A stretch of DNA of 64,000 nt from Eubacteriales bacterium (GTDB taxonomy: Bacteria; Bacillota; Clostridia; Oscillospirales; CAG-272). The stretch's first letter is position 1; each line of letters opens with the position of its first letter. Where the stretch lies: contig JBGVRT010000005.1 in NCBI GenBank assembly GCA_045128735.1, forward strand, positions 7,843-71,842. The letters run 5' to 3'. This document shows, piece after piece, positions 1-64,000 of this stretch. The notes under the pieces were generated by a model. The model saw only the letters and a list, made by a program, of their open reading frames with translations. It did not search any database and had not been told where the DNA came from. The translations under genes and the position numbers were made by a program.

Positions 1-216
1 GCAGAAAACGGAAAATCTGCAACTGTTACGGTGTTAGTTACTCCGGAGCAGGCAGAACTGCTTGCACAGTATAATAGCGTTACATCTCTTCACTTTGCCC
101 TTGTATACCGAGGCGATAAGGAAAAGGCAGATGCCTTTATTAAGGTTCAAGACGATTATTTGAAAAACAATCCCATCGTCAATGAGCCGACCGAGGAGGC
201 AGAAACAAATGAGTAA
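1..216 (+). CDS. C-terminal end of a CpaB/RcpC-like Flp/Tad pilus assembly protein (5' end outside window)
   Basis: Frame 1 is open from base 1 (AENGKSATVTVLVTPEQAELLAQ...). The LVTPEQAxxLA motif is typical of the CpaB C-terminal region. The gene lies directly upstream of TadZ/CpaF/TadB/TadC-like genes. Confidence 0.45.
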   Translation, partial: AENGKSATVTVLVTPEQAELLAQYNSVTSLHFALVYRGDKEKADAFIKVQDDYLKNNPIVNEPTEEAETNE

Positions 217-949
217 AATGATAGCAGTATGGGGCGCGCCGAATTGTGGTAAGACCACGTTTTCAGTAAAACTCGCCGAAACAATTTATAGAAGTTCCGG
301 AGGAAAAAGTGCTGTTATCGTTGTATTTGCTGATAGTCTGACGCCTACGCTTCCCGTTGTCTTTCCAAATCACAAGAGCGAGGAGGTGTTCTCTGTGGGG
401 GCAATTCTTTCAAAACCCGATTTCTTTGCAGATGATGTGGTTTCCAATATCGTTATGTTGAAAAACAAAATGAATCTCGGCTTCCTTGGTTATAAAGAAG
501 GAGAAAACATTCATTCTTATCCAACCTATACAGAAGCCAAGGCAAACTATTTCTACGATACGTTGCTCGGCATCACCGACTATATTATTGTGGATTGTAT
601 GTCAGATCCCGATGGAAACCATCTTACGCGAGTTGCGCTTGAGCGAGCTGATAGTACGGTTAGATTATCGGCACCCGATCTCAAATGTATCAGTTATCAG
701 ATGTCCCAGCAAATGATATTTGCGGCAGCAGGTCTTATGAAGGCGGGAGATCTTCTTGTAATGAATATCCCCCGTGAAGAACTGAACATGGCGGCACAGG
801 ATGCTAAGCATCATCTCGGCAGAATTACTGCGACACTTCCGTTCAGTCCCGCACTTGCGGAACAATATATGGAAGGAAATATGGTTTTGCCACTTAAAGA
901 CAAAAGGTATACACAAGCATTGAAAGAGATTGCGGAAAGGTTGGTATAA
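209..949 (+). CDS. ParA/MinD-superfamily ATPase, TadZ/CpaE-like
   Basis: Deviant Walker A IAVWGAPNCGKTT near the N-terminus. GGAGG lies about 9 nt upstream of the ATG at 209 (track ORF begins at 182). Positioned between the CpaB-like and CpaF-like genes. Confidence 0.6.
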   Translation: MSKMIAVWGAPNCGKTTFSVKLAETIYRSSGGKSAVIVVFADSLTPTLPVVFPNHKSEEVFSVGAILSKPDFFADDVVSNIVMLKNKMNLGFLGYKEGENIHSYPTYTEAKANYFYDTLLGITDYIIVDCMSDPDGNHLTRVALERADSTVRLSAPDLKCISYQMSQQMIFAAAGLMKAGDLLVMNIPREELNMAAQDAKHHLGRITATLPFSPALAEQYMEGNMVLPLKDKRYTQALKEIAERLV

Positions 950-952
950 GCT

Positions 953-2266
953 ATGGCAGTTATCGAATTATCCTCGCTTGTACCGCTGTGTCAAAGCTTT
1001 ATTGCACGAAATTATTCCGCAGCGATCATCGACAAAAGTAAAACCGAGGAACTGAAGGCGTATATAGGTAAATACCTTTACGATACAGATTATTCGGTTG
1101 TTGGCTTTGATACAAAAGAGCTTGTGGAAAGACTCTTTGAAGAAATGGCGGAATATTCGATTCTGACAAAACATCTTGCCGATCCCGATATTGAGGAAAT
1201 CAACATTAACGGTTGGGACGATGTGGCTTTGACACATCTTGACGGAAGAATTGAAAAAGCAAATGAGCATTTCTTTTCCCCGACACACGCAATTGACATC
1301 GTAAAAAAATTGCTTCAGCATTCCGGAATGATTATTGATAATGCTGCACCTATCGCTCAAGGTCATCTTCCAAACAATACCCGTGTAACAGCACTCAAAG
1401 AACCTATTGTGGATACTAATCGAGGAATAGCGGTGTCTATTCGTATGCTTCACCCGCAACGAGTGGATCGTGAAAGTCTGCTTCAAACAGAATCACTTAC
1501 CGAAGAAATGTTGTATTTTCTTGAGGTATGCTTGCGGTACGGAGTGTCATTTGTCGTGGCAGGAAGAACCTCGTCCGGCAAAACTACTCTTCTTAACAGC
1601 TTACTTGGCTCAATTCCGGACGGTAAGCGTATCTACACAATTGAAAGCGGTGCCCGTGAATTGTCTTTGATAAAGAGAGACCAAAACGGCAAGGTAGTCA
1701 ATAACGTAGTTCACACCTTGTCCCGCCCCTCCGACAAAGAAGCGTATGACATATCACAAGAAGATCTTGTAATGGCAGCGCTCAGATTTGACCCTGATAT
1801 TATTTGTGTCGGTGAGATGAGAGACGCAGAGGCGCATTCCGCGGTAGAAGCAAGCTCAACCGACCACACTGTTGTAACTACCGTTCACGGTGGCGGCGGC
1901 AGATATGCCCATCGCAGAATCGCGTTCTTGTCTCAGCGCAGATTTCCAATAGATATGAAAATATCAATGCAACAAGCGGCGCTTGCCTTTCCCGTGGTCG
2001 TGTTTGCCCATAAGCTCGAAGACAATAGCCGTAAGGTAATGGACATTTCAGAATGTGTAGTCCACGACGATGGCGAGCTTGAGTATCGAACCTTATATCG
2101 TTACAAGATCAACAGCAATGAGTATAAGGATGGGCGTTTCCATATCATAGGTGAATTTATCAAAGAAAATACTCCCTCGGACTACCTCTGCACGAAGCTG
2201 TTGCGTGGCGGCATTCCACAAGAAATTCTCCAAAAATTCAATAAAGAAGGAGGAAATACAACTTGA
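953..2266 (+). CDS. cpaF: CpaF/TadA-type (VirB11-superfamily) secretion ATPase
   Basis: Walker A GRTSSGKTT, Asp box/Walker B DPDIICVGEMRD and His box TTVHGG. The 437-aa size is typical of Tad ATPases. Confidence 0.8.
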   Translation: MAVIELSSLVPLCQSFIARNYSAAIIDKSKTEELKAYIGKYLYDTDYSVVGFDTKELVERLFEEMAEYSILTKHLADPDIEEININGWDDVALTHLDGRIEKANEHFFSPTHAIDIVKKLLQHSGMIIDNAAPIAQGHLPNNTRVTALKEPIVDTNRGIAVSIRMLHPQRVDRESLLQTESLTEEMLYFLEVCLRYGVSFVVAGRTSSGKTTLLNSLLGSIPDGKRIYTIESGARELSLIKRDQNGKVVNNVVHTLSRPSDKEAYDISQEDLVMAALRFDPDIICVGEMRDAEAHSAVEASSTDHTVVTTVHGGGGRYAHRRIAFLSQRRFPIDMKISMQQAALAFPVVVFAHKLEDNSRKVMDISECVVHDDGELEYRTLYRYKINSNEYKDGRFHIIGEFIKENTPSDYLCTKLLRGGIPQEILQKFNKEGGNTT

Positions 2267-3189
2267 TTGCTTTATATATTATTGCCTTTGTTCTTGCAGT
2301 CGTCGGTATCATATTTGTTTTGAAGATCACACCGGAGCAAATAAACAACGACATTACGGATCTGTTCGGCAAAGAGGAAACGCTGAAGGATAAATCGCTG
2401 AGCGCACGTGGCAAGAAAAAGAAAAGCAAAATTTTACTTGAACTTGAGCACTTGCACCGAGCATTAAAGGAAACGGGAAAAGAAAAGCAATTTTCATTTG
2501 CTTGTGCGCTGTCGGCACTTTTAATGGTTGCCGGCTGTGTAATTGCAATTGCGATTGATAATGTTTTCTTGATTCCTGTACTTGCCGTGGCATTTGCGAT
2601 ACTGCCGTTTGCATATCTTCACAAAGCCATTGCAATCTATGAGGAAAGAGTCAAGACCGAGCTTGAGTCGGCGCTTTCTCTTATTACAAGCTCCTATATC
2701 AGAAGCGAAAATCTTGTTGCAGCAGTTGAGGATTCCATTCCTAATCTGCATCCACCGCTGAAAAGTGTATTTGAGAGCTTTTTGACCGAGGCATCTGTCA
2801 TTTCTCCCGATATTCGTCAGGCGATTTATCATATGAAGGATAAGGTCAAGAACGATATCTTCAAGGAATGGTGTGATGCTTTAATTGCTTGTCAGAATGA
2901 CAGAGTTCTCATTGACATTCTTCACCCCATCACCAAAAAGCTAAACGAGGAGCGTGTCGTAAATAACTCGCTTCGCACAATGCTTTCCGAGGCACGCCGA
3001 GAATATTGGATGATGGTAATGCTCGTTCTTGCAAACATCCCACTCCTTTACTGTATCAATAAGAGTTGGTACGATTCTCTGATGCACACCACTTTTGGCA
3101 AAATCGTTCTTGCCATCAGCGGCGTGGTGATTATTATAACGGCAATCCGTATGAACAAGCTTACAAAGCCCATAGAATACAAACGCTAA
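2263..3189 (+). CDS. TadB-like inner-membrane platform protein (T2SS-F family, putative)
   Basis: TTG start overlaps the cpaF stop, preceded by AGGAGG. It has an N-terminal TM, a central soluble part and a C-terminal TM cluster. It is the first of two similar about 300-aa proteins after CpaF, as in tadB/tadC. Confidence 0.5.
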   Translation: MIALYIIAFVLAVVGIIFVLKITPEQINNDITDLFGKEETLKDKSLSARGKKKKSKILLELEHLHRALKETGKEKQFSFACALSALLMVAGCVIAIAIDNVFLIPVLAVAFAILPFAYLHKAIAIYEERVKTELESALSLITSSYIRSENLVAAVEDSIPNLHPPLKSVFESFLTEASVISPDIRQAIYHMKDKVKNDIFKEWCDALIACQNDRVLIDILHPITKKLNEERVVNNSLRTMLSEARREYWMMVMLVLANIPLLYCINKSWYDSLMHTTFGKIVLAISGVVIIITAIRMNKLTKPIEYKR

Positions 3190-3201
3190 GGAGGATTGAT
3201 T

Positions 3202-4074
3202 ATGGTAATATTTCAAATTATGATCGGTCTTTTTGTTGCAATAGGTGTTGCGTTCGTTTGGGCAGACGTTGTAAAGCTCCCCACGATGAAGGCGTCAAAG
3301 GCGGCAAACAACCTCGGAAAAAAAGGAAACAAAAAAACAAGCACCATTGACATCTACCTAAAAAACATTTCGGCAAAGCTGGCTGAAAAGATAAGGCTTA
3401 ACGAATACAAAAAAGACCAACTCGCAACTGATCTTAAAACAGCGGGACTTAACATTACTCCCGAGGCGTATGTATCGGATGCGATTGTAAAGTCTGTAGC
3501 AATAGGCCTGCTTGCAATTCCCGCGTTCTTTATTGTTAAAATTCTTGGCTTATTTATCATTTTTGTGGCTGTTGTAATGTATTTCAGCGAAATGAAAAAG
3601 GTCAGCAAGATGATTATCAAAAAGAAACAGAAGATTGAGTATGAGCTGCCACGTATGGTTTCTTCCATAGAAAAAACGATGAAGCACCAAAAAGGCGTTG
3701 TTTATGCTCTTGAAGCGTTCAAAGATACGACTTGCCCCGAGTTAAAGGAAGAGCTTGAAATCACAATTGCGGATATGCGTTCCGGCAGTGAGTTTGATGC
3801 CCTTTCGAGGCTTGAAAGCAGAGTTGGTTCACACGATATGCTTCTTGTGACCAAAGGATTGCGTGGAGCTTTGTACGGAGATGATATGTCTGTCTATTGG
3901 GCAACGATCTCTCTCCAACTATCTGCCGCACAGCAAGAAAAGCTCAAGGAACAAGCCCTTGGAGTTCCCAGAAAGGTGCGAAAGCTTTCCATGGCGCTTT
4001 TATTCTGCTTCATACTCATCTACGTAGCCGTGCTCGGTCAAGTTTTGCTTGGCTCAATGGGCACGCTGTTCTAA
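3202..4074 (+). CDS. TadC-like inner-membrane platform protein (T2SS-F family, putative)
   Basis: ATG at 3202 lies 7 nt after AAGGAGG (track start 3196 is TTG). The topology matches the preceding protein, and it is second of the pair. Confidence 0.5.
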   Translation: MVIFQIMIGLFVAIGVAFVWADVVKLPTMKASKAANNLGKKGNKKTSTIDIYLKNISAKLAEKIRLNEYKKDQLATDLKTAGLNITPEAYVSDAIVKSVAIGLLAIPAFFIVKILGLFIIFVAVVMYFSEMKKVSKMIIKKKQKIEYELPRMVSSIEKTMKHQKGVVYALEAFKDTTCPELKEELEITIADMRSGSEFDALSRLESRVGSHDMLLVTKGLRGALYGDDMSVYWATISLQLSAAQQEKLKEQALGVPRKVRKLSMALLFCFILIYVAVLGQVLLGSMGTLF

Positions 4075-4087
4075 CGGAGGTGAGCAT

Positions 4088-4498
4088 ATGATAAAAGCAC
4101 TAAAAAACAAAAAAGGTGAGGGTTATATCGATGTAGCGGTGGCGGTTCTCGTCATCGCTTTTATATTGGTGATCGTCATTAGTATTTGGTCGATGGTAAC
4201 GCTCAAGCAGGATATGAACTATATGTGCAACGAGCTTCTTGAAATTGCCACAGTCACGGGAAAGATCGGGCCGGAGGTAGAGGCAAGATTTGTTGAACTG
4301 TGTGCTGAGGTTGGCTTTACCCCAACGGTAGCTTTTTCGGCAAACTATTTTGAAACAGCATCAGGAAAGGTACAGCTTGGAGACGTAATTTCATGCACCC
4401 TTTCAACCGAAATGACCTTTATGGGCTTTGGGGGCTTTGAACTCCCATTCGATGTAACGGTCACTCAATCGGGATTATCCCGAATTTATTGGAAATGA
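4088..4498 (+). CDS. Pseudopilin-like protein (DUF4320/TadE-like, putative)
   Basis: N-terminus MIKALKNKKGEGYIDVAVAVLVIAFILVIV: a basic leader, then G-x-x-Y, then a hydrophobic helix, like class III prepilin/pseudopilins. GGAGG precedes the ATG at 4088. Confidence 0.5.
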   Translation: MIKALKNKKGEGYIDVAVAVLVIAFILVIVISIWSMVTLKQDMNYMCNELLEIATVTGKIGPEVEARFVELCAEVGFTPTVAFSANYFETASGKVQLGDVISCTLSTEMTFMGFGGFELPFDVTVTQSGLSRIYWK

Positions 4499-4499
4499 G

Positions 4500-4982
4500 G
4501 TGGTTATTATTAACGCTCTCAGAAACAAAAAAGGATTTAGCTACATCCTTGTATGCGTCATTATTATTTTTGTAGTAATGGTCGTATTCGTAGCTATGCA
4601 ATACGCTTATGTTTATCATATCGCAGAGGAACAGAAAAACGAAACACAACTAAAGCTGGATGGTTTTGTCACAAGAACGGCGGTGGAACAATACGATGCG
4701 CTGAAACAAGGTGAGGCGTGGGTAGATTACGTTGACAGAAACGATCTTGTTGACGGAGCCTATTACTTGCTCGGCTTCCCAACGATCATTACCTTGGAAT
4801 ACCGAGAGCCAATCGCCGTTGCAGGCAAATATTATATGTCAAGACCGACAATATATGCCCTTGCGGGAGATGCCTTCGGTGTCTACGTTCAGTATGAGAT
4901 TGAAATACCGTATGATCTGTTCGGGCGTGAGTTTTCTGTTGTTGTTCCCATTGAAATGGTAAGCAGATATGTAGTCAAATAA
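4500..4982 (+). CDS. Second pseudopilin-like protein
   Basis: N-terminus (V)VIINALRNKKGFSYILVCVIIIFVV parallels the previous gene (ALxNKKGxxYI plus a TM). GTG start immediately after the upstream stop. Confidence 0.45.
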   Translation: MVIINALRNKKGFSYILVCVIIIFVVMVVFVAMQYAYVYHIAEEQKNETQLKLDGFVTRTAVEQYDALKQGEAWVDYVDRNDLVDGAYYLLGFPTIITLEYREPIAVAGKYYMSRPTIYALAGDAFGVYVQYEIEIPYDLFGREFSVVVPIEMVSRYVVK

Positions 4983-4992
4983 AGGAGGAAAT

Positions 4993-5322
4993 ATGAGTAG
5001 AACGCAAAAAATCATTTTCTGTGTTGTGGGTTTGCTCGGTGCTGTTGCCATCATAATCGGCGGAATAGTTTTATCGTCGGATGATGATAAAACTCCCGAT
5101 GAAACCGATCCCCCTGCAATTTCAGATACAAACGACGAGACAAGCGCTCCCGTCGTTCCAGATATCAGACCAAATACCAATGACGATAAAAAACAGCACC
5201 AAGACCGTCCCGGTGATATTCATATCGACATTGAAGAAAAGAACGAAGAATCTACAAGGAATGAGGATCCTGCCGTTGAAGGTGAGGTAGTAATCATTCC
5301 GGGTGTTAAGGAGGACGACTAA
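4993..5322 (+). CDS. Small membrane-anchored acidic protein, unknown function
   Basis: AGGAGG precedes the ATG. One N-terminal TM (IIFCVVGLLGAVAIIIGGIVL) is followed by a D/E/P/T-rich tail. The stop overlaps the start of the adhesin gene. Confidence 0.4.
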   Translation: MSRTQKIIFCVVGLLGAVAIIIGGIVLSSDDDKTPDETDPPAISDTNDETSAPVVPDIRPNTNDDKKQHQDRPGDIHIDIEEKNEESTRNEDPAVEGEVVIIPGVKEDD

Positions 5323-8300
5323 TGAGAAAACACTTTTCTAAGATAATAGCGATGCTTTTGGTTGTCATAACCTTGGTATCACTTTGCGTTGTGCCTGCTT
5401 CTGCTGCGGGCAGTTATCCTATGAGCTGTTCCATTTATTATAAGGATGAAAGCGGTAAGCAGGTAGCGACAACCAAGACCTTCTCGATGAACGCGGCAGA
5501 TACCACCGCACAGCAGACGAAATATTATTCGCCTACTGTGTCGGGTTATGCGCTTAAAAACAGTAGCGATTCGTATGTAACCTACGCGATGATGGACAAG
5601 AGCTTTCCCGCCTCTAACTACGTTAGAAACGGTACTGCGACCTACACCGTATATTACGTTAAGACCGCAAGCTCGACGATCACCTATCAGTATGAAGATA
5701 GAAGCGGTACGGCAGCCCCCACAAAGACGGTAACGGGTAAGCAGGGTGCGAGCTTCTCCGTAACCTCGCCTACTGTTACGGGCTACACGCCGAACAGAAC
5801 TACCGTAACGGGAACTTACGGTGATGGTAACCACAGCGTTTATTACTATGAGAAATCCTACACCATTTCCTACAATGCAAATGGCGGTAGTGGAGCGCCG
5901 AGCTCTCAGACAAAGTGGCATACCACCAACCTTACACTTTCCTCAACCAAGCCTACACGCACGGGTTATACCTTCCAAGGTTGGAGCACTTCAAGCAGTG
6001 CAACAAGTGCATCGTATAGCGCGGGAGGAACATTTTCAACCAATGCGAATACAACTTTGTATGCGGTGTGGGCAAAGAACAAATACACCATTTCCTTTAA
6101 TGCTAATGGTGGTAGCGGTGCTCCCTCAAGTCAGACCAAAACCTACGGGCTTGATCTTACGCTGTCATCCACAACGCCTACGCGAAGCGGATACACCTTT
6201 AAGGGATGGGGAACCTCAAGCTCCTCGACAACTGCATCTTATCAGCCGGGCGGGAAGTACACTTCCAATTCGTCTGCAACCTTGTATGCGGTTTGGGAGA
6301 GTAACGCCCCAACGACCTATACTGTAAGTTATAACGCAAACGGCGGTAGCGGCGCGCCTGCAAGCCAGACAAAGACTCACGGAGTAACACTGACACTCTC
6401 CTCCACAAAGCCGACAAGAAGCGGATATACCTTCCTCGGTTGGTCAACCTCAAGTTCTGCCACAAGCGCATCGTATAGTGCGGGTGGTTCTTATTCTACC
6501 AACGCATCTTGCACGATGTATGCCGTATGGTCTTGTAGCCATTCATCTACTTCACAGCACTATGTCACGGGGTGTGATTGGGAGCGTACTTGTAATAACT
6601 GCGGAGTTGTAACCGCGACAGGTACTACCCACGGCCCGTATAGCTACAGCGATTGGGTATATTATTCCACAAGTCAGCACCGTAGAACCAAGAGCTGTGA
6701 TTACGGTGATTATTCCACCTATGAGTACGGCTCTCACTCCAAGACTACCGAATACGAGCAATACAGTTCTACGCAGCATAAGTATTATAGTTATTGCTCC
6801 ACTTGTGCTTCTATGATCGGCTCTGCAAGCTACGAGGCACACGATTTCACAAGCACTACCTCGGGAGGTAAGACCGTATCGGTTTGTAACGATTGCGGCT
6901 ATACCAAAGAGACAGTACAGACCTATACCGTTAGTTATAACGCAAACGGTGGTAGCGGTGCGCCGAGTTCACAGACCAAGACCTACGGTGTAACTCTTAC
7001 ACTTTCCTCGGTAGTTCCTACCCGAAGCGGTTATACCTTTATGGGTTGGGGTGCTACAAGCTCTTCTACTTCCGCATCTTATTCTGCGGGCGGTAGTTAT
7101 ACCAGCAATTCATCTATCACTCTTTACGCAATTTGGAGCTGCCCTCATTCTTCCGCAACACAGAACTATGTAACGGGTTGCGATTGGCAGAGAGTTTGTA
7201 ACACTTGCGGAACTATCCTTTCTACGGGAACTACACACGGCCCGTACACGTATTCGGCGTGGGAGTATTATTCTACAAGTCAGCACCTCAGATATAAAAA
7301 CTGTGACTACGGTGATTATTCCGAGGCACAGTATCAAGGTCACTCTCTCACTACCAAGTTTGAGCAGTACACTGCATCACAGCACAAGTATTATTCATAT
7401 TGCTCAGAGTGTGACAGTATGGTAGGAACCTCTAATACCGAAGCACATTCCTTTACCTCAACCGAGAGTAACGGAAATATCATCTATACCTGCTCCGAGT
7501 GTGGATATTCCTATTCTGTGAAGAAAACCTATACCGTTTCCTTTAACGCAAACGGCGGTATCAATCCTCCCTCAAGTCAGACGAAGATACACGGTGAAAC
7601 CTTGACGCTCTCTTCTTCTGTCCCCACAAGGGACGGATATGATTTCAAGGGTTGGTCTACTTCAAGCTCTGCGACGAGTGCGACTTACGCGGCAGGCGGC
7701 AGTTATACCTCTAATGCAAATACAACGCTCTATGCTGTGTGGCAAAAGACGATCTTTACTGTGTCGTATAATGCCAACGGAGGTAGCGGTGCGCCTGCTT
7801 CACAGACAAAGACAATCGGGCAGAGTGTAACGATCTCCACGGTTCAGCCTACAAGGACTAATCACGCCTTTATGGGTTGGGCAACGTCGAGTACGGCAAC
7901 CACCCCCGAGTATTACGGCGGCGAGATCTATTATGCCGATGCTTCTGTTACTCTTTACGCAGTATGGATCGAGCGAAACTACGACTTCTCGGTATCCAAC
8001 CTTTCAATCACACCCACTGAGGTTTATCAGTACGAAAAGGTAGGTATTACCTTCAGAGCAGACAGTTGGGATAAGAATCTTCCTTACGACGATATTCCCG
8101 TCGAGGTACTGTTGAATGGCTCCGTTATCTATTCCACCACGGTGGATTTTGTAAAGTACGGAGTTCAGAACTTCACTTTAGACCTTAACATAGGAGCACT
8201 TCTCGGTCAGCAGACCATCGTTGTGCGAGTGAATTGGGCAGACCACAATAATGAAACGAGAACCACAAACAATTCTGTATCTACAACATTCAATGTTAAG

Positions 8301-9278
8301 AAGCTCATTGAAACTGCCACCCAGAGTGTAACGGTCAATGGAGAGTATGTCGAAGGCTTTGAGGTTATTTCGACCTTCTACGTGACCAATGAAGCAGCAA
8401 GCGATATTATTCCGAGCGATGGCGTATCATTCGATTTCGTTGTTTATTCAATGAATGGTAGCTCTCAGAATGTTGTAAGTCAGCAGACTTGGGAGAACGT
8501 AGTTATCCCTGCAAACGGAACAAACCTCGTGTATTTTAAGTGGCGTGTACCCGCAGGAAGTGCAGGTACGACCTACTTCTGTAAGGGCACGATCAATCCC
8601 GGCAGAATGGCTAACGAGAGCAACAGCGCAAATAACACCACCGAGTTTGCCGTATTAGCACAAAGCATTGCTACCTCTCAAACGCCAAACACGCGGTATG
8701 AAGACAAAGCACCATCAGGATATAACGCAAACGTCACCGCCCCCACAACAAAAGCAGGCACAGCCACTTGGAATATGTGGGTATATGAAGGCGGTAGACT
8801 TGTTCTGAAAAATTACGGTATTTCGGTAACGAGCGTAAATCCCGAGGTTTCGCCGAGTGCAAATTGTTCGACTGCGATAAAGGTCGGAAACGTATGGACA
8901 ATGAAATCGGGATATGGAATCACGCTGAATTGGGCACCCAATATCGTGTCTAAGTCCGGCTGTGTAATGCCGAGCAGCGATGCCTATACCTCACCTCAAA
9001 ACGTCTATGCAACCTTTTCGGAGTTTGGATATTCAACGGCAAGCGATAAATACAGGACGCTTGAATCAGTCGGCGGCTCATACAAGTTTGAAGCAAACGC
9101 TGATGCCGATGGTAACGAGCGTTTGCACTTCATCCCCGTTTATGTAGAAAACGGCAATTATATTGTATCTGTTACGGCAACACAGATATGGACACCGGCA
9201 GGTATGATTACTGCAACAAGAAATACGAACACGATCAATATAGACGGTACGATCTATGACGATTGGTATCAGGGATAA
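5322..9278 (+). CDS. Large secreted repeat adhesin: MucBP-like N-domains, six Listeria-Bacteroides (Flg_new) repeats, two Cys/His-rich modules, CARDB-like C-terminal domains
   Basis: Signal peptide MRKHFSKIIAMLLVVITLVSLCVVPASA. Six copies of Y/FT(V/I)S(Y/F)NANGG...TRxGYxFxGW...TLYA(V/I)W. Two about 130-aa modules each carry 9 conserved Cys. C-terminal segments end in NNS/ANNT motifs like CARDB. No LPXTG at the C-terminus. Confidence 0.8.
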   Translation: MRKHFSKIIAMLLVVITLVSLCVVPASAAGSYPMSCSIYYKDESGKQVATTKTFSMNAADTTAQQTKYYSPTVSGYALKNSSDSYVTYAMMDKSFPASNYVRNGTATYTVYYVKTASSTITYQYEDRSGTAAPTKTVTGKQGASFSVTSPTVTGYTPNRTTVTGTYGDGNHSVYYYEKSYTISYNANGGSGAPSSQTKWHTTNLTLSSTKPTRTGYTFQGWSTSSSATSASYSAGGTFSTNANTTLYAVWAKNKYTISFNANGGSGAPSSQTKTYGLDLTLSSTTPTRSGYTFKGWGTSSSSTTASYQPGGKYTSNSSATLYAVWESNAPTTYTVSYNANGGSGAPASQTKTHGVTLTLSSTKPTRSGYTFLGWSTSSSATSASYSAGGSYSTNASCTMYAVWSCSHSSTSQHYVTGCDWERTCNNCGVVTATGTTHGPYSYSDWVYYSTSQHRRTKSCDYGDYSTYEYGSHSKTTEYEQYSSTQHKYYSYCSTCASMIGSASYEAHDFTSTTSGGKTVSVCNDCGYTKETVQTYTVSYNANGGSGAPSSQTKTYGVTLTLSSVVPTRSGYTFMGWGATSSSTSASYSAGGSYTSNSSITLYAIWSCPHSSATQNYVTGCDWQRVCNTCGTILSTGTTHGPYTYSAWEYYSTSQHLRYKNCDYGDYSEAQYQGHSLTTKFEQYTASQHKYYSYCSECDSMVGTSNTEAHSFTSTESNGNIIYTCSECGYSYSVKKTYTVSFNANGGINPPSSQTKIHGETLTLSSSVPTRDGYDFKGWSTSSSATSATYAAGGSYTSNANTTLYAVWQKTIFTVSYNANGGSGAPASQTKTIGQSVTISTVQPTRTNHAFMGWATSSTATTPEYYGGEIYYADASVTLYAVWIERNYDFSVSNLSITPTEVYQYEKVGITFRADSWDKNLPYDDIPVEVLLNGSVIYSTTVDFVKYGVQNFTLDLNIGALLGQQTIVVRVNWADHNNETRTTNNSVSTTFNVKKLIETATQSVTVNGEYVEGFEVISTFYVTNEAASDIIPSDGVSFDFVVYSMNGSSQNVVSQQTWENVVIPANGTNLVYFKWRVPAGSAGTTYFCKGTINPGRMANESNSANNTTEFAVLAQSIATSQTPNTRYEDKAPSGYNANVTAPTTKAGTATWNMWVYEGGRLVLKNYGISVTSVNPEVSPSANCSTAIKVGNVWTMKSGYGITLNWAPNIVSKSGCVMPSSDAYTSPQNVYATFSEFGYSTASDKYRTLESVGGSYKFEANADADGNERLHFIPVYVENGNYIVSVTATQIWTPAGMITATRNTNTINIDGTIYDDWYQG
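5859..7967 (+). repeat. In-frame tandem and interspersed coding repeats (six Flg_new-type units; two Cys-rich modules at 6531-6920 and 7137-7526)
   Basis: The repeated peptide units are directly visible in the translation of 5322-9278. Confidence 0.8.
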
Positions 9279-9288
9279 GGAGATGTCT

Positions 9289-10032
9289 ATGGGCGAAGAA
9301 AAAACAAACAATGTCTTGATTCCAATGAAGCTTGAACGGTTAGCGCTATGGACGGAACGAAGCTTATTCACCGAGCAAGGCGAAGCGGAAAAAGGCTTTA
9401 TGGGATATGTAAAAGGCAATTTTGAGGACACGATTCGCCGTATGGATAACGTGGCTTGGTTGCGAAAGGTTGATGATTCATCCGCTTTTCACAATGAGTT
9501 TGAAGCCCTTTTTCATTTTCTTGAAAGCAAGGCTGCGGGATATGTACTCCGTAGCCTTGCAGACAGTACGAAATTCTGCAAAGACAAGCTGCACGAACAT
9601 ATCCCGTATTCCTTTGGGCGTGAATGTTGGGGGTGGCGTGTTATGACAAACGAGTACGTTTGGTATATCGCACTTACCCCTTGGAATACCAAGCACAGCT
9701 TTATGTTGTACTGTTATCACAGAAAAATGCTGATGAGTGCCCTTGCAAAAGCGAAAGGACTTCCCGAAACCTGTTACGGTGTACTGATTTATACGGGTGA
9801 GTGTATCCGTATTCGCTTTGGCGCGGACCGCTACGAGGCACTGCCTCAATTTTCAAACAAAGCACTTGAAAATCGAGGATATGCAAACGAGCAGAATGAA
9901 GCAAGCGGCATTACACCTGCACAAGTCGCGGCTATGGAGAATGGTGTTATTTATGGGTGGGATTCTCCTTATGCCAATCCCAACAACTATGATTTTAACG
10001 GTCATTATTGTATAGCTGAAATGGAGGGATAA
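9289..10032 (+). CDS. Hypothetical protein (conjugation-operon member)
   Basis: AAGGAG lies about 7 nt upstream of the ATG at 9289 (track start 9256 overlaps the adhesin gene). Co-oriented and tightly packed with its neighbours. No motif recognised. Confidence 0.4.
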   Translation: MGEEKTNNVLIPMKLERLALWTERSLFTEQGEAEKGFMGYVKGNFEDTIRRMDNVAWLRKVDDSSAFHNEFEALFHFLESKAAGYVLRSLADSTKFCKDKLHEHIPYSFGRECWGWRVMTNEYVWYIALTPWNTKHSFMLYCYHRKMLMSALAKAKGLPETCYGVLIYTGECIRIRFGADRYEALPQFSNKALENRGYANEQNEASGITPAQVAAMENGVIYGWDSPYANPNNYDFNGHYCIAEMEG

Positions 10033-10033
10033 T

Positions 10034-10411
10034 ATGAGCAAGCAGAACGAGCATGACATCTATCTCATTCCTCCCAATTTCATTGAAGGCGGTACGGTCT
10101 TTGGAGGTATGCTCAAGCTCAGGAACGTAATAGAAGCAGGAATTATTGCTTTGATTATCGGATTCCCGATTTGTATGCTCGGCGTCTCTCTTACAGCCAA
10201 AATCGTTATTCTGTGCCTGACGGCTTTACCCATCGGTATTTTTGCGGTCATAGGCATATATGGTGAGGCTCTTTCGTCCTTTGTATTTAACTTTTTCAAG
10301 TTTCTGAAATTACGGCGCGTGTTACAAAAACCTATTCCCGAACCGGAGCACGTGAAAACAGAAGAAGAGCCTATACCCGAAAAACCGGAAATTGACTGCT
10401 ATCGTTGGTAG
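10034..10411 (+). CDS. Small polytopic membrane protein in the VirB3/PrgI/TcpE position
   Basis: 125 aa with two or three TM helices (IIALIIGFPICMLGV, IVILCLTALPIGIFAVIGI). It lies immediately upstream of, and overlaps, the VirB4-like gene. Confidence 0.45.
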   Translation: MSKQNEHDIYLIPPNFIEGGTVFGGMLKLRNVIEAGIIALIIGFPICMLGVSLTAKIVILCLTALPIGIFAVIGIYGEALSSFVFNFFKFLKLRRVLQKPIPEPEHVKTEEEPIPEKPEIDCYRW

Positions 10412-10425
10412 CGGAAAGGAGTTCT

Positions 10426-12900
10426 ATGTCAAACAACCACCCAAAGCAAGCAGCGGAAACAAAATATCTCAATCCCATCGCAGAATATCTGCCTATTGAA
10501 AAAATAGCCAATGGGATCATTTATACAAGGGATCACCGCTACGTCAAAATTGTAGAGGTGATCCCTATAAACTTTATGCTTCGCAGTCCGAGAGAACAGC
10601 GAAGCATTATTTATTCCTTCATATCCTATCTGAAAATCAGTCCGGTCAAGGTTCAATTTAAGGTGCTTACCAAGCGTGCCGATATCAACCGACACGTAGA
10701 AATGATACACCGAGAAATGGAACGAGAGACAGATGAGCATTGCAAAATGCTTCAGGAGGATTACCTTGATCTGATTGATCGTCTCGGCTCTCGTGAGGCA
10801 ACGACAAGACGTTTTTTCATTGCCTTTGAGCACGAACAGATCGGCGCTCGCAGAGGAAACGAGGAAGCAGAAGCAATTGCCTCCTTGCAAACGACAGCAA
10901 GAACCGCTGTTAATTATCTCAAGCAATGCGGAAATGAAGTTCTCGTGCCGGACAATGAGGATGAATTCTTGGCAGAGGTATTATACAGCGTTCTTTGTAG
11001 GCAAACGAGCAATAAAGTTCCGCTTTCAAAGCGTGTTCAGCAAGTAATTACCGAATACGTTGCGGCGGATAAAAGCACGTTGGACATTCCTTGCACGGAA
11101 TTTATAGCACCGCAGATCTTGGATATGACACACAGCAAATATGTTTGTGTGGACGGACAGTATCAATCCTATCTTCTCGTCCCCTCACAAGGTTATAAGG
11201 CGCAAGTAGCGGCAGGTTGGCTGAGCTTGCTTATCAATGCCGGAGACGGTATTGACGTAGACCTGTTCCTCTCCAAGCAACCGAAGGAGAGAATGGTGCA
11301 AAAGCTCGGTCAACAGCTCCGTATCAACCATTCCAAAATCAAGGAAGTCAGCGATACCAATACCGACTATGACAATCTTGACGATGCGATTCGCAGCGGC
11401 TATTTTCTGAAGGACGGACTTGCGGAAAATGAGGATTTCTACTATATGAATCTGCTGATAACTATCACAGCTTCAAGTGTTGAGGAGCTGGAATGGCGCG
11501 AACGGGAAATGAAAAAGCTCTTACTTTCTCACGACATCAGCACGACCTCGTGTATCTTTCGTGAAGAGCAAGCCTTCCTTTCTTCCTTGCCTCTCGTTTC
11601 TCTTGAAAAGCATCTGTATGAGAGATCAAAGCGGAATGTACTTACAAGAGGTGCCGCAAGCTGTTATCCTTTCGTCAGCTTTGAAATGTGCGACGATAAC
11701 GGTATTTTGCTTGGCGTCAACAAGTTCAACAATTCGCTCACCATAGTGGATATTTTCAATTCAATGGTATATAAGAACGCTAACATATCTATTCTCGGCA
11801 CATCAGGCGCGGGAAAAACCTTTCTTATGCAGCTGATGGCGCTCCGTATGAGGCGAAAAGGTATCCAAGTATTTATTGTAGCACCATTGAAGGGACACGA
11901 ATTTTACCGTGCCTGTCAGAATATCGGCGGCGAGTTTATACAGATCTCTCCCGCATCGAAAAACTGTATCAACGTCATGGAAATACGAAAGTCGGACAAA
12001 ACGGCTGACGAACTGCTTGACGGAGTTGTGATTGAAAAGTCGGCATTGGCATCCAAGATTCAGAGATTGCACATCTTTTTCAGCCTGCTCATCCCCGATA
12101 TGACGCACGAAGAAAAGCAGTTGCTCGACGATGCTCTCATTAAGACTTATGAGGAAAAAGGAATTACCCACGACAACGAATCACTCATTTCTCCCGACAA
12201 TCCGGAAGAATATCGCAAGATGCCTGTACTCGGAGATCTTTACGAAACCCTTGCAACAGATAAGCAAACCAAGCGTCTCGCCAACATTCTCAACCGTTTG
12301 GTAAACGGCTCTGCAAGCACCTTTTCTCAGCAGACCAACGTGAATCTCGAAAACAAATATACGGTCTTGGATATATCCGAGCTTAGCGGAGATCTACTTC
12401 CCGTAGGTATGTTCGTGGCACTTGACTACGTTTGGGATAAAGCAAAGGAAAACAGAACGGTTGAAAAAGCCATCTATATCGACGAGTGTTGGCAACTCAT
12501 CGGTGGCACGGGAAATCACCTTGCCGCAGAATTTGTGCTTGAAATCTTCAAAATCATTCGCGGTTACGGCGGCTCTGCCGTATGTGCAACGCAGGACCTT
12601 AACGACTTCTTTGCTCTTGATGACGGCAAGTACGGAAAAGGCATTATCAACAACTGCAAAACAAAAATCGTTCTTAACCTTGAGGATGAGGAAGCGCAAC
12701 GAGTACAATCCATACTCCGCCTATCAGAAGCCGAGCTTATGGAAATAACCCACTTCGAGCGCGGTAACGGACTTATCAGCACAAACAATAATAACATTTC
12801 GGTCGAGTTCAAATGTAGTGAACTTGAAAAGAATCTTATCACAACAGACCGCCGTGAGCTTCAGGAGATTTTGAAGCAGAAAACGGCGGTGCCCTCATAA
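10426..12900 (+). CDS. virB4: VirB4-family conjugative T4SS ATPase
   Basis: About 824 aa. Walker A GTSGAGKTFLMQ and Walker B region AIYIDECWQL. AAGGAG precedes the ATG at 10426. Confidence 0.85.
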   Translation: MSNNHPKQAAETKYLNPIAEYLPIEKIANGIIYTRDHRYVKIVEVIPINFMLRSPREQRSIIYSFISYLKISPVKVQFKVLTKRADINRHVEMIHREMERETDEHCKMLQEDYLDLIDRLGSREATTRRFFIAFEHEQIGARRGNEEAEAIASLQTTARTAVNYLKQCGNEVLVPDNEDEFLAEVLYSVLCRQTSNKVPLSKRVQQVITEYVAADKSTLDIPCTEFIAPQILDMTHSKYVCVDGQYQSYLLVPSQGYKAQVAAGWLSLLINAGDGIDVDLFLSKQPKERMVQKLGQQLRINHSKIKEVSDTNTDYDNLDDAIRSGYFLKDGLAENEDFYYMNLLITITASSVEELEWREREMKKLLLSHDISTTSCIFREEQAFLSSLPLVSLEKHLYERSKRNVLTRGAASCYPFVSFEMCDDNGILLGVNKFNNSLTIVDIFNSMVYKNANISILGTSGAGKTFLMQLMALRMRRKGIQVFIVAPLKGHEFYRACQNIGGEFIQISPASKNCINVMEIRKSDKTADELLDGVVIEKSALASKIQRLHIFFSLLIPDMTHEEKQLLDDALIKTYEEKGITHDNESLISPDNPEEYRKMPVLGDLYETLATDKQTKRLANILNRLVNGSASTFSQQTNVNLENKYTVLDISELSGDLLPVGMFVALDYVWDKAKENRTVEKAIYIDECWQLIGGTGNHLAAEFVLEIFKIIRGYGGSAVCATQDLNDFFALDDGKYGKGIINNCKTKIVLNLEDEEAQRVQSILRLSEAELMEITHFERGNGLISTNNNNISVEFKCSELEKNLITTDRRELQEILKQKTAVPS

Positions 12901-12917
12901 AAAAGGAGATATTGCGT

Positions 12918-13442
12918 ATGAAAACCAGAGAACAAATTTATAGCGGAGAGGCAGCCTCGCTGCTTCGGGATATCACCACCTATCATTGTGTTGGTGGCAA
13001 ACAGCTTGCAAGATTATACCGAGGCAAAGACAACAAGGTGGAGAATCTTCTTCGCCATCTTGTGAAGCAAGGACGTATATTCTATGACGCCGAAAATGAC
13101 ATCTACTGCGACAACCGAGAGATGCAGGTCGATACGGAAATGCTCACAGCATTGTGGGTGCTTGCGGACTTTGGCGACAAGCTGGAGTATCACAGTGCGG
13201 ATACCTTTCCCACCAAGATCGTATTCTTTGCGGATGGCGAGGTCTATGAAATTATTTGCCTCTCTGCCGACAAAGAAGCAGTTATCCTTTACAGCCTTTC
13301 TACCCGCAAGGAAGGACAAAACGGCAAGCTGATCGTCATCGTTGATGATGCGGATGCAATCGAAAATATCACCCTTGAGGACGCGGTTTTCTGTACGGTA
13401 AATCCCCACGATGGCTCGGTACAGTATTACAAAAAAGAATGA
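12918..13442 (+). CDS. Hypothetical protein
   Basis: GGAG lies 9 nt upstream of the ATG at 12918. Co-oriented in the operon. No motif recognised. Confidence 0.4.
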   Translation: MKTREQIYSGEAASLLRDITTYHCVGGKQLARLYRGKDNKVENLLRHLVKQGRIFYDAENDIYCDNREMQVDTEMLTALWVLADFGDKLEYHSADTFPTKIVFFADGEVYEIICLSADKEAVILYSLSTRKEGQNGKLIVIVDDADAIENITLEDAVFCTVNPHDGSVQYYKKE

Positions 13443-13454
13443 ACAGGAGGTACT

Positions 13455-14117
13455 ATGAACAAAAAAATCATCAATCAACGCTCGGAAGAAATACTCAGAG
13501 AAATCGAAAAACTCACATCAACAATTCGTGCGATGGAACGGTGTGATGTGGAAAACAATCTTGAAAATTTTGAGTTGTTATCCACGGATGCTGCGCTCAG
13601 AGCCGAGCTGATAACCTGCCGTTTGCGGCATTTGGTATATAGCTCTACGAGCGTAAAAAAGCAAGAGTATTTGGCTTCGGCGGGCGTTGTCCAAGGCATT
13701 GAGATTTTCTGTGAAAATGACATTTTAGAGATCACCTTGCCTTGTTTACTTCCCAAGCGAAAGCAAAAACAAAGCACGGAGTTTCTTATAGATCCCATTT
13801 ATTTTACTCTTTGCGGATATGCAGATAAGCACACTCTTCCTCGTTTCAAGGAATGTGTTGTTTGCTTTTCTCACGTGTATAACAAGGAGCTTCCTACAAG
13901 ACGGATCCGAGACTACGATAACCTTGAGCTCAAGCAGTTCTTGGATGTGATCGGAACTTTTGTGATGGAGGACGATAGCGGTCTTTTGTGTGATGCCTAC
14001 AACACCACAGAGCTTGGCGAGAAGGATTGCACCCGTATCACGATCATGGACAAAAACCGCTTCGACGAATGGTTAAAAGAACGAAAAAACAGTCTGAAAA
14101 CCATATCGGATTTTTAA
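13455..14117 (+). CDS. Hypothetical protein
   Basis: AGGAGG precedes the ATG. Co-oriented. No motif recognised. Confidence 0.4.
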   Translation: MNKKIINQRSEEILREIEKLTSTIRAMERCDVENNLENFELLSTDAALRAELITCRLRHLVYSSTSVKKQEYLASAGVVQGIEIFCENDILEITLPCLLPKRKQKQSTEFLIDPIYFTLCGYADKHTLPRFKECVVCFSHVYNKELPTRRIRDYDNLELKQFLDVIGTFVMEDDSGLLCDAYNTTELGEKDCTRITIMDKNRFDEWLKERKNSLKTISDF

Positions 14118-14257
14118 TGCTTTTTCAAAAAATTTGTCCTACATCGTAAAAATCCGCAAAAACCCTTATAACACAAGGATTCTTGTCACATTAAGATATC
14201 GTAATAATACCGAGTCTCTGTGTTGCTCGGTAAACTTTCCACGAAAGAAGGTGTCGT

Positions 14258-15391
14258 ATGTCACACCCCGTCAAACTCCCCGACAAACGGACAATGGCTT
14301 ATGAACTGCTCCAGCTTATAGCCATTTTAGGTGAACTTCCAAGCCATCAACTCACACGTCTGCCGGGTGGAGACAGATACAAAGAACGGCTGCTTACCGA
14401 TCTGAAAAAGCAGAAGCTTATCCGTACATACTACCGTGATGAGATGCGCGGACATAGGCTGACGGCAAAAGCAAAAGCACTTTTGCTTGCGGACAATCCT
14501 TCCCGTTTTTCTTCTTGTCTTGCCAAGTATGCAGATACCAATCACGTACAAAGCGAGCCCCTCCGACGTGAACGGTTATGGCGAATAGCCGAAGCAACCG
14601 TCACGATGAAAAATGCTGATATATCTGTGTTTCCCGACGAACACCCGAGAGCATTCTTGAGAGATTTGGACGTTGCTGACGAAATCGAAATATCGTCCTT
14701 TTATCCATCAAGAGAGGTCACTGCCTATGGCAATGAATTTGTAAGAGCCAAAGGCGCACGATTTATCGGCGTCCTACTAACGGATACGCGAGCTTACATC
14801 GCGTATAACTTGGGAGATTCCCTTATGAAATGGGCATACAAAAGCGAGATGAGAACCAAAGCACAGGTCAGCGACATTCTATGCCGCGAACGCTTTCCCA
14901 ATCAGTATACTCCCGATGACGTGCGCGGAATGATATTCGCAAACAAAATGGATCTTGCCTATGAAATACTATCCAATTCCGGTAACAAGCAGTATTTCAT
15001 TTTGGATGGAAGCTATGAGAATTTTTACTATGTTACCAACGACCAAAAAGGCGAGCTTCTTTTGAGATTTCTATGTGATGCAGAGCTGCGAGAGGAACTC
15101 GACGAGCTTGTGATAGGACATCTTGATCCACCAAATAATCGACTACTGTTTGAACACGATGCTCTTTTAGAGGACGGTACGCCGGTCCTTCTTGCGTATG
15201 ATTGCGACCTCAGACGAATCAGCAAGTTTACGTCTATGCTCAACCTACAAGAAAGACACGGAGTGCTTATGTGCTTTGATTATCAAGCGGATACGCTTGG
15301 CAGATTTTGCGGGGAGCGTGTTACGTTAAAAACCATTGACTACGAAAAAGTGAAAAGGAGGTTTTTCGAAAATAAACAAGAAACTGATTAA
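14258..15391 (+). CDS. Putative winged-helix protein, possibly replication-relaxation-like DNA-processing accessory factor
   Basis: The N-terminal segment AYELLQLIAILGELPSHQLTRL looks like a wHTH. The gene lies directly upstream of the coupling-protein gene. No relaxase HxH or Tyr motif recognised. Confidence 0.3.
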   Translation: MSHPVKLPDKRTMAYELLQLIAILGELPSHQLTRLPGGDRYKERLLTDLKKQKLIRTYYRDEMRGHRLTAKAKALLLADNPSRFSSCLAKYADTNHVQSEPLRRERLWRIAEATVTMKNADISVFPDEHPRAFLRDLDVADEIEISSFYPSREVTAYGNEFVRAKGARFIGVLLTDTRAYIAYNLGDSLMKWAYKSEMRTKAQVSDILCRERFPNQYTPDDVRGMIFANKMDLAYEILSNSGNKQYFILDGSYENFYYVTNDQKGELLLRFLCDAELREELDELVIGHLDPPNNRLLFEHDALLEDGTPVLLAYDCDLRRISKFTSMLNLQERHGVLMCFDYQADTLGRFCGERVTLKTIDYEKVKRRFFENKQETD

Positions 15392-15413
15392 AATACTGTG
15401 CGTAGGACCGCCA

Positions 15414-17213
15414 TTGTTATTTGCCTTGCTCTATGGCGGTGGATATATAGCGCAGTTTATCCGTAACTATACCGAATGGCAAAATTCGGGAGCCGTTATG
15501 GGAGACGGCACCTCTCCGCAAATGCCAACATTCGCTATCGGCGAGTGCTTTCGAGCTATGTTTACAATGCCGTATGGAATCATCGGTATTGCGATATGTG
15601 TGCTTGTGCTTGGACTTCTCGTATTTATGGTTATGCGAATGGGCTTTGGCGACAAGGGAGAATACGACAGGAACCGAAATCTCATTTACTCCAACAAAGG
15701 TACTTACGGTACGGCGGGCTTTATGCCCGAAAAAGAAATAGCCGAGGTGCTTGATGTTGTGGGCGACGTGCGAAAGCACACGGGCACGATTCTCGGAAAG
15801 TTAAACGGCAAAGCAATTTGTGTTCCGAAGGAAACAAGATTAAATGCCAATATTGCCGTTTACGGAGCCAGCGGCTCAATGAAAACAAGAGCGTTTTGCA
15901 TCAACCGCATTTTGCAAAGTGCGGCACGCGGAGAGTCGCTTATCATAACAGATCCCAAGTCAGAGCTATACGAGAAAACAAGCGAGTATCTACGGTCGAA
16001 GGGATACGTGGTTAAGGTATTTAACTTGGTATCACCCGAAAGCTCCGACTCTTGGAACTGTTTATGCGAGATCGAGGGAGACGAGCTTATGGCGCAGCTA
16101 TTTTGCGATGTCATTATCAAGAACACGGGCTCGGAGCGTGGCGATCATTTTTGGGACAACGCAGAAATGAATTTGCTCAAGGCGTTGGTTCTCTACGTGG
16201 AACAGGGCTATCCTTCCGATAGGAAGAATATTGGCGAGGTATACAGACTTTTGACGTTAAATTCAGAAAATGAACTTAACACCTTGTTTGACAAGCTGCC
16301 CATTTCGCACCCTGCAAAAGCGCCTTATGTAATTTTCAAGCAAGCATCCGAAACGGTGAGGACGGGCGTTATCATTGGACTTGGCTCACGCCTTCAGGTA
16401 TTTCAGAACAGCAAAGTCAAGAGCATAACAGCCTATGACGAGATCGACCTTGAGCTGCCGGGAAAGCAACCGTGTGCATACTACTGCATCACAAGCGATC
16501 AGGACAGCACCTTTGACTTCTTATCCTCGCTCTTTTTATCCTTTGTATTCATCAAGCTTGTAAGGTACGCAGATAAAAACTGCGAAGGCGGTAAGCTTCC
16601 CGTTCCCGTTCACGTGCTTGGAGAGGAATTGACCGCTTGCGGTGTCATTCCCGACCTCAGCCGAAAAATATCGGTAATCAGGTCCCGTAATATTTCTATG
16701 TCCTGCGTATTTCAGAATCTTGCAGGACTTCAAAACCGCTATCCGTACAACCAATGGCAAGAAATACTCGGCAATTCAGATATTCAGCTTTTCCTCGGAT
16801 GTGTGGATGAGCTGACCGCAAAATATATCAGCGACCGAGCCGGTGAGGTTTCTATCGCTGTTACGAGCAAGGCAAAGCAGCTTGGTACTTGGCGCGTCAG
16901 CGACTATACACCGGAATATAGGGAGACAAGCGGCGTCGGAAAGCGAAAGCTGCTCACGATGGACGAAGTTTTGCGCCTTCCCATCAACCAAGCATTGATC
17001 ATCATTCGAGGAAGAAAGGTACTCCAAGTAGATAAATACGATTACACCTGCCACCCCGAAGCAGACAAATTGGTTATGTGTAAGGCATCCGAACACATAC
17101 CCGAATGGGTCAAGCGTCCTAAACCCACAGAACAAGAAGCACCGGAACAGCCACCCAAAAAGGAAAAGAAAAAAGTAGTCCCGACCGGTAAGGACTCGGT
17201 AATGTCAGATTAA
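15414..17213 (+). CDS. virD4: VirD4/TraG-family type IV coupling protein
   Basis: N-terminal TM helices, Walker A VYGASGSMKTRAF and TraG/TraD-like length. The TTG start is uncertain (weak RBS). Confidence 0.8.
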   Translation: MLFALLYGGGYIAQFIRNYTEWQNSGAVMGDGTSPQMPTFAIGECFRAMFTMPYGIIGIAICVLVLGLLVFMVMRMGFGDKGEYDRNRNLIYSNKGTYGTAGFMPEKEIAEVLDVVGDVRKHTGTILGKLNGKAICVPKETRLNANIAVYGASGSMKTRAFCINRILQSAARGESLIITDPKSELYEKTSEYLRSKGYVVKVFNLVSPESSDSWNCLCEIEGDELMAQLFCDVIIKNTGSERGDHFWDNAEMNLLKALVLYVEQGYPSDRKNIGEVYRLLTLNSENELNTLFDKLPISHPAKAPYVIFKQASETVRTGVIIGLGSRLQVFQNSKVKSITAYDEIDLELPGKQPCAYYCITSDQDSTFDFLSSLFLSFVFIKLVRYADKNCEGGKLPVPVHVLGEELTACGVIPDLSRKISVIRSRNISMSCVFQNLAGLQNRYPYNQWQEILGNSDIQLFLGCVDELTAKYISDRAGEVSIAVTSKAKQLGTWRVSDYTPEYRETSGVGKRKLLTMDEVLRLPINQALIIIRGRKVLQVDKYDYTCHPEADKLVMCKASEHIPEWVKRPKPTEQEAPEQPPKKEKKKVVPTGKDSVMSD

Positions 17214-17236
17214 AATCAAGAAGGAGGTATTTTACA

Positions 17237-18406
17237 ATGACAAAAAAGAAAACCGAAGAAACTATGATTTCAAGCGAAGCCGTTGAGAACAACACGGAAA
17301 TGGAGGAGATTATTGATGTATCCGAAGAAAAGACCGTATCCGCTGATGAAAGCACGGCTGCACTTGAAGAACCCGTTGCACCCAAAAAGAAGCGTGCAAC
17401 AAAAAAGAAGATCGAGGCAGAGGCAGCGGAGGTCCCCGAAGTATCTGAAGCCGAAGTGGAAGAAGAACCGACACCCAAAAGAAAGCGTGTGCCAAAGGAG
17501 GCGCCTATCTTAACAATTGACGTGGACGGTGATGTGGAAACGGAGGAACAGCTTGCTGAAATAGCTTGGCATGAGATTCGCAACGCCTACCGTACACGAA
17601 GGATCCTGACAGGTATGCTCGGCGGTATTGAGCAGACCGACAACGGAAAGACAGTAGCTATTGTTGAATACAAGGGCTACCGTATCATTATTCCTCTAAG
17701 AGAAATGGTGGTCAACTTCCCGAATAACGTATCGGGAGACGACTACAAGGATCTTGTTGTGCGACACCACAAGCTTGTAAGCAATATGCTCGGCGCTGAA
17801 ATCGATTTTCTTGTAAAAGGAATCGACTCCAAGACACGAAGCGTTGTGGCAAGCCGCCGCGAAGCTATGCTCAAGAAGCGTCAAACCTTTTATATGGAAA
17901 CAGACAATAGCGGTACATATAAAATTTATGACGGCCGCATTGTCCAGGCGCGCGTTATTGCGGTTGCCGAAAAAGCGATTCGCATTGAGGCGTTCGGTGT
18001 GGAATGCTCCATTATGGCGAGAGATCTCTCTTGGGATTGGATAGGCGATGCTCACGACCGCTATTCCGTAGGTGATCAAATCGTTGTCCGTGTTCTTTCG
18101 GTTAAGAGAGATAATGTTGAGGACATCTCTATCAAAGCGGACGTAAAGAGCGTTAGCGACAATAACAGGCGAACCAACCTCAGTCAATGCCGCATCCAAA
18201 GCAAATATGCCGGTAAGGTTACTGACGTTCATAAGGGTGTTGTCTATGTCCGTCTGACAAACGGCGTGAATGCCGTTGCTCATTCGTGTTACGACAGACG
18301 AATGCCCGGCAAGAAAGATGACGTCAGCTTTGCTGTAACGCATATCGACGAGGAGAAAGGCGTTGCGGTCGGCATTATTACCCGTATTATCAAGCAGAAT
18401 CTATAA
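17237..18406 (+). CDS. S1 RNA-binding-domain protein with K/E-rich N-terminus
   Basis: AGGAGG precedes the ATG. The C-terminal half has S1-like segments (GRIVQARVIAVAEKAIRIEAFGVECSIMARDLS; VGDQIVVRVLSVKRD; YAGKVTDVHKGVVYVRL). Confidence 0.6.
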   Translation: MTKKKTEETMISSEAVENNTEMEEIIDVSEEKTVSADESTAALEEPVAPKKKRATKKKIEAEAAEVPEVSEAEVEEEPTPKRKRVPKEAPILTIDVDGDVETEEQLAEIAWHEIRNAYRTRRILTGMLGGIEQTDNGKTVAIVEYKGYRIIIPLREMVVNFPNNVSGDDYKDLVVRHHKLVSNMLGAEIDFLVKGIDSKTRSVVASRREAMLKKRQTFYMETDNSGTYKIYDGRIVQARVIAVAEKAIRIEAFGVECSIMARDLSWDWIGDAHDRYSVGDQIVVRVLSVKRDNVEDISIKADVKSVSDNNRRTNLSQCRIQSKYAGKVTDVHKGVVYVRLTNGVNAVAHSCYDRRMPGKKDDVSFAVTHIDEEKGVAVGIITRIIKQNL

Positions 18407-18415
18407 TTAAATCTA

Positions 18416-18452
18416 TCGGAGCATTGTCTTTTAGGCAATGCTCCGATTTTTT
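18416..18452 (+). terminator. Rho-independent terminator
   Basis: TCGGAGCATTG / CAATGCTCCGA stem (11 bp) followed by TTTTTT. Confidence 0.75.
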
Positions 18453-18468
18453 CACGAAAGGAGTTCAT

Positions 18469-18561
18469 ATGGCAGTACTTTGGTTTTTAATCGGTCTTTG
18501 GATTGGTGGCATTGTAGGCGTTGTCACAATGTGTATTTTCCAAGTTTCAAAGTCCAAGTAA
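18469..18561 (+). CDS. 30-aa hydrophobic peptide (DUF3789-like small ICE membrane peptide), absent from the ORF track
   Basis: AAAGGAG lies 6 nt upstream of the ATG. Translation is MAVLWFLIGLWIGGIVGVVTMCIFQVSKSK. It resembles small membrane peptides common on Firmicutes ICEs. Confidence 0.45.
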   Translation: MAVLWFLIGLWIGGIVGVVTMCIFQVSKSK

Positions 18562-18581
18562 TCGGCAAAGGGGGATCTGAT

Positions 18582-18962
18582 TTGAAAAATAGTATAATGA
18601 TAGTGAGCCCGAAAGACGAAAGCTCTCGGGACTTCAAAAAGCAGGATATACAGGAGCTTTACTCCTTTATGACGCTTGTGCAAGGCAATCATCGCAATTG
18701 CATTTATATCAAGTGTCAACACGGTATCGAGTATATGATGGTTGCAGACCGCGATTCACGTCCCATCCTCTTCCCAATCAAAAAGTTTTATGAAATGACC
18801 GGTGTGCTCCCGCAAACAGATGAGTTCATTGGCAGCATGAGTTACCACGCTTTTGAAGCTCTGTATGCCGGGTGGTTGAATTGGAATACAGAGTCCAAGG
18901 ATGAGTGCGGAGTTTGCAGTATGTATCAAGAGCAAATAAAAAAAGTTAAAACGGAGGTGTAA
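18582..18962 (+). CDS. Hypothetical protein
   Basis: GGGGG RBS lies 7 nt upstream of the TTG at 18582 (alternative ATG at 18597). The long track ORF from 18438 overlaps the small peptide gene in another frame. Confidence 0.35.
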   Translation: MKNSIMIVSPKDESSRDFKKQDIQELYSFMTLVQGNHRNCIYIKCQHGIEYMMVADRDSRPILFPIKKFYEMTGVLPQTDEFIGSMSYHAFEALYAGWLNWNTESKDECGVCSMYQEQIKKVKTEV

Positions 18963-18972
18963 AAAATCACAA

Positions 18973-19383
18973 ATGAAAAAGAACAACAAGAAAGTATATT
19001 GCCCTTATTGCGGAGCTGAAGCCAAGATTCGCCCTGCAAGCGTAGTCTATAAAGAAAACACTTTACATAGTGACGGCTTCTTATTCGTATGCGATAGATA
19101 TCCCAAATGCGATGCTTACGTCGGCGCTCACAAGGAGTCACGAAAGCCGATGGGCACTCTTGCAAACGGGGATCTCAGAAACAAACGAATTCAAGCTCAC
19201 AAGGTTTTCGACCGAATGTGGCAAAGCGGACTTATGACCAAATGGGAGGCTTACAAATGGATGCAGGCGACGTTCTGCCTGAACGAGAGCCAAGCACATA
19301 TTGCGATGTTCAGCGAATATATGTGTGATAGGCTGATCGAGGCGTGTAACGAGGTATATAAAAAGGCTTGCGCCCTTGCATAA
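18973..19383 (+). CDS. Zinc-ribbon protein (DUF3268-like)
   Basis: CPYCG...VCDRYPKCDAYVGAH motif (four Cys), followed by a conserved helical region AHKVFDRMWQ. Confidence 0.55.
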   Translation: MKKNNKKVYCPYCGAEAKIRPASVVYKENTLHSDGFLFVCDRYPKCDAYVGAHKESRKPMGTLANGDLRNKRIQAHKVFDRMWQSGLMTKWEAYKWMQATFCLNESQAHIAMFSEYMCDRLIEACNEVYKKACALA

Positions 19384-19409
19384 AGAAAAAATGAAAACAA
19401 TTGAAGAAT

Positions 19410-19438
19410 TTGATACCTCTTGATGCTATTTATATAGT
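19410..19438 (+). promoter_or_regulatory. Sigma-A-type promoter
   Basis: TTGATA, 17-nt spacer, TATAGT, about 40 nt upstream of the gene at 19479. Confidence 0.5.
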
Positions 19439-19478
19439 GAGAGGAGAAAATAATAATTAAAGAAAAGGAAACAAAACA

Positions 19479-20171
19479 ATGATGAAAAAACTTTATACCG
19501 CAACAGGAATTTTGAAACAGAAGCATGGTTCGGGCGGCAGGACCTATCCATACGTTTCTCTTGGAAATCAAGAGTACGTTTTGAATATGCAGGAAATGGT
19601 TCTTTGGACCATTCTTAATTGGCGCATTCTTTCGGAGGATGAAATCAAAGCGCTGTATGATAAGAAAACCAAAGAACTCGGGATTGATTATCACCGAAGC
19701 GTAGAAGCTTGCCAATACTACTTGGTGCAGCGCGGTCTTATTGCAGAAGGCTGTGGTGAGACGGGTGCAGATGCACTTTATGATCTTATTTCCTCGCTTT
19801 ACGTTGTGCCGATCTCCGAGAATATTTTTCTCCGGTTCTTTTCCTTTATCAAGCTTACCTTCATAAAGGGTGTTCCTTTCTCTGTTACCCGAAAGATCTT
19901 ATTTAGTGATAAGCGCAGCGAAGGCGAGAAAAAGGTAATGCGACTTGCAAAGCAAGCAAGGTTTTCAACTGCGGAGATCATCAAGTGTGTTGAGAAAAAC
20001 AAAATCAATTTTGCAAATGATGAGGAAATCCTTGACACGATCTATGATGATGAAGATACGACCAGTGATAACATTGCCTATGCGGTAAGGAGCTTATCTG
20101 CTTGCCGTCCCGTTCTGACCGATGTAGCCAATCTATATCTGAGGCAGAACATCGTGTTTGAGAGGGCTTGA
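19479..20171 (+). CDS. Hypothetical protein
   Basis: Protein-like ORF, co-oriented. No motif recognised. Confidence 0.4.
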   Translation: MMKKLYTATGILKQKHGSGGRTYPYVSLGNQEYVLNMQEMVLWTILNWRILSEDEIKALYDKKTKELGIDYHRSVEACQYYLVQRGLIAEGCGETGADALYDLISSLYVVPISENIFLRFFSFIKLTFIKGVPFSVTRKILFSDKRSEGEKKVMRLAKQARFSTAEIIKCVEKNKINFANDEEILDTIYDDEDTTSDNIAYAVRSLSACRPVLTDVANLYLRQNIVFERA

Positions 20172-20172
20172 T

Positions 20173-20643
20173 ATGGAAAAATGGAAAGCAGCACCGGCAC
20201 CTCTAAAGAAAAAGATTCTTTTGATGGCGCTTGTTGGAGTGGGATGCTTACTTGTCGGTATCGCACTGTGTGTATTTTCAAAGGATACTATGATGTTGTT
20301 CTTAAGTCTCGGCGTATTTGGCTTTAGCGTATATAAGGCATTTTCGATCTATCGACTTATTGCTAAAAACGAGTATGAGGTCGTAGAGGGCACTTGCGTA
20401 GGAATTGTTCCAAAAATGCTTGGCAGATACCGCAAGATCAAGATAATGGACGACGAGGCAAACGAGTCCACGCTGCTCCTTGATAAGCAATCTAAAATCA
20501 AGATCGGCGACAGATATCGCTTCTATTTCAAGAAAACAACGAGAGTTACTCTCGGAAACGAGTATTTTGATACGGCACTTGCATCGGATTGTTTCCTTGG
20601 GTATGAAGCGGTAGAAGCTTTTGATTCGGAGCAAGTTGAATAA
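20173..20643 (+). CDS. Membrane protein, unknown function
   Basis: ATG at 20173 follows a GAGAGGG RBS and the upstream stop. Two TM helices (ILLMALVGVGCLLVGIALCVF; MMLFLSLGVFGFSVY). Confidence 0.4.
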   Translation: MEKWKAAPAPLKKKILLMALVGVGCLLVGIALCVFSKDTMMLFLSLGVFGFSVYKAFSIYRLIAKNEYEVVEGTCVGIVPKMLGRYRKIKIMDDEANESTLLLDKQSKIKIGDRYRFYFKKTTRVTLGNEYFDTALASDCFLGYEAVEAFDSEQVE

Positions 20644-20735
20644 TATCAAATTGCTTAAACAAATGACCTCAAATCACTAAAACGCACAACCTCAAATTAC
20701 TAAAATAATTTACATCAAATTACTAAAATGGTGTT
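20644..20735 (+). repeat. Four direct repeats with exact 23-bp periodicity (iteron/operator-like)
   Basis: Units start at 20644 (TATCAAATTGCTTAAA), 20667 (CCTCAAATCACTAAAA), 20690 (CCTCAAATTACTAAAA) and 20713 (CATCAAATTACTAAAA). They abut the -35 box of the next promoter. Confidence 0.7.
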
Positions 20736-20762
20736 TACAAAACGGATTTATTGTGGTATACT
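20734..20762 (+). promoter_or_regulatory. Extended -10 promoter for the AAA ATPase gene
   Basis: TTTACA, 17-nt spacer, TGgTATACT. Confidence 0.6.
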
Positions 20763-20794
20763 AATATCAAGAAACGTATGTGGAGGTTAATTAT

Positions 20795-22075
20795 ATGGAT
20801 TATAAATCTCGAATTGTTGACTCTCTTTTAGATCTAAAATTAGAGGCTTTTGGAGCAACACTTATCAAAGGACCGAAGGGCTGCGGAAAAACCACGTCAG
20901 CCAAACAGAAGGCAAAAAGCTTTGTTGAGTTTCAAGACGAAGATGTTAGAGAAAACCTGTTAGCTGTCGCAAACGCTGCTCCAAAGCGGCTTTTGATCGG
21001 TGAAAAGCCAAGACTTTTTGACGAGTGGCAGGATGCACCCAAGTTATGGGGCGCAATAAGAAAGGACATTGACGATACAGGACTTAGCGGTCAGTACATT
21101 CTGACGGGTTCATCCTCGCAGGACATAGACACACCGCACACCGGCACGTTGCGTATTAGTCAACTGCTTATGTATCCGATGAGCTTGTACGAAAGCGGTG
21201 AGTCCAACGGAACAGTATCGTTAGCGAATTTGTTCGACCATCCCGACGATTTTGACGGATGCGAATCGAATATGACGGTAGATAATCTGATATTTGCTAT
21301 ATGCCGCGGAGGTTGGCCGAGATGCTTATTGTTACCTACCGACAGAGCAAAGCTTGAAATCGTAAAGGATCTATATAGGCAAACTTATTCGGTGGATATT
21401 TCTAATATTGATAAGGTCAAGCGAAACCCTCGTATTGCTCAGGCGATTTTACAGTCTTACAGCCGTAACATTTGCACGTTGGCAGAAACAAAAACTATTG
21501 TCGGTGATGTGAAGGCAAATTTTGACGTGAGCGACCCGACAATCTATGACTATATCTCTGCTCTTGAAAAGCTGTATATCATTGACGATATTGATGCGTG
21601 GTGTCCGGCAATCCGTTCAAAGACTGTTATCCGTGCTTCCAAAAAGCGTAATTTCGTTGATCCGTCTATTGCGGTGGCAGCTCTTGGTTTATCCCCGGCG
21701 TATTTCAACGAAGATTTCAAAACTCTCGGGTTCTTATTTGAGTCCTTGTGTATTCGTGATCTGAAGGTTTATTCTTCTGCGTTTGACGGTCAAATGTCTT
21801 ATTACAGAGACAGATACGGTCTTGAAGCTGATGGCGTGTTGCACTTAAACGACGGTCGCTACGCGCTGCTTGAATTCAAGCTCGGTTCTTCGGAGATCGA
21901 CGAAGGCGCAACACATTTGTGCGAGATCGAAAGATTGGTTAAGGAGTATAATGAGAAAGAAACACAATGCAAATTAAGACTCCCTGACCTTAAGATCGTT
22001 ATCACGGGTACTCAATATGGTTATAGAAGACCTGATGGCGTTTTTGTAATTCCCATCGGGTGCTTAAAAAACTAA
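20795..22075 (+). CDS. AAA-ATPase with C-terminal PD-(D/E)xK-like module (AAA_14 + DUF4143-type architecture)
   Basis: Walker A LIKGPKGCGKTT and Walker B-like LFDEWQD. The C-terminal GLEADGVL...ALLEFKLG fits a D...ExK nuclease-like motif. TGGAGG lies 8 nt upstream of the ATG at 20795. Confidence 0.7.
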   Translation: MDYKSRIVDSLLDLKLEAFGATLIKGPKGCGKTTSAKQKAKSFVEFQDEDVRENLLAVANAAPKRLLIGEKPRLFDEWQDAPKLWGAIRKDIDDTGLSGQYILTGSSSQDIDTPHTGTLRISQLLMYPMSLYESGESNGTVSLANLFDHPDDFDGCESNMTVDNLIFAICRGGWPRCLLLPTDRAKLEIVKDLYRQTYSVDISNIDKVKRNPRIAQAILQSYSRNICTLAETKTIVGDVKANFDVSDPTIYDYISALEKLYIIDDIDAWCPAIRSKTVIRASKKRNFVDPSIAVAALGLSPAYFNEDFKTLGFLFESLCIRDLKVYSSAFDGQMSYYRDRYGLEADGVLHLNDGRYALLEFKLGSSEIDEGATHLCEIERLVKEYNEKETQCKLRLPDLKIVITGTQYGYRRPDGVFVIPIGCLKN

Positions 22076-22146
22076 TCTTTGTGTAACCACAAGTCAGAAC
22101 AATCAGCTAAATCACAGATAAAATACTATATATTGTGAAAATAGAC

Positions 22147-22175
22147 TTGACAAAATCAATATATAGTGGTATAAT
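22147..22175 (+). promoter_or_regulatory. Consensus extended -10 promoter upstream of ssb, embedded in an inverted repeat
   Basis: TTGACA, 17-nt spacer, TGgTATAAT. CAAAATCAAT (22151-22160) and ATTGATTTT (22185 onward) form an inverted repeat around the -10 box. Confidence 0.7.
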
Positions 22176-22264
22176 ACTACTGTAATTGATTTTTTGTGCT
22201 TGTCCGATAGGACTTTTCGTGAGAAAACAGCTCACATTGCACACGTTGTTAAGTTTGTATTCAA

Positions 22265-22324
22265 AGTGCCGAGTATTACGGTTTTTGCCCTTATGGGATA
22301 AAACTGTTTTGTCGGCACTTTTTT
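22265..22324 (+). terminator. Hairpin plus T-run inside the ssb leader (attenuator or end of a small RNA)
   Basis: AGTGCCGA ... TCGGCACT stem with an about 39-nt loop, followed by TTTTTT. It lies about 40 nt before the ssb start. Confidence 0.45.
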
Positions 22325-22361
22325 ATATAGATATTTTAGCCGACAGGCAGAAAGGAGTAGT

Positions 22362-22775
22362 ATGGCGCAAATCAGTGTAGATGGTCAGGTTATTTCAGAA
22401 ATTGAACTCAAGACCTCTGCAAAAAACAACCCCTATGTTCGTTTCGAAATTGTTGAGTACATCGGCAAAGGAGAAAAGCAGCGAGCACAGTATTTTCACG
22501 TATGCGCTTTTGCTGAGCATGCACTTGGCATAGTCAATGCAGGCATCGGTAAAGGTAGCCATATACAGCTTTACGGAAAGCTCGAAGTAGAAACCTACGG
22601 AAAGCGCGACGGAAAAGGTGTTGGAAAACGAATGAAAATCATGCTCAAGGATTGGGGGTCCATTCCTATCGGTGAGTCCAAGAGACAGACGTCTTTGGAC
22701 AAAGCACCTCCCGAAATGGTGATGCCAGACGAGGTAATCGAAATTGACGGAGACAAAGAACCCATGCCGAAATAA
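22362..22775 (+). CDS. ssb: Single-stranded DNA-binding protein-like OB-fold protein
   Basis: SSB-like layout: N-terminal beta strands (QVISEIELKTSAKNNPYVRFEIV), KGSHIQLYGKLEVETYGKRDGK. No canonical acidic DDDIPF tail. Confidence 0.6.
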   Translation: MAQISVDGQVISEIELKTSAKNNPYVRFEIVEYIGKGEKQRAQYFHVCAFAEHALGIVNAGIGKGSHIQLYGKLEVETYGKRDGKGVGKRMKIMLKDWGSIPIGESKRQTSLDKAPPEMVMPDEVIEIDGDKEPMPK

Positions 22776-22784
22776 TTCGGCGAC

Positions 22785-22846
22785 AAAGAGGAACTGTTAG
22801 ATGTTTTTCAAAGGAAGAAAACGTCAACAGTTCCTCTTTTTTTGTT
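22785..22846 (+). terminator. Rho-independent terminator after ssb
   Basis: AAAGAGGAACTGTT / AACAGTTCCTCTTT stem followed by a T-run. Confidence 0.7.
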
Positions 22847-22881
22847 TTCAAATCAAACACAGAAAGGATGAACAAAAAAGA

Positions 22882-23688
22882 ATGAAAAAGAAGCAAACCT
22901 TATGGAACGGTGTGTCCGTCCTCATCGTAGCAGTGCTCGGTATAACGGCATTTGTCAGAGGCGATGCACAGCTTTGGCTCAACGCCACCGCTTTTATTGT
23001 ATGGGCGATTTGGGCAACGGTAAAATTCCTTGTACCGTATATCGATCAAAAGCTCGCAGAACAGGAAGCTCGTGAGATTCGCGAGATGTATGAAGAAGAG
23101 GAACGCTTGATGCAAGACAACAGCAATCCCGAAACTACGGGTATCGTGCTGCTTCGTCACGTTAATCATCGCATTTCAGCTTATCTTAAATCGGCGTATC
23201 CCGAGGCAACTTGGGAATGGCGAGAGGACTATCCTGAAGACATTGTATCTAAAGGTGGAACAGGTCGAATCCAGGTTTATGGAGTTGCAGATTTTAACTA
23301 CGCAGATGTAACGGTAAACAAAAATGCCGAGATCAAATGCGAAATGCTTAAAATCGTTCCTATGACCGAAATCCAGAGAAAAGCTCCAACCGCAGAAGAT
23401 AATCCCAAGCCTACTCCGCAGACCCCCGTTGACCCGCAGATTTGGTATGAGAAAAAAGGTCGAGTTGTCCTTGAAAACCTCATCACCGATCTGAACTCAC
23501 GCGGTCACAGCAGTCTGACTATAACTGCAAACGGAGAGGTCCTTATCGAGCAAGCGGACTGTAAGGTAAAGCAAGCCACCCTTGAGAGTATGCCCGATAA
23601 AATGTATTGGACACGTCTTTCCAAGGTGTTTCAGAGCGAAGGACTCGCCACCGACATCACGGAAGATTCTATGGTGCTCTCATGGTAA
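22882..23688 (+). CDS. Membrane protein, unknown function
   Basis: The ATG at 22882 (MKKKQTLW) lies after the ssb terminator. Two N-terminal TM helices. The track start at 22801 lies inside the terminator. Confidence 0.4.
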   Translation: MKKKQTLWNGVSVLIVAVLGITAFVRGDAQLWLNATAFIVWAIWATVKFLVPYIDQKLAEQEAREIREMYEEEERLMQDNSNPETTGIVLLRHVNHRISAYLKSAYPEATWEWREDYPEDIVSKGGTGRIQVYGVADFNYADVTVNKNAEIKCEMLKIVPMTEIQRKAPTAEDNPKPTPQTPVDPQIWYEKKGRVVLENLITDLNSRGHSSLTITANGEVLIEQADCKVKQATLESMPDKMYWTRLSKVFQSEGLATDITEDSMVLSW

Positions 23689-23721
23689 AACCACGAGATC
23701 TACGGAAAGGAGTGATGCTAA

Positions 23722-24795
23722 ATGAAGGCGGGCCTTGCAATCGAAGAATTGGCAGCCGAAATAATGCGCCAAAATGAAATCAAAGAGGACTATGTGGTAA
23801 ACAGTAACAGCCTTTTAATGGAAGCCTTTGATTCGGAGCTGTACCTTCGTGTAATGGATGAGAATATGTCAGACCGACTTGAACCTCTCGCCATTTCCGA
23901 AAATGCCCATAGGCAGATCAGCGCCAGACTCAGCATCCCTATCAAGTATTATAACAGAATGCTTGAGGAAGGACAGACACTTTTAACACAGAACGTCAAC
24001 CACTGGTTTTCAAGGAATCCCGAACAGCGTATGCTTCGTGTGATGGAGGGCAAGGTTCGAGCGTTTTTGAGCAATCGTTATCTTCGCATTGACAATCACG
24101 AGGTTGTCTGCGCGGTTATGCCTGTTATGGGAGAGATACCCGACGTCAATTTTGTGAGTAACCAAATTACAGATAACCATCTGTATATCAAGGCGGTAAA
24201 TCCTAATATGACTCGCGAACTTTCACCCGGAAAAACCGTTCAAGCAGGCATCGTTATATGCAATAGCGAAACAGGTCTCGGTACATTTTATGTATCCCCG
24301 ATGATTTATTGTCCGGAATTAAACTTCGGTATGATTTCGGATATGGGAAAGGTCAAACGTACACATATGGGACCGACCTACAGAACCAGTGAGCATTTCC
24401 TGCTGCGCCCCGAACAATTCCTCATGGCAGATGATAACGCTTTCCTTGAGAGGATTCGAGGATCTGTCAGAGAGGCACTTGACGAGGAGAGCTTCGAGCA
24501 AACTGTAAATACAATGCAGGAAGCGATGGAGGCACAAATCAATCAAGAAAACGTGCCGCAGGTGGTAAATGCAGCCGCAGATGCCTTTGGCATCACGGAC
24601 ACAGAACAGGAAGGCGTATTGCAGCACCTAATGGAAAGCGAGGATATGACTCGTTTTGGTCTTGCAAACGCGGTAACAAGGCAAAGCACTGACAGCGAAA
24701 GCTATGAACGTGCAACAGACCTTGAGGAGATCAGCTATCGAATGCTGACAATGCCCAATAACCAATGGGAAAGAATGAATCAAATAGCAGCTTAA
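23722..24795 (+). CDS. DUF932/DUF945-like phage/plasmid protein
   Basis: The segment AHRQISARLSIPIKYYNRMLEE...LLTQNVNHW...RAFLSNRYLRIDNHEV matches the conserved core I recall for DUF932. Confidence 0.5.
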   Translation: MKAGLAIEELAAEIMRQNEIKEDYVVNSNSLLMEAFDSELYLRVMDENMSDRLEPLAISENAHRQISARLSIPIKYYNRMLEEGQTLLTQNVNHWFSRNPEQRMLRVMEGKVRAFLSNRYLRIDNHEVVCAVMPVMGEIPDVNFVSNQITDNHLYIKAVNPNMTRELSPGKTVQAGIVICNSETGLGTFYVSPMIYCPELNFGMISDMGKVKRTHMGPTYRTSEHFLLRPEQFLMADDNAFLERIRGSVREALDEESFEQTVNTMQEAMEAQINQENVPQVVNAAADAFGITDTEQEGVLQHLMESEDMTRFGLANAVTRQSTDSESYERATDLEEISYRMLTMPNNQWERMNQIAA

Positions 24796-24843
24796 CGCTG
24801 ACTACACACAAAAAATTTTTAATTAACAAGGAGTAATGAAAAT

Positions 24844-25692
24844 ATGTATAACAACAATGATAACGCAATGGTAGAAAAGAAGAACTTTATGCTTCCCGAA
24901 ATGCTTGAGGGTGAATTCACAAGCGAAGAGCTTGCTGATGACTATGATGGATTGCAGCTCAGTTTTCAGCGAGTGAAGATCCCTGCGGGCGGTGCTTTGC
25001 AGTTTGAGATCCCCAGCGACGATCCCGAAAACCCCGATTACACCAAGTATATTGAGGGTGTTATTTTGCACTCTCATCAGACCGGTGCTTATTGGCCCGA
25101 AGGATCTGAGTACGATGATTCGGTTACCCCTCTTTGCTCGTCTGTTGACGGCAAGGTTGGCTGCGGAACTCCCGGAGGCTCTTGCGCTCTTTGTGAGCTG
25201 AATCAGTACGGAACTGCAACGGACAGCAAGGGCAACCAAGCCAAGGGTAAGGCGTGCAAGAATATGCGTCATTTGTATATTCTCCGCGATGGCGAATATA
25301 TGCCGATTCTTCTCGCACTTCCTCCCACAAGCCTTCGTCCTTATTCCGACTTCATCAATGCCTGCTTTGTAACACGCCGCCGTCCTACTTACGCCAGCGT
25401 GGTACAGATCGGACTTAAGAGAGTTGAGGGCGCTAACACTTACAGCGTGGCAACTTTTAAGAAGGTCTGTGATTTTACAGGCGAGGAGCTTGCAAAGGTC
25501 AAGGCGTATGCTACCGGCTTCCGTGAGCAGATCAAGGGAATGCTTCAGACACGTGCCGCTGATGCGATGAGCCGTTCGGACGCAGAGCCGTTTTATGAGG
25601 ACTCTACCTATCAGACACGAGAGAATGGCAATCATTTTGAGATTTCCAGCAATGATATCATTGACGGAGACAAAGATGACCTGCCTCTCTAA
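24844..25692 (+). CDS. Hypothetical protein with Cys cluster
   Basis: AAGGAG RBS. Cys cluster CSSVDGKVGCG...CALCE...CKN. Chosen over the antisense 270-aa ORF on RBS, orientation and composition. Confidence 0.4.
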   Translation: MYNNNDNAMVEKKNFMLPEMLEGEFTSEELADDYDGLQLSFQRVKIPAGGALQFEIPSDDPENPDYTKYIEGVILHSHQTGAYWPEGSEYDDSVTPLCSSVDGKVGCGTPGGSCALCELNQYGTATDSKGNQAKGKACKNMRHLYILRDGEYMPILLALPPTSLRPYSDFINACFVTRRRPTYASVVQIGLKRVEGANTYSVATFKKVCDFTGEELAKVKAYATGFREQIKGMLQTRAADAMSRSDAEPFYEDSTYQTRENGNHFEISSNDIIDGDKDDLPL

Positions 25693-25732
25693 AAGATAAT
25701 GCTGTGTAAGCCTTACATAGCATAAGAAATCA

Positions 25733-25772
25733 GGGATACCGTTAGCCTTTTAGCAAACGGTATCCCTTTTTT
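25733..25772 (+). terminator. Rho-independent terminator
   Basis: GGGATACCGTT / AACGGTATCCC stem followed by TTTTTT. Confidence 0.75.
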
Positions 25773-25791
25773 CACTTTGGAGGAAAGGAAT

Positions 25792-26331
25792 ATGGATGTA
25801 CGCCCATTAACAAAAAAGCATCAACAATTTGCAGAAGAAAATCATGATTTGGTGTATGCCTTTCTGAACAAGAAGAAGTTGCCCGAGACCGTTTTTTACG
25901 ACGTGATCATTTTCGGTTATCTTCGTGCTGTGCAGGAATATTGCGATTGTCCACGACTCCACAATTACAAGTTTTCAACTCTTGCGTGGAAGCGTATGCA
26001 AAGCTCTCTATCAAACTATTATTCCTATATAAACAGCGCAAAACGAAGCGCTCACGTTGTCAGTCTTGACGAGCCTGTTGGGAGTGAGAACGGTCTGCTA
26101 TGGGAAGAAATCGTTTCCTATCAAAGCAATATGATGGAAGAGTTTGAAATGGAGCTTCTGCTGCATAACTTGGCTACGGCTTTACCGGAACGCGAGATGC
26201 GGATCATACGGATGAAGGTGGATGGCAAGCGAATGCACGAAATTGCAAAGGCTGAGCATCTGACGTTTCGCCAAATCAATTCTATTTTGCTTGATGCTTA
26301 CCCAACGATAATAAAAACTCTCTACGGTTAG
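25792..26331 (+). CDS. Sigma-70 family (ECF/Tn916 Orf7-like) sigma factor
   Basis: Region 4-like HTH MRIIRMKVDGKRMHEIAKAEHLTFRQINSIL and a region 2-like N-terminal half. GGAGGAAAGG RBS before the ATG at 25792. Confidence 0.55.
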   Translation: MDVRPLTKKHQQFAEENHDLVYAFLNKKKLPETVFYDVIIFGYLRAVQEYCDCPRLHNYKFSTLAWKRMQSSLSNYYSYINSAKRSAHVVSLDEPVGSENGLLWEEIVSYQSNMMEEFEMELLLHNLATALPEREMRIIRMKVDGKRMHEIAKAEHLTFRQINSILLDAYPTIIKTLYG

Positions 26332-26359
26332 CTCGTAGAGCGATTGGAGGTTAAACAGA

Positions 26360-26590
26360 ATGAAAAAGACGATATCTATCACAGGACAAGTTGTATTTCC
26401 ACTCAGAGAGGGTTCAAGAGCGATCATTGCCTACGGCGGTGATTTTATTTATACCTCTCGTGTGGTAGATATTATTGAGGTGAGCGAAGATTATGCTCAC
26501 TTCGAAACAATGAACTCTGTATATAAGGTGGCGTTTGTGCCGCAAACCACATTTGCACCATTACCAATAACATTGGCTAAGTGTGCATAG
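26360..26590 (+). CDS. Hypothetical small protein
   Basis: GGAGG RBS. 76 aa. No motif recognised. Confidence 0.3.
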   Translation: MKKTISITGQVVFPLREGSRAIIAYGGDFIYTSRVVDIIEVSEDYAHFETMNSVYKVAFVPQTTFAPLPITLAKCA

Positions 26591-26604
26591 AAAGGAAGAC
26601 TGCT

Positions 26605-26991
26605 ATGAGTAAAACAGCTACTTGGCAAATAAGTAACAGCGTATTTCTGGATTGGTTTCAGCTCAAGGAACTGCTTGAATATCGTATAGAAGCACTGATC
26701 GGACGAAATATACGCCCCGTGCCGTTTCAAGACGGTGATTATTGGGACGTGAGGACCGACGATTACACGGAGCAAGAAATCAAGCTGCTGATCGAGGCTG
26801 CCAACGGAGACGAATACGACCAAGAAAACCATCCCGTTGATATAGACGGTATGGGAAACGGGTTAAACGACACCTTGGCACGAAAGCTTATTGCTGTTGA
26901 ATTGCCCTTTGAAATCGACAGAACCTTGGTCGGCGAAACGGGAGTGTATTTTCTCAGCAACGAAGAACTCTACACAAAGGTTTATAAGTAA
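26605..26991 (+). CDS. Hypothetical acidic protein
   Basis: ATG at 26605. D/E-rich (DDYTEQE, NGDEYDQENHPVDIDG). Confidence 0.35.
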   Translation: MSKTATWQISNSVFLDWFQLKELLEYRIEALIGRNIRPVPFQDGDYWDVRTDDYTEQEIKLLIEAANGDEYDQENHPVDIDGMGNGLNDTLARKLIAVELPFEIDRTLVGETGVYFLSNEELYTKVYK

Positions 26992-27043
26992 AATCCAAGG
27001 CACAGTCGCTTCGGCGGCTGTGCTAAGCAAAGGAGATGATTTT

Positions 27044-27340
27044 TTGAAAAAGAATGAAAACGATTTTAAGATCAGCGTAAGCTACAGAGGCAAGATTTAC
27101 CTGTTTGACTACGGTTCTCAGGCTTACATATTTCACACGGGTATCTACAACGATATCCCAAAGAAATATGGACTCAAGGGGCTGAGGGAGTACACGAACT
27201 TGGTTCACACCTGTTACGTTGAAGATAGCAACAGAACCCCGCTTGGTGAGCTTTCGGATTACGTCGCGCAGCGATGGAAAAAGATGCGAAACAAGCACAC
27301 AGACGAAATACTTGCCGAGTTTTACAACTATGCGATGTAG
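27044..27340 (+). CDS. Hypothetical small protein
   Basis: AAAGGAG lies 8 nt upstream of the in-frame TTG at 27044. The upstream part of the track ORF overlaps the preceding gene. Confidence 0.3.
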   Translation: MKKNENDFKISVSYRGKIYLFDYGSQAYIFHTGIYNDIPKKYGLKGLREYTNLVHTCYVEDSNRTPLGELSDYVAQRWKKMRNKHTDEILAEFYNYAM

Positions 27341-27351
27341 GAGGAAAAGAA

Positions 27352-28239
27352 ATGAGTTTACTTGATAAGTTATCAGCGATAGAAATCAAACCCGATACCC
27401 GTATATCAGAAGCGGATCGTGAGTTTTGCCAGAAACATCAAAAGGCATACCTTGAGGCAAGAGATGCCCTCATATCAATTAAAAAACAGTGGAAAACTAT
27501 CTACGATGCTCAAATGGCTGTTATGGAGCAAATATCCGGCAGTGAATATACAAAGGATCGGTACATTAAAGTTGAGGGGCTTTCCACGAGTAGCTTGAGC
27601 AATAAGATCGAGCTGTTACCGGAACTGTTCATTACTTCGCTCGTTACGTATTTCAACGATAAATACCACGTTTCCGTAAGTGTTGAGGCAGCAAAGAAGG
27701 CATTACTGCCCGAGTCACCCAAGTATGACTGGGAAAAGAGCCGCACAAAGGAGTATCACGAAAAGATGCGTGATTTCATCTTGCGCTATGAGGACGTGGT
27801 GGAGCAGATATTCGTTCAGCTCGGAGGACGCACGTTTGAGCAACGCGCACTTGACGAGCTAAAGGAAAAGTGCCACAAATTTGCGTGGAATCTATATCAT
27901 AGCAAAGCTGAGTTTGAGGTCAGAAATGACACGATACAGTTCACAGGCTATGCTTGCAGCTATGACTCCTGGTTGAGCCGTTGTGTCTGGAAATTCAATG
28001 ACGGTATGAGAGACGTTCTTCGTGGTCTTGCCCACTTTGAAACAAGACAGCTTGGTTATCTTCCCAAGGATATTGCGTTTCTTGTGAGCTATGACGACAA
28101 ATGCTCATCCTCGTATGAGTTTGACTATGAGAAGCTCAAAAAGATCCGTATGTTCAAGAATCACCGTGTAGACGTCAAGTTCGCAAGCAAGGAGATTGCC
28201 CATCAATTCGCCGAGCAGTACCTCGGACTTGTAGCGTAG
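27352..28239 (+). CDS. Hypothetical protein
   Basis: AGGAGG RBS before the ATG at 27352 (MSLLDKL). No motif recognised. Confidence 0.4.
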   Translation: MSLLDKLSAIEIKPDTRISEADREFCQKHQKAYLEARDALISIKKQWKTIYDAQMAVMEQISGSEYTKDRYIKVEGLSTSSLSNKIELLPELFITSLVTYFNDKYHVSVSVEAAKKALLPESPKYDWEKSRTKEYHEKMRDFILRYEDVVEQIFVQLGGRTFEQRALDELKEKCHKFAWNLYHSKAEFEVRNDTIQFTGYACSYDSWLSRCVWKFNDGMRDVLRGLAHFETRQLGYLPKDIAFLVSYDDKCSSSYEFDYEKLKKIRMFKNHRVDVKFASKEIAHQFAEQYLGLVA

Positions 28240-28252
28240 GAGGTGATATATT

Positions 28253-31200
28253 GTGAAGTATATTGCCCGAGACGAACGCATTCCGCAGGATAGGCGCCGC
28301 GAGCTGAATGACAAGATCCTGTACTTGATAGATGCCGATCTGGCAGAAGCATCAGGCGTTTCCCGTGAGGATATCTACAATGCTTACACGGGGGATGGCG
28401 GACTCCACGGTTTACAGCGTTCGGACTACGACAGCTATTCCGATTATAGTGACGCCAAGAAAGAGATCGAGAACGGACAATTCTTCACGCCACCGAGTAT
28501 ATGTCAAACGGTAGCCAAGTGTATCGGTGTAGGAAAAGGCGATCTTATCGCAGATTTGACCTGCGGTATAGGCAATTTCTTCAATTTTATGCCTACAGAA
28601 AATAATCTTTACGGCTGTGAATTGGATAACAAAGCCTATAAGGTCGCTCGTTACCTATATCCCGATGCCAATATCGTTAATCAGGATATCCGACTGTATC
28701 AGCCGGGTATCCTCTTTGATTATGTGCTCGGCAATCCGCCCTTTAATCTGAAATGGTGGATCGAAGGTAGCAAGGAAATTAAGTCCCAGCTTTATTACTG
28801 CATCAAGGCACACGAGCTGCTAAAGCCCTGCGGTATTATGGCAATCGTTGTTCCAAGCTCGTTTCTTTCAGACGATTTTATTGATGGAAACGTAATTGCG
28901 GATATGAATGCTAAATTTCGCTTTCTCGGTCAGTTTTCCTTACCCGAAAATGCCTTTAGTGCTATGGGTGTGCAGTCGTTCCCCACAAAGCTTCAATTCT
29001 GGCAGAAAAGAAAGGATGCTGAGGACGTTTCTATGCCGTATTGCACCGATTGCCCCACCTCTGTCACTTATGAGCTTACAGAGCGAATAAATGAGGCTAA
29101 GGAGGCACTTTCAAGCAGCAGAATGGATATTCTGAAGGCAACGGCACAAAACAAGGAAACGTCGGCAAGCTTTGCGTATCAGGTGGACAAAATGCTCTAT
29201 CAGATAAGGGTGCATCCGCGTATATCTTCGGAGCATTCTCGCTGCTGCGCATACGTTCACCGCTTCTATACTGAGAAGCAGCCCGAAAGTATGCCGTATA
29301 CCGAATGGTGCCGTGTGAGGTTGACCGAGGCGAAGGTGCTTTCCTATCTCAAAAAGGTGCTCAAAAAGCAAAACGAGCGACCGTCGGAGGACAGGATCGC
29401 CCTTGTAAAACGGGATTATGATTTCGTTTATAAGGGGTATTCCTATGCTTCAAGCCGTCAGCTCAGCGATCAAATGAAAAAGCCTGTGCCGATGTATCTT
29501 TTAGCCTCCTCGGACGGAGATAACGGATTTACGCCATACTCCAAGCTGATAGAAAGAAAGCAGCGTGAATATGCGATACAAAATCAACAGTTCTCGGATA
29601 TGGTGCTTGATGATAACATTTCCCGCGCTCTTGACGAATTTACCCTATGGGACTCGGAGAACGAGGAAAAAATACACCTTAACGAAAAGCAAAAGAAGGA
29701 TATCAATCTGATGCTCCAAAAGCGTTACGGACTGCTTCAATGGGAGCAGGGCTGCGGTAAGACGCTTGCCGGAATTGCCGTTGGTCTCTACCGTATGCAA
29801 TATCAGAACGTGCATCACACTTGGGTTATATCCTCGGCAATCTCGATCCGAAACAACTGGGATATTGTTCTGAAGAATTACGGACTATCCTACGTGTTCG
29901 TTGAAGAGCTTTCCGACTTTGACTGTATCCAAAGGGGCGATTTCGTTATCATTACGTTGAATGCTTTGAGAAAATATCAAAAGCAGATCAAGCGTTGGGT
30001 ACGCATACACAACGAAAAGCTTCAGCTAATATTTGATGAGAGCGACGAGATATCCAACGCATCGGGAGCGACGACCAAGGCGTGCCTTGATTGCTTCCGC
30101 CGCGTAAAATATAAGCTGTTGGAAACAGGCACGAGTACGCGAAACAATATCTCTGAGTTTGCTCCGCAGATGGAACTGCTCTACAACAATTCCTACAATA
30201 TGATCTCTTGGTGTGACCGCATATACAAGAGAGATAAGGAAACCGGAGATTTGAATTCTGAGGAAAATGATTATTTCGGTATGCCGATTCCCGCATACAA
30301 GCGTGGGTATTCCTTGTTTTCCGCTTCTCACTTGCCTGAAAAGATAACCGTTTTCGGTGTTGGGCAACGAACACAAGACATCTACAATGCCGACGTTCTA
30401 AGCGAGATACTTGGCAAAACAGTCATTACCCGAACCTTTGAGGAAATCACGGGCAAGGACATACGGCGTATCCATCAGATTCCCGTGAAGTTCAGTGAGG
30501 CTGAGAAAGCCGTGTATCAGCAAGCAATCGAGAAATTTTACGAGATGCGTTGGAACTATTTTCAGTCTACCGGCAATTCCCGAAAGGACTCTATGATGAT
30601 CCTGATGCAGCAGATCCTCACGCTCCTTCGTATCAGCGCGGCGCCAAGCTCTATGAGTGAATACGTAGGCGATACTCCCGTGAAGATCCAAAAAGTGCTT
30701 TCAATGGTAGAAGAATGGGACGATGAGATCGTGGCTATCGGTGTGCGGCACATTCCTGTGCTTGAAGAATACCGTAAGGCGATTGAGGAAGCATTCCCAG
30801 ACAGACCTCTGTTCGTTGTCACGGGTGGAAATACCACCTTTGCCAAGCGGAGAGCGTTACGGAAAACCCTCAAGGAAAGCGGAAACGGAATTCTGCTTTG
30901 CACACAGCAGAGCTTACCCAGCAGCGTGAATTTTGAGTACGTCAACAAGATCGTCATTCCCGAGCTCCACTACAATAATTCCCGAATGAGTCAGTTTTAT
31001 ATGCGCTTTGTGCGATATACCTCTACCGAGTGGAAGGACATCTATTTCGTCACCTATGCCGGAAGCATAGAATCCAATCTTATGCAGATGGTTATGGCTA
31101 AGGAAAAGCTCAATTTGTTCATGAAGGGACAGGATGCAGATCTTGACGAGATCTATGAGAAGTTCGGCGTTGACTACAATTTGCCCTCGCTTCTGATGAG

Positions 31201-31261
31201 GCGCGAGGCGGACAGCGAAGGAAAGCTCCACATACGTTGGGGAGAACAAAATATAGCGTAA
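28253..31261 (+). CDS. Fusion of N6-adenine DNA methyltransferase (N-terminal) and SNF2/DEAD-like helicase (C-terminal)
   Basis: MTase motifs FFTPP, DLTCGIGNFF (motif I) and LGNPPF (motif IV, NPPF). Helicase motifs GCGKT (I), IFDESDE (II) and ETGTSTRN (III). AGGAGG lies 9 nt before the GTG start. Confidence 0.8.
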   Translation: MKYIARDERIPQDRRRELNDKILYLIDADLAEASGVSREDIYNAYTGDGGLHGLQRSDYDSYSDYSDAKKEIENGQFFTPPSICQTVAKCIGVGKGDLIADLTCGIGNFFNFMPTENNLYGCELDNKAYKVARYLYPDANIVNQDIRLYQPGILFDYVLGNPPFNLKWWIEGSKEIKSQLYYCIKAHELLKPCGIMAIVVPSSFLSDDFIDGNVIADMNAKFRFLGQFSLPENAFSAMGVQSFPTKLQFWQKRKDAEDVSMPYCTDCPTSVTYELTERINEAKEALSSSRMDILKATAQNKETSASFAYQVDKMLYQIRVHPRISSEHSRCCAYVHRFYTEKQPESMPYTEWCRVRLTEAKVLSYLKKVLKKQNERPSEDRIALVKRDYDFVYKGYSYASSRQLSDQMKKPVPMYLLASSDGDNGFTPYSKLIERKQREYAIQNQQFSDMVLDDNISRALDEFTLWDSENEEKIHLNEKQKKDINLMLQKRYGLLQWEQGCGKTLAGIAVGLYRMQYQNVHHTWVISSAISIRNNWDIVLKNYGLSYVFVEELSDFDCIQRGDFVIITLNALRKYQKQIKRWVRIHNEKLQLIFDESDEISNASGATTKACLDCFRRVKYKLLETGTSTRNNISEFAPQMELLYNNSYNMISWCDRIYKRDKETGDLNSEENDYFGMPIPAYKRGYSLFSASHLPEKITVFGVGQRTQDIYNADVLSEILGKTVITRTFEEITGKDIRRIHQIPVKFSEAEKAVYQQAIEKFYEMRWNYFQSTGNSRKDSMMILMQQILTLLRISAAPSSMSEYVGDTPVKIQKVLSMVEEWDDEIVAIGVRHIPVLEEYRKAIEEAFPDRPLFVVTGGNTTFAKRRALRKTLKESGNGILLCTQQSLPSSVNFEYVNKIVIPELHYNNSRMSQFYMRFVRYTSTEWKDIYFVTYAGSIESNLMQMVMAKEKLNLFMKGQDADLDEIYEKFGVDYNLPSLLMRREADSEGKLHIRWGEQNIA

Positions 31262-31275
31262 AGAAAGGAATGAAA

Positions 31276-31539
31276 ATGAGTACGAATGAATTAAAAGTAG
31301 GCGACGTAGTTACCTACGAGTTTGTAACGAGAGAGGGCGGTCTTTGTTCCGCAATCGTTGAGATTTTGGAGCTGAAGCTTCAAAAACACGATAACCGTCC
31401 AATTGCAAATGTAAGGTTTCGCAAATCAATCTCCGACCATACGGGTAATAATTATTTTGATTATCTTGCGAGGATCGGAGGAACTATGTGGGCGAGCCAA
31501 GAATATCTCCATAAAACAACGGAGGTGCAGAATGGCTAA
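31276..31539 (+). CDS. Hypothetical small protein
   Basis: ATG at 31276 (or 31270) after AAAGG. 87 aa. Confidence 0.3.
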   Translation: MSTNELKVGDVVTYEFVTREGGLCSAIVEILELKLQKHDNRPIANVRFRKSISDHTGNNYFDYLARIGGTMWASQEYLHKTTEVQNG

Positions 31540-31738
31540 GATCAACAAGCAACACAAATGGGATACCTGCGTTCACGCTCTCTGTCCATTTGGCAGAGGC
31601 TTTGCGCTGTGCAGCTATGGAATGGAGGTCAGCGGAAAGGATCTTTCTGTGCGGGATTTTCCAATTTGTATGGATAAAGGCAAGTGTGTCAAGGAAGAAT
31701 CAGAAAAGCCCAAAGAGGTGAGTAACAATGATGAATAA
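31532..31738 (+). CDS. Small Cys-rich protein
   Basis: GGAGG RBS. MAKINKQHKWDTCVHALCPFG...CSYG...CMDKGKC. Confidence 0.3.
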   Translation: MAKINKQHKWDTCVHALCPFGRGFALCSYGMEVSGKDLSVRDFPICMDKGKCVKEESEKPKEVSNNDE

Positions 31739-32684
31739 GAGTGGTATCCCTTGGTGTGATTTCTCGTGGAACCCGATCACAGGCTGTAAGGAAAAATGCA
31801 ATTCCTGCTTTGCACATAAAATTGCAAAGAGATTGTCTGGCTCGATACGGATAAATATTGGAAGTCCTGATATTCAAAAGGATCTGAAAAACAGATTGTT
31901 TGTTCTTGAGAAGCCCTTCCATTCCGAAAGAGGTACTGTGTCATTGTTTCCCGCGGGCTTTGATCCTACGTTTCACCGATACAGGCTTGGTATGATTTCA
32001 TATAAGCAAAAGCCCGCCAATATTTTTGTCGGAAGTATCGGAGATATGTTTGACGCATCTGTTCCAATGGAATGGATAACAGAGGTGTTTGAGGCATGTA
32101 AAAAAGCGCCCTGGCACAATTATCTATTTATGACGTGTAATCCCGGACGCTATACCGGGCTTGCTGACCAAGAGCAGCTGCCAACAGGGGACAACTTCTG
32201 GTACGGTAGCAGAATTGACTACAACCAAGAAGTTTTTTGCCGAGAGGGCTATCACACGTTTATATGGATAGAGCCGATAGAACGGTATGTGATCCCCGAC
32301 GAGCTTCCACAGTCTGAGTGGATAATCATTGGTTGTCAACCTCTGCTCCCGAGCAAGCGAAATATAGCTGACAAAGAACACATTCAGCAATTTATAAGCA
32401 AGGTCGGCGATGTTCCGTTGTTTATGAAAAGCGATGACAACATGAAAGCGGTATGGAAGGATAAATTGATATGTGAATACCCTATCCTTCTTAAGCGACC
32501 GCCCGATAAGCCTATCCCCCATTGCAACGAGTGTAAGCACTGTCACAAATTGCAAGAAGGAAAACGCGGCATAAGACACACCTGCACACACAGAAAAATA
32601 TTATCTAAGCATAAGGAAACAGGCGGACTTCATATTGATGGGCGTTATGCACGCACGTCACCGCCCTGGTGTCCGAGAAGATAA
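31728..32684 (+). CDS. DUF5131 (phage Gp37/Gp68)-like protein
   Basis: N-terminal IPWCDFSWNPITGCKEKCNSCFAHK resembles the IEWTDxTWNPxxGCxxxSxGCxxCYA signature of Gp37/Gp68 proteins. Confidence 0.6.
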   Translation: MMNKSGIPWCDFSWNPITGCKEKCNSCFAHKIAKRLSGSIRINIGSPDIQKDLKNRLFVLEKPFHSERGTVSLFPAGFDPTFHRYRLGMISYKQKPANIFVGSIGDMFDASVPMEWITEVFEACKKAPWHNYLFMTCNPGRYTGLADQEQLPTGDNFWYGSRIDYNQEVFCREGYHTFIWIEPIERYVIPDELPQSEWIIIGCQPLLPSKRNIADKEHIQQFISKVGDVPLFMKSDDNMKAVWKDKLICEYPILLKRPPDKPIPHCNECKHCHKLQEGKRGIRHTCTHRKILSKHKETGGLHIDGRYARTSPPWCPRR

Positions 32685-32698
32685 AGAAAGGATGTAAA

Positions 32699-32986
32699 AT
32701 GAGAAACATATTAGATGAATTGTGGTACGGCAATATTACCCCATATTCTCAATGCAAAGTGAACACTCCCGAAATGAAAGAGCTTGCCGAGCTCATATCG
32801 CGGCATGAAGAGACCATTGAGAAAACTTTAAGTGCTGAACAGAAAGAGGTATTTGAGAAATACCATGAGTGTATGGATGAACTCACTTCAAAGTTCATTA
32901 TTCAGGCGTTCAAGTACGGATTTCGACTCGGCTCAAGGCTGACGGCTGACGCATTAGCACCTAAACCGCTTGAGCGAGAGGGATAA
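32699..32986 (+). CDS. Hypothetical small helical protein
   Basis: ATG at 32699 after AAAGGA. 95 aa. Confidence 0.35.
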   Translation: MRNILDELWYGNITPYSQCKVNTPEMKELAELISRHEETIEKTLSAEQKEVFEKYHECMDELTSKFIIQAFKYGFRLGSRLTADALAPKPLEREG

Positions 32987-32990
32987 GTGA

Positions 32991-33476
32991 ATGAGAACAT
33001 ATACAAATCCCGAAGCGAACGGTTACTTAACAGAGGCAACAGCGTGTGGCAAAATCGTAAAAGAACTTGACAGACTGATCAACAAATACAAAAATGCAGT
33101 CAAACGTGAGGAAGCTGCCCGCAATGCGGAATTTGAGGAAGTTATGGGCTATCGAAGTGAGTATGAGATTCAGGAGGCGTATGGCTGGGAGTTTATAACC
33201 GAGGCACAATATGACCGTTACCTTGAACTCTTCCGTAAAGGAAAGGCTGCGCTTGAGGACCACGAAAAGACTGTCAACGAAATAACGCTCTCTATTCTCG
33301 AAAAAATGAGAGGAGATATTCGCACGGACCAAGCTCAATGGGAGTTTGAAGCCCTTACTCCGGAACAACAAGCTGCTGAGCGTAAGCGGGCCGAGGAAAG
33401 CAAAAAGGCTTGGAAAAAGAAAATTGCCGAGCTGAAGGAAAAGCGCGGCGAAATAGTGTCGGACGCATCTGCTTGA
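32991..33476 (+). CDS. Hypothetical coiled-coil protein
   Basis: 161 aa, K/E-rich heptad-like sequence. Confidence 0.35.
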   Translation: MRTYTNPEANGYLTEATACGKIVKELDRLINKYKNAVKREEAARNAEFEEVMGYRSEYEIQEAYGWEFITEAQYDRYLELFRKGKAALEDHEKTVNEITLSILEKMRGDIRTDQAQWEFEALTPEQQAAERKRAEESKKAWKKKIAELKEKRGEIVSDASA

Positions 33477-33490
33477 AAGAATATTAAAAA

Positions 33491-33531
33491 CCCCTTGGCA
33501 GTTCACATTGAACTGTTCAAGGGGTTATTTT
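33491..33531. terminator. Bidirectional terminator between convergent genes
   Basis: CCCCTTGGCAGTTCA / TGAACTGTTCAAGGGG long stem, flanked by an A-run upstream and a T-run downstream. Confidence 0.75.
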
Positions 33532-33532
33532 T

Positions 33533-33841
33533 TTACTTTTGTAAGCCCTTTGCCAACGCAATCAGGTTGTCGAGCTGTTCACTTGTTAGACGCTTGGCTA
33601 TTTCGAATAATTCGTTAGCCTTGGACGGATTTGCAGAATCCATTTCAAAAAATTCGCTTGGAGTAACATCCAAATATTCGCAGATAAAGAAGAATCCCTC
33701 CAAAGAAGGCTTTGATTTTCCTGTTTCGATGTTATTTATATAACCCGCATTCTGACCGATCGACAAGCTCATATCACGAGCGGAAACACCTTTCTTTTCA
33801 CGCAATCGCGCAAGCCTTAAAGCAAAATCTTTCACATCCAT
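33533..33841 (-). CDS. XRE-family HTH transcriptional regulator
   Basis: LRLARLREKKGVSARDMSLSIGQNAGYINNIETGKSKPS is a classic Cro/C1-type HTH. Confidence 0.75.
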   Translation of the reverse strand: MDVKDFALRLARLREKKGVSARDMSLSIGQNAGYINNIETGKSKPSLEGFFFICEYLDVTPSEFFEMDSANPSKANELFEIAKRLTSEQLDNLIALAKGLQK

Positions 33842-33919
33842 TTCATCACCTCACAACCTTTTTATAATATTATACCCCACACACCACCGAAAAATATTTG
33901 TTGTTGGGCTGTAATTCTC

Positions 33920-33948
33920 TTGAAATGTTGGTTGAAAAGTGATATAAT
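33920..33948 (+). promoter_or_regulatory. Sigma-A-type promoter divergent from the XRE gene
   Basis: TTGAAA, 17-nt spacer, TATAAT. Confidence 0.6.
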
Positions 33949-33985
33949 AGATAAAATGTTAGAAATTAACCCACAAGGAGCAAGT

Positions 33986-34456
33986 ATGAAGCCATATACC
34001 GTATCTTTGTTCGGGCATAGGGATTTTTACGGACACAGACAGTTGGAAGAACGGCTGATACCGATACTCCGAGAGATGATTCGCAAACATGAGTTTATAG
34101 AGATCTATATAGGTCGTGACGGCGAATTTGATGTCTATGCTGCGACCATTATTAAGCGAGTGCAGAGAGATTATGACGATTATCACGCCATAGAATTTAA
34201 CCTTGTTTTGCCGTATCCAAAGAAGGATATGGATGCCTTTGAAAAATACTATGACAGAGTGAATATTCCGATCAGCGCACACCCGAAGCTCGCTATTACG
34301 AAAAGAAACGAATGGATGGCAGAACAGTCGGACCTTATACTCTGTTATATCGAGCGTGAAAGCGGCGGAGCATATAGAGCCGTACAGTATGCCAAGAAGT
34401 TAGGAAAGGAGGTAATCAACCTTGCTGAAAAAAACAAAGAAGATGAAATGGAATAG
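33986..34456 (+). CDS. SLOG-fold protein (DUF1273/YpsA-like)
   Basis: The ATG at 33986 lies downstream of the promoter. SLFGHRDF... and ...GGAYRAVQYAKKLGKEVINL resemble the YpsA/DUF1273 layout. Confidence 0.45.
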   Translation: MKPYTVSLFGHRDFYGHRQLEERLIPILREMIRKHEFIEIYIGRDGEFDVYAATIIKRVQRDYDDYHAIEFNLVLPYPKKDMDAFEKYYDRVNIPISAHPKLAITKRNEWMAEQSDLILCYIERESGGAYRAVQYAKKLGKEVINLAEKNKEDEME

Positions 34457-34850
34457 CAGGCAGGTCAAGCAAGATGTGCTTACCACCTATCGTCGCATAA
34501 CTTGGAAAATATGGGTGTATCTCAAAGCCAATCCCGATGTGCTTGCCGAAAATAACAATCAAGAAGTATATGATGAGGTTGCAAGGATACAAACAGATAT
34601 ATACCTGCGCCGCAATCCCGATCAGACGCGCGAAGAAGCATTTAGTACGCAGGACTTCCTCTCGGACTTGGAGGCAAAGTATCATGCCGAAGATTATTAT
34701 TTTGAACAAGAGCTGATGGACTTGTTCAGACCAAGCGTAGAGCATAATAAAGCATGGGGCGCAAGGATGTTCTTGGAACTGTTCTTTTACTCGGGTATGC
34801 CGGAGAGCTATACGAAATCGGTGCACCAAATGGTAATTGATGAAGAATAA
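34422..34850 (+). CDS. Hypothetical protein
   Basis: TTG start follows AAGGAGG and overlaps the upstream gene. No motif recognised. Confidence 0.3.
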   Translation: MLKKTKKMKWNSRQVKQDVLTTYRRITWKIWVYLKANPDVLAENNNQEVYDEVARIQTDIYLRRNPDQTREEAFSTQDFLSDLEAKYHAEDYYFEQELMDLFRPSVEHNKAWGARMFLELFFYSGMPESYTKSVHQMVIDEE

Positions 34851-35016
34851 ACGTAGAAGTTTGATTATGTAGGAAGGATAGTAAACAGGAACAAGAAACC
34901 AATAAAAACAAAATAATTGTGTGGTATAAAACTCTATCTGTATCGGAGGTTTAGGGATTATTCGCAAAGATTTGGTAAAATAATAGTACCAAGACCTAAC
35001 GTAAGGAGAGTGTTTT

Positions 35017-35856
35017 ATGAAAAAAATTGTAACGTCAAAGAAAATAAAAGACTTTGAAATCTATTTAAGAAACGAGGAAAGGAGTAAAGCAACGATAGAA
35101 AAATATATGCGTGATGTGAGATGTTTCATATCGTTTGTTGGTGATACGGAAATTGACAAGCAGAAAGTACTCGATTATAAAAACAAACTTAGCGATGGAT
35201 ATGCTGTGGCAAGTGCCAATTCTATGATAGCAGCATTGAACTGTTTTCTTCGCTTTTGCGGTTGGCATGATCTTTGCGTTAAGCAGTTCAAAGTGCAAAG
35301 AACCATTTACTGTCCCGAGGAAAAGGAGCTCACCCGTGAGGAGTATGTTCGTTTGCTTGAAGCGGCAAGCAGAAAGAACAATGAGAGACTTAACCTTATC
35401 ATTCAGACGATTTGCGGAACGGGCATTCGTGTAAGTGAACTTGAATATATCACCGTGGAGGCGGTACAAAGGAGCGAGGCTGTCGTTAATTGCAAGGGGA
35501 AGAACAGAAAAATATTTATTGTTCCCGAATTAAGAAAAAAACTGCTCCGTTATGCAAAGGAGCAGAGGATATGTAGTGGAACGATATTTATAACCAGAGG
35601 CGGAAAACCGGTCAGCAGGCATCATATTTGGAAGGAAATGAAGGCACTTTGTGAGCAGGCGAATGTACCGCCAAGCAAGGTATTTCCACACAATCTTCGT
35701 CATCTTTTTGCTCGTACCTTTTACGGTATTGAAAAGGACATTGCCAAACTCGCAGATATACTGGGACACGCAAGCATCAACACGACACGTATTTATATAG
35801 TAACCACCGGTGCGGAGCACAAGCGCAAAATGGAGCATATGAGGCTCATCATATAA
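35017..35856 (+). CDS. Small XerC/D-like tyrosine recombinase
   Basis: 279 aa with an N-terminal core-binding domain. Catalytic residues are visible in GTGIRVSEL (R), HNLRHLF (HxxR), GHASINTT (H) and TRIY (Y). Confidence 0.85.
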   Translation: MKKIVTSKKIKDFEIYLRNEERSKATIEKYMRDVRCFISFVGDTEIDKQKVLDYKNKLSDGYAVASANSMIAALNCFLRFCGWHDLCVKQFKVQRTIYCPEEKELTREEYVRLLEAASRKNNERLNLIIQTICGTGIRVSELEYITVEAVQRSEAVVNCKGKNRKIFIVPELRKKLLRYAKEQRICSGTIFITRGGKPVSRHHIWKEMKALCEQANVPPSKVFPHNLRHLFARTFYGIEKDIAKLADILGHASINTTRIYIVTTGAEHKRKMEHMRLII

Positions 35857-35896
35857 AGAAAAAAAATCCCGATGCGAACACACCGAGACCAAAGAC

Positions 35897-35916
35897 AACA
35901 TAACGAGAGTTATGTT
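35897..35916. promoter_or_regulatory. Palindromic site A (AACATAAC GAGA GTTATGTT), candidate recombinase site
   Basis: 8-bp arms around a 4-nt centre. The centre is the reverse complement of that in sites B and C. Confidence 0.4.
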
Positions 35917-35980
35917 ATTAAAAACTGGTAATCGTTGCAAAAGAACAATGAAGCAAAGCAAAAAATGAGCGCAACAAAAA

Positions 35981-36026
35981 GCCTTTCGCCATAATTTTTT
36001 GAAAAATTTATACGAAAGGCATTTTT
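35981..36026. terminator. Bidirectional terminator-like hairpin
   Basis: GCCTTTCG ... CGAAAGGC stem with a self-complementary AT-rich loop. An A-run precedes it and ATTTTTG follows. Confidence 0.5.
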
Positions 36027-36093
36027 GTCATGCAATTTTTTGTATCAATTTTAATAAAATTTCATTGTGAGCTTATAAATTCTGCCGAACCTA

Positions 36094-36122
36094 TTGATTT
36101 TTAAGTGATTTTGTGGTATAAT
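36094..36122 (+). promoter_or_regulatory. Near-consensus extended -10 promoter facing the TetR/TasA-like locus
   Basis: TTGATT, 17-nt spacer, TGgTATAAT. Confidence 0.65.
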
Positions 36123-36158
36123 CTCCTATGTATCTGGAATTTGTCGGATACCTAATAT

Positions 36159-36178
36159 CACATAACTCTCGTTATGTT
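36159..36178. promoter_or_regulatory. Palindromic site B (CACATAAC TCTC GTTATGTT)
   Basis: 19 of 20 positions match the reverse complement of site A. Confidence 0.4.
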
Positions 36179-36188
36179 ATTTTGAAGG

Positions 36189-36216
36189 CGACATAACTCT
36201 CGTTATGTCGCTTTTT
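36189..36216 (+). terminator. Palindromic site C (CGACATAAC TCTC GTTATGTCG) followed by CTTTTT; terminator-like
   Basis: 9-bp stem, 4-nt loop and a T-run. Same centre orientation as site B. Confidence 0.45.
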
Positions 36217-36353
36217 ACTTAGTGGACGGCATATTTATTAAGCTTCCTATGTAAATAGGAAATTTTTTAGGAATGTTTTGTAGTGTTCACTAATTGCCTT
36301 CTTGTTAATTTAGAAAATTTATCGGTTGCATGTGAAATGGAGGGGATAACCGA

Positions 36354-36968
36354 ATGAGGTACGAAGCGGAAATAAAAGAGTTTCTGATTGAAAATGCCAT
36401 ACATCTTATTGCCGAAGGCGGCTTTGAAAAAGCGACAACTAAGGAACTTACTTACTGCGGAGGTCATCTGCCGGATTTCAAGATGAACGAGGTATATATT
36501 TACCGTTTTTTCGGTAGCAAGGAAAAACTATACGAGACAGCTTTTGTTCGATTGGATTCGGAGCTTATTCAAGCCTTTAAGAACGGTACGGAAATCGTCG
36601 GTGGCTTTGGTGGTGACATTAAGCGCAAGTTAAATGAATTTTTCATTTTAGCTTGGCGGTTCATCTTGGGTAACGAAGAGCGTTGCCGTTGCTATGTTAG
36701 ATATTACTATTCGATCTATTTCAAAGGTGATTCCCGAATGTCTCACAAGAAACTTTTCGAGGGAATCATAACGGAAGTGACTCCGATCTTTAAAGAAGAG
36801 GCGGACGTCGAAGCTATATTACACAGCGTTTTTACCGCAATGTTTGATTTTGCCATTCGTGTGTATAACGGTGAGCTTGAGGATAGTGATATTAACAGAC
36901 CCCATATCTTCAATGTGCTCTACTGTATGATGGCGACATATTTCAAGGAGTCGGTAAAAGCGTCGTAG
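36354..36968 (+). CDS. TetR-family transcriptional regulator
   Basis: N-terminal HTH region FLIENAIHLIAEGGFEKATTKELTYCGG ... VYIYRFFGSKEKLYETAF. 204 aa. GGAGGGG RBS. Confidence 0.6.
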   Translation: MRYEAEIKEFLIENAIHLIAEGGFEKATTKELTYCGGHLPDFKMNEVYIYRFFGSKEKLYETAFVRLDSELIQAFKNGTEIVGGFGGDIKRKLNEFFILAWRFILGNEERCRCYVRYYYSIYFKGDSRMSHKKLFEGIITEVTPIFKEEADVEAILHSVFTAMFDFAIRVYNGELEDSDINRPHIFNVLYCMMATYFKESVKAS

Positions 36969-36986
36969 ATTGCGTAGGAGACTGAA

Positions 36987-37229
36987 TTGAAAAAGCAAGA
37001 AGAAGCAAAGAAAATCGAACAAAAAACTGAAAGCAAGGTAGTGTATATTGCTGCAAGCACAAATACTTGTATTTCTTGTGGCAGAGAAATACCTGAAGGT
37101 ATATTTGTCTGTATGGAGTGCGAGCAGGGATTGTTTCGTCCGAAATGTGTGTTTTGTAATACACCCCTACAAAATGGGCAATCCGTTTGTATGAAATGCA
37201 GCGATATGTTCTTGCGCAGAAAACCTTAA
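36987..37229 (+). CDS. Small double zinc-ribbon protein
   Basis: CISCG...CMEC and CVFCN...CMKC. TTG start 7 nt after AGGAG. Confidence 0.4.
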   Translation: MKKQEEAKKIEQKTESKVVYIAASTNTCISCGREIPEGIFVCMECEQGLFRPKCVFCNTPLQNGQSVCMKCSDMFLRRKP

Positions 37230-37280
37230 TTGAAAGTCCACACATATTTATCATTGTAATTTTAAGAGAGGAGGATAGCG

Positions 37281-39896
37281 ATGCCCAAAAACAGAAAAGA
37301 ATCTGACAATAAACTCATTAAGGGCGCGATGATTGCGGGCACCGCAATAGCAGGATTTTTTGCGCTTGTAGGGCAAAAGATATATAGAGGCATAAAGTTT
37401 GATAAGGTAATTGGTAAGGATGATCCAAACGCTACCGTCAAACGCATCAATAATATGAAGCGAGTTGCTGTGATGATTGGATTGGCAATTCTCATCCTTA
37501 TTATAATTATGCTACTGCTCCGTGGTTGTCAAGGCGGCGAGCCACCACACGGTTCTGTCGATATTCCCGGTAACGTCATAGACCCTCAGCCAACGGAGAT
37601 AACGCCAAAGGCAGATTTGGAGTTTAATAAGGACAATGCCGAAGAAAACCTTTCGTTTGACGTAGAGGGGATGAACGGCGGAGATAGTGAGAGTATTCTT
37701 TACCGCGTAGTGGCTACATACAATTCGGATTTCGTTTTGAAATACGATATGACGATCCGTGAGGATGAAGAATTTCAAAAGCTTGCTGAAATACTGAAAA
37801 TTAAGGTTGAGCTTATGAAGACAGACGGTGATGCGCTTTTGTATGACGGTCTGCTCTCCGATATGTCGGCTATTGAAATTGCTCTGATTGCCGACAAGGA
37901 TACCACAACCGAGTATCTGTTTCGTATCACTATGTATCTTGATGCTCCGCTTAGTGAGCAGTATTATGGACAAAAGTTGATAGCCGATATGTCTTGGTGG
38001 ATCGAAGAGCAGGACAATATTTCGATTGCCAACAACGAATTTACTACTGTCTCCAAAACGACACCGCCCGATCCGCCTGCCATAACACCGAATTTAAGCT
38101 TTATCACGAAAAATGAAGGCGATAACACCGCATTTGATATGCGGCATATTATGAACGGCGATAGTCAGACAAGATATTTTGCCTTTGAGGTAACTCACGG
38201 CGAAGATATAAAGATGGGTATTCAAAACGCCATTGTGACTGACAGCAAGCTGAAGGAAGTGCTGAATGTCAAGGTTGAACTTGTTGGAGAAAACGGAAAC
38301 ACCACGCTTTACGAAGGTTTGTTGAAAGATCTTACCGTAGAACATACCCTCGCCCCAAACAACAGCAACAAGACAACAGTTTATTATAAAGTCACGGTCA
38401 CAGCGAACGGCTTGACCGAGGCATACTGCGAGACGAAGATCGTTTGTGATCTCTCGTGGTCGCTGATCGGAACGACGGAACAGCTTAAGGTTCCCAACAA
38501 TAGCTTTATTGCTTACTATAAGCCCGTAACACCACCCGATCCCGTTGTTACTCCCGATTTGATTTTTGTCGTGAAGAACGAGGGCGACAACACAGCTTTC
38601 GATATGAAGGATATCGAAAACGGCGACAGCCAAACAAAGTATTTTGCTTTTGAGGTTACTCATGGCGAAGATATTAAGGTTGCTATCAAAAATGCCATTA
38701 CCGTTGACAGTAATCTTCGAGACGTATTGAAAGTGAAGGTAGAGCTTGTAGGTGAAAACGGTAATACCACTCTCTACGAGGGTCTGCTAAAGGATCTCAG
38801 TGTTGAACACACACTTGCTGAGAACGCAAATGACAAAACGACAGTTTATTATAAAGTAACTGTTACCGCAGATTGTTTGACAGAAACATATTGTGAAAAC
38901 AAATTGGTGTGCGACTTGGTATGGTCGCTCGTCGGAACGACCGAGCAGCTTAAAGTATCCAACAATACTTTTGTTGCTTACGACAAGCCCGTAACCCCTC
39001 CCGATCCTCCGCCCCCTCCTGTGATTACTCCCGATTTGAAATTTATCGAGAAAAACGAGGGTGATAACACAGCCTTCGATATGAAGGATATTGAAAACGG
39101 AGATAGTCAAACAAAGTATTTTGCTTTTGAGGTGACTCACGGCGAAGACATTAAGGTTGTGATCAAGAATGATGTTGTTCTTGACAGCAAGCTTAATGAG
39201 GTTATCAAGGTTAAGGTTGAACTTGTGGGTGAGAACGGAAATACAATTCTGTACGAGGGATTGTTGAAAGATCTTACCGCAGAACATATTCTTCCTAAAA
39301 ACGATAGCAATAAAACAACTGTATATTACAAAGTTACCGTTGTTGCTGACGGTTTGACTGAGGATTATTGTGAAGCAAAGCTTGTTTGCGACCTCTCTTG
39401 GTCACTTAGTGGAACAAGTGAGCAGCTTAAAGTGCCGAGCAATAGCTTTGTTGCCTACGATAAACCTGTTACTCCGCCCCCTCCACCGCCCGAAACAGCA
39501 ACATCTATCGAGCTTACTGCAAAGGATGGGTATGAAAATATCCCCTTTGATGTAAAAAATATGCTTCCCGGTGACATGGCGACACAATATTATTGTGTTT
39601 CGGTTACCCATAACAAGAGCGAGTCTGTCCGTTTTTATATCAATGTTGACACGACTCAAAAGCTCTCAAATGTACTTAGAGTAAAAATCGAGCAACTTAT
39701 CCCCGATGCGGCGGATAAGATTCTGTATGATGGGTTGATGAAGGACTGCACCGCAGTTGATGTGAGTGTTACAGCTACTTCTGAAACAATTACTCCCATT
39801 TATTATCGTATAACCGTTTATACCAATGGCGCAGAGGTTGGCAACGAATATGTGGGCGAAAGCCTTACCGCTGATTTCTCGTGGCAATTACAGTAA
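37281..39896 (+). CDS. Membrane-anchored protein with five tandem TasA/camelysin-like domains
   Basis: N-terminal TM segments are followed by five about 150-aa units, each with FD(M/V)xxxxxGDSxTxYFxFEV(T)H ... LYxGLLKD ... YYK(V/I)TV ... DxSW, joined by PPDP/PPPPP linkers. GAGGAGG RBS. Confidence 0.7.
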   Translation: MPKNRKESDNKLIKGAMIAGTAIAGFFALVGQKIYRGIKFDKVIGKDDPNATVKRINNMKRVAVMIGLAILILIIIMLLLRGCQGGEPPHGSVDIPGNVIDPQPTEITPKADLEFNKDNAEENLSFDVEGMNGGDSESILYRVVATYNSDFVLKYDMTIREDEEFQKLAEILKIKVELMKTDGDALLYDGLLSDMSAIEIALIADKDTTTEYLFRITMYLDAPLSEQYYGQKLIADMSWWIEEQDNISIANNEFTTVSKTTPPDPPAITPNLSFITKNEGDNTAFDMRHIMNGDSQTRYFAFEVTHGEDIKMGIQNAIVTDSKLKEVLNVKVELVGENGNTTLYEGLLKDLTVEHTLAPNNSNKTTVYYKVTVTANGLTEAYCETKIVCDLSWSLIGTTEQLKVPNNSFIAYYKPVTPPDPVVTPDLIFVVKNEGDNTAFDMKDIENGDSQTKYFAFEVTHGEDIKVAIKNAITVDSNLRDVLKVKVELVGENGNTTLYEGLLKDLSVEHTLAENANDKTTVYYKVTVTADCLTETYCENKLVCDLVWSLVGTTEQLKVSNNTFVAYDKPVTPPDPPPPPVITPDLKFIEKNEGDNTAFDMKDIENGDSQTKYFAFEVTHGEDIKVVIKNDVVLDSKLNEVIKVKVELVGENGNTILYEGLLKDLTAEHILPKNDSNKTTVYYKVTVVADGLTEDYCEAKLVCDLSWSLSGTSEQLKVPSNSFVAYDKPVTPPPPPPETATSIELTAKDGYENIPFDVKNMLPGDMATQYYCVSVTHNKSESVRFYINVDTTQKLSNVLRVKIEQLIPDAADKILYDGLMKDCTAVDVSVTATSETITPIYYRITVYTNGAEVGNEYVGESLTADFSWQLQ
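38079..39491 (+). repeat. Three highly similar 465-477-nt in-frame tandem repeats (domains 2-4)
   Basis: Units start at 38079, 38544 and 39021. Their translations are mostly identical (for example KNEGDNTAFDMKDIENGDSQTKYFAFEVTHGEDIKV). Confidence 0.85.
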
Positions 39897-39911
39897 AGGA
39901 GGAAAAGGTAT

Positions 39912-40460
39912 ATGAATGAGCAACAATTAAAGAAAAAGTTAACAGTGATGATCGTAACCGTCGTCCTCCTTTCCATAGGACTCACGCTTACCAGCTTTGC
40001 TTTAGCTACCTCTATCGCGCAAGTTCGCAACAATCGTTTTGCCATGAGTATGGGCGTGGAGCTCACCATCAATGACGGCAAACCTGTTGTAGATGTAACC
40101 GATATGGTTTTTGCACCGGGAGAAACCTACCAAAGTGAGTTTCCTATTGCAAATCTCGGTACATTTGACGTGTGGTATCGCGTGTATTTCACCGATGTAG
40201 AAGGAGTGCTGAAGGATTACATAACAGTCACAATTAAAGAAGCCGATGGAACGGTTCTCTGCAAGGGAACAATGAGCGAACTCGGTTCCAACAAGGTTGC
40301 GGTAAGCTCACTTGCCGCCGGAGAGAAAAAAACACTTACCATTGAATTTTATTTCTCGTCCGAGGCGGGCAACACCGCACAAGGACAGTCGGTATCCTTC
40401 AACATTACCGCAAATGCAACGCAAAAGCAAAATAATCCCGATAAGGATTTCGGTAATTGA
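39912..40460 (+). CDS. TasA/camelysin-like secreted subunit
   Basis: TM/signal region ending TSFALATSIAQVRNNRFAMSMGVELTI aligns with the TasA GTFAFFSD...NNTFAAGTLDL region. 182 aa. Immediately upstream of the signal peptidase gene. Confidence 0.6.
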   Translation: MNEQQLKKKLTVMIVTVVLLSIGLTLTSFALATSIAQVRNNRFAMSMGVELTINDGKPVVDVTDMVFAPGETYQSEFPIANLGTFDVWYRVYFTDVEGVLKDYITVTIKEADGTVLCKGTMSELGSNKVAVSSLAAGEKKTLTIEFYFSSEAGNTAQGQSVSFNITANATQKQNNPDKDFGN

Positions 40461-40471
40461 AGGAGGAACGA

Positions 40472-41206
40472 ATGAAAAAAGCATTACAAATTACAAAAAC
40501 GGTGTTAGTGTGGCTTGTAGTCGCCTTCGCCGTTGGAATGATGATATTCACATTGATTTCGGTAAGCACGTTTGATAAAACGGATAGAAACATATTTGGC
40601 TTCAAATTCTTCATCGTAACGAGTGATTCAATGTCAGCCACCGATTTTGACGCAGGAGACATTGCGATCTCAAAGAATGTTGATCCGAAAGTGTTAAAGG
40701 AAGGTGACATCATTACGTTCTTGTCGCAGGATCCTGATAGCTTCGGCGAGATTATCACACATAAGATCAGACGTTTGACGACCGATGCAAACGGTCGCCC
40801 CGGTTTTATCACCTACGGTACAACAACGGATACGGATGATAAAACTGTTGTTACGCACGAATACGTTGTCGGTCAATACATTGGCAAGATACCGAAGGTA
40901 GGTACGTTTTTTCAGTTTCTTAAAACGACACCCGGCTATATTATTTGTATTCTTGTTCCTTTTCTGCTTCTTATTCTTTCTCAAGGACTTAATTGCATCC
41001 GTCTGTTCCGTCAGTACAAGAAAGAACAAATGGAAGAAATGAACGCCGAGCGAGCAAAGATTGAGGAGGAACGCGCCGAAAGCCAGCGCATGATGGCGGA
41101 GCTTCTTGAACTGAAAGCACAGCTTGCCAAACAAAACCAATCTGATGGAACACCCTCAGCACCTATGTCCGAGGTGAGTGCGGAAAGCACAACGGACGAA
41201 ACATAA
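40472..41206 (+). CDS. sipW: SipW-type (ER/archaeal-type, S26B) signal peptidase I with C-terminal TM and coiled-coil extension
   Basis: Motifs FIVTSDSMSATDFDAGDIAI (catalytic Ser), GDIITF and EIITHKI (His). A second TM near residue 160 is followed by an E/K/Q-rich tail. AAGGAGG precedes the ATG at 40472. Confidence 0.8.
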   Translation: MKKALQITKTVLVWLVVAFAVGMMIFTLISVSTFDKTDRNIFGFKFFIVTSDSMSATDFDAGDIAISKNVDPKVLKEGDIITFLSQDPDSFGEIITHKIRRLTTDANGRPGFITYGTTTDTDDKTVVTHEYVVGQYIGKIPKVGTFFQFLKTTPGYIICILVPFLLLILSQGLNCIRLFRQYKKEQMEEMNAERAKIEEERAESQRMMAELLELKAQLAKQNQSDGTPSAPMSEVSAESTTDET

Positions 41207-41279
41207 AAGATGTTTAGCAGAAAGCCTGCTTTACATAGTTAGTCTAACAAAAAATATGCCAAAAAGGAGGTAAGAAAAA

Positions 41280-41936
41280 ATGACTAACACAAAGACAACC
41301 AAGCGCTCACTTCTCGCAAGCGTCATGGCACTGTTCCTCTGCTTCACGATGCTGCTCGGGACGACATTCGCTTGGTTTACAGACAGCGTTACCAGCGCAA
41401 ACAATATTATCAAAGCTGGTAATCTGGACATCGAGCTTTATCACAGCGATAAGGCAATAACCGATGAAAAGGTTGGCGAAAGCACCAAGCTTTTCGACGA
41501 AGTAGCTCTTTGGGAGCCCGGCGTAATGGTATGGGAAGAGCTTACAGTTAAGAATGAGGGCGACCTTGCTCTTAAGTATCAGCTTACTCTCAACGTGCTT
41601 GAGGCAACCGAAATCGACGGTGTATCCTTTGCATCTATGTTGAAGGTTGCACTTGTTGACGATGGATTTGAGTACACCCGTGAGAACGTAGAGGCTATTG
41701 CAGCTGACGAATGGCAGGATCTTGCAACCTTTACTCTTGCAGGTAAGCTTGACAAAACAGAAAATGACGTTTACGGAATCGTTATCTGGTGGCAGCCCTC
41801 CGATAATGACAACCTGTTCAATATGAACAATGGCAACAAGGGCAAGGAAGTTAGCGTTCAGGTTGGCGTAACCCTTCTCGCTACTCAGCTTGAGGCTGAA
41901 AACGATGCATTTGGCAACGATTACGATGAGGACGCA
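41280..41936 (+). repeat. Copy 1 of an about 0.66-kb near-identical 5' coding module (partner at 47642-48298)
   Basis: Manual alignment shows long identical runs, for example tgggaagagcttacagttaagaatgagggcgaccttgctcttaagtatcagcttactctcaacgtgcttgaggcaaccgaaatcgacggtgtatcctttgc in both copies. Confidence 0.85.
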
Positions 41937-44222
41937 TGGGTTGAGGGCTATAAGGTTTATAGCGCAGAAGATCTTAATGCAGCTATCGCAAACGGCGAGA
42001 CTGAAATTGCTCTGATGGCTGATGTAGAGCTTGAAGAGCCTATCGTAATTCCCGCACCCGCAGTGGCTACATACTCTGCAAGAAATGCGGTTGTTATCGA
42101 CCTTAACGGCAAGACCATCACCGGTGCGGTTGGACGCGATGCAGAGGGTAACCGTGTCCACGTTATTGTAAACAACGGCAACGCGGTAATCAAGAACGGT
42201 ACCGTCACTTCCGCTGGCGTTAACGGCGGTTCTGCTATCTATAATGCTGAAGGTGCAACCTTGACCGTTGAGGATGTAATCCTGAACGGTGCACCTCAGG
42301 AAGGCGAAACTTGGCCCTCCTACACCGTTAACAACTATGGCACTTTGACTGTGACCGATAGCTCTATTTACGGCGTGCAGGGTATCATCGCTACTAACAA
42401 TACTGCCAACACAACAGTTAATAACGTAATTGCTTACAGAGATGGTTGGAGCTCCGGTCATGTGTTCTACACCTCCTCCACCGCTAAGGTAACCGTTAAC
42501 GGCGGCATCTACACCAACGACGGCAATGGTGTCGACGGCACGTTGATTTATGGCGGCGAAACCGTTATTAACGGCGGTACCTTCATTCTTCAAGAGGGTA
42601 CGTACTTTGCATTGTTCGCAGACTCGAAGCTGACTGTTAATGACGGCGATTTCTCCAACATTAAGAGCGTTCTTGCTTGGGGCGGTGCTATGACTGTTAA
42701 CGGCGGCACCTTCGGCTTTGATCCTACTGCTTATGTTGGCTCCGGCTATAAGGCTACCGAAGCAAACGGCGTTTGGACTGTTGCATTCCCTCAGGAATCT
42801 TTCGATGCTCTGATTGACGGCGCTGCTGATGATGCCACCATCGAGATTCCTGCTGGTACCTACACTTTCCCCGCTGCCGATTTGAAGGCTGGTCAGACCC
42901 TGAACTGTGCTCCTGGTACTGTTTTTGAGGGTGCCAAGTTGAATGCTAACGGTGCTACCATTGTAGGCGCTACCTTCTCTAATGCTGCACAGTCTAATAC
43001 TGTTAATGGTATCTATAAGGATTGCACCTTTACTGGCAGCAACGGCTTGCGTTGGGGCTATGCAGGTGATGTTGTCGTATTTGAAAACTGTGTCTTCAGC
43101 GGTTCTACGTATGGCGTCCATTTCGATGGTGGCGCAACTAAGGTTGTCTTCAAGAATTGCACTTTCAGCGGCTTCAACGCTATGGCTGGTTCTATTGAGC
43201 TGGTTACCTTTGAAGGCTGTACCTTTGTTGCAAACGGTAAGAGCAACTACAACGGCATCAATATGTGGGGCAACACTGAAATGACCAACTGCACCTTCGT
43301 CTTTGACGGTACTGCTGATTACGAGTGGATCGACCTCTGCGCTGGAAATACGTATGCTACCTTCACCAACTGTGTTGTGACCGATGGTGAAAAGGAGTAT
43401 GGTGTCGAAGAATACGTATCTAAGCGTGAGAATAGTGGTGTTATCACTGTTGATGGCAAGCAGATTGTCCACAATGCTTCCGCTCTGCAATACGCAGTTG
43501 ATAATGTTGCTGATGGTACCACCATCGCTCTCGGCGCTGACATCGCCGGCGACGTAACTGTTGCTCAAAAGCCTGATGTCAAGATCACCATTGATGGCAA
43601 CGGCCATGCCTTCGCAGGTGTACTCCTTGTAGACGGTAAGTCCGCAACCTACACCACTGCAGGCTTGACCATCAAGAGTGTGGTATTCAAGTCTGAGACC
43701 ATTTCCGCTGACGCTTGCATTCAGTTGGGCAATGGCACCAATGAAACCCGTTACACCTGCAACGTAACTGTTGACGGTTGTACCTTTGACGTTCCCGGCG
43801 CAGTTGGCGTTAAGTCCTACACCGGCGGCGACAAGAACGTGATCATCACCGGTTGCACCGCGACCGCAAATACCCACTCTCTTGCTCAGCTCAAGGGTGT
43901 TGATGGCGTTCTGGTAGAGAACTGCAAGGTTTATTCTAAGAATGGTATCAACTTTAACAACAGTGACAATGTTATTGTGAAGGGTTGTGAAGTTGATGTA
44001 AAGGGTTATGCAGTTCGCTTTGGCGAAAGCTCCGGTGGCACAGGTGCTGCTGAAACTTATAAGATCGAAAACTGCACTCTGAAGTCCCAGAATGATGATG
44101 GCGATGCTGCCGTTGTTCTCCGTGGTACTGCAGACAATTCGACCCTGACTATCGTGAACACCACCATTGTTGGAACTCCCGATATCCAGAATACTGCTAC
44201 GAACGCAAAGGTCGTGAAGTAA
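41280..44222 (+). CDS. SipW-dependent-signal protein 1: TasA-like N-module plus parallel beta-helix passenger (980 aa)
   Basis: Signal KRSLLASVMALFLCFTMLLGTTFAWFTDSVTSANNIIKAGNLDIEL. The C-terminal about 750 aa is rich in NGG/TVNGG/NC(T/V)F beta-helix-like repeats. No cell-wall anchor. Confidence 0.75.
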   Translation: MTNTKTTKRSLLASVMALFLCFTMLLGTTFAWFTDSVTSANNIIKAGNLDIELYHSDKAITDEKVGESTKLFDEVALWEPGVMVWEELTVKNEGDLALKYQLTLNVLEATEIDGVSFASMLKVALVDDGFEYTRENVEAIAADEWQDLATFTLAGKLDKTENDVYGIVIWWQPSDNDNLFNMNNGNKGKEVSVQVGVTLLATQLEAENDAFGNDYDEDAWVEGYKVYSAEDLNAAIANGETEIALMADVELEEPIVIPAPAVATYSARNAVVIDLNGKTITGAVGRDAEGNRVHVIVNNGNAVIKNGTVTSAGVNGGSAIYNAEGATLTVEDVILNGAPQEGETWPSYTVNNYGTLTVTDSSIYGVQGIIATNNTANTTVNNVIAYRDGWSSGHVFYTSSTAKVTVNGGIYTNDGNGVDGTLIYGGETVINGGTFILQEGTYFALFADSKLTVNDGDFSNIKSVLAWGGAMTVNGGTFGFDPTAYVGSGYKATEANGVWTVAFPQESFDALIDGAADDATIEIPAGTYTFPAADLKAGQTLNCAPGTVFEGAKLNANGATIVGATFSNAAQSNTVNGIYKDCTFTGSNGLRWGYAGDVVVFENCVFSGSTYGVHFDGGATKVVFKNCTFSGFNAMAGSIELVTFEGCTFVANGKSNYNGINMWGNTEMTNCTFVFDGTADYEWIDLCAGNTYATFTNCVVTDGEKEYGVEEYVSKRENSGVITVDGKQIVHNASALQYAVDNVADGTTIALGADIAGDVTVAQKPDVKITIDGNGHAFAGVLLVDGKSATYTTAGLTIKSVVFKSETISADACIQLGNGTNETRYTCNVTVDGCTFDVPGAVGVKSYTGGDKNVIITGCTATANTHSLAQLKGVDGVLVENCKVYSKNGINFNNSDNVIVKGCEVDVKGYAVRFGESSGGTGAAETYKIENCTLKSQNDDGDAAVVLRGTADNSTLTIVNTTIVGTPDIQNTATNAKVVK

Positions 44223-44230
44223 TTCCCCCC

Positions 44231-44303
44231 GCCACCCAACCCCTTCGGGGGTTGGGCGGCAATTAAAGCGCATAAGATTTGTGCTTGTGCGTTTTAATTG
44301 CCG
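44231..44303 (+). terminator. Tandem double hairpin at the 3' end of paralog 1
   Basis: Hairpin 1 is CCCAACCCC-TTCG-GGGGTTGGG. Hairpin 2 is CGGCAATTAAAGCGCATAAG...CTTGTGCGTTTTAATTGCCG, whose G-U pairs only work in the + strand RNA. Confidence 0.6.
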
Positions 44304-44353
44304 TTGAAAACGACAAATGTTAGCCAACATCAACAACAATAGGAGGTAAAAGA

Positions 44354-47326
44354 ATGACTAACACAAAATCCACAAAGCGTGCATTGCTTACAAGCGTTTT
44401 GGCTTTGTTCCTTTGCTTTACAATGCTGCTTGGGACGACATTCGCTTGGTTCACCGACAGTGTGACAAGCGCAAACAACATTATCAAGTCGGGCAATCTT
44501 GATATTGAGCTTTATCATAGTGACGATAAAGCAGATCGCGCAAAAGTCGATAACACTACGGTGCTATTTGACGATATTGCCCTTTGGGAGCCCGGTGCAG
44601 TTGTTTATGAGACTTTGGAAGTTGTAAATGAGGGTGATCTTGCACTCAAATATCAGCTTGCTGTCAATGTAACGAATGCAACGGCAAACGCCAATGGCAA
44701 CACGCTTTCAAATATATTGAAAGTGGGAGTTATCGAGGGCGGTGCTACCATCACCGATCGCGTTGCTTTGATTGGTGCGGTAGATGAGTGGATGTCACTC
44801 TCTTCATTCGTTGAGGCAGGCGATCTTGTCAATAAAAACGAGAGCGACATATACACGGTCGTAATCTATTGGGAGCCGAGTGAATACGATAACGATTACA
44901 ATATGAACAACGGTAAGGGTGATCCCCTTACGCTTGATATCGGCGTAACACTCTTTGCAACTCAGCTTGCTGCCGAAATGGACTCGTTTGATGAAAATTA
45001 CGACAAGGACAGCGCAGTTGCTACCGTTGCAGAAGCTGAAGCCATGATGGTTGAAAACAAGGATGTTACCTTGGCAGGCTGTAATGAGCCCGATAGCGTA
45101 TTGAATGTTCCCGCTACTTATACAGGCACGTTGACTTTGGTGAATACTAATGTCAAGTCCGTACAGGCTGAAAAAGATGCAAACATTGTTGTTCTTGGCA
45201 ATGTAACAGTCGATGCTAATGGTAGTGGTATCGCTATGATGGCTTTGGATACGGATGCATTTGACGGTTCCGCAATTTCCGCAAACGGTGTACTTAATAT
45301 TTCCGGAAGCGGTAAACTCACTGCTATTGCGGCTGATGTAAACGGTGCCTCCGGTATCGGAGGCAAGAATGCCACCGAAATCAATATCGAGGGTGTTACT
45401 ATTGATTACGTTTCGGGTAGCTTTGCTTATGGCGTAGGTTCTGATACAAAGTATTATAAGGATGCTCCTGAAGGCGGCGCGGCAATCGGTTCCGATATTG
45501 ACGGCGCGGTTATCACCTTGAATAACGTAATTGTAAATAAGGCAATCGGCGGTTCTAAGGCAGCTGGTATCGGTGCTCGTTTCCACAAGGGCGTTACCGT
45601 TAATATTGTTGATTCCGCTATTGCATATGTAGAGGGCGGTGTTTCTGCCGCAGGTATCGGTGGTAGCCGTGTAAGCAACGGTGCAACCGAGAACGGAACG
45701 ACCATTAACATCAGCGGCTCTACAATCAACGCAAAGGGCGGCGTATATGGCGCAGGTATTGGTTCGGGCTATGATACCCACTGCCAATCCGTTCAGCCTT
45801 TGTGCACCATTAACATCGACGATTCGATCATCACCGCCGAGGGTGGACAGCATGCAGCAGGTGTTGGTACGGGTTATCACAACGCAGCTCTTGATGGTGT
45901 GATTAAGAACAGTACTGTAAATGCAAAATCCGGCGAGATGTGGTATAAGGATAGTTATACTTGCGCTCAGAACATCGGATTTGGTGTTGTAGATCCGGCT
46001 CGTGAGGGACAGCAGACCGATAGCAAACTCGTTAATAATGGAGTAGAAATCAGAATTCCTGCGCCCGGAAAAGCGGCTATCGTTTCTTCCGCTGACGAGT
46101 TGAAAGCGGCTCTTGCCAGTAAAATTCCCAATATCTTCCTTTCCGCAAACATTCAGCTGAATGAAAATATGGATGTTTTAGCCAATACGATCATTAACGG
46201 TAACGGCTACTCTGTTTTTCGCGCTGACGGAACGGCATTGATGACTCTCTCTGAAGATGAAAGTTCTACTATCTATACTGGTGCTATGTTTACCGTAAAG
46301 AGCGGAGCCACATTAACTCTTGAAAACGTGGTTGTTGACGGTGGTGCCATCTGGACCGGTGAAATCAATGAGGTTCTTCAGAGAGGAACCGTTAACGCAG
46401 GTGTTACCGCAACCGGTGCTCTCGTTTCTACCGAGGCTAATGCTCATCTCGTACTCAACGAGGGCGCAGTACTTCAGAACAATGATGGTGCAAACGCGGT
46501 TTCCCTCAATACCCGTGCAGGATGCACTCTTACCATAAACGGCGGTGAGATTATCAACAACCATTCCGCAGCAGGTGCGATCTGGGGCGGCGGTGCAATC
46601 ACCCTCAACGCTGGTAAGATCAACGGCAATCACGGCGGCATCGGCGGCGCAATTCGTGCCGTAACAAACATTGGTACGCTCCTTACGATGAACGGCGGCG
46701 AGATAAACCACAACTATTCCGACGGTAACGGCGGCGCTATCTGGGCAGGCTCGAGTAGCAGTAACAACGTGTACGTGCTGAACGGCGGCGAAATGGCTTA
46801 TAACTATTCCGCAACGACCGGCGGTGCTATCTACGCAGGATACTACGAGACCGTTAAGATCGGCGGAACCTTCAAGATGCACGACAATAGCTGTGCCGCG
46901 GATCTCGGCGCTGAGATCCGATTCCACGATCACGCAAGCCTTGTTATGACGGGCGGTGAGGTTTCCAATGAGGCGGATAACGCATTCTACCTCAACAACA
47001 ACTCCGCTTCCATCACCGGCGGTAAGTACGTCGGCAACTTCGGCTACAGCGGCGGCTTGGGTCTTACCCTCGGCGAGGTAGAGATTGACGGTGTTATCAC
47101 CTACAATCTTGCCACTAACCATAATACCGCATATCTTGCGGCAGAATTCGGCAACTTCAAGTTCACTATAAACGAGACCGCTTCCAACTTTGCTCAGTTC
47201 AACTTCAAACCTGCGGAAGGATACATCTACACCGAAGGCGATGAAGCAAAGCTTGTTTGCATGAACGATGGTTATGAAACCTATTGGGATGCATCTACAA
47301 GCACCTTTAGACTTCAGGCAAAATAA
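44354..47326 (+). CDS. SipW-dependent-signal protein 2: TasA-like N-module plus GGAI (Pmp-like) beta-helix passenger (990 aa)
   Basis: Same signal peptide (LLGTTFAWFTDSVTSANNIIKSGNLDIEL). The C-terminal region has repeated GGAIWGG, GGAIRAV, NGGAIWAG and TGGAIYAG motifs. Confidence 0.75.
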   Translation: MTNTKSTKRALLTSVLALFLCFTMLLGTTFAWFTDSVTSANNIIKSGNLDIELYHSDDKADRAKVDNTTVLFDDIALWEPGAVVYETLEVVNEGDLALKYQLAVNVTNATANANGNTLSNILKVGVIEGGATITDRVALIGAVDEWMSLSSFVEAGDLVNKNESDIYTVVIYWEPSEYDNDYNMNNGKGDPLTLDIGVTLFATQLAAEMDSFDENYDKDSAVATVAEAEAMMVENKDVTLAGCNEPDSVLNVPATYTGTLTLVNTNVKSVQAEKDANIVVLGNVTVDANGSGIAMMALDTDAFDGSAISANGVLNISGSGKLTAIAADVNGASGIGGKNATEINIEGVTIDYVSGSFAYGVGSDTKYYKDAPEGGAAIGSDIDGAVITLNNVIVNKAIGGSKAAGIGARFHKGVTVNIVDSAIAYVEGGVSAAGIGGSRVSNGATENGTTINISGSTINAKGGVYGAGIGSGYDTHCQSVQPLCTINIDDSIITAEGGQHAAGVGTGYHNAALDGVIKNSTVNAKSGEMWYKDSYTCAQNIGFGVVDPAREGQQTDSKLVNNGVEIRIPAPGKAAIVSSADELKAALASKIPNIFLSANIQLNENMDVLANTIINGNGYSVFRADGTALMTLSEDESSTIYTGAMFTVKSGATLTLENVVVDGGAIWTGEINEVLQRGTVNAGVTATGALVSTEANAHLVLNEGAVLQNNDGANAVSLNTRAGCTLTINGGEIINNHSAAGAIWGGGAITLNAGKINGNHGGIGGAIRAVTNIGTLLTMNGGEINHNYSDGNGGAIWAGSSSSNNVYVLNGGEMAYNYSATTGGAIYAGYYETVKIGGTFKMHDNSCAADLGAEIRFHDHASLVMTGGEVSNEADNAFYLNNNSASITGGKYVGNFGYSGGLGLTLGEVEIDGVITYNLATNHNTAYLAAEFGNFKFTINETASNFAQFNFKPAEGYIYTEGDEAKLVCMNDGYETYWDASTSTFRLQAK

Positions 47327-47341
47327 TTATTTTCAGTCCGT

Positions 47342-47410
47342 CCTATCCCTTTTTGTGAGGGATAGGCGGCGATCAAAGGGTATAAATCCGTTTGTGCCTT
47401 TTGATCGCCG
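47342..47410 (+). terminator. Tandem double hairpin at the 3' end of paralog 2
   Basis: CCTATCCCT-TTTTGTG-AGGGATAGG, then CGGCGATCAAAGGG...CCTTTTGATCGCCG. Same architecture and GG|CGGC junction as the other two copies, but different stem sequences. Confidence 0.6.
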
Positions 47411-47459
47411 AAGACTAAGACAACGACGGTGAAATGCCGAACGGAAAGGAGACAATATT

Positions 47460-47552
47460 ATGCAACTTTCACAAATGGCAAATCTGCACTACGGGGGGGG
47501 GTATAGTCACTCTCGGACTGTGCACATTGCACAACCACCCGAACGGAATTAA
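47460..47552 (+). CDS. Candidate 30-aa leader ORF containing a G9 tract (speculative)
   Basis: GGAAAGGAGA RBS lies 7 nt before the ATG. Translation is MQLSQMANLHYGGGYSHSRTVHIAQPPERN. Not in the ORF track, and no homology evidence. Confidence 0.2.
   Translation: MQLSQMANLHYGGGYSHSRTVHIAQPPERN
47493..47501 (+). repeat. G9 homopolymer tract
   Basis: Nine consecutive G in the leader upstream of paralog 3. It is the longest homopolymeric G/C run I saw in the window. Confidence 0.9.
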
Positions 47553-47641
47553 GGTTCGTTAAAAACCGCCTTTTGGTTCTCTCAGCATAGCCAAAATGTC
47601 GGTTCGCATATATGCTGAAAGAAACTAAATAGGAGGTCTTT

Positions 47642-48298
47642 ATGACAAAGACAAGAAACACAAAGTCTGCTCTGTTGACAAGCATTCTTGCACTGTTCCT
47701 CTGCTTCACGATGCTGCTCGGGACGACATTCGCTTGGTTCACAGACAGCGTTACCAGCGCGAATAATATTATCAAAGCTGGTAATCTTGACATCGAGCTT
47801 TATCACAGCGATAAGGCGGTAACCGATGACAAGGTTGGCGAGAACACCAAACTTTTCGACGAAGTAGCTCTTTGGGAGCCCGGTGTAATGGTATGGGAAG
47901 AGCTTACAGTTAAGAATGAGGGCGACCTTGCTCTTAAGTATCAGCTTACTCTCAACGTGCTTGAGGCAACCGAAATCGACGGTGTATCCTTTGCGTCTAT
48001 GCTGAAGGTTGCGCTTGTTGACGATGAATTTGAGTACACCCGTGAGAACGTAGAGGCTATTGCAGCTGACGAATGGCAGGATCTTGCAACCTTTACTCTT
48101 GCAGATAAGCTTGACAAAACAGAAAATGACGTTTACGGAATCGTTATTTGGTGGCAGCCCTCCGAGAACGACAATGTGTTCAATATGAACAATGGCAATA
48201 AGGGCAAAGAAGTAAGCGTCAAGGTTGGCGTAACGCTTGTTGCAACTCAGCTTGATGCCGAAAACGATGCGTTTGGTAACGATTACGACAAAGATGCT
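47642..48298 (+). repeat. Copy 2 of the near-identical 5' coding module
   Basis: See the entry at 41280-41936. Confidence 0.85.
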
Positions 48299-49540
48299 AT
48301 GTATTCTGATGCTGCGGATGTTTGGGATGGAACCGTGGACACCGCATGGTATAACGATACAGATACGATATTCACTTTGTCAACGGCTGAGGAATTTGCC
48401 GGATTTGCTGAACTTGTAAACGAAGGAAATAAATTTTCTGGTAAAACCGTCGAGCTTGAATCTAACATAGATTTTAATGGCGAAGAATGGACTCCTATCA
48501 AAAATTTTGCAGGTACTTTGAAAGGTAACGGAAATGCCGTCAGCAATTTTGAAATCGATGCAACAGCGGGTCATGCCGGTTTCTTCGATGTATTGGAGTG
48601 GGCAACGATTGAAAATTTAACGTTGAGTGACATCACCGCAACTGTTGGTAACTACCGCTTTGGCGTACTTTCACGCAGCATTAACCAGACTAACGTAGAT
48701 AATGTTACAGTTAAAAACGTAAACGTTACAACTGCTGGTTCTGAGGCTTTTGTTGCGGGCTTGTTCTGTCAGGGTACCGTTAACTCTAATATGGAGGTTA
48801 ATAACTGCACCGTTGAGAATTTTACCGTTAATGCGGAAAATGGTGCGATGATAATCGGCGGTATTACGGGTTTTGTTCAGAAAAACGGTACTGAAGCTGA
48901 AGGAACAAACATTTTTGAGAATCTCAATGTTAAGAACTTCAAGGTTATCGCAAATGATACCGACGGATACTGCAATATCGGTGGTCTCGTAGGTCAGACT
49001 CAATCGGTTTGGCAGAATCCCAGATTTAACAATTGCTCCGTTAGCGGACTTGACGTTACCGCAACGGGCACGGTTAACGTAGGAGGCTTCATGTGCGCTC
49101 CCGGCTCTTACACATATGCAGAAGAGTGCACGGTGGAGGGTAAGATCGATGTTTCGGGTGTAACCTCTGTTAATAATTATGCAGGCGGCTTCTTCGGCGA
49201 TTACGGCTGGGGCGATAATGTTAGCAAGGGTGACCACAAGGTTACTAACTGCGTAGCAGACGTTGATATTACCACCAAGTACGCTTCAGTAGGTGGCTTT
49301 GTTGGCTCGGGTACGAATTCTGAAGGAAAAAATAAAAACATAACCTTCACTAACTGTGAAGCAAAGGGAACTGTATCTCTTGTTGATGGCGGTACTGCTA
49401 ATGTTGGTGGCTTTGCCGGACAGACCGATCGAGGCATCTATATTAACTGTTCTGCTGCACAGGATCCGTTCATTGGAAAGGTTCTGGATGGTTATACCCT
49501 TGTAGATGATGGCAACGGAACGTTGACTGTAACCAAATAA
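47642..49540 (+). CDS. SipW-dependent-signal protein 3: TasA-like N-module plus GLUG-like repeat passenger (632 aa)
   Basis: The signal and first about 219 aa differ from paralog 1 at only about 20 positions. The C-terminal part has IGGITGFV, IGGLVGQ, VGGFMC, AGGFFGD, VGGFVGSG and VGGFAGQ repeats. Confidence 0.75.
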   Translation: MTKTRNTKSALLTSILALFLCFTMLLGTTFAWFTDSVTSANNIIKAGNLDIELYHSDKAVTDDKVGENTKLFDEVALWEPGVMVWEELTVKNEGDLALKYQLTLNVLEATEIDGVSFASMLKVALVDDEFEYTRENVEAIAADEWQDLATFTLADKLDKTENDVYGIVIWWQPSENDNVFNMNNGNKGKEVSVKVGVTLVATQLDAENDAFGNDYDKDAMYSDAADVWDGTVDTAWYNDTDTIFTLSTAEEFAGFAELVNEGNKFSGKTVELESNIDFNGEEWTPIKNFAGTLKGNGNAVSNFEIDATAGHAGFFDVLEWATIENLTLSDITATVGNYRFGVLSRSINQTNVDNVTVKNVNVTTAGSEAFVAGLFCQGTVNSNMEVNNCTVENFTVNAENGAMIIGGITGFVQKNGTEAEGTNIFENLNVKNFKVIANDTDGYCNIGGLVGQTQSVWQNPRFNNCSVSGLDVTATGTVNVGGFMCAPGSYTYAEECTVEGKIDVSGVTSVNNYAGGFFGDYGWGDNVSKGDHKVTNCVADVDITTKYASVGGFVGSGTNSEGKNKNITFTNCEAKGTVSLVDGGTANVGGFAGQTDRGIYINCSAAQDPFIGKVLDGYTLVDDGNGTLTVTK

Positions 49541-49558
49541 TTTTAGCAAATCAAGTCC

Positions 49559-49628
49559 CCCAAGCCCTTCGGGGCTTGGGCGGCAATTAAAGCGCATAAG
49601 AAACGATGCTTGTGCGTTTTAATTGCCG
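49559..49628 (+). terminator. Tandem double hairpin at the 3' end of paralog 3
   Basis: CCCAAGCCC-TTCG-GGGCTTGGG has a compensatory C:G to G:C change relative to copy 1. The second hairpin is nearly the same as in copy 1. Confidence 0.6.
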
Positions 49629-49667
49629 AATTTATCTTTTTCCTTTCTTGTGATAGGAGGTCATCAA

Positions 49668-50417
49668 ATGAAAAAACACAAGAGTGATATATACATTTCC
49701 GATAAAACCAAATTGACCGAAAAGGCGTTTAAACAAAGTATTACGATCTCTATTATAGGCATCTTACTCTGTATGGTTGCGCTTTGTTCGGTTACTTGGG
49801 CGTGGTTTAGTACGGAAATATCATCGTCGCCGAGTGATATTAAATCCGCATATTGTGATGTTACTGTTTCCGTCGCAAATGAAAACAATATATTGGATCC
49901 TGTTGATGGAAAATATAATTTTATAAAGAATAAAGCGTACCAAATACAAATAACTGCAACAGGAAGTGCAGAAACAGCTTACTGCATTTTGAAAATAGAC
50001 GGTGCGGACTATTATACTGCGCAAATCCCGACACAGACGGGGATCGTTTTCACTTTGCAATTTGAAGATGATACTCCCGTGGAGATCATCACTTGTTGGG
50101 GAACATCAAGTGTTCCTAACGAACTTAGAAACTTTGCGAATAACGGATTATATTTAAACTGTGAAGTAGTGGAAACTTTGCCTGTTATTATTCCTGAAGC
50201 AACAAAAATTGACGAGACCACTACTACCCAGCCCAACAGCACTGAATCAACCGCCACGGAAACGACGAATTTAGAAACGACATCGGACGCTCCCAGTGAA
50301 GAGACAACCGCTGCGGAAACACCGGCGACGGAACCCACTGATACAGAAGAGACCCCTGTAACAGAAACAACGATTGATACCACATCATCTACCGCTTCTT
50401 CGGAAGTGAGTGAATGA
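49668..50417 (+). CDS. Secreted protein with related signal (TWAWFSTE) and T/E/S-rich C-terminal tail; possible accessory or minor subunit
   Basis: AGGAGG RBS before the ATG at 49668. The TM ends in CSVTWAWFSTEISSS. The tail is TTTQPNSTESTATETTNLETTSD... Confidence 0.5.
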   Translation: MKKHKSDIYISDKTKLTEKAFKQSITISIIGILLCMVALCSVTWAWFSTEISSSPSDIKSAYCDVTVSVANENNILDPVDGKYNFIKNKAYQIQITATGSAETAYCILKIDGADYYTAQIPTQTGIVFTLQFEDDTPVEIITCWGTSSVPNELRNFANNGLYLNCEVVETLPVIIPEATKIDETTTTQPNSTESTATETTNLETTSDAPSEETTAAETPATEPTDTEETPVTETTIDTTSSTASSEVSE

Positions 50418-51507
50418 TTGTCACGCATATTACTTAAAAAATATTATGGAAACAAAACACGAAGCTATATCTTGTTTCGCTATGACACTTGAATCGATGC
50501 AATCCTTTGTGGCGTTTGAGGAAAACAAGGGTGCTTCGGACAATATGTTACGCAGATTCAAATCAGCAGTGAAAATGCTCTATAAGTTTTTGCCCGAGGA
50601 CAAGCTTCTTACTCGTGAACGGCTTTTAGAATGGCGTGCAGATTTGAATGAGAAGGGATACGCCTATCAGACAGTACAAAATTATGTTATATGGATCAAC
50701 CTGTATCTCGACTATGTAGGACTTTCAGACATACGTTTTAATCGCGGTAAGATGAAGGATATATCCGAAGTCGAGTTCGGATACCTTACGGCAATCGAGC
50801 CAACCGACAAAAGAGACCGCAAGGACGTAGTATGGCTCTGTCGATGCAGATGCGGGACAATGGTTGAAATGCCTGCAACTCGTCTGCTACTTAACAACAC
50901 ATTGAGCTGTGGTTGTATTTTGAAAGAGAAGATCAAGAGGGTAAACAAGTATTTTGACGGAACCTCTTTGGAGCAATCACTAAAGGATCAAGTGGTAAGC
51001 ACCCGTAGCACAAGCGGATACGTTGGTGTTACAAAAAAGAGAGATAAGTGGCAAGCTTATATAACATACAAACGACAGCACATTAGCCTCGGCGTCTACT
51101 CTAAATTGGAGGATGCGGTCAAGGCTCGTGCAAGAGGAAAAGAAGCTGTTATGGAGGATGCCGCTGAGCTATTGAAGATATATGAGGCTATACACGAAAA
51201 TGATGAGGCACTTCCAAACAAGGTAACTTCACCAAGACGAGACTTTTCGTATGAACCGCGAGTAATAAATAATCAGCCGACTACCGCTGCAAAACGCGTT
51301 GATAATACAAGCGGTTATACCGGGGTTGCATTTAGGAAGAGTAAATGGGAGGCTCGTATTTGCTATAACAAGTTGCGATATATTCTCGGACGGTTTGAAA
51401 CACAAGATGAAGCAATCAAAGCAAGGCAAGATGCAGAGAATTTACTTAAAACGGATCCAAATGCTTTTGTTGAACATTATGAAGAGTGTCCAAAACACGC
51501 AATATAG
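50410..51507 (+). CDS. Regulator-like protein: integrase core-binding (SAM-like) domain, Cys4 motif and two AP2 DNA-binding domains; no recombinase catalytic domain
   Basis: N-terminal MLRRFKSAVKMLYKFL...YAYQTVQNYVIWINLYLDYVG (CB-like); CRCRCG...CGC. AP2-like segments SGYVGVTKKRDKWQAYITYKRQHISLGVYSKLEDAVKAR and SGYTGVAFRKSKWEARICYNKLRYILGRFETQDEAIKAR. Start is uncertain (50410 GTG, 50446 or 50482 ATG). Confidence 0.55.
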   Translation: MNDCHAYYLKNIMETKHEAISCFAMTLESMQSFVAFEENKGASDNMLRRFKSAVKMLYKFLPEDKLLTRERLLEWRADLNEKGYAYQTVQNYVIWINLYLDYVGLSDIRFNRGKMKDISEVEFGYLTAIEPTDKRDRKDVVWLCRCRCGTMVEMPATRLLLNNTLSCGCILKEKIKRVNKYFDGTSLEQSLKDQVVSTRSTSGYVGVTKKRDKWQAYITYKRQHISLGVYSKLEDAVKARARGKEAVMEDAAELLKIYEAIHENDEALPNKVTSPRRDFSYEPRVINNQPTTAAKRVDNTSGYTGVAFRKSKWEARICYNKLRYILGRFETQDEAIKARQDAENLLKTDPNAFVEHYEECPKHAI

Positions 51508-51516
51508 GAGAAATTT

Positions 51517-51990
51517 ATGAGCAGAGCGTTGCCTACAAAAGAAAATTTAATAGGTCGCCGCTTCGGCAAATTAGAGGTTATCGGTCGTTCGGACAAGCGT
51601 GGCTCTCGCGGAGCACGAACGGTTCCGCTATGGGAATGTCGTTGTGATTGCGGCAACATTACATATAAAGCGACGGATACGCTTACCAATCCCGAACTCA
51701 GTATGTGCAACGATTGCGTAGGAAAGTATGCGGGTCAAAAGATGCGAGAGAAAGCCGGATACGTTGACGGAACGCAGATTAGCCGTTTGACAAGCACCAA
51801 GCTTATTTCTACGAATACGAGCGGGTGTCGAGGCGTTTATTTTGATAAGCGGACAGGACTATGGCGAGCAAGACTCAAATTCAAGGGGAAACTTATGAAC
51901 TTCGGTTCTTACAAGAATTTTGAGGATGCTGTCAAAGCACGTAAAGATGCAGAACAACAAATATTCGGTGAATTTTTAGATAATAGGTAA
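51517..51990 (+). CDS. AP2-domain DNA-binding protein
   Basis: FGKLEVIG...CRCDCG...CNDC followed by SGCRGVYFDKRTGLWRARLKFKGKLMNFGSYKNFEDAVKAR. Confidence 0.6.
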   Translation: MSRALPTKENLIGRRFGKLEVIGRSDKRGSRGARTVPLWECRCDCGNITYKATDTLTNPELSMCNDCVGKYAGQKMREKAGYVDGTQISRLTSTKLISTNTSGCRGVYFDKRTGLWRARLKFKGKLMNFGSYKNFEDAVKARKDAEQQIFGEFLDNR

Positions 51991-51999
51991 TGATATTAC

Positions 52000-52046
52000 A
52001 GCACGCCCCTTTCATCAAATTGATGCAAGGGGCGTGCTATTTTTTT
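52000..52046 (+). terminator. Rho-independent terminator
   Basis: AGCACGCCCCT / AGGGGCGTGCT stem followed by TTTTTTT. Confidence 0.8.
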
Positions 52047-52139
52047 ATAACATATGTTTGATTTAAGGCAACCTCAAATAAAAATACAAAAATCAACCAA
52101 AAAACAAGTAATACGACAAAAGTAGAACCTTGGCGATTA

Positions 52140-52168
52140 TTGAAATATTCACAAAAATATGGTAGAAT
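52140..52168 (+). promoter_or_regulatory. Extended -10 promoter
   Basis: TTGAAA, 17-nt spacer, TGgTAGAAT. Confidence 0.6.
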
Positions 52169-52451
52169 ATTAGTGAGGATGTTCGAAAATCCTCATCAAA
52201 TATCAAATATTTTATTATTATGGAAACGGGGTTTGGACAGTATAGCCTTAATCAAAATTCTCGAAATCCTGTTTTTTAGGATGGGGGGGATTTTTGTGTG
52301 TTGGTCTACTCAGACATCAACATTGATGCTTGTAATGAGCGACGATTATAGTATGGATACTTGCTAAAAGAAAAAGCAAGCTTTTTCCACATGGGGATAT
52401 ATGGGCTTGATACCGAACTCACAGTTCACCTTAATACCGAAATACCGATAG

Positions 52452-52499
52452 ACACACTCTGTGTCCAGCAATCTCTGCTGGTCATAGAGTGTGTTTTTT
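52452..52499 (+). terminator. Strong terminator inside the leader of the sigma-like gene pair
   Basis: ACACACTCT / AGAGTGTGT outer stem with an inner CCAGCA/TGCTGG stem, followed by TTTTTT. Confidence 0.7.
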
Positions 52500-52586
52500 C
52501 TTGCGAAAATTGTAAATATGTGTCTATTCGTGGTCCTCCGTCAAATTGATTTTCCATCAAGAATTTCAATTTACACGGAGGTTTTT

Positions 52587-52976
52587 ATGTATAAGAAAAA
52601 TGAAGGAATAAGCGAAAATGACAGATTGCAAAACAGATTTTCTTCCTATGTTTCCATGTCAATTCATAGAGAAAGAATGCTGTATATAAAAAGAAAAGTT
52701 AGACGTCTTGAGTTTGAAGTCGTTCTTGACGAAATACACCTTGGTATCGCCGACTCATCAAACTTTTCTGACGCCTTTTGCGACAACGACAGCCTTACAT
52801 ATGCCCTGCAAAAGCTGTCTGCCAAGGAGAGACATATATTTCTTACTCACGTATTGGATGAAAAGAGCTTTGTTCAAATCGCAGACGAGATGGGTATGAA
52901 ATGGAAGAGTGTCGCAACGACGTATTATCGGACCGTAACTAAGCTGAAAGAACTTTTGAAAGGAGATTACGAATGA
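52587..52976 (+). CDS. Sigma-70 region-4-like HTH protein (Tn916 Orf7-like)
   Basis: GGAGG RBS before the ATG at 52587. LSAKERHIFLTHVLDEKSFVQIADEMGMKWKSVATTYYRTVTKLKE. Confidence 0.5.
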   Translation: MYKKNEGISENDRLQNRFSSYVSMSIHRERMLYIKRKVRRLEFEVVLDEIHLGIADSSNFSDAFCDNDSLTYALQKLSAKERHIFLTHVLDEKSFVQIADEMGMKWKSVATTYYRTVTKLKELLKGDYE

Positions 52977-53155
52977 ATTTTAAGGAAATACTGTTAAAAG
53001 CGAAGTCCGGGAACAAGGATGCCGTTGAAATGCTTTTAGAGATGTATAAACCGTTATTGTTCAAAGAAGCTATTGTTGACGGCATATTTGATGAGGATCT
53101 GTATCAGGAGCTTTGTATGAGGTTCATTTATTGCATAGAAAGATTTAACGTATAA
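52973..53155 (+). CDS. Small helix-rich protein resembling sigma-70 region 2 N-terminus (Tn916 Orf8-like)
   Basis: AKSGNKDAVEMLLEMYKPLLFKEA. ATGA overlap with the upstream gene. Confidence 0.45.
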   Translation: MNFKEILLKAKSGNKDAVEMLLEMYKPLLFKEAIVDGIFDEDLYQELCMRFIYCIERFNV

Positions 53156-53163
53156 CTCTTTCT

Positions 53164-53210
53164 AAAAAAAGAAGGCTACCCTTACCGCAAATGCGATAAA
53201 GGTAGCCTTC
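53164..53210 (-). terminator. Terminator of the minus-strand operon
   Basis: GAAGGCTACC / GGTAGCCTTC stem. The A-run on the + strand gives a T-run on the minus strand. Confidence 0.65.
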
Positions 53211-53231
53211 CGTGCTATAAGCACCGCTTTT

Positions 53232-54251
53232 TCAGCTGATCTTCATTTCCAACTGCTCAATAGCCTCCTCCATAGAGAGAATGGGCAGTCTTTTTGCCGT
53301 ACACATACAGAAAGGAATTTGCTCACCGTTATCATCACAAGCATAGCTGTGTTCAGATTCCACGGCGGCGTCAATATCCTTGAGATAGATATACACCTTG
53401 CTTTCCTTGTCGATCAAATAAGTGGATTCGGAGAATATCTCGCAACCGTTTGTTATGAGGTGTGCTCCTTCAGGCAGATCCATCAACATTTTCTGCTTTG
53501 TGCCTGTATCCATTATAGAAAGATCCATAGGTCTCCAGTTTCCAAACAAGGAAAGCTGTGAGCTGCTCTCTTTCCTCTTTATGTAGTCAAAATGCTCTGT
53601 ATCCGTCTGTACCATAAGCAGGATTCTGCGGATATTGTTTTCGACAGCCTGCAAATCAATGTACTCGTGTTGCCTGTGCTCGTTGAAGTAACCGGCACTG
53701 ATGTTGACCGCCGCTGTTTTAAGGCGCGGAGCAACGACAGAAATATCGCTGAAGGTGCCGAATTTTTCCTCGAAACCGAAGCTTGTTATATACTCGGTAA
53801 ACTCGTGATTGTCACAACGGTAGAACACAGCATCGTTGTCACCACGTCTGTCCATTTCTACGATATAATTGACCTCCGGCTTGATTTTACTTCCCGCAAA
53901 CTCATTTGCTCCTCGGCCGCCGATCTCTTCATCCTCACAGAATAGCACGTGGCATTTGGCTTCCTTGATGATTTGCAGTATCATAAAAACACCGCATCTA
54001 TCATCACCGCCAATTCCTTGAGGGGACATCATATAGCGACCGTCCTCGGAGATACAGATAATATCAGGCTTTGCCTTATGCACGGTATCAAGATGTGCCA
54101 CAAGAAGCACGGGGATCTCTCCCTCCGCATAAAGATAACCTCTTTTGTTGACGGTAGGATACCCCATTTCCTGTAAAGCGGTCTCCAAATAGCTCTTGAG
54201 CTCTCGTTGGCTCATACGTAGTATGAACTGAAATTTGGTCAAATTATCCAT
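53232..54251 (-). CDS. Dinuclear-zinc metallopeptidase-like protein (M28/M42/M20-type motifs)
   Basis: LLVAHLDTVH, GGDDRCG, CEDEEIGGRGA and a later FNEHRQHE. The ATG at 54251 overlaps the upstream stop (ATGA). Confidence 0.55.
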   Translation of the reverse strand: MDNLTKFQFILRMSQRELKSYLETALQEMGYPTVNKRGYLYAEGEIPVLLVAHLDTVHKAKPDIICISEDGRYMMSPQGIGGDDRCGVFMILQIIKEAKCHVLFCEDEEIGGRGANEFAGSKIKPEVNYIVEMDRRGDNDAVFYRCDNHEFTEYITSFGFEEKFGTFSDISVVAPRLKTAAVNISAGYFNEHRQHEYIDLQAVENNIRRILLMVQTDTEHFDYIKRKESSSQLSLFGNWRPMDLSIMDTGTKQKMLMDLPEGAHLITNGCEIFSESTYLIDKESKVYIYLKDIDAAVESEHSYACDDNGEQIPFCMCTAKRLPILSMEEAIEQLEMKIS

Positions 54252-55591
54252 CAGAACACCCCACTTGTCGTATGCTGAATAGCAGCACGTTGGCAGAGCG
54301 AATTTCCGATGATACCGCAAATTCCCTTAACACTGCAAGCAAAGCAAGGCTCGGTAGAAGCATTGTAGCAATCAAGGCATACCTCGATCATATTGCCCCT
54401 GCGGTCAAATGCGGGATACATAGTATCTCTCGTAACTCTTCCGCAAGCCGAGCAAATATGAAGACAGGCGTGACAGTGATATGCCTCGGCATCGTATCTT
54501 GCTTGATTTATCGGAACCGTTCTTCCGCAATCTGTGCAGACGACCGTATCCGCGCAATTACACTTGATACTTCTGCGAGGACTAAATAAGCTGCCGCAGC
54601 ATACGCAGATCGGCTTAGCACCGATCACCATATGCGAAATATGCTCTGTGCCTTTGATAAATGAAAGGTTGCCATAATAGTCATAGTCGGCATACTGAGC
54701 ACTCTCTTCTGCCGATTCACAGCAATCGACCTCATTTCTCTTGCTCTTTAACACCCAAAGATTAGGAACGCCAAGACAGGTTGCCAATATCTTGTGTACG
54801 ATTTCGCGGTTTTGTGTGATAACGTCTGCGACCTCGCCGGGATATAGTCTTGACTGATACAGGCAATTTTCTTTATAGAAGAACAACTGCCGTGTTCGTC
54901 TTGGGGCACGGTAATAGTGATCTGTAACATCCGGATCGACCGTAAAGAATATCATCGTTACATCATCGATCATATACGAAAGCGTTCCACCTTGATAACT
55001 GCCGTCATTTAGATTGTGGCAGGAGGTCCAAGAATTGTCTTTGTTGGACATTTCAAGGAAGTCACAAGGATGTACCGACAGTACCGCTGTTTTCGCAATC
55101 TGCAAAGGATTTAGGGCATCAGAGAGCGAAGCGTATATGTTGTTGTATGACGCATGAGCTTCTAAACCAAACTTTCGGCAAAGTTTTCCGATGATACGGC
55201 TTGTTTTTTGCCCTGTGGCACATTTGATGCCACCCGTCTGTCTGATAATCTCAAGCCTACTTTCGCTGAGCGTATCACTATACTCTCCAATTGCTGCATT
55301 GAATGCTGTATAAAAAGCATTTCTATTTTCTACGGGGATCACCTCATCGGCAAGTGTCAGCAGATTAAAGGCTATTTCATCAACAACATCTCTTTCGATA
55401 CCTCTGCCTTCCTTAAATTCAAGAACAACAGCCTTTGCTTCCTCATTCCAATTAGGATGCCTTCGCAATAGCTCAATCAACGGAGTTTTTGCATTTAACC
55501 AAGCGTTAAGGTTGGCGAGCACACCTTCCTCGCTGAAGGATTTTTCGTACTTATACATTACCTCGTAAAAGGCTTTTTTTAATTCTTCCAT
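54251..55591 (-). CDS. Hypothetical protein with C-terminal multi-CxxC zinc-ribbon cluster
   Basis: The ATG at 55591 follows AAAGGA. The C-terminal about 100 aa contain CVCCG, CNC, CTDCG, CHAC, CSACG, CLDC and CFAC. Confidence 0.4.
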   Translation of the reverse strand: MEELKKAFYEVMYKYEKSFSEEGVLANLNAWLNAKTPLIELLRRHPNWNEEAKAVVLEFKEGRGIERDVVDEIAFNLLTLADEVIPVENRNAFYTAFNAAIGEYSDTLSESRLEIIRQTGGIKCATGQKTSRIIGKLCRKFGLEAHASYNNIYASLSDALNPLQIAKTAVLSVHPCDFLEMSNKDNSWTSCHNLNDGSYQGGTLSYMIDDVTMIFFTVDPDVTDHYYRAPRRTRQLFFYKENCLYQSRLYPGEVADVITQNREIVHKILATCLGVPNLWVLKSKRNEVDCCESAEESAQYADYDYYGNLSFIKGTEHISHMVIGAKPICVCCGSLFSPRRSIKCNCADTVVCTDCGRTVPINQARYDAEAYHCHACLHICSACGRVTRDTMYPAFDRRGNMIEVCLDCYNASTEPCFACSVKGICGIIGNSLCQRAAIQHTTSGVF

Positions 55592-55647
55592 ATTTTGTTC
55601 CTTTCGTTTTTTTGAAAGGGAGAAGCATTGCCTCTCCCTCGTTAGTC

Positions 55648-56007
55648 TTACCATATTGAATATTGAGTATTTCGTACCTTGTCAGCCGAAGCTCTATAAA
55701 TTTCAAGCAGTTCGGTGTCTTGCACATCGAGATCAATCACCTCAGCGGCGATATCCTCGTTATAAGAATATACGCCGATTACTTGACCTCCCTCAACGAT
55801 TACGGTAATATCGTCGGTAACGGGTACTCGGTATCCAATGTCGTAAAGATATGCAGCAATAGCTACGTTTAACATTCCTTCGCGGGATATATCTCCCATA
55901 GCGAAATCCGAGAGATCATATTTCTCCCATCCTGCTCTCGCGTGGTTTACGCATTTTGCCAGAGTTAAAATCTCTTTTCGCCTTTCAGTGTCTTTTTCAT
56001 TCGTCAC
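55648..56007 (-). CDS. Hypothetical protein
   Basis: GTG start overlaps the upstream stop. 119 aa. No motif recognised. Confidence 0.3.
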   Translation of the reverse strand: MTNEKDTERRKEILTLAKCVNHARAGWEKYDLSDFAMGDISREGMLNVAIAAYLYDIGYRVPVTDDITVIVEGGQVIGVYSYNEDIAAEVIDLDVQDTELLEIYRASADKVRNTQYSIW

Positions 56008-56219
56008 GCGGCTTCACACTCCTTTCTTTGCTCGGCACCTTTGCCGAAATTTAGCTCATAGACGATGGCACTGATAGCGGCATCATCGTCCCATTTTGCC
56101 GTTGCAGTTTCTCTTGTGGGTCCTGCACCGTAATGAACGGATACCACGCCATTATGAATCTGCAATAGCACGTCCTTCTTTTTGGCACATACCACAGCCA
56201 AATTACCAAGCTGTTTCAT
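56004..56219 (-). CDS. Hypothetical small protein
   Basis: AAAGGAG RBS. 71 aa. Confidence 0.3.
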   Translation of the reverse strand: MKQLGNLAVVCAKKKDVLLQIHNGVVSVHYGAGPTRETATAKWDDDAAISAIVYELNFGKGAEQRKECEAA

Positions 56220-56231
56220 AAAGCTCCTTTC

Positions 56232-58397
56232 TTATGCGACTTCCATCAGATCAGCCATTAGAACATCAACAAGGCGCTGTCCTTGCAGCTGTCCCGTATT
56301 GATGATTACGTTCTTTTCCGTCAGCTCCTTGAAGTTCTCAAGGCGAAGAATACGGCTGGTCTTTGCGAGGTCTTTATCTTTTTTCGTCATACGAGAATGT
56401 ATCTCGTGTTGCCACTTGCGCAGAAAATCCGAAGCAGCATCAATATCCTTTTCCTGTCGATCATACATCGTTCGTTTCTGACGGACAGTACCTCCGGGTT
56501 CAACCTCAAGCGTGTAATACGCTTGTCCGGGACTCTCGCTCCTGCGTAAGAAGAACACGTAAGATTCGTTTCGCTCAATCCTATCCCAATATTTATCAAT
56601 GTTGGCAACGCAGTGGTGCAGAGCACGTCCTTCCGAAAGGATCTGTTCGATTTTCGTAGGAACGATTACCGTATAGTCCTCTGCGGCGTACTCATAACGC
56701 TCCTTGATAGCCTCCAAGTTTTCTTCTATATTGGGGTAGGTTTGAATAATCTCGGCTGCTCTTATCGCATCATCCTTGCTGTTACAAATGTCAACGAGCT
56801 CGTCGTGACGTTGCTTTAATTTCCGAGCGCGGTAAATGATCTCATCATTCACGTCATAACCAAGACGAATTGCCATAGATAGATAGTCCGACCAGGTGGT
56901 GAGAGTCTCACGAAGGTTCATTCCGCTTTCAGCCATTTGACGTTGCAGGTAGTGAACGATCTGAACGACTGACATTCTGTTGCCAATAAACTTGAACCTT
57001 GAGGGCTCAAGCTTATTTTTTATCAGCCAATCAATCGTATCGTTCGGTATTTCCTTACCGGTCAAGCTCTCGTGTTGCAACCATATCAGAATGTCTCTGC
57101 CTCCGTTGCAATCGCGGAATCGCCTGAATGCCTGCGGAGTCAGCTTCAAAACCTTGATTACACTGTTTTGCGAGCCGTCAAGCTCCAACTCACCAAGGAA
57201 TGTTGAATAGTAATAGCCTCTTCCGTTGTTGGTAATCTCGTCTATCAGTCGAGCCAGTCCCACCTTTGCGAATTTCTCCACGTAAGGAAAATTCTTGTAT
57301 GCGGCGAGGTATTTTTCGGGATCGATACACACTCGTATTTTGAGGTATTCCTTAAGCCCTGTTGTTTTCAGTTCTTTCTTGAAGAGAGAAGGTAGAGTGT
57401 ACGGATAGACTTTTCCGCTGTAGTATCCGCGATAGTCGTAGGCACAGACGTTGGAAGCGATCCAACGTGCACCAACGGTTTTATATTGACCGTAGTAATA
57501 AGCTCGCTGTAAAACGCCGTTATGGTCGCCGATAACCCTGCGTTCCTCGAAATATCTCACTTCGGGATCTCGATACGTTTCGGACGTATAGAAGCGGTAG
57601 CCAACGAACTCCCGTATCATAAAGCCGTCCTTGCACCTTTGCAACAGATACATATAGTGCCTTTCTGTAAGATGCCTCTTGAAGCGCCCAAGACACTTGA
57701 ATATGACCTGACTTTTGCAGTGCGGACATTTTCCGACATCGTTGTGCCTTGCGGAAACCTCGACCTCACGCTCACAGAAAGAGCAATAGCCCATTTGAAG
57801 CTTTTTGGGAGCATAGTGATAAAAGATATAGTGTTCGTTGATACCGTGTTTTGCCACCCATTTCCCAAAATCCTTTGGCGGGGCGGGCGTTTGCTTCAAA
57901 TCCTCGTCCCACGGGTCAGTTGCTCTTTTGTGCTTCTTCATCAGTCGCTCATTCATAATGCCGTTCTGGAAGCTGGAGATCAGTTCTACTACATCTCTCA
58001 TTTCGCTACCGAAATACTTTCGTATAGCCTTTTGTGTTTCACGGCAACATTTTATTTTGTTGCTGTAAAAGTACGTGGGCCACGTCAAACGCCAAAAGGA
58101 TGCGGTAAGCCAACGCTTTTCCTCAACCTTATAGGTAAGATACGTTTTTTCTTCTTTGCTGAGATAGATCTCATATAACGGGTTCTTACTCCCGGTACGG
58201 ATTTCCTCTGTTGTAAAGCAAGCAACCTTTAAGATACCGTTTCTCGTACAACAACGAAGATAGACCGCTGTTTTGTGGTCTCTTTTCTCATAGTTGCGGG
58301 AGTATCTTATGATCTCGGGTTTGTCTGCCATTGCCTCACGGTAAATGGAAGGTGTGACCTTGAGTTTCGGCATAGTAAGAAGTTCTTTTTTATTCAA
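56232..58397 (-). CDS. PcfJ-domain protein
   Basis: The C-terminal LSEGRALHHCVANIDKYWDRIERNESYVFFLRR matches the PcfJ-like EGxxLxHCV...R core. Cys4 motif CSFCE...CPHC mid-protein. Confidence 0.6.
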   Translation of the reverse strand: MNKKELLTMPKLKVTPSIYREAMADKPEIIRYSRNYEKRDHKTAVYLRCCTRNGILKVACFTTEEIRTGSKNPLYEIYLSKEEKTYLTYKVEEKRWLTASFWRLTWPTYFYSNKIKCCRETQKAIRKYFGSEMRDVVELISSFQNGIMNERLMKKHKRATDPWDEDLKQTPAPPKDFGKWVAKHGINEHYIFYHYAPKKLQMGYCSFCEREVEVSARHNDVGKCPHCKSQVIFKCLGRFKRHLTERHYMYLLQRCKDGFMIREFVGYRFYTSETYRDPEVRYFEERRVIGDHNGVLQRAYYYGQYKTVGARWIASNVCAYDYRGYYSGKVYPYTLPSLFKKELKTTGLKEYLKIRVCIDPEKYLAAYKNFPYVEKFAKVGLARLIDEITNNGRGYYYSTFLGELELDGSQNSVIKVLKLTPQAFRRFRDCNGGRDILIWLQHESLTGKEIPNDTIDWLIKNKLEPSRFKFIGNRMSVVQIVHYLQRQMAESGMNLRETLTTWSDYLSMAIRLGYDVNDEIIYRARKLKQRHDELVDICNSKDDAIRAAEIIQTYPNIEENLEAIKERYEYAAEDYTVIVPTKIEQILSEGRALHHCVANIDKYWDRIERNESYVFFLRRSESPGQAYYTLEVEPGGTVRQKRTMYDRQEKDIDAASDFLRKWQHEIHSRMTKKDKDLAKTSRILRLENFKELTEKNVIINTGQLQGQRLVDVLMADLMEVA

Positions 58398-58941
58398 AGC
58401 ATTCCACCTGCCTTTCCTGAAGGTCTATCCCGTACCAAACGTCGGGAAGAATATCCTTTCCATCAACGCGGGCTAAGGCAACCTGTTCAATCTCGGAACT
58501 ATCTTTACGTTCCTTAGCAAACGCAAGAATATCCCCAAGCTTGCCCTGGGCAATTGGATCGGAGCCACGCACGACGGCAAAGCCGCCGCGCGCAGTTGCA
58601 CGGTCCTTTGAAACGTGGTCGCTCCAAGTGCGTTTGGGATGGTCTACCATAAAAGCAAGGGCGTGAAGGAACAATTCCTCAAGCGTGAGCTGCTTTATGA
58701 TACGAAGCTCGGTGCTGGCAATCTTGCTATCGCGGTCATCTTCGTCCATATCTCCCGTTACCTCAACGATACAATAAACTGAATCCTTGATATTTCCGTA
58801 ATAGGTGATACAGTCGAGAGGATTTTCCGCACTGTGAAAGCCGTTCTGTGCGCAGTTTGCTTCTGCGGTGATATTATCACCGGGTTGAAACTGATAGCCA
58901 CGGCAAATTAGCCCCTTGTTAAATCCTTTATATGCAATCAT
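58390..58941 (-). CDS. Hypothetical phage/plasmid protein (DUF7666-like)
   Basis: The N-terminus MIAYKGFNKGLICRGYQFQPG...NGFHSAENPLDCITYYG resembles a widespread phage family. Confidence 0.4.
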   Translation of the reverse strand: MIAYKGFNKGLICRGYQFQPGDNITAEANCAQNGFHSAENPLDCITYYGNIKDSVYCIVEVTGDMDEDDRDSKIASTELRIIKQLTLEELFLHALAFMVDHPKRTWSDHVSKDRATARGGFAVVRGSDPIAQGKLGDILAFAKERKDSSEIEQVALARVDGKDILPDVWYGIDLQERQVECFE

Positions 58942-59783
58942 GCGGCAGTGTCACCTCCAAGCATAGAGAACATATCAAGCTGTCCCTCGTTCGCTGTGGG
59001 AGCAGGCGTGGGAGCTTCAACTTTCTTCGGCTCCGGTTTCTTCTTTTCAGTCTTTTTCTTTGCCTTTGACGTTGTAGTTTTACCTACGTAGGGCTTGGGA
59101 ACAAACTGTTCCTCATTGGGATCCTTATCCTCGGGTGCTTCCATATCAAAGAAGTATTCCTTTGCCCACTGATAGCAGAGATCGTCGGGAACGTCGCTGC
59201 CGTAACCCTCACGGTCAGGCTTGATATCGTTATCCTTCATCTCTTGCAATACAAATTCCTTTGCCTTGCGGGTGATGTAACGGAAACAGTTGACCATATT
59301 CTTGCGAGGGTGCATAACCTGTCTTGCAAGGTCAAGATCCTCATGACAAAAGATCTGTATCATTTCCGTGACGCACTGTTTCATATTACGGCGTGTCAAG
59401 CGCTCGGAATCGTCACCGACACGTTTAGAAGATGCCGCTGCGAGAGCCTCATCATCGAGTGCAGTTGCATTTTCCCAAGCAAAAAGGATTTCTTCCTCTT
59501 TTGCTTGTTTCTTTGCCTCCCATTCGGCTTTACGTTTTGCTTCGGCTTCTTCGTGTTCCTTGCGCTTTTGCTCCTCGTTATCCTCTTCGGGAGGAGCTTC
59601 TTCTGCCGGTGCTTCATCGGAAGGTGAGCTGTCCTCGGTGAGTTTAGCAAGAGTTGCTTTAGCTGCCTCGGCTTCTGCCTCTTGACGAGCATCGTCAAGC
59701 TCCTCCGCTTTAGAAAACATACCTGATTGTGTAGTGCTTGTTCTTTCTTGCATTTCAAGATTCATTTGTGAGAAAACTCCCAT
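58938..59783 (-). CDS. PcfK-like protein (family that includes AcrIIA9-type Cas9 inhibitors), tentative
   Basis: Adjacent to a PcfJ-like gene, as on pCF10. Acidic E/K-rich N-terminal half and a conserved C-terminal part (DDLCYQWAKEYFFD). Confidence 0.35.
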   Translation of the reverse strand: MGVFSQMNLEMQERTSTTQSGMFSKAEELDDARQEAEAEAAKATLAKLTEDSSPSDEAPAEEAPPEEDNEEQKRKEHEEAEAKRKAEWEAKKQAKEEEILFAWENATALDDEALAAASSKRVGDDSERLTRRNMKQCVTEMIQIFCHEDLDLARQVMHPRKNMVNCFRYITRKAKEFVLQEMKDNDIKPDREGYGSDVPDDLCYQWAKEYFFDMEAPEDKDPNEEQFVPKPYVGKTTTSKAKKKTEKKKPEPKKVEAPTPAPTANEGQLDMFSMLGGDTAA

Positions 59784-59873
59784 ATCTATATCTCCTTTAC
59801 ATAAAAAATAAGGGGTACAAGCGAGTGCGACTCAACTTGTATCCCTTTAACTTATAGGCATAGTTGCCTTGTT

Positions 59874-61556
59874 TCATTTTTTCTTAGCGAGCATTGGTGA
59901 AAATTTTATCGGGCAAAAATGGTCTTTGTCACGATAAAAATACAATCTGTCTTCTTCGTCAAATAACTCCACAACGTCAGACGGAGCAATACTTCTGCCC
60001 GTATAGCCATCCGGCAACGTATCGCTGTAACGGTTAAAAATCAGTTCAAGACGAACCTTGTCCGTATCATCGACGTGGCAGAATATTTTATCCTCACAGA
60101 CGAGCGCATATTCAGCAGCAGGGGGCTGTCTATATCCCGCATCCAAAAGGGCTTTGATACCCTCGAAGGCAAAGGATTTAGGCTTGCCATCACTGAAATC
60201 AAGCTGATAAATGCGATATCGTTGCTCACGACGCTCTCGTAATAGGTCATTCGCAAATATTTCTTCGTCTGCCTGAACAAAGGACTCATATTCCTCGGCT
60301 GTAAAACCAAGGTGCTCGTAAAGTGTACCTTGCGATTCTGTGGACTCGTGCCAAGCGGCAATTTCATCATCTATGCAATCAAATTCGCACAGACCATAAA
60401 TAAAGCGCTTCTTAAAATTCATTCTACAACCCTCCTTTTCAAGTTGTTTTCGTTTTAGGGCAAGCTGCCAGTCGTCTATCCCTTTGTAATTGGGATTCCA
60501 AGTAAGACGGCGAAATTCAAGCCCACATTTCTTTGCAATCATATAGATGTTTGACACACCTCTGTCCACATTCTCATTTCTGAATTTGTCCATGTCAGCG
60601 GCTTCCACGATAATCTGTGTACCGTTTTCCTTGAGCAGCGTAAACATCAATTCAAGCTGAGCTGTGTTATTGACGCCTGCAATCGCAACAAAGGAACGAT
60701 TCATCAAATAGTGTGCAATATCTGCTTTGAGAAAACCTTCGGTAAGAAATACGCTTCTCGCAAACGGATCCCCGACAAAATGTACGGGCGAACCGGATGA
60801 AGTTCCCATTTCTTTTCCGACTGATGAAAGCCAGATGTATTTTGTTCCGCTTTTATCAGGTGAATCATTTTCGTCCTTAATAGGAACATCAAGACGGATT
60901 TGCATACCGCGTATCAGACCGTCTATTCCACGCACAGGGATAAGTATTCCCGCTGTCTTAGAGTAGAATTTTACAGTCCATTCTCCGTCCTTTATGTAGA
61001 AGCCGGGGACACCCCGCAGAGAACACCCCTTTTCAATCAGTTGCCTCGCAATCTTTTTGCACAGATAAAAAGGAGGTGTACTTCGGTACATCAGCTTGTC
61101 TATCTGTGCATCGGTAAGACCGCGCTTGTTTCGCAAATGCTCTCTATGTTCTTTTGTGAGTGTCAGCATATTAAGCATCATGGAAAAGGTCTGATGAATA
61201 GTGCGTATATCCGCAAGCGGTGATTGCTCCGGACACACCTGCTCACGAGGAGCAGGTGTGCTTGGTTCGCAGTAAGTAGCAAACTCACCGTTTTGCAATG
61301 CCTCGCAGATTTCTCGATAGGCTTCAGAATTGCTGATATGATTCATTCTTGCGTAAAGAGACAACATTCCGCCGTGCTCACCGCAGTAATTACAGCGGAA
61401 TACATCTTTATCGGCACATAAGCTCATCTTGCCGCGTTTGTCGTCGCAAAATGGGCAATCGTAATATGCGCCTGTACTATGTGGTCGCCGTCTTCGCAAG
61501 TGCAGAAGCTCAGCAACGTCCATAATTCCAAACGGGAAATCGTGCGATTTACTCAT
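59874..61556 (-). CDS. Zinc-finger/Toprim DNA primase with C-terminal YodL-like extension
   Basis: CPFCDDKRGKMS...FRCNYCGEHG zinc finger. Toprim Glu in VFLTEGFLKAD and DxD in EAADMD. C-terminal YRIYQLDFSDGK. AAAGGAGGG RBS before the ATG at 61556. Confidence 0.7.
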   Translation of the reverse strand: MSKSHDFPFGIMDVAELLHLRRRRPHSTGAYYDCPFCDDKRGKMSLCADKDVFRCNYCGEHGGMLSLYARMNHISNSEAYREICEALQNGEFATYCEPSTPAPREQVCPEQSPLADIRTIHQTFSMMLNMLTLTKEHREHLRNKRGLTDAQIDKLMYRSTPPFYLCKKIARQLIEKGCSLRGVPGFYIKDGEWTVKFYSKTAGILIPVRGIDGLIRGMQIRLDVPIKDENDSPDKSGTKYIWLSSVGKEMGTSSGSPVHFVGDPFARSVFLTEGFLKADIAHYLMNRSFVAIAGVNNTAQLELMFTLLKENGTQIIVEAADMDKFRNENVDRGVSNIYMIAKKCGLEFRRLTWNPNYKGIDDWQLALKRKQLEKEGCRMNFKKRFIYGLCEFDCIDDEIAAWHESTESQGTLYEHLGFTAEEYESFVQADEEIFANDLLRERREQRYRIYQLDFSDGKPKSFAFEGIKALLDAGYRQPPAAEYALVCEDKIFCHVDDTDKVRLELIFNRYSDTLPDGYTGRSIAPSDVVELFDEEDRLYFYRDKDHFCPIKFSPMLAKKK

Positions 61557-61599
61557 CGAAATCCCTCCTTTCAAGGTTGGATTTTTTCATTTGTCAGCA

Positions 61600-62529
61600 T
61601 TAAGCTGCTTTGTTTTCTACAAGTCGTTGCATAATGGTTGCACCCGCACGCAGAATGTTATCATCACCGTTATATCCGGAGATGTACCACTTCAGCGAAA
61701 TGGGGCGTCTGTCAGCCACCTGTGCAAGCGTCCAGCCCTTGCAAGAGCCGATGGGTACAATTAGTGCCCCCGCTTCTTCTACGGTCATACGAGCGCAAAT
61801 TTCATCCACAGCCATATCCTTTGTGTAAGGAAGCTCTGTTTCTTCTTCGCGGATCTCGGTAACCTCGGGAGTCGCTGCATCGGTTGTAGTAACAACAGTT
61901 TCATCGGCAGAAGCTTCTTCGGATAATACTTTAGGAATAACCTCTTCGGGAGCCTCATCGGTCGCTTCGGAAACAGCATCCGTAATGGTTGCTTGTTCCA
62001 AATTTACAGAGGTATTTTCTGCAACAAGAGCTTCTGCTACCGTGGGCATTTCCTCAGCCTTAGCAACTGTTTCTGTCTTATCTGCTACAGACGGAGCTTC
62101 AACAGCTTTTTCGACCTTTACAGAGTTCTCCTGCGAAATATTCTTGTCAGCATTGGCGGGAATAAACTGAATTCCGAATCCTGCGGAGGACAATGCTTCA
62201 TCAATGGCACTGTGCTGCGCCATTTCAATGTAGAGTCCGCCGGGGGTGGTTTTGTTTTCCCGCTGAGAAACAAAGCTTGAAACGGGTGCCGAGTCGTTCT
62301 TGTCAAAATACACCCTTGCCTCAATAATGGCAAGCTGATCGGTGATCTTAAGTGCGGACAACTTGATTCTACCGTTTGGATATTTGAGCCTGAACCAAAG
62401 CTTTTTTATGCTTAAGTCAAGCTTCGGACCGTCCTTGGTCTTGCGCAGGAATCTCGTGGGGTCAAAGCCCTTTACACGATTCAGCTCGGATACTACAGGG
62501 ATTGCATTGTACATAGTGGTTTCATTCAT
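61600..62529 (-). CDS. Hypothetical protein, possibly a Rad52/Sak-like single-strand annealing protein
   Basis: EMAQHSAIDEALSSAGFGIQF resembles the conserved KxAxxxALKRAxxxFGxG helix of Rad52-type SSAPs. It has an acidic low-complexity linker and lies between the helicase and primase genes. Confidence 0.3.
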   Translation of the reverse strand: MNETTMYNAIPVVSELNRVKGFDPTRFLRKTKDGPKLDLSIKKLWFRLKYPNGRIKLSALKITDQLAIIEARVYFDKNDSAPVSSFVSQRENKTTPGGLYIEMAQHSAIDEALSSAGFGIQFIPANADKNISQENSVKVEKAVEAPSVADKTETVAKAEEMPTVAEALVAENTSVNLEQATITDAVSEATDEAPEEVIPKVLSEEASADETVVTTTDAATPEVTEIREEETELPYTKDMAVDEICARMTVEEAGALIVPIGSCKGWTLAQVADRRPISLKWYISGYNGDDNILRAGATIMQRLVENKAA

Positions 62530-62595
62530 TTTCTTAAACTCCTCTCAATAAATAAATAGGAGATACCTCTGACTATCTCTTCAGAAATATCTCAT

Positions 62596-64000
62596 TTAAC
62601 TAACTTTTTTTAATTTTTCCTGTTCGGTAGCAAAGGCAGTTAAGTATTTACCTATGCGTTCACCGAGTAATGTATTGCGTTTGCCCGTATCGTTCTTGTG
62701 AATTGCCATAAACAGCATACCTTTTTCACCAACCAGAATTACTCTGCGCTTTGCACGGGTAATGGCGGTATAAATAAGATTGCGTTTCAGCATAATTGCG
62801 TGACTTCTTATCACCGGGATGATTACGATATCGTATTCCGAACCCATCGCCTTGTGAATCGTTGTGGCATAGGCGTGTTCAATGTAGCCCATATCCTCAA
62901 GTCCGTATTCCACAATTCTGTCGGAGCCGAAATCTATCGTAACCTTCATCTCATTCTTGTCGTCCGTGGCAATCTTACGGATAAATCCGATGTCGCCGTT
63001 AGATGCCTTTGCGTTGTTTTTGGTCTGCATTACTTTGTCGTTCTCTCTGAAAAAGCGGCTGCCGATCTTGAGGTCAGGGATCTCTTCGTCTTGAATGGGA
63101 TTTACCAGTTCACGAATTGTTCTGTTCAGCTGATCAACTGCCGTCAGTCCTTCACTACGGAAGGGAGATAGGATCTGTACGTGCTCGATTCCGAAATGCG
63201 CTACCTGTTCACAGAAATGCTGACAAATAATATCTGCCGCTTCTTCTTGGGTTTTGCACTTGAGAAATACAAAGTCATCACCGTAATACAGATTGGTGCT
63301 GTCCTCATTGATGCTCTTGGCATTGTGTGCGATTAAGCTGTCCTTCTTTTGACGGAATATCTCATTCAGCACAGTAACGGGTATCTTGCCGCAATTTATC
63401 AGCTCGCGGAATACGTCTCCCGCACCGACACTTTGGAGCTGATCCACGTCGCCGACCAAAATGACCTTTGTTGTGGCCTTGAGCCGACTGAAAAACTGCT
63501 TTGCAAGCCACATATCGATCATTGAACTCTCGTCCACGATAATCAGGTCTGCATCAAGCGGCTCTTGGTTTTTATCACGGACAAATCCGCTTTCGCCAAG
63601 CAATCCTAAAAGGCTGTGCAAGGTTTTGGCATCATTTCTGCCTGTACTTTCCGCCATTCGTCTACTTGCTCGTCCCGTAGGTGCTGCCAACAGTATTTTG
63701 CGGTCAGGGTAGATTCGCGAGAACACCTCTATAATGGCTCTGAGGACGGTTGTTTTACCTGTACCGGGAGAACCTGTAATAATAGAGAGATTACTGCGAA
63801 ATGCCATATAAACCGCCTCACTCTGCCTTTGCGACAAAGCAATACCGAGGTTCTGCCTGATGGATTCGAGCACTGCTCCAATATCAAGGCTTTCGGGGGG
63901 AACTGCAAGCATCTGAGCGATTTTTCTTGCCGTTTCATCTTCTTGAGAGAAACAAGCTTTTTGATAAATACGCCCTTTGTTGCTTACGATCTCGCCGTTC
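62596..64000 (-). CDS. RecD-like (superfamily 1) DNA helicase, N-terminus outside window
   Basis: GSPGTGKTT (Walker A), LIIVDESSMID (Walker B), VGDVDQLQSVGAG, TIHKAMGSEYD and TAITRAKRRV. The frame stays open from 63912 to the window edge. Confidence 0.8.
   Translation of the reverse strand, partial: NGEIVSNKGRIYQKACFSQEDETARKIAQMLAVPPESLDIGAVLESIRQNLGIALSQRQSEAVYMAFRSNLSIITGSPGTGKTTVLRAIIEVFSRIYPDRKILLAAPTGRASRRMAESTGRNDAKTLHSLLGLLGESGFVRDKNQEPLDADLIIVDESSMIDMWLAKQFFSRLKATTKVILVGDVDQLQSVGAGDVFRELINCGKIPVTVLNEIFRQKKDSLIAHNAKSINEDSTNLYYGDDFVFLKCKTQEEAADIICQHFCEQVAHFGIEHVQILSPFRSEGLTAVDQLNRTIRELVNPIQDEEIPDLKIGSRFFRENDKVMQTKNNAKASNGDIGFIRKIATDDKNEMKVTIDFGSDRIVEYGLEDMGYIEHAYATTIHKAMGSEYDIVIIPVIRSHAIMLKRNLIYTAITRAKRRVILVGEKGMLFMAIHKNDTGKRNTLLGERIGKYLTAFATEQEKLKKVS

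Follow-up and report, generated by a model that had tools for sequence, protein, structure and literature searches.

A predicted Tad-type pilus machine, a large secreted adhesin and a protein called hyp258 make up a cassette of about 12.2 kb which, judging from comparison with related elements, is set between two conjugative transfer genes, u276 and virB3. Bases 1-18447 of the window (the whole stretch of 64,000 nucleotides that was analysed) are best explained as belonging to a large conjugative element, of whose main transfer operon they make up the 3' two-thirds. The best reading of the cassette, which we hold with slightly more confidence than doubt, is that of an interchangeable surface filament that would give donor-recipient contact. 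If this is true, Gram-positive conjugation systems supposed to be pilus-less may catch mating partners by a pilus. A literature search found no published description of such a Tad cassette in a transfer operon.

Organization of the gene string

The ORF listing and family scans place positions 1-18406 in a single co-directional run of genes on the + strand (Table 1). The end of cpaB is followed by the genes for TadZ, CpaF, TadB, TadC, two pseudopilins, a small membrane protein and the 1318-aa adhesin, then by those for hyp258, VirB3/PrgI, VirB4, the DUF5697 and DUF6100 proteins, a 377-aa protein, VirD4 and an S1-domain protein. Order and strand are those of the original prediction up to VirD4 (17213), where the run had been thought to end; the unit, however, goes on through the S1 gene (17237-18406). 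Junctions within the string are overlaps or gaps of at most 23 nt, with the sole exception of a 140-nt spacer ahead of the 377-aa gene, and the ATG of the adhesin gene overlaps the upstream stop codon by one base. Promoter and terminator scans, which give consensus matches only, returned 22 terminator-like matches on the + strand within 1-18400, all of them intragenic, as against 19.3 +/- 5.6 expected, that is, the chance level. The possibility that terminators split the pilus part from the T4SS part is not borne out: the scan found no convincing terminator, and none above chance, in the string before the strong one that starts at 18415. In the sequence, the genes for the pilus, the adhesin and the T4SS ATPases thus follow one another without interruption and are translationally coupled.

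The spacer contains the hairpin ACCGAG-11 nt-CTCGGT (14209-14231), and a motif TACC..G..loop..GGTAAAA is kept there at 80% or more across 40 distinct relatives. It is a candidate oriT, promoter or regulatory site. An internal promoter could sit in this spacer, which counts against a reading of the string as a single transcript.

Table 1. Predicted features of the gene string (TM, transmembrane; Pfam values are E-values).
Feature	Position	Strand	Remarks
CpaB/RcpC-like protein, 3' end	1-216	+	last 72 codons; frame-1 translation
TadZ/CpaE-like MinD-family ATPase	209-949	+	246 aa from ATG with Shine-Dalgarno; Walker A GAPNCGKTT
CpaF/TadA-type assembly ATPase	953-2266	+	Pfam T2SSE 4.3e-27
TadB-like platform protein	2263-3189	+	hhalign to canonical TadB 95.5%, E 1.3e-8; 4 hydrophobic segments
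TadC-like platform protein	3196/3202-4074	+	hhalign to canonical TadC 95.8%, E 7.4e-9
Pseudopilin 1 (DUF4320)	4088-4498	+	Pfam DUF4320 3.8e-30; prepilin-like N-terminus KKGEGYIDVAV
Pseudopilin 2, DUF4320 paralogue	4500-4982	+	hhalign to DUF4320 95.9%, E 5e-9; N-terminus NKKGFSYIL
Small single-TM protein	4993-5322	+	TM residues 3-31, acidic tail; weakly conserved in relatives
Secreted adhesin, 1318 aa	5322-9278	+	Pfam Flg_new 4.2e-87, 6 stretches; TIGR02543
hyp258, last cassette gene	9289-10032	+	cytoplasmic-looking; conserved
VirB3/PrgI-like membrane protein	10034-10411	+	Pfam PrgI 0.004 (weak)
VirB4 ATPase	10426-12900	+	Pfam P-loop_TraG 1e-19, AAA_10
DUF5697 protein	12912-13442	+	Pfam 2.2e-44; after VirB4 in relatives that reach past VirB4
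DUF6100 protein	13455-14117	+	Pfam 2.9e-76; position conserved
Spacer	14118-14257	.	140 nt, only long gap of the string; holds conserved hairpin
377-aa backbone protein	14258-15391	+	precedes VirD4 in relatives covering the region
VirD4-type coupling protein	15414-17213	+	Pfam T4SS-DNA_transf 1.5e-46, TraG-D_C 2e-24
S1-domain protein	17237-18406	+	Pfam S1 1e-11; final gene of the unit
Intrinsic terminator, strong	18415-18447	+	15-bp stem, 7 GC pairs, T run; directly 3' of S1 gene

The transfer backbone

Near-identical contigs add six further transfer-operon genes upstream of the Tad block. The operon conserved in this family begins with genes for a wHTH regulator, u180, u148, u221 (5 TM), u318 and u276, and proceeds through VirB3-VirB4, DUF5697, DUF6100, the 377-aa protein and VirD4 to the S1 protein, whose gene follows that of VirD4 in all relatives with a locus extending that far. 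Homologues of the VirB3/PrgI-like protein form the N-terminus of VirB3-VirB4 fusions of 934-990 aa in relatives. VirB4, whose ORF opens at 10405 and has an ATG with a Shine-Dalgarno at 10426, matches the NCBIfam families CD1110 (6.9e-75, below cutoff) and Mbov_0397 (1.4e-72), and its homologues form more than 8000 clusters. VirD4 reaches 404.9 bits with NCBIfam conju_CD1115 (cutoff 250). The 377-aa protein had been called a wHTH protein, a label that finds no support: it matches nothing in Pfam, NCBIfam or PDB, hhalign relates it at no significant level to the wHTH protein encoded upstream, and its single-sequence AF2 model has a pLDDT of 36.

The suggestion that a channel protein and a hydrolase might lie upstream holds in part. 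The upstream genes encode candidate channel membrane proteins, including the one with 5 TM, but the C39-type hydrolase domain is missing. Some relatives carry a C39 peptidase domain in u276. Here, u276 corresponds to residues 1-276 of a 464-aa protein, the C39_2 part being cut off at the cassette junction, and no C39_2 domain occurs anywhere in the 64-kb window. The element belongs to an uncultured Eubacteriales bacterium of the gut, whose relatives are of the Oscillospiraceae type.

Contents of the cassette

As the original prediction anticipated, pilins and a prepilin peptidase are found upstream: the near-identical contigs L001 and L003 carry there the genes for three DUF6133 pilins (1e-22 to 1e-25), a Peptidase_A24 and CpaB. 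The full CpaB, on the identical contig L001, has 269 aa with SAF and RcpC Pfam matches. Because these contigs add the pilins, the A24 prepilin peptidase and the full CpaB, the Tad-like machine can be taken as complete, and the cassette is predicted to encode a complete monoderm Tad-type type IV filament machine. In L003, a terminator stands directly 3' of the last pilin gene, and a terminator after pilin genes is a common arrangement.

For TadZ, an alternative start is possible at 182, the ATG at 209 being preferred for its Shine-Dalgarno; hhalign relates the protein to canonical TadZ over the ATPase domain only (94.1%, E 1.3e-7), and MinD matches are weak. The closest PDB sequence match of CpaF is Caulobacter CpaF (4.7e-30), with FlaI and VirB11 ranking lower. 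Neither the TadB-like nor the TadC-like protein has a Pfam match, T2SSF included; negative controls for their hhalign assignments reached at most 2.2%, and the TadC homologue of plasmid pTPHSE1 is annotated as 'secretion protein F'. Pseudopilin 2 always comes after DUF4320 in relatives. The pseudopilins share a G/EGYID leader motif with the DUF6133 pilins, and similarity of pilins and pseudopilins to Flp or TadE/F is not detectable.

The adhesin comprises a Sec signal peptide, six Listeria-Bacteroides (Flg_new) repeats, two duplicated Cys-rich inserts and a beta-rich C-terminal region of about 460 aa; motif and anchor searches found neither an LPXTG motif nor a C-terminal TM anchor. Its homologues end in DUF8195, and it is the most divergent gene in comparison with the near-identical contig L003 (92%). 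In relatives, DUF4320 domains are fused to repeat proteins (500-1285 aa), which speaks for a link of pseudopilin and adhesin; a comparison of the extensions in these fusions with the adhesin revealed no homology. All 51 clusters of hyp258 homologues adjoin a Tad/adhesin module, and hyp258 is missing from Tad-less relatives; its AF2 model (pLDDT 85.6) has no fold match in PDB.

Distribution of the cassette and of its alternatives

Tad genes occur at this junction in none of the 59 metagenome relatives whose VirB4 is 70-85% identical and whose sequence spans it. The backbone of the window is shared by L029 and L030, two Tad-less relatives with VirB4 identities of 86% and 82%. Since most close relatives are without Tad at this site, the Tad pilus is not needed for the T4SS backbone to work. 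The arrangement of the window is kept in L111, at 57-86% protein identity.

The link of this Tad clade to conjugation genes recurs: the two stand side by side in at least five arrangements, among them those of four plasmids from cultured isolates (C. difficile, Terrisporobacter, Subdoligranulum and an Oscillospiraceae strain). The clade lies directly after VirB4 in L016, beside conjugation genes in C. difficile pCd5_2, with a 1610-aa protein and TrbL on the plasmid of Oscillospiraceae MB08-C2-2, and directly 5' of VirD4, a pLS20_p028-family protein and a MobP2 relaxase in Terrisporobacter pTPHSE1. It is also found in integrated elements termed type B, where the downstream part holds a relaxase, VirD4, TrbL_2, PrgI and VirB4; there, the Tad block is about 10-12 kb from the relaxase/T4SS genes and the link is one of synteny between two contigs (L113, L119). 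Among the fetched loci of the clade, none with a long flank was shown to be free of conjugation genes.

A second site follows the S1 gene, at the place of the terminator (18415-18447). It is empty in the window, with h174 starting 31 nt past the S1 stop, whereas relatives have cassettes of 1-12 kb there. Tad parts are present in 10 of the 32 loci with at least 3.5 kb of sequence after S1. Full Tad modules are carried by L069 and L080 (Pfam T2SSE, T2SSF twice, Flp1_like) and by an S. variabile isolate plasmid (L116), while Vescimonas pMM35_02 has a sortase pilus. TED/SpaA/LPXTG adhesins or sortase are found in L033, L038 and L092, and SpaA-type matches in L029-L032 and L035; unrelated genes (e.g., AAA_14, AAA_21, PG_binding) occur at this site too. 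The window and L111 have Tad at the first site and nothing at the second; Tad at the first site and cassettes at the second are mutually exclusive among scorable loci. Several filament or adhesin cassettes alternate in this element family, and that of the window is one of them.

Possible roles of the cassette

From the position of the cassette and its recurrence beside conjugation genes, a role in mating can reasonably be inferred. The cassette would be transcribed together with the T4SS genes, CpaF and TadBC would assemble a thin pilus, and the pseudopilins would present or hold the adhesin on it. The filament would then bring the donor into contact with the recipient (mating-pair formation or stabilisation), the DNA itself travelling via the VirB4/VirD4 channel. 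The cassette would be the functional equivalent of the post-S1 sortase pili, thioester/SpaA adhesins or other Tad modules of sister elements. A precedent for an adhesin in conjugation is provided by pCW3, where cnaC is 'also required for conjugative transfer' (PMC10234813).

A cargo colonisation factor, carried by the element for the benefit of its bacterium, would also fit much of this evidence. Its pilus and adhesin would attach the bacterium to mucus, food particles, host cells or biofilm partners and would not act in DNA transfer directly. That Flg_new adhesins and Tad pili serve colonisation is established from other settings, for Tad pili in the gut from Bifidobacterium. The repeat adhesin is present and is the fastest-evolving gene, the absence of the cassette from the site in 59/59 relatives makes it dispensable for the T4SS, and what the cassettes hold differs, as in typical cargo (Tad, sortase pili, TED/SpaA, unrelated genes at the second site). 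We nevertheless consider this explanation possible but rather doubtful: the cassette sits amid essential transfer genes, in overlapping or abutting frames without a terminator, which is not a typical cargo region, and the recurrence in at least five arrangements, the fetched long-flanked loci and the mutual exclusion between the two sites also argue against it. Cargo and mating roles are compatible with each other.

Type IV filament machines also serve as pseudopilus secretion devices (T2SS). It is conceivable, though improbable, that the Tad apparatus acts as a piston or short pseudopilus, breaching the thick wall or exporting the adhesin and so replacing the lost C39-type wall hydrolase domain. 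Such a part would account for the C39_2 domain of the closest relatives being absent from u276 and from the window, and for an adhesin without an anchor of its own. However, a real filament is suggested by the three paralogous major pilins and the terminator after their genes, the C39 domain is retained in relatives with Tad at the second site (L116, L109), many C39-less relatives also lack Tad, and the Sec signal peptide of the adhesin is ordinary. Flp pili act in DNA uptake during Micrococcus luteus transformation, and the cassette lies among DNA-processing genes, so that a pilus binding and importing DNA, or another non-conjugative DNA function, may be envisaged. This is very unlikely, as family scans of the window showed no ComEA, ComEC or DprA, and what always accompanies the module is a large adhesin rather than a DNA receptor. 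Finally, the source being metagenome-assembled sequence, the arrangement might reflect a chimeric contig or a chromosomal Tad locus merely abutting a conjugative element. We give this practically no credence: conserved transfer genes flank the Tad block on both sides, which refutes simple adjacency, and the same junctions are found in the independent assemblies L001, L002, L003 and L111, as well as in 36 near-identical VirB4 clusters from numerous contigs.

The Tad cassette within the transfer operon

A complete monoderm Tad-type machine, accompanied by a large adhesin, is embedded in and tightly coupled to a T4SS operon. The ORF listing and the family scans of the window reproduced the + strand gene order of the original prediction (see table). 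Successive genes overlap or lie at most 23 nt apart, the 140-nt spacer being the sole exception, and a Shine-Dalgarno sequence precedes most genes of the string. In the consensus scans from which promoters and terminators were called, terminator-like matches in 1-18400 occur at chance level and are all intragenic. The first above-chance terminator, with a 15-bp stem, is found at 18415-18447, after the S1 gene. Thus, the unit extends about 1.2 kb past the end of the VirD4 gene, where it had been predicted to stop. We infer that the Tad cassette and the T4SS genes are co-transcribed.

Features of the operon carried by the window
Feature	Coordinates	Strand	Remarks
CpaB/RcpC, C-terminal 72 codons	1-216	+	copy in L001 is a 269-aa SAF+RcpC protein (precomputed Pfam)
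MinD-like P-loop protein (TadZ)	209-949	+	weak MinD matches, hhalign
CpaF	953-2266	+	Pfam T2SSE, 4.3e-27
Polytopic membrane proteins (TadB, TadC)	2263-3189, 3196-4074	+	hhalign
DUF4320 pseudopilin-like protein	4088-4498	+	
Paralogue of the DUF4320 protein (pp2)	4500-4982	+	
Small protein, single TM	4993-5322	+	
1318-aa adhesin	5322-9278	+	six Listeria-Bacteroides (Flg_new) repeats
Hyp258	9289-10032	+	247-258 aa, without family
VirB3/PrgI-like protein	10034-10411	+	weak PrgI match
VirB4	10426-12900	+	followed by DUF5697, DUF6100 and the 140-nt spacer
Spacer, 140 nt	14118-14257		between the DUF6100 gene and the 377-aa gene
VirD4	15414-17213	+	directly after the 377-aa protein gene
S1-domain protein	17237-18406	+	after VirD4

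The sequence 5' of the window is covered by L003, a near-identical contig from a Eubacteriales MAG (JAZQYP010000025.1). There, a wHTH protein gene is followed by five further genes (u180, u148, u221, u318 and u276), three tandem genes for DUF6133 pilins with long leaders (…KGEGYIDTGVKIIIGVVVG…), an A24 peptidase gene and cpaB. A terminator-like hairpin lies 3' of the third pilin gene. The whole 269-aa cpaB product is also carried by L001, an identical contig of 4.5 kb. Because pilins, A24 peptidase and cpaB are found upstream, the Tad-like machine is complete. An Flp pilin and a prepilin peptidase had been expected in this region; the peptidase is there, and so are pilins, but these belong to DUF6133 and not to the Flp family.

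An S1 RNA-binding-domain gene is found 3' of VirD4 in all relatives reaching that far, and is an unexpected fixed member of the transfer operon. The sole long spacer of the operon contains a hairpin (14209-14231; ACCGAG, 11 nt, CTCGGT) about 27 nt 5' of the 377-aa gene, and a motif TACC..G..loop..GGTAAAA is kept at 80% or more across the spacers of 40 distinct relatives. The hairpin is a candidate oriT; it could also be a regulatory element or a promoter. The 377-aa protein, originally labelled wHTH, gave no significant hhalign match to the upstream wHTH protein, to DUF5697 or to DUF6100, and its AF2 model, built from a single sequence, was unusable (pLDDT 36.5).

Identity of the Tad components

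The best solved-structure match of CpaF is Caulobacter CpaF (4.7e-30), ahead of FlaI and VirB11. The putative TadZ, TadB and TadC products were not recognised by single-sequence Pfam or NCBIfam scans; Pfam T2SSF matched 1 of 19 TadB/TadC family members (E 0.041), and a TadB/TadC profile search of PDB sequences gave no match. Profiles were built from homologues in the retrieved loci, and hhalign was used to compare them with the neighbours of cpaF in three Tad loci annotated in proteobacteria. TadB matched canonical TadB (95.5%, E 1.3e-8), TadC matched canonical TadC (95.8%, E 7.4e-9), and TadZ matched the canonical TadZ encoded 5' of cpaF (94.1%, E 1.3e-7) over the ATPase domain only, while eight negative-control comparisons all stayed at or below 2.2%. 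The TadB/TadC assignment derives from this profile-profile comparison with canonical loci, no other method having succeeded. The match of CpaB to one canonical SAF-domain protein was weak (6.6%).

The prepilin peptidase (197 aa; Peptidase_A24, 4.4e-7), encoded directly 5' of cpaB in L001 and L003, has no methyltransferase domain. The three pilins, of 76-80 aa, match Pfam DUF6133 at 1e-22 to 1e-25, whereas a threshold of E 0.01 brought no match to any Flp family. Their motif is KG/EGYIDTGV and departs from the G/XXXXEY motif of the Flp family. Their architecture, a long leader and one hydrophobic helix, is Flp-like, which is a separate matter from membership of that family. The two pseudopilin-like proteins, mutually homologous (95.9%, hhalign), carry the same motif as the DUF6133 pilins at their N-termini (KKG-EGYIDVAV and KKG-FSYILV). 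Compared with canonical TadE/TadG proteins they score 0.3% and 0.1%, which is not significant; the DUF4320 protein of one relative has a weak PF13400 Tad match (2.9e-4).

A cassette in a conserved operon

Two loci whose VirB4 is 86% and 82% identical to that of the window (L029 and L030) lack Tad genes between u276 and virB3, hereafter site 1. Their order is wHTH, proteins of 177, 174, 236 and 299 aa, a 464-aa protein with a C-terminal Peptidase_C39_2 domain, a VirB3-VirB4 fusion, DUF5697, DUF6100, the 377-aa protein, VirD4 and S1. A metagenome scan yielded 80 loci with a VirB4 70-85% identical to that of the window; none of the 59 relatives covering the u276-virB3 junction has Tad genes at site 1. 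It follows from the comparison with Tad-less relatives that a block of about 12.2 kb, from the pilins to Hyp258, is set between u276 and virB3. The alternative that the Tad genes are a chromosomal locus merely adjacent to the element is refuted by the transfer genes on both flanks of the block. The arrangement is not a one-off, since another locus, L111, keeps the same order at 57-86% protein identity.

A second slot, site 2, corresponds in the relatives to the stretch from the S1 gene to the h174/DUF3268 genes. Its contents vary. Two loci (L069 and L080) have a divergent complete Tad module there, with T2SSE, two T2SSF proteins, an Flp1_like pilin and a pseudopilin. The circular 247-kb plasmid OY725878 of the isolate Subdoligranulum variabile TSDC17.2-1.1 carries DUF4320, pp2, A24, CpaB, TadZ, CpaF, TadB, TadC and a pilin. 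Eight more loci open site 2 likewise, and Tad parts are present in 10 of the 32 loci with at least 3.5 kb past S1. In Vescimonas fastidiosa pMM35_02, site 2 encodes SpaA-type pilins and two class C sortases. Elsewhere it encodes SpaA-type proteins (L029-L032, L035), thioester-domain/SpaA adhesins (L033, where they are LPXTG-anchored, and L092), a sortase (L038) or, in some loci, unrelated products (AAA_14, AAA_21, PG_binding). Site 2 is empty in the window, where only the terminator is found, and in L111, both of which have Tad at site 1. Interchangeable filament or adhesin cassettes thus occupy two fixed slots across the family.

In distance clustering of VirB4, the elements with Tad at site 1 do not form a clade: they are interleaved with elements carrying SpaA at site 2 in one subclade, and the VirB4 of the window is 86% identical to that of L029 and 79% to that of L111. 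A single ancient Tad insertion is therefore not favoured over an exchange of modules, and it is to such swapping that the pattern points.

The T4SS components

VirB4 has Pfam P-loop_TraG (1e-19) and AAA_10 matches and falls in several NCBIfam families (CD1110 at 6.9e-75, Mbov_0397 at 1.4e-72, also TraC and VirB4), while scoring below the CD1110 equivalog cutoff (253 vs 325 bits). Its homologues form more than 8000 clusters at 90% identity, 36 of them 98-100% identical to the protein of the window. VirD4 exceeds the cutoff of NCBIfam conju_CD1115 (404.9 vs 250 bits) and matches Pfam T4SS-DNA_transf (1.5e-46). The VirB3-like protein (Pfam PrgI, 0.004) shares 66% identity with the N-terminal portion of VirB3-VirB4 fusions, which NCBI names 'PrgI family'. 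The virB3/PrgI and virB4 genes, split in the window with ORFs overlapping by 7 nt, form one fused gene of 934-990 aa in most relatives (L029, L030 and L114, for instance). The family scans gave no relaxase match anywhere in the window. Upstream of the window in L003, the u221 product is a candidate for the polytopic VirB6-like channel protein; it has five hydrophobic segments, is 77-89% conserved and matches no family.

A cell-wall hydrolase had also been expected upstream. For the C39 type this was not borne out: the C39_2 domain, present in the 464-aa homologue of 11 relatives, is missing from the homologous loci L002 and L003 and from the whole window (tblastn E > 10). In the lineage of the window, the u276 product is equivalent to residues 1-276 of this longer protein; its gene (L003 6061-6891), set against the counterpart at L029 8458-9852, encodes no more than these first 276 residues. 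The usual wall hydrolase may thus be missing from the element. Another small module lies inside the operon of L029, a PhdYeFM/ParE toxin-antitoxin pair between VirB4 and DUF5697 (13131-13692).

Adhesin, pseudopilin fusions and Hyp258

The adhesin opens with a Sec-type signal peptide, has six Flg_new repeats and ends in a region of about 460 aa, where homologues carry DUF8195. Motif and anchor searches of the protein found neither an LPXTG motif nor a membrane anchor. Between the Flg_new repeats lie two duplicated inserts of 130 aa, which are rich in Cys and contain CxxC pairs. Between the window and the near-identical L003, the adhesin is the most divergent gene (92% identity, vs 97-100% for the others); its gene has no DNA-level tandem repeats.

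The DUF4320 family comprises 483 clusters at 50% identity. In some members, Cys-rich and repeat-rich extensions of 500-1285 aa are fused after the same prepilin motif, so that the pseudopilin family is able to carry large surface modules. Five such fusions (P0351, P0390, P0356, P0384 and P0344) have the leader motif KKGEGY(I/L)D, and their extensions resemble, by eye, BspA-type leucine-rich or DUF285-like repeats. The fusion proteins appear to be modular minor pilins. In a Rosetta-stone test, the C-terminal extensions had no detectable homology to the adhesin of the window (best E 0.061). Tip display of this adhesin is for that reason treated here as hypothetical.

Hyp258 has no sequence match in Pfam, NCBIfam or PDB. 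Its AF2 model is of good quality (pLDDT 85.6, pTM 0.81) and has no Foldseek match in the PDB at E 0.001 or better. In all 51 homologue clusters, the protein comes last in this Tad/adhesin module, often adjoined by a paralogue. The idea that Hyp258 replaces the wall hydrolase was dropped, as the protein has no signal peptide, TM segment or hydrolase fold.

The same Tad clade on other backbones

A genome scan with CpaF yielded 27 species-level loci in gut MAGs of Eubacteriales, Oscillospiraceae, Christensenellaceae and Lachnospiraceae. The order from pilin to adhesin is identical in every locus long enough to judge. The module lies directly 3' of VirB4 in L016, and a distant VirB4 is found about 8 kb downstream of it in L024. 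Most often (type B, with a CpaF 73-87% identical), the module opens an integrated element, directly after a ParB-like gene and beside housekeeping genes, and is followed by hyp258, its paralogue and the gene of a 2500-2700-aa MutS_I/SNF2 protein. A contig sharing six of the type B downstream genes in synteny runs on into NikA, relaxase, VirD4, TrbL_2, PrgI and VirB4 genes. Joining these two different contigs suggests that the type B module may be linked to relaxase and T4SS genes.

Plasmids of cultured isolates provide further cases. In Terrisporobacter petrolearius pTPHSE1, two DUF6133 pilins, A24, CpaB, TadZ, CpaF, TadB, TadC, DUF4320 and pp2 are encoded immediately 5' of VirD4, past which come a pLS20_p028-family protein, a C40 peptidase and a MobP2 relaxase, all on a single strand. 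An equivalent Tad block lies about 7 kb upstream of VirD4 in Clostridioides difficile pCd5_2, and the plasmid of Oscillospiraceae MB08-C2-2 has a Tad block and a 1610-aa protein gene, then Toprim, DUF3852 and TrbL genes. This Tad clade thus recurs beside conjugation genes in several backbones. Flanks of at most 10 kb were examined per locus, so that T4SS genes going unseen near some loci says little, and most sequences are MAG or metagenome contigs. A megablast search of window positions 1-17213 against the PLSDB plasmids gave no match.

Relationship to known systems

The R64 thin pilus is used for mate finding in liquid and has a dedicated tip adhesin. This IncI1 type IVb pilus and the type IVb pilus of PAPI-1 from Pseudomonas aeruginosa, both Gram-negative, are the closest functional analogues of the machine described here. 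As in these systems, the transfer region of a conjugative element here encodes a type IV filament machine that is distinct from the T4SS channel. However, the R64 and PAPI-1 pili are of type IVb and use secretins, and the PilV adhesins of R64 are varied by a shufflon. Instead of a type IVb set (PilQ-type ATPase, PilS pilin, PilV adhesin), the window has a Tad-type ATPase and platform (CpaF, TadB/C, with TadZ and CpaB), DUF6133 pilins and a Flg_new protein in a monoderm context. Its machine lies within the T4SS operon itself and is paired with a separate, Sec-secreted repeat adhesin.

In Gram-positive bacteria, the adhesin gene cnaC of pCW3 from Clostridium perfringens was reported to be required for transfer (PMC10234813). 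PrgB (pCF10) and CnaC are element-encoded adhesins, in or near the transfer locus, that promote or are required for transfer, and sister elements of the window carry such LPXTG/TED/SpaA adhesins or sortase pili. Unlike these sortase-anchored wall proteins, which need no filament machine, the adhesin of the window has no LPXTG or anchor and is accompanied by a complete apparatus for a type IV filament.

With canonical Tad systems (Caulobacter, Aggregatibacter, Bifidobacterium), the cassette shares CpaF, the TadB and TadC pair, a TadZ-like MinD ATPase, CpaB (SAF+RcpC), a short A24 peptidase without methylase domain, small long-leader pilins, two pseudopilin-like proteins and the single locus. 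It differs from them in its pilins (DUF6133 rather than Flp, motif G/EGYID vs G/XXXXEY), in DUF4320-type pseudopilins without detectable TadE/F homology, in a TadZ without N-terminal domain, in having no secretin, and in its setting, which is that of conjugation operons and not of an independent adhesion island. Among type IV filaments, the Tad class is the one whose loci occur most frequently on plasmids and are transferred most frequently (PMC6668835). The T4SS resembles the Firmicutes-type conjugative systems in VirB4, VirD4 and the VirB3-like protein, the order being kept over thousands of gut metagenome contigs. It is set apart by a VirB4 under the CD1110 cutoff, by uncharacterised partners (DUF5697, DUF6100, the 377-aa and S1 proteins), by having no hydrolase domain in the window and by the pilus cassette embedded in the operon. 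In the open-access literature searched, a Tad-type pilus within an operon for Gram-positive conjugation is nowhere described, and DUF6133, DUF4320, DUF5697 and DUF6100 are not mentioned.

A proposed role in mating contact

In the usual description, Gram-positive conjugation depends on surface adhesins and close contact and not on pili. We infer that the cassette acts in donor-recipient contact and that the adhesin is held by the pilus. The main rival reading is that a colonisation adhesin is borne as cargo by the element. It accounts for the dispensability and the variability of the cassette; it is, however, compatible with a role in mating. The exchange of a Tad pilus, a sortase pilus or a thioester adhesin at two fixed slots suggests that the contact device is modular and evolves fast, and that it determines the range of transfer. 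Going further, it can tentatively be proposed, as a possibility that we rate somewhat on the unlikely side, that gut Clostridia own an unrecognised class of conjugative pilus. This would be a Tad-like filament of DUF6133 pilins and modular DUF4320 pseudopilins, carried on plasmids or ICEs and co-expressed with the T4SS, whose exchangeable giant tip adhesins would set which recipients are within reach of a Gram-positive donor.

In that case, the pilus-less view of monoderm conjugation would need revision. The pilus machine belongs to the transfer operon of an element family that is very common in gut metagenomes of humans and animals, and a modular contact device that determines the range of transfer would bear on the movement of genes, resistance genes included, among strict gut anaerobes.

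Other features of the window

Several hallmarks of conjugative elements lie 3' of the operon: a 1002-aa N6-methylase/SNF2 helicase fusion (28253-31261) and, on the - strand (53232-63912), PcfJ, DUF7666, PcfK, a DnaG-zinc-finger/YodL protein and a RecD-like helicase, the last near the end of the window (62596-63912). A locus retrieved via a helicase homologue (L118) was set aside because its context is unrelated. No Rfam family or tRNA was found in the window, so that no tRNA integration site is visible. Tyrosine recombinase-like genes are present at 35017-35856 and 50410-51507. Between them, six + strand genes (37281-49540) may form a second, unrelated surface-fibre cluster on the element: five of them encode camelysin/TasA-like (Peptidase_M73) N-terminal regions, and two products of about 980-990 aa have beta-helix repeats. 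The entire gene of the 980-aa beta-helix protein (41280-44222) is covered on the opposite strand by an unusually long antisense ORF of 1010 aa (41307-44339, - strand), which probably results from the composition of the repeats.

Follow-up and report, generated by a model that had tools for sequence, protein, structure and literature searches.

Between a tyrosine recombinase gene and a cluster of surface-fiber genes in this contig lies a short stretch of noncoding DNA, and the question that the locus raises is whether this stretch inverts and thereby switches the cluster. The window, meaning the whole 64-kb stretch that was analyzed, had received an initial annotation that suggested an invertible promoter here; its coordinates were all found to be correct on recheck. 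Our analysis makes it very likely that the 244-bp promoter segment beside the recombinase gene is a fimS-like inverton, i.e., a phase-variation switch of the surface-fiber cluster (Table 1). The switch, the recombinase gene, and the cargo are located on a conjugative element. Comparison of the locus with plasmids (megablast) and with phages (blastn) returned no match, and an Rfam search of positions 34800-36500 found no known RNA family, the one match being at chance level (anti-hemB, 20.7 bits against a threshold of 49.5 bits).

Table 1. Features of the switch locus and its cargo, in window coordinates
Feature	Position	Strand	Basis or detail
Likely recombinase-gene promoter TGTGGTATAAA, extended -10 element	34911..34930	+	Repeat of the switch promoter
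Xer-like tyrosine recombinase, 279 aa, presumed invertase	35017..35856	+	Pfam, structure matches, catalytic motifs
Leftward terminator between recombinase stop codon and site A	35865..35890	-	Terminator scan, folding
Site A	35892..35918	no strand	Core 35898-35915, ACATAAC-GAGA-GTTATGT, center CGAGAG
Invertible segment S, 244 bp	35916..36159	no strand	Reversed form seen in the same element (L002, L003) and in the sister element (L088, L090, L093)
Bidirectional intrinsic terminator in S, A5-GCCTTTCG...CGAAAGGC-T5	35969..36033	both	Folding
Predicted sigma-70-type promoter, TTGATT-17-TGgTATAAT	36094..36122	+	Promoter scan; faces the cargo in the window
Palindrome / 5' stem-loop GTATCTGG...TCGGATAC	36130..36151	+	Just past the predicted transcription start, near 36129
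Site B	36157..36183	no strand	Core 36160-36177, ACATAAC-TCTC-GTTATGT, center CTCTCG
Spacer x, TATTTTGAAGGCG, 13 nt, gap between B and C	36178..36190	no strand	Shifts and flips in A x C inversions
Site C	36188..36211	no strand	Core 36191-36208, ACATAAC-TCTC-GTTATGT, center CTCTCG
Second hairpin and T run in the leader of the TetR-like gene	36244..36269	+	Folding
First cargo gene, TetR-like regulator, 204 aa	36354..36968	+	Weak Pfam TetR_N match
Rest of cargo operon	36987..49540	+	Peptidase_M73 and Beta_helix matches
Small ORF	36987-37229	+	Identical product in L098, with weak double-zinc-ribbon matches
871-aa protein	Between small ORF and TasA/camelysin-like gene	+	Operon member
TasA/camelysin-like protein, 182 aa	39912-40460	+	Operon member
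SipW-type signal peptidase	40457-41206	+	TIGR02228 signal peptidase I, above cut-off
Three large proteins with TasA-like N terminus, 980, 990, and 632 aa	Within 36987..49540	+	Operon members

Recombination sites and their centers

Three palindromes of the form ACATAAC-N4-GTTATGT had been claimed downstream of an XerC/D-like gene. Allowing up to two mismatches, the core motif indeed has exactly three matches in the 64-kb window (shuffled sequences average 0.23 matches, and none of 100 reaches three). Site A had been described as inverted relative to sites B and C, and its center is the reverse complement of theirs. The asymmetry reported for the centers holds, but not the reported length of 4 nt: comparison across loci gives 6 nt (CGAGAG / CTCTCG), set between the invariant arms ACATAA and TTATGT. 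The resulting 18-nt core, ACATAA-N6-TTATGT, resembles the E. coli dif sequence. The cores of A and B are identical except for the reversed center, and the two sites together form a 27-nt inverted repeat with 89% complementarity (35892-35918 / 36157-36183). As A is opposite in orientation to B and C, recombination would invert the intervening DNA.

The same anatomy recurs across 80 loci from different Clostridia genomes, each retrieved via its recombinase homologue, with recombinases that are 65 to 91% identical. These loci share a layout of recombinase, site, promoter segment of ~245 bp, second site with a reverse-complement center, and cargo on the + strand. A site lies within ~60 nt of the recombinase gene end in 71 of the 80, and two or more sites are present in 65. 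The left and right 6-nt centers match as exact reverse complements in 62 of these 65. Across the loci, 25 distinct centers occur, none of them palindromic, between arms that do not vary; the 6-nt center thus behaves as one unit across all 25 variants, and the sites have the inverted arms around a 6- to 8-bp center that are expected of Xer-type cores. The upstream neighbors of the recombinase gene, on the other hand, differ from locus to locus (an HTH gene in 17, DUF6809 in 9, and the window's own neighbors in 1 to 2), so that the conserved unit consists of the recombinase and the switch, which co-occur almost always in the genome sample.

Palindromes of this kind could also be ordinary intrinsic terminators, as the initial annotation had allowed, or copies of a dispersed REP-like element, the recombinase gene being nearby by coincidence. 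It is true that every site is a hairpin and that site C, at -18 kcal/mol, is followed by TTTTT. Terminators, however, give no reason why the centers on the left and on the right should covary as reverse complements. Nor is the palindrome dispersed in the 64-kb window, where the only three copies all fall within ~310 bp, and elements that are otherwise identical differ in the orientation of the DNA that the sites enclose, as described below. We see practically no chance that this explanation is the right one.

Promoter, terminators, and leader hairpins

The near-consensus promoter noted earlier between the sites is confirmed as the best promoter-like site of the region, with a score of 10/12, and is presumably active. 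The same motif, conserved in sequence and position, is found in 54 of 63 genome loci, its -10 element mostly ending 35 to 49 nt from one end of the segment. Of the 63 loci, 17 have the promoter directed at the cargo and 37 have it directed at the recombinase, with 9 being ambiguous. Its -10 region has a direct repeat (84% identity over 19 nt) upstream of the recombinase gene, at 34911-34930, which the promoter scan missed because the -35 element is poor.

Two terminators accompany this promoter. The bidirectional hairpin that had been proposed between A and B does fold on both strands (-22.2 kcal/mol for + and -26.1 kcal/mol for -). It is preceded by an A run and followed by a T run, and no block of S is better conserved among 28 loci. 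RNAalifold keeps 6 pairs, of which 1 is compensatory (G-C to A-U in 3 sequences); the hairpin is conserved mainly in sequence, and covariation is weak. The leftward terminator (-12.5 kcal/mol, z = -4.95, with U8 next to it) would function on the - strand only, as it uses G-U pairs. A hairpin after an A run occupies the same position in most loci of both subfamilies, although its sequence differs.

This leftward terminator bears on a reading in which inversion is real but has the recombinase as its main target, the flipped promoter producing antisense RNA that silences the recombinase gene and locks the switch, with cargo control being secondary. Such a role would accord with the prevailing direction of the promoter, which points toward the recombinase gene in 37 of the 54 genomes with clear orientation. 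Yet most loci keep a leftward terminator between the recombinase stop codon and the first site, as would be expected if antisense transcription were selected against, and the cargo genes begin right after the right site. We therefore regard a primarily antisense function as very improbable and return to the cargo as the target of the switch.

The cwpV switch of Clostridioides difficile works through terminator formation. A mechanism of that style, having the promoter outside the segment and a terminator in the OFF state, was considered and rejected here, as the sole strong promoter is part of the segment and inverts together with it.

In the window orientation, the path from this promoter to the TetR-like gene holds several hairpins. 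The stem-loop at 36130-36151 (-7.7 kcal/mol) is not significant relative to shuffles and is partly kept by compensatory changes in some loci. The same palindrome was considered as an operator for the TetR-like protein and set aside, since it is not consistently kept in loci with a TetR-like gene. Site C, spacer x, and the fixed right flank together form a long hairpin of -18.3 kcal/mol (z = -8.5) followed by a U run, and this strong hairpin arises only when x in its + orientation adjoins the fixed right flank. The hairpin at 36244-36269 is not significant (-7.5 kcal/mol), and many close-subfamily loci have a comparable hairpin, also followed by a T run, in their right flank. An ON transcript would thus include the site B hairpin, the site C hairpin with its U run, and the 36244-36269 hairpin with its T run before reaching the TetR-like gene. 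With three hairpins in between, cargo output may be low or conditional, and the TetR-like gene might have its own promoter at 36270-36340.

Flipped forms in metagenome contigs

The initial annotation had predicted that inversion between A and B or C would turn the promoter away from the cargo, and metagenome contigs bear this out. Contig L002 has a recombinase gene identical to that of the window (840/840), and its downstream DNA matches the predicted A x C product at 304 of 305 bases, with the promoter directed toward the recombinase. A further rearranged form of the same element, L003, likewise has an identical recombinase gene (840/840) and, where it aligns with the predicted A x C product, agrees with it at 305/305 bases. 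A sister element, represented by the contigs that encode its recombinase protein (L088 to L097), carries four sites and, in addition to S, noncoding spacers of 13 to 14 nt. Three of these contigs, L088, L089, and L090, have recombinase genes matching at 839 to 840 of 840 positions and DNA past the switch matching at 599 to 600 of 600, and show three different arrangements. Both orientations of the same element therefore exist in nature (L002; L088/L089/L090). The flipped copies come from contigs of gut samples other than that of the window. The runs to which carrier contigs trace back include SRR25030128, SRR11970092/93, ERZ27297750, ERZ28633922, and ERZ27297505. When JGI metagenomes were scanned for the left junction, a single contig was recovered, L101, which is in the flipped state and has two left sites.

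Seven complete arrangements of S and the spacers are seen among the complete switches of the window and L088 to L097, and two more are partially visible in L002 and L003. In L002, L003, L089, L091, L092, and L093, spacer x lies on the left side of the promoter segment and reads CGCCTTCAAAATA, its reverse complement. Every observed arrangement can be reached by inversions that pair a GAGA site with a TCTC site. With shufflons, the locus shares the presence of more than two sites (three here, four in the sister element) and multiple inversions.

Inverted repeats might conceivably have generated these arrangements during assembly, and many contigs do break at the sites. The repeats, however, are only 18 to 27 nt long, far below the k of 141 used for several whole-switch contigs. 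The MEGAHIT k141 contigs L090, L092 to L094, L096, and L097 span the whole switch in differing arrangements, so that every junction is covered by real 141-mers. In addition, identical arrangements recur across independent samples (L089 and L091; L094 and L096), and we consider an artifactual origin exceedingly improbable. The breaks themselves are precisely placed, as L004, L006, and L007 end exactly at the final core base of site A. In Logan sample SRR25030128, L004 stops at this last base of core A, and L098, which encodes a TetR-like protein identical to that of the window, begins exactly 30 nt short of where the last core ends; these ends represent branching within one sample. Contig breaks and orientation differences at such loci are biological.

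The adjacent recombinase

The recombinase has Pfam matches to Phage_integrase (1.7e-25) and Phage_int_SAM_1 (2.6e-8), and its catalytic motifs are all present: GIR(138), CKGK(160/162), H225-x-x-R228, H251, and Y260. The closest solved structures are archaeal and XerA-type (4A8E and 5HXY). More than 8,000 homologues were returned, the best 120 listed all being at least 81% identical. One cultured strain that carries a homologue is Pusillibacter faecalis MM59 (pMM59_01, 430-431 kb). Scores remain below the cut-offs (in parentheses) of every Xer equivalog model compared: XerA, 146.5 bits (220); XerD, 119.3 bits (329.6); XerC, 113.5 bits (335.15); and XerS, 59.5 bits (267). The same applies to the FimB/FimE-type models PRK09870 and PRK09871 (28.1 and 22.6 bits, with cut-offs of 221 and 222) and to the integron-integrase model TIGR02249 (62.3 bits, with a cut-off of 265).

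XerA works alone on dif sites with similar arms. Such single-enzyme action would fit the present locus, as the site arms are symmetric, and the adjacent recombinase is the presumed catalyst of inversion. A role in dimer resolution goes with a single site per replicon; here there are three sites in inverted orientation within ~310 bp beside the gene. As for an integron, no cassette array is bounded by the sites, and no further site occurs anywhere in the window.

Cargo genes and the reach of the sites

The cargo genes are all on the + strand and closely packed. A TetR-like gene is the first after the switch in 17 genome loci. More generally, in most loci whose downstream DNA is long enough, the genes that come first past the right site lie on the + strand, and in the distant subfamily a ribosome-binding site often lies ~20 to 40 nt past this site. 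The cargo is presumably phase-variable. Relatives that are more distant have collagen-repeat, cohesin-dockerin, S-layer-homology, TIR, or SPFH proteins as cargo, and such variety implies that the module serves more generally to vary the expression of surface or defense genes.

Contigs whose recombinase genes are 100% identical diverge in their cargo, and the divergence sets in exactly at the right-most site, past which similarity falls from 100% to ~66 to 72% in the first 100 nt. This change points to an alternative in which the sites serve mainly as att- or dif-like sites for cargo movement (integration, excision, or cassette swap) and inversion is a side reaction. The initial annotation had mentioned att/dif-like sites as well, and the dif-like form (CATAA-N6-TTATG) stands, but the sites are used for inversion instead. 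No matching site is found at the far end of the cargo or elsewhere in the window, so excision as a circle is impossible here. Paired sites are, moreover, always inverted in orientation, and the conserved promoter-and-terminator design of the segment makes sense for inversion only. Cargo movement as the main function is therefore improbable; cassette exchange could be an additional activity of the sites.

Model of the switch

In the mechanism that we propose, the Xer-like recombinase would recombine site A with B or C and so flip the intervening DNA. In the ON state, which is the orientation of the window, transcription from the promoter would cross B and C and continue into the TetR-like gene and the SipW/TasA-like operon. 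In the inverted, OFF state, it would point toward the recombinase gene, and transcription would meet site A and then the dedicated leftward terminator, with the internal terminator stopping read-through from the recombinase gene into the cargo. With two right-hand sites and a spacer that can move to the left, four arrangements rather than two are expected for the window locus.

A more tentative extension, which we think possible but unlikely, is that the tandem extra sites and spacers turn the on/off switch into a stepped dimmer and that the same sites may also let cargo cassettes swap behind one module. Each site with its following U-rich spacer would be a weak terminator-like unit for transcripts leaving the promoter segment, and inversions with different site pairs would carry units across the promoter, leaving 1, 2, or 3 units before the cargo when ON. 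Spacer x beside the fixed right flank, the state of the window, would give the strong hairpin and U run. If true, there would be several heritable expression levels rather than two.

As the conjugative element carries its own switch for the SipW/TasA-like locus, the trait can spread horizontally with the means for phase variation already in place. The hosts of the module are bacteria that are hard to culture, and the recombinase family is very large. A simple search rule, ACATAA-N6-TTATGT by the gene together with a reverse-complement center ~250 bp away, allows such switches to be found in assemblies without reads.

Comparison with known systems

A close parallel in design is fimS with FimB/FimE of the E. 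coli type 1 fimbriae, which also combines a short promoter-bearing invertible segment, inverted repeats, an adjacent tyrosine recombinase, and a surface-fiber operon. fimS is 314 bp long, carries the fimbrial promoter, is flanked by 9-bp repeats, and is acted upon by two recombinases, FimB and FimE. In contrast, the locus described here has one recombinase gene, whose product is Xer-like with an N-terminal SAM-like domain, and palindromic dif-like cores plus extra tandem sites in place of the 9-bp repeats. The extra sites recall the R64 shufflon, in which one tyrosine recombinase (Rci) acts on more than two sfx sites, with inversions only between oppositely oriented sites and many permutations. 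Both systems yield multiple inversion arrangements from one recombinase and more than two sites, but R64 shuffles coding segments of a pilus tip protein, whereas the pieces shuffled here (the 244-bp segment and the 13- to 14-nt spacers) are all noncoding.

With the Xer/dif systems (XerC/D, XerA, and XerH), the locus shares the protein fold, with XerA-type structures being closest, as well as inverted arms of the CATAA/TTATG type and a 6-bp center. It differs in having inverted site pairs beside the gene on a conjugative element, the outcome being inversion and not resolution. Xer1 of Mycoplasma agalactiae is encoded beside the multisite vpma locus, where a single promoter is moved. There, site-specific inversions by an Xer-like tyrosine recombinase switch the expression of surface proteins (PMC2268961), as we propose here; however, vpma moves whole genes relative to the promoter, whereas in our locus a promoter cassette and noncoding spacers are moved before a fixed operon.

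Within Clostridia, phase variation through inversion of short segments is also known from the RecV switches of C. difficile (cwpV, flgB, and cmrRST), where the DNA that a tyrosine recombinase inverts lies upstream of genes for surface structures or motility (PMC7446863, PMC8844915). Several switches dispersed over the chromosome are served in trans by RecV, while the recombinase studied here is encoded beside its one switch. The flgB switch exerts postinitiation control through Rho (PMC7446863); unlike in flgB and cwpV, the promoter itself is inside the segment here.

Finally, a 2025 PhaseFinderDC survey of cultured gut strains (hCom2) describes an inverton group 139 with 33 invertons, 32 of them from Clostridia, in 17 strains (PMC11892184). 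Two examples have a total length of ~255 bp, and an adjacent tyrosine recombinase belongs to invertase group 35; in that survey, this pairing is the strongest inverton-invertase link, and orientation ratios shifted during passaging (PMC11892184). The switch family described here probably belongs to group 139, which it resembles in taxon, size, and adjacent recombinase. The text of the survey does not cover site anatomy, center covariation, terminators, tandem sites, or TasA-like cargo (PMC11892184). Invertible promoter switches are, in principle, of a kind already known, and the unusual part of this one is its tandem extra sites, which make it a small shufflon.

Sites and promoter segment

A pattern scan of the whole window for the palindrome ACATAAC-N4-GTTATGT gave three copies, sites A, B and C, and none elsewhere in the window when two mismatches were allowed. 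Shuffled sequences gave a mean of 0.23 matches, with three copies in 0 of 100 shuffles. Sites A and B form an inverted repeat reaching 27 nt and bound a 244-bp segment, S. The palindromes and their opposed centres had been described in the initial annotation, and the near-consensus promoter and bidirectional terminator hairpin that it placed between A and B were likewise recovered. In the window, the promoter faces the cargo, the plus-strand genes past the last site (the ON state). Upstream of the recombinase gene, 34911-34929 is a repeat of the -10 portion of the promoter in S, at 36103-36121 (TTGTGTGGTATAA and TTTGTGGTATAA), so recombinase and cargo may have similar predicted promoters.

Features of the window
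Feature	Position	Strand	Remarks
T2SSE-type ATPase	953-2266
1318-aa Listeria-Bacteroides-repeat protein	5322-9278
VirB4-like ATPase	10405-12900
Coupling protein	15414-17213
Fused N6-methylase/SNF2 helicase	28253-31261
Tyrosine recombinase, 279 aa	5' of site A	+	N-terminal SAM-like domain
Site A	35898-35915		centre GAGA
Hairpin	35969-36033		strong fold on both strands; A run on one side, T run on the other
Promoter	36094-36122		TTGATT-17-TATAAT, TG 5' of -10; top-scoring of the region in promoter scan
Site B	36160-36177		centre TCTC
Site C	36191-36208		centre TCTC
Site B hairpin	ON leader		-5.7 kcal/mol
Site C hairpin with spacer x and fixed flank	ON leader		-18.3 kcal/mol, then U run
Third hairpin	ON leader		T run
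Cargo: TetR-like, small ORF, 871-aa protein, TasA/camelysin-like, SipW-type signal peptidase	past site C	+
Cargo, end: three large proteins	past site C	+	TasA-like N-terminus
PcfJ, PcfK, YodL-primase and RecD-like helicase genes	56-64 kb	-

Flipped forms in natural contigs

Further contigs (L002 to L007) were collected by look-up of a recombinase identical to that of the window. In L002 and L003, whose recombinase gene is identical at 840/840 positions, site A is followed by the reverse complement of window 35916-36190. Compared with the predicted A x C product, L002 agrees in 304/305 bases and L003, in the part that aligns, in 305/305, so the inversion between A and B or C that had been proposed is found in nature in its A x C form. 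L005 has the window's orientation, while L004, L006 and L007 end on the last base of core A. L004 comes from Logan sample SRR25030128, as does L098, which encodes a TetR-like protein identical to the window's and whose start precedes the end of the last core by exactly 30 nt. Assembly in Logan is done with k=31; if that applies here, the two ends are suggestive of an assembly-graph branch at the site boundary and therefore of more than one continuation in this sample, short of read-level proof.

A sister element, whose recombinase (protein P0121) has a gene matching that of the window at 820/840 positions, carries four sites, which part S from a 13-nt spacer, x, and a 14-nt spacer, y. All the arrangements listed are interconvertible through inversions between a GAGA and a TCTC site. 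L088, L089 and L090 share the recombinase gene (839-840/840 identical) and the sequence downstream of the switch (599-600/600), and are one element in three states. Several of the contigs are k=141 assemblies, and the 18-27-nt repeats are therefore not a source of misassembly.

Order and orientation of S and spacers (S+, promoter toward cargo; S-, toward recombinase)
Arrangement	Contig
[S+,x+]	window
[x-,S-], partial	L002
[x-,y-,S-], partial	L003
[S+,x+,y+]	L094, L096
[x-,S-,y+]	L093
[x-,S+,y+]	L089, L091
[y-,S-,x+]	L088
[y-,S+,x+]	L097
[S-,y+,x+]	L090
[x-,S+]	L092

A family of switches in Clostridia

Scanning a single genome for each species gave 80 loci. All are in Clostridia from the guts of humans, ruminants and chickens, and their recombinases, which share 65-91% identity with that of the window, fall into a close and a distant subfamily. 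Where enough DNA follows the gene, the first site lies mostly 30-60 nt past the recombinase stop codon (5-75 nt overall; one locus is broken by an insertion), and the next lies ~220-380 nt beyond, usually 240-265 nt. In L039, a GC-rich insert of ~630 nt with an internal direct repeat separates stop codon and first site, and may be a small mobile insertion. About one in four genome loci has tandem sites, which are limited to the close subfamily.

Site sequences vary in the 6-nt centre, which is flanked by the invariant arms ACATAA and TTATGT. Of the 65 loci with at least two sites, 62 have centres that are exact reverse complements, the exceptions being a contig ending early, a 1-base difference and a spurious third hit; none of the 25 distinct 6-nt centres is palindromic. 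In the crossover region of a tyrosine recombinase, partner sites must match and asymmetry is needed to define orientation, and the centres follow the pattern that would be expected of such a region. Together with the flipped forms in natural contigs, these reverse-complementary centres bear out the initial reading of an invertible promoter switch.

The family promoter, TTGnnn-N17-TGnTATAAT, ends mostly 35-49 nt from one segment end. It points toward the cargo in 17 loci and toward the recombinase in 37 (ambiguous in 9), and near-identical segments differ in orientation from one genome to another (L009 versus L020; L001/L040 versus L019/L021). Where the downstream DNA is long enough, most loci have plus-strand genes as the first ones past the right-hand site, in the distant subfamily often with a ribosome-binding site ~20-40 nt past the site. 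A 318-nt segment variant (L026, 6885-7230) has two divergent promoters flanking a central terminator; whichever way the segment lies, one of them points at the cargo, so that inversion would exchange promoters, with no on/off switching. The TetR-like gene downstream of it appears truncated.

Segment design and terminators

Aligned in promoter orientation, the segments of the family share a variable stretch of ~45 nt, a near-invariant hairpin (A5-GCCTTTCG...CGAAAGGC-T5), an AT-rich region, the promoter, a short palindrome and, adjoining the site, the block CTAATATC. The central hairpin would block transcription arriving from both sides, leaving the cargo reliant on the movable promoter alone. 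Between recombinase stop codon and first site, most loci of both subfamilies have a hairpin after an A run, a predicted terminator of leftward transcription only; the window's copy needs G-U pairs found on the minus-strand RNA only. Such a terminator is as expected if antisense transcription of the recombinase gene from a flipped promoter has to be prevented.

Three hairpins are predicted in the window's ON leader. The strong one at site C requires x+ adjoining the fixed right flank, and y+ or S+ there gives -11 or -6 kcal/mol. The U-rich strand of the spacers is always presented to transcription leaving S. These predictions suggest that the arrangements may differ in output.

The recombinase

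The best library matches of the recombinase are XerA, XerD and XerC models, all far under cut-offs, and FimB/E-type and integron-integrase models match weakly. None of the catalytic residues (Arg, Lys, His-x-x-Arg, His and Tyr) is missing, and among solved structures archaeal XerA-type proteins come closest. XerA acts as a lone recombinase on dif sites whose two arms resemble each other, and by analogy, single-recombinase action would fit the symmetric arms of the switch sites. Homologues of ~50% identity lie, with the layout retained, on megaplasmids of the isolates Pusillibacter faecalis (L099, pMM59_01) and Monoglobus pectinilyticus (L100). The Pusillibacter repeat differs: ACAAAAACAACATTTCGT has two left copies, the second off by one base, and occurs once inverted ~286 nt away, with an S-layer-homology protein downstream. 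In Monoglobus, the recombinase stop codon and the left site overlap.

At the far cargo end of the window, a 365-aa ORF (50410-51507) weakly matches SAM-like N-terminal tyrosine-recombinase domains, with no catalytic-domain match in domain and model searches; it may encode a recombinase that has degenerated or diverged.

Conjugative carriage and cargo

Gene content drawn from window 1-31300 and 52000-64000 marks the window as a conjugative element. The recombinase's upstream neighbours vary from locus to locus; the conserved unit is therefore recombinase plus switch. The usual cargo of the close subfamily is a TetR-like gene and, behind it, SipW and TasA-like genes; distant-subfamily cargo includes a 1318-aa collagen-repeat protein, a cohesin-dockerin protein, a TIR-DUF6273 protein and a zinc-ribbon/SPFH/DUF6591 set. 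What lies past the switch in the distant subfamily is often a TIR-TPR-DUF6273 protein, or else zinc-ribbon, SPFH/GYF and DUF6591 genes (L044, L045, L048, L052, L067 and others). Such zinc-ribbon/SPFH/DUF6591 or TIR cargo in the distant subfamily could represent phase-variable defence or stress systems. In 11 loci, a TnpV-like gene lies on the opposite strand a few kb downstream.

Among those of L088-L097 that have a 100% identical recombinase gene and a promoter segment 94-100% identical, the cargo can differ past the last site. In L093, L096 and L097, the first 100 nt past this site, which corresponds to window 36209 onward, have 58-64 of 87-89 aligned bases identical; the cargo has been exchanged exactly at the site. 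This hints at cassette swapping, through site-specific or homologous recombination.

Comparison with known systems

We found no literature tying SipW/TasA-like loci to DNA inversion. The switch is an inverton of the same functional type as fimS, differing from fim in recombinase type and site form. In contrast to the Clostridioides difficile RecV switches (PMC7446863, PMC8844915), the recombinase is in cis and the promoter inside the segment. Several sites are shared with shufflons and with Xer1/vpma of Mycoplasma agalactiae (PMC2268961), but here no coding DNA is shuffled. A survey published in 2025 on a defined gut community describes inverton group 139 as 33 invertons, 32 of them from Clostridia, with total lengths of ~255 bp in its two examples, a link to an adjacent tyrosine recombinase stronger than that of any other group, and orientation shifts on passaging (PMC11892184). 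By this description, group 139 agrees with the present family in taxon, size and layout. The switch is a well-supported new case within a known switch type and has probably already been catalogued in bulk; our analysis adds the site anatomy, terminator insulation, small shufflon and carriage on a conjugative element.

Follow-up and report, generated by a model that had tools for sequence, protein, structure and literature searches.

In the 64,000-nt stretch of DNA analyzed here (the window), a short invertible segment stands between a recombinase gene and a run of genes that encode a SipW-type signal peptidase, proteins of the TasA family and three very large proteins. An ORF check of the window found all eight open reading frames of an earlier sequence-only reading present at its coordinates and on the + strand. 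That reading began the locus at 36354 and overlooked an invertible promoter and a tyrosine recombinase just upstream; the first gene of the module is the recombinase at 35017-35856. The features, in order, are as follows.

35017..35856, + strand: Xer-like tyrosine recombinase, 279 aa, putative invertase (Pfam Phage_integrase 1.7e-25, plus SAM_1)
35865..35890, - strand: hairpin followed by a U run (terminator scan; fold -12.5 kcal/mol, z -5.4)
35898..35915, + strand: left recombination site ACATAACGAGAGTTATGT, arms ACATAA/TTATGT around an asymmetric core CGAGAG
35916..36159, no strand: invertible segment, 244 nt, ON in this window and reversed relative to the flanks in seven related loci
35976-36025, both strands: bidirectional terminator-like hairpin inside the invertible segment (z -5.0 and -5.6)
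36094-36122, facing the operon: outward promoter TTGATT-17-TGgTATAAT (10/12 plus TG)
36160..36177, - strand: right recombination site 1, an inverted copy (site search)
36191..36208, - strand: right recombination site 2, a second inverted copy (site search)
36354..36968, + strand: TetR-like regulator, 204 aa, first gene after the switch (Pfam TetR_N E 8.1e-5, just below cutoff)
36987..37229, + strand: double zinc-ribbon protein, 80 aa, role not assigned (CxxC pairs in the translation; DZR Pfam matches on orthologues)
37281..39896, + strand: membrane-anchored putative stalk protein, 871 aa (repeats, AF2 model, motif statistics)
39912..40460, + strand: minimal TasA-family subunit, 182 aa (PF12389, Peptidase_M73/camelysin, E 4e-9, 37 bits)
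40472..41206 (alternative start 40457), + strand: SipW-type (ER/archaeal-type) signal peptidase I (TIGR02228, SipW model)
41280..44222, + strand: 980-aa protein with SipW-type signal, predicted donor strand, TasA-fold N-module (~1-215) and right-handed beta-helix passenger
44354..47326, + strand: 990-aa protein with an N-module 61% identical and a GGA[ILV]-repeat, beta-helix-like passenger
47642..49540, + strand: 632-aa protein with an N-module 92% identical to that of the 980-aa protein and a GGF/GLUG-like, M26_N-like passenger
49668..50417, + strand: 249-aa protein with SipW-type signal, predicted donor-strand segment, small unrelated body and Thr/Glu-rich tail

A survey of synteny, proposed in the sequence-only reading, found the gene order kept in 17 related loci, whose host organisms are gut or rumen Clostridia. 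The downstream order is fixed: the TetR-like gene, the zinc-ribbon gene, the gene for the membrane-anchored protein, those for the 182-aa TasA-family subunit and the SipW-type peptidase, one to four genes for large proteins that join an N-module to a passenger, and a gene for a small protein. The TetR-like gene is kept in most loci (it is missing from L001 and L045), and the position of the 80-aa zinc-ribbon gene is conserved. Conservation is strict for a triad of genes, those for the stalk, the 182-aa protein and SipW, and across the related loci this co-conservation bears out the multi-domain membrane protein as a partner in the system.

The signal peptidase had been read as an ER/archaeal-type enzyme, and this was confirmed by its SDSM and THKI motifs and by a match to TIGR02228 above cutoff (63.6 bits; cutoff 51.85). 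A second TM segment is also present, as is a charged tail of ~65 aa at the C-terminus. The SipW equivalog model gave E 6.5e-22 and 78 bits with a cutoff of 190, so we call the enzyme SipW-like and not a SipW equivalog. The Pfam match of the 182-aa protein to Peptidase_M73/camelysin agrees with its earlier description as TasA-like, and the protein matches the N-module family over its full length in profile comparison (probability 95.3%, E 2e-8). Wherever a locus has sequence between the stalk gene and sipW, the gene for this protein lies in that interval, at 182-185 aa and 57-91% identity. The SipW-cognate signal model TIGR04088 did not match the 182-aa and 249-aa proteins. We regard the 182-aa protein as a candidate major fiber subunit.

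The three large proteins share their N-terminal regions and differ in the rest. Pairwise identity of the N-modules is 92%, 61% and 60% over 215 aa, and the remainder of the proteins is 32-37% identical. For the 980-, 990- and 632-aa proteins, respectively, PF12389 scored 25.1, 24.7 and 18.8 bits (cutoff 22.5, the 632-aa protein under it) and TIGR04088 scored 19.7, 17.8 and 19.8 bits (cutoff 19, the 990-aa protein under it). Sequence-only searches of the PDB returned no TasA match. An AF2 model of residues 26-223 of the 980-aa protein (pLDDT 84.4; its first ~24 residues are disordered) found as its best PDB match in Foldseek the TasA fiber 8aur_A (8AUR; E 3.6e-5, TM 0.47/0.41); ranking after it were 7UEG, an archaeal bundling pilus, and pilins of the chaperone-usher type (the PapG and FimG pilin domains). 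Invariant in the N-modules is A-W-F-T-D...N42...G-N-L-D, and both N42 and E79 are invariant residues. The model thus supports the N-module as a domain of predicted TasA fold whose N-terminal segment, the putative donor strand, is unfolded, and the shared signal and TasA-like module of about 200 aa described from the sequence are upheld, at a length of ~215 aa. Together, the SipW-type peptidase, the PF12389 subunits and the TasA-fold N-module also bear out the description of the whole as a SipW/TasA-type locus.

The passengers had been described as a parallel beta-helix, Pmp-like repeats and GGF/GLUG-like repeats. The first of these stood (Pfam Beta_helix E 7.6e-16 on the 980-aa protein). The 632-aa passenger has four GGF motifs and matches GLUG at 0.051 and M26_N at 5.4e-4. 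In the 990-aa passenger there are five GGA[ILV] motifs, and it matches Beta_helix_3 weakly (E 0.0017); no Pmp model matched it at E<=0.1, and repeats of the chlamydial Pmp type are not confirmed by profile search. A sortase-anchored Gram-positive adhesin or pilus was rejected, as a motif search for LPXTG (LP.[TSA]G) found none in the three large proteins, in agreement with the earlier reading; their C-termini are neither hydrophobic nor charged. Among 46 relatives, the passengers comprise BspA-type LRR_5 (6), Beta_helix (5), M26_N (4), Pectate_lyase_5 (2) and GLUG (1), where the Pectate_lyase_5 model is annotated 'adhesive domain', and NosD matches also occur in family members. These matches support the passengers as probably adhesin-like. 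The claim that no system of this architecture has been characterized held in so far as our literature search found no paper describing an N-module joined to a passenger, but the architecture is common and belongs to a large uncharacterized family: it occurs in 901 clusters (50% identity) at E<=1e-30, and the N-module family numbers 5,986 representative clusters at E<=0.001, the majority 500-1300 aa in length.

The 871-aa membrane protein was previously said to consist of five TasA-like domains. Five repeats of ~140 aa are indeed present, the middle three 76-80% identical to one another and the outer two 32-38%, whereas profile searches do not confirm the likeness to TasA. From the N-terminus the protein has a cytoplasmic portion, a TM helix (~56-82; 51-81 in the AF2 model), a free strand VDIPGNVIDP and five beta-sandwich domains with Pro-rich linkers; the AF2 model (pLDDT 80.5) is low only in the linkers and at residues 81-103. 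No Pfam model matched the stalk domains, including those of 25 homologues. Comparing 202 stalk domains with the N-module profile by hhalign gave E 0.0026 and a probability of 12%, collinear over 135 columns, and comparison with the 182-aa family gave E 0.023. Foldseek of the whole stalk model returned generic Ig-domain arrays, with 8AUR outside the top 50. Given the lack of a Pfam match and the weak hhalign result, what argues for calling the domains TasA/camelysin-like is a set of collinear motifs, common by eye to stalk domains and TasA-like modules (PGD/GDS, LYxGL and NxYxG...D.SW).

Each of stalk domains 1-4 closes with one more hairpin strand (such as IANNEF or VPNNSF) that domain 5 does not have, and the AF2 model places this strand right after the last core strand, ahead of the low-confidence Pro linker. 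Motif statistics on 68 homologues found x[PASG][NSGD]Nx[FIV] after 75 of 87 non-terminal domains; the terminal domain stops 1 residue past its last core strand in 56 of 66 proteins, and the free membrane-proximal strand is conserved in 61 of the 68. Homologues carry 1, 3, 4 or 5 domains, and the single-domain variants retain the TM segment, the IPGNVI strand and the terminal domain. NNxF strands follow all domains but the last, and the mature 182-aa and large subunits have the same NNxF/I motif in their N-termini, which suggests that the 871-aa protein is a membrane stalk that complements itself and leaves its terminal domain open as an acceptor. The cis strand would pair with the preceding stalk domain, as deduced from secondary structure and linker positions in the model. 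The polarity counts against the acceptor reading, since by analogy TasA logic would predict an anchor that donates a strand and not one that accepts it.

The last gene of the operon is always the one for the 249-aa protein, which is kept at the operon end in L001, L002, L003, L006, L009 and L011. It matches the N-module family in the signal and strand only (probability 96.9%, E 1.4e-10), and this match and the composition of its tail confirm the related signal and T/E-rich tail noticed earlier. The TapA model did not match any of the locus proteins. By analogy with TapA, we view the 249-aa protein as a candidate nucleator or cap.

We consider it probable, though well short of certain, that the locus is a self-contained, phase-variable surface-fiber or display module of gut Clostridia that works on TasA/SipW donor-strand logic; that it polymerizes, depends on SipW and lies at the cell surface we infer from genes and models. 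More tentatively, as a reading that we hold possible and would not yet call probable, we propose a sortase-independent donor-strand display in which a TasA-like stalk of one to five domains, 'pre-polymerized' in cis, captures SipW-processed subunits through an open domain or a free strand and mounts interchangeable giant adhesins on a TasA-type fiber, under an Xer-like ON/OFF switch. In the first of these two readings, SipW would cut off the signal peptides, in the large proteins behind ...GTTFA, and bare an N-terminal donor strand with NN-x-I/F. Subunits would then join by donor-strand complementation as in TasA, with the 182-aa protein as the main building block, and the large proteins would enter the fiber through their N-modules and display beta-helix, GLUG-like and similar passengers for adhesion. 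The membrane protein would form the base, its non-terminal domains cis-complemented by the next NNxF strand into a rigid stalk and its last domain, which has no cis strand, taking up the donor strand offered by the first secreted subunit. Another possibility is that the free membrane-proximal IPGNVI strand of the stalk nucleates assembly, like TapA. The 249-aa protein may cap or nucleate the assembly.

This proposal builds on known fibers. The TasA donor segment after cleavage reads AFNDxxxxxxxxxxGTLDL, and here too a putative donor-strand segment lies right after the SipW cleavage site (WFTDSVTSANNIIKAGNLDI in this locus). The tapA-sipW-tasA operon of B. subtilis (8AUR; PMC9674648) likewise encodes a SipW-type peptidase and PF12389/TasA-fold subunits, and each system has an accessory protein that shares just the N-terminal strand, TapA there and the 249-aa protein here. 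In contrast to B. subtilis, the TasA-fold module here is fused to adhesin-like passengers of 400-770 aa in up to four paralogues, a membrane-anchored multi-domain stalk is present and a TapA homologue is not, control is by DNA inversion in place of SinR, and the hosts are anaerobic gut Clostridia. The sipW-bsaA-bsaB-bsaC operon of C. perfringens (10.1101/2024.11.04.621531; PMC7395162) is a clostridial SipW operon with several TasA-family paralogues; like the present locus it has no LPXTG and encodes a large non-TasA partner, and its products form membrane-associated oligomers. The BsaA/SipW fibers are described as membrane-associated, operons with several paralogues have been noted, and BsaA subunits are locked by an N-E-K isopeptide triad with the Asn in the donor strand (10.1101/2024.11.04.621531). 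Here, Asn42 and Glu79 are invariant, and alignments of 17, 71 or 46 sequences contain no invariant or near-invariant Lys column. BsaC, a vWA protein, stands on its own where the present locus has fusions, and no stalk protein or inverton is reported for the C. perfringens operon. A pilin-type, strand-complementing domain fused to a receptor-binding domain, as we propose here, is also found in the two-domain tip adhesins of chaperone-usher pili (FimH, PapG), and engineered cis donor-strand-complemented pilins (such as the CfaB/CfaE fusions 3F85/3F83), in which Ig-like domains are strung in one chain, are among the Foldseek matches of the stalk. The chaperone-usher likeness is an analogy, as there is no chaperone, usher or outer membrane here, the adhesin domain is C-terminal and the fold relation is generic Ig-like.

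What is known of TasA-type fibers, from Bacillus, Clostridium perfringens and archaea, is that they form plain scaffolds of the matrix. If the display proposal is correct, the N-module would be a general 'plug' attaching diverse passengers to fibers in the 900 or more clusters counted above, extending a known fiber type to an uncharacterized and very widespread surface-protein family. The locus suggests that the TasA assembly principle mounts very large adhesins in abundant uncultured gut Clostridia, comparable to the tip adhesins of Gram-negative pili, and offers a candidate membrane anchor for TasA-family fibers, whose hold on the cell is still unsettled. As the N-module family is very large, one mechanistic study would annotate a big block of 'hypothetical' gut surface proteins.

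The same strand chemistry could operate with no fiber at all, each large protein and the 182-aa protein docking singly through its N-terminal strand on the open terminal stalk domain, as a non-covalent, sortase-independent display of one cargo per stalk. The terminal domain without a cis strand, the motif common to the subunit N-termini and the strictly conserved triad fit such docking, and so does the variable domain number of the stalk, as expected of a spacer that crosses the wall. However, the N-module and the 182-aa protein keep a complete TasA-like body, presumably with its own acceptor groove, which in TasA gives open-ended polymerization, and the conserved, passenger-less 182-aa subunit is hard to explain without a polymer. 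We therefore consider docking without a fiber unlikely.

The right-handed beta-helix is also the fold of pectate lyases and many glycosidases, and the beta-helix passengers could be enzymes instead of adhesins. The large proteins would then be SipW-secreted enzymes or matrix components (for example polysaccharide lyase- or hydrolase-like) with no role in adhesion, and the TasA-like module just a tether to a matrix or a secretion and solubility domain. The Beta_helix match, the Pectate_lyase_5 and NosD matches in family members and the gut or rumen habitat of the hosts, with dietary or host glycans as substrates, are consistent with such a role. Against it, no catalytic-family model matched, adhesin-type modules dominate the passengers of the 46 relatives, and phase variation typically affects surface antigens and adhesins; we find an enzymatic role rather improbable.

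The sequence-only reading also presented the locus as cargo of a conjugative element with a possible role in mating-pair stabilization. The cargo description is true of this window, where the module lies between T4SS/T4CP genes (VirB4-like, 10405-12900; T4CP, 15414-17213) and genes for PcfJ, PcfK, a primase-like protein and a RecD-like helicase, but it does not define the system. At least six loci (L001, L041, L042, L043, L044 and L045) have chromosomal housekeeping neighbors, and within 8-10 kb of the module none of them carries transfer genes; the neighbors include genes for glycosyltransferases and RelA, for PFL and fucose isomerase, for ribosomal proteins and SRP54, for arginine biosynthesis and for sporulation. 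Five of the six retain their own recombinase, and L043 is without one. These neighborhoods speak against a specific tie of the module to conjugative elements and indicate that its placement on one here is incidental. Nucleotide homology between loci begins sharply at ~34910, at the recombinase's own promoter, which argues for a unit independent of the conjugative element. A fiber that serves the element as an accessory for donor-recipient aggregation or mating-pair stabilization would fit the position of the module amid transfer genes, the sharing of the same upstream element by L005 (94.6% over 27605-33478) and the TnpV upstream and relaxase downstream in L002, and matrix production in B. subtilis reportedly favors ICE transfer. 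Given the chromosomal loci and the start of the homology, we regard this function as quite improbable, and there is no need to invoke mating-pair stabilization. That the module is found on a conjugative element does show that such adhesion traits can spread horizontally.

The segment between the recombinase and the operon is an invertible promoter, found in either orientation among related loci. By comparison between assemblies it is ON in nine and OFF, reversed relative to the flanks, in seven (L001, L003, L005, L008, L010, L011 and L042); in L003 and L007, whose flanks are 98.6% identical, the segment is 98.2% identical yet reversed. A promoter scan of 34800-52600 gave the promoter at 36094-36122 as the best match. 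The 18-nt site occurs three times in the window (0 expected) and is 100% conserved in 15 related loci, with flanks merely 66-80% identical. Where three sites are present, the window and L004 read L-ON-R-R, L001, L005 and L010 read L-L-OFF-R, and L007 reads L-L-ON-R, so that the side on which the second copy lies tracks the orientation state; by the observed site count and positions, these states fit recombination between any oppositely oriented pair. Twelve related loci carry the recombinase at the corresponding position, with 73-91% identity. Its matches to NCBIfam XerA/XerD/XerC-like models are all under cutoff (XerA/XerD-like best), and it does not fall in a recognized FimB/FimE-type invertase family, the tyrosine-type DNA invertase models scoring 28 and 23 bits against cutoffs of ~221. 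By flipping the promoter, the recombinase would turn the whole cluster on or off, such that the operon would be expressed by part of the population only, and the minus-strand hairpin at 35865-35890 would stop leftward transcription in the OFF orientation before the recombinase gene.

It is very improbable that there is no functional switch and that the 18-nt repeats are integrase attachment or resolution sites of a mobile element, or the orientation differences assembly artifacts: the recombinase is Xer-like and under every NCBIfam cutoff, the module occupies many genomic positions and must move somehow, and the orientations are known from assemblies, not reads, but the sites are inverted, ~245 nt apart, and enclose the operon's only strong promoter with a bidirectional terminator, in comparisons of otherwise collinear loci, L003/L007 among them, it is the segment alone that is turned around, the site is invariant where locus flanks are ~70% identical, site counts and positions are exactly as inversion would yield, and a site search found no copies at the module borders.

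Our literature search did not find the 18-nt site sequence. Clostridia inverton group 139, with invertase group 35, has examples of about 254-257 nt overall among those given in the source (PMC11892184) and on size alone resembles the switch described here. As a sequence-defined phase switch of Firmicutes, the invertible promoter could be followed through metagenomic data to read out the state of adhesion. The E. coli fimS/FimB-FimE and C. difficile RecV switches and gut invertons likewise combine short inverted repeats, a promoter segment of ~250 nt, an adjoining tyrosine recombinase and control of surface structures. The recombinase here is Xer-like, compared with FimB-like in fimS-type switches, and the site copy number is often three to five, giving several states.

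The region 36354-50417 contains eight ORFs, all in one direction and exactly as described in a sequence-only reading, and we think it reasonably probable that the locus encodes a TasA/SipW-type fibre system whose subunits are fused to adhesins, which is anchored by a membrane stalk of concatenated domains and which is under the control of an inverton. The product of 40457/40472-41206 is an archaeal/ER-type signal peptidase I by TIGR02228 (63.6 bits, cutoff 51.85) and also matches the SipW model (E 6.5e-22, under the equivalog cutoff), in line with the SipW-type peptidase proposed earlier. A 182-aa subunit matches Pfam PF12389 (Peptidase_M73/camelysin/TasA; E 4e-9). Three large proteins of 980, 990 and 632 aa have in common an N-terminal domain of ~215 aa (the N-module), and a 249/264-aa protein shares their signal and N-terminal strand, followed by a Thr/Glu-rich tail. 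Beyond its second TM segment the SipW homologue carries a charged, coiled-coil-like cytoplasmic tail of ~65 aa (40970-41206), which is kept in orthologues (241-247 aa). B. subtilis SipW (about 190 aa) is not known to have such a C-terminal tail.

The N-modules of the three large proteins are 92%, 61% and 60% identical in pairwise comparison and the remainders, or passengers, only 32-37%; all three proteins match PF12389 and the SipW-cognate signal TIGR04088 at or near cutoffs. An AlphaFold2 model of the N-module alone (residues 26-223, alignment of 71 homologues) had a mean pLDDT of 84.4, with the first ~24 residues, comprising the rest of the signal and the presumed donor strand, disordered. 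The top PDB match to this model was the TasA fibre 8AUR (E 3.6e-5); next came 7UEG, an archaeal bundling pilus, and chaperone-usher pilins with donor-strand complementation. The N-module is therefore predicted to be a TasA-fold domain, as the sequence-only reading had supposed, and the 182-aa family aligns to the N-module family over its full length (hhalign probability 95.3%, E 2e-8). PDB searches by sequence alone with the N-module, the 182-aa and 871-aa proteins and two N-module profiles gave no meaningful match (those to Rheb and heparin lyase were set aside as chance), so the link between N-module and TasA rests on PF12389, the fold and shared motifs. The nearest paper found is a preprint on BsaA (10.1101/2024.11.04.621531), which mentions multi-paralogue TasA operons near surface-filament genes. 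In contrast to BsaA, with its Asn-Glu-Lys isopeptide triad, no Lys is conserved in our N-module alignments; the triad is thus absent and we rejected BsaA-type isopeptide locking.

The 871-aa membrane protein (37281-39896, + strand) consists of five ~140-aa repeats with Pro-rich linkers between them. AlphaFold2 with 25 homologues in the alignment (pLDDT 80.5) predicted a TM helix (51-81), then five beta-sandwich domains; confidence dropped only at residues 81-103 and in the Pro linkers. While the five repeated domains noted from sequence were recovered, the TasA/camelysin-like character ascribed to them was not established by Foldseek, profile comparison or Pfam. Foldseek returned generic Ig-domain arrays (hydin/ASH, macroglobulin and integrin domains, cis-complemented CfaB fusions), TasA (8AUR) not being among the best 50; alignment to the N-module family profile was collinear but weak (E 0.0026, probability 12%); and the stalk domains of 25 homologues matched no Pfam family. 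Matches to IRS, PLAT, DUF2500 and others were treated as spurious because they contained no significant stretches and differed between homologues. The sequence LRG-C83, invariant among 25 close homologues, raised the idea of a lipoprotein, which we rejected as unlikely given the Arg at position -2 and the loss of this Cys in relatives with a single domain.

Among 68 homologues of this protein, 75 of 87 non-terminal domains are followed by a turn of ~5 residues, a strand of the form x[PASG][NSGD]Nx[FIV] (for example IANNEF, VPSNSF and VPNNSF) and then the Pro linker, and in 56 of 66 cases the terminal domain extends just one residue past the final core strand. In the 871-aa protein itself the extra strands are predicted at 245-256, 401-411, 556-566 and 715-725, and the terminal domain covers residues ~735-871. 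The mature N-terminal segments of the secreted proteins have this NN-x-F/I motif as well: VRNNRFAMS in the 182-aa subunit and SANNIIKAG, with an invariant Asn42, in the large proteins. A further strand, VDIPGNVIDP, is conserved beyond the TM helix in 61 of the 68 homologues and is disordered in the AlphaFold2 model. Most homologues have three domains (62), five have five and one has four; versions with a single domain retain TM, IPGNVI strand and terminal domain, and lie in loci of the same order (stalk, 182-aa subunit, SipW, N-module protein). We infer that the 871-aa protein may be a covalently concatenated, cis-complemented chain, i.e. a stalk, whose last domain would have an unfilled strand position that could accept the donor strand of a subunit. 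Alternatively or additionally, the free proximal strand of the stalk could nucleate assembly, as proposed for TapA.

In the mechanism that we propose, SipW would process the 182-aa, large and 249-aa proteins, cutting the large ones at a predicted site after GTTFA, and the exposed N-terminal strands would engage in donor-strand complementation. The shaft would be built of the 182-aa protein, and the large proteins would enter the fibre via their N-modules and display adhesin-like passengers. The membrane stalk would hold the assembly at the cell without a sortase, and the strand-only 249-aa protein would cap or nucleate it. A variant of this model, in which single cargoes are displayed and no fibre forms, is a serious alternative.

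The passenger of the 980-aa protein matches Pfam Beta_helix (7.6e-16), that of the 990-aa protein has five GGA[ILV] motifs and no match to Pmp models, and that of the 632-aa protein has four GGF motifs and weak matches to GLUG and M26_N. Thus, of the passenger types read from sequence, the beta-helix stands, the GLUG-like repeats have a weak match and the Pmp-like assignment finds no profile support; the LPXTG motif was indeed absent from all three proteins. When 1.84 billion representatives were searched exhaustively with the N-module (HMMER), 5,986 proteins matched at E<=0.001, and 901 did so at E<=1e-30. Most of the best 150 matches measure 500-1300 aa and carry the module at residues 1-220, and passengers among 46 matches include LRR_5 (BspA-type, 6), Beta_helix (5), M26_N (4), the Pectate_lyase_5 'adhesive domain' (2) and GLUG (1). 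The N-module-passenger proteins thus appear to form a large, unnamed SipW-dependent family with adhesin-type passengers, chiefly from Clostridia MAGs; that the beta-helix passengers are enzymatic rather than adhesive strikes us as rather improbable. A literature search found no paper describing this family and, as the sequence-only reading had held, no characterised system of this architecture; the protein family of the fibre system is apparently large and uncharacterised.

The 5' modules of the three large genes are direct repeats (first versus third ~93% nt identity, by eye from the alignment), which could allow gene conversion or copy-number change. Shufflon-like exchange was rejected, all three genes being on the same strand with no recombination sites between them. 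Strong intergenic hairpins lie 3' of the 980-aa gene (44266-44286) and the 632-aa gene (49581-49628; 20-bp stem, -30.7 kcal/mol, z -6.8); they have the core AAGCGCATAAGA in common and might set the stoichiometry of the subunits, as attenuators or as processing sites. A 1010-aa ORF antisense to the beta-helix gene (41307-44339, - strand) probably owes its existence to the repetitive, Gly/Thr/Asn/Val-rich sequence of the coding strand. A distant variant lacking the recombinase (L046, 9001-13416) has passenger and TasA module in different genes: besides SipW, a stalk-like protein with one domain (266 aa) and three PF12389 proteins, all short, it encodes a separate 333-aa Beta_helix protein.

Related loci were collected from homologues of the 871-aa protein (67 clusters) and a species-representative genome scan, which gave 11 loci, all in gut or rumen Clostridia MAGs. 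The order is fixed: a tyrosine recombinase, a ~400-nt spacer, (a TetR-like gene), a Zn-ribbon protein, the stalk, the 182-aa subunit, SipW, one to four N-module proteins and the strand-only protein. Nucleotide homology between loci starts at ~34910, at the recombinase's own promoter, and the locus is a discrete module with its own recombinase. The window and L005 carry the module inside a conjugative element (VirB4-like, T4CP, PcfJ/PcfK, primase-like and RecD-like genes), but in L001, L041, L042, L044 and L045 its neighbours are housekeeping genes and the vicinity is free of transfer genes. Cargo of a conjugative element, as first read, is therefore accurate for the window and not a defining trait; the conjugative setting is real but incidental. 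A role of the fibre in conjugation or mating, also suggested in that reading, is disfavoured because of the chromosomal copies. Searching a plasmid collection for the stalk protein and the N-module gave no match, and a literature search for ICE-borne SipW/TasA loci found nothing specific.

A second large surface-type protein on the element, of 1318 aa (5322-9278), has six Listeria-Bacteroides (Flg_new) repeats (E 4.2e-87); as an adhesin for conjugation it is the more conventional candidate. A Tad-like or pilus-like apparatus may lie where the element starts (953-4074), since a secretion ATPase of T2SSE/T4P type (437 aa, Pfam T2SSE 4.3e-27) is encoded there ahead of two ORFs of ~300 aa that match no Pfam family. 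A 1002-aa protein (28253-31261) fuses an N6 DNA methylase to a SNF2/ResIII helicase; such fusions are typical of anti-restriction or defence cargo of conjugative elements.

Between the recombinase gene and the operon we identified the following features:

35898-35915, + strand: 18-nt site ACATAACGAGAGTTATGT, directly past the recombinase gene
36094-36122, facing the operon: sigma-70-type promoter TTGATT-17-TGgTATAAT, the best of the 34.8-52.6 kb region
36160-36177, - strand: inverted copy of the 18-nt site
36191-36208, - strand: second inverted copy of the 18-nt site

The site has three matches in the 64 kb, where none is expected. The promoter falls within the 244 nt between the sites, together with a bidirectional terminator-like hairpin (z -5.0 and -5.6), and a minus-strand hairpin with a U run (z -5.4) separates the recombinase stop codon from the left site. 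Fifteen related loci (L034, L044, L045 and 12 of L001-L013) carry the site without any change, whereas identity in their flanks is only 66-80%. The segment is oriented as in the window (ON) in L002, L004, L006, L007, L012, L013, L034 and L044 and is reversed (OFF) in L001, L003, L005, L008, L010, L011 and L042; between L003 and L007 the left flanks are 98.6% identical and the segment is 98.2% identical but reversed. Loci with three sites occur as L-ON-R-R, L-L-OFF-R and L-L-ON-R, the expected products of inversion between any oppositely oriented pair. From the recurrence of the site, the enclosed promoter, the hairpins and both orientations among loci, we conclude that this segment is a phase-variation switch, which would control the operon. 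The recombinase, the putative invertase, is Xer-like and under every curated cutoff, FimB-type models included; by flipping the promoter it would restrict operon expression to a subpopulation. That the repeats are instead att sites or an artefact is unlikely, and searching the module borders for att-like repeats and 18-nt site copies gave none.

A comparable arrangement, similar in size to this switch, is Clostridia inverton group 139, reported in PMC11892184 with adjacent tyrosine recombinases. A literature search for the site sequence found nothing specific, and a metagenome scan gave mostly single chance matches on soil and marine contigs, the relevant matches being L015, L026, L028, L029 and L034. 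In L034 (2697-4295) the same recombinase and switch (ON) directly precede an N-module gene; genes for TetR, stalk, 182-aa subunit and SipW do not intervene, which suggests that the switch is a portable cassette. In L015 (1-2895) three site copies flank a reversed segment, and the ORF downstream, on the opposite strand, is lipoprotein-like (590 aa); this may reflect a contig join or cargo of another kind. The operon copy in L009/L043 (8250-10000) is chromosomal, has neither recombinase nor 18-nt sites, has a divergent TetR-like gene (35% identity) and is presumably regulated without phase variation.

Just past the operon, two proteins (50410-51507 and 51517-51990) both contain repeated 'SGY.GV...W.A' units, the first with an integrase SAM-like N-domain and no catalytic domain. 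The region 50362-51981 is conserved with the module in L003 (83% nt identity; the 365-aa protein 89% identical), and the second protein also in L002 and L006 (76% nt). Both products may bind DNA as accessory factors for the module or the switch.
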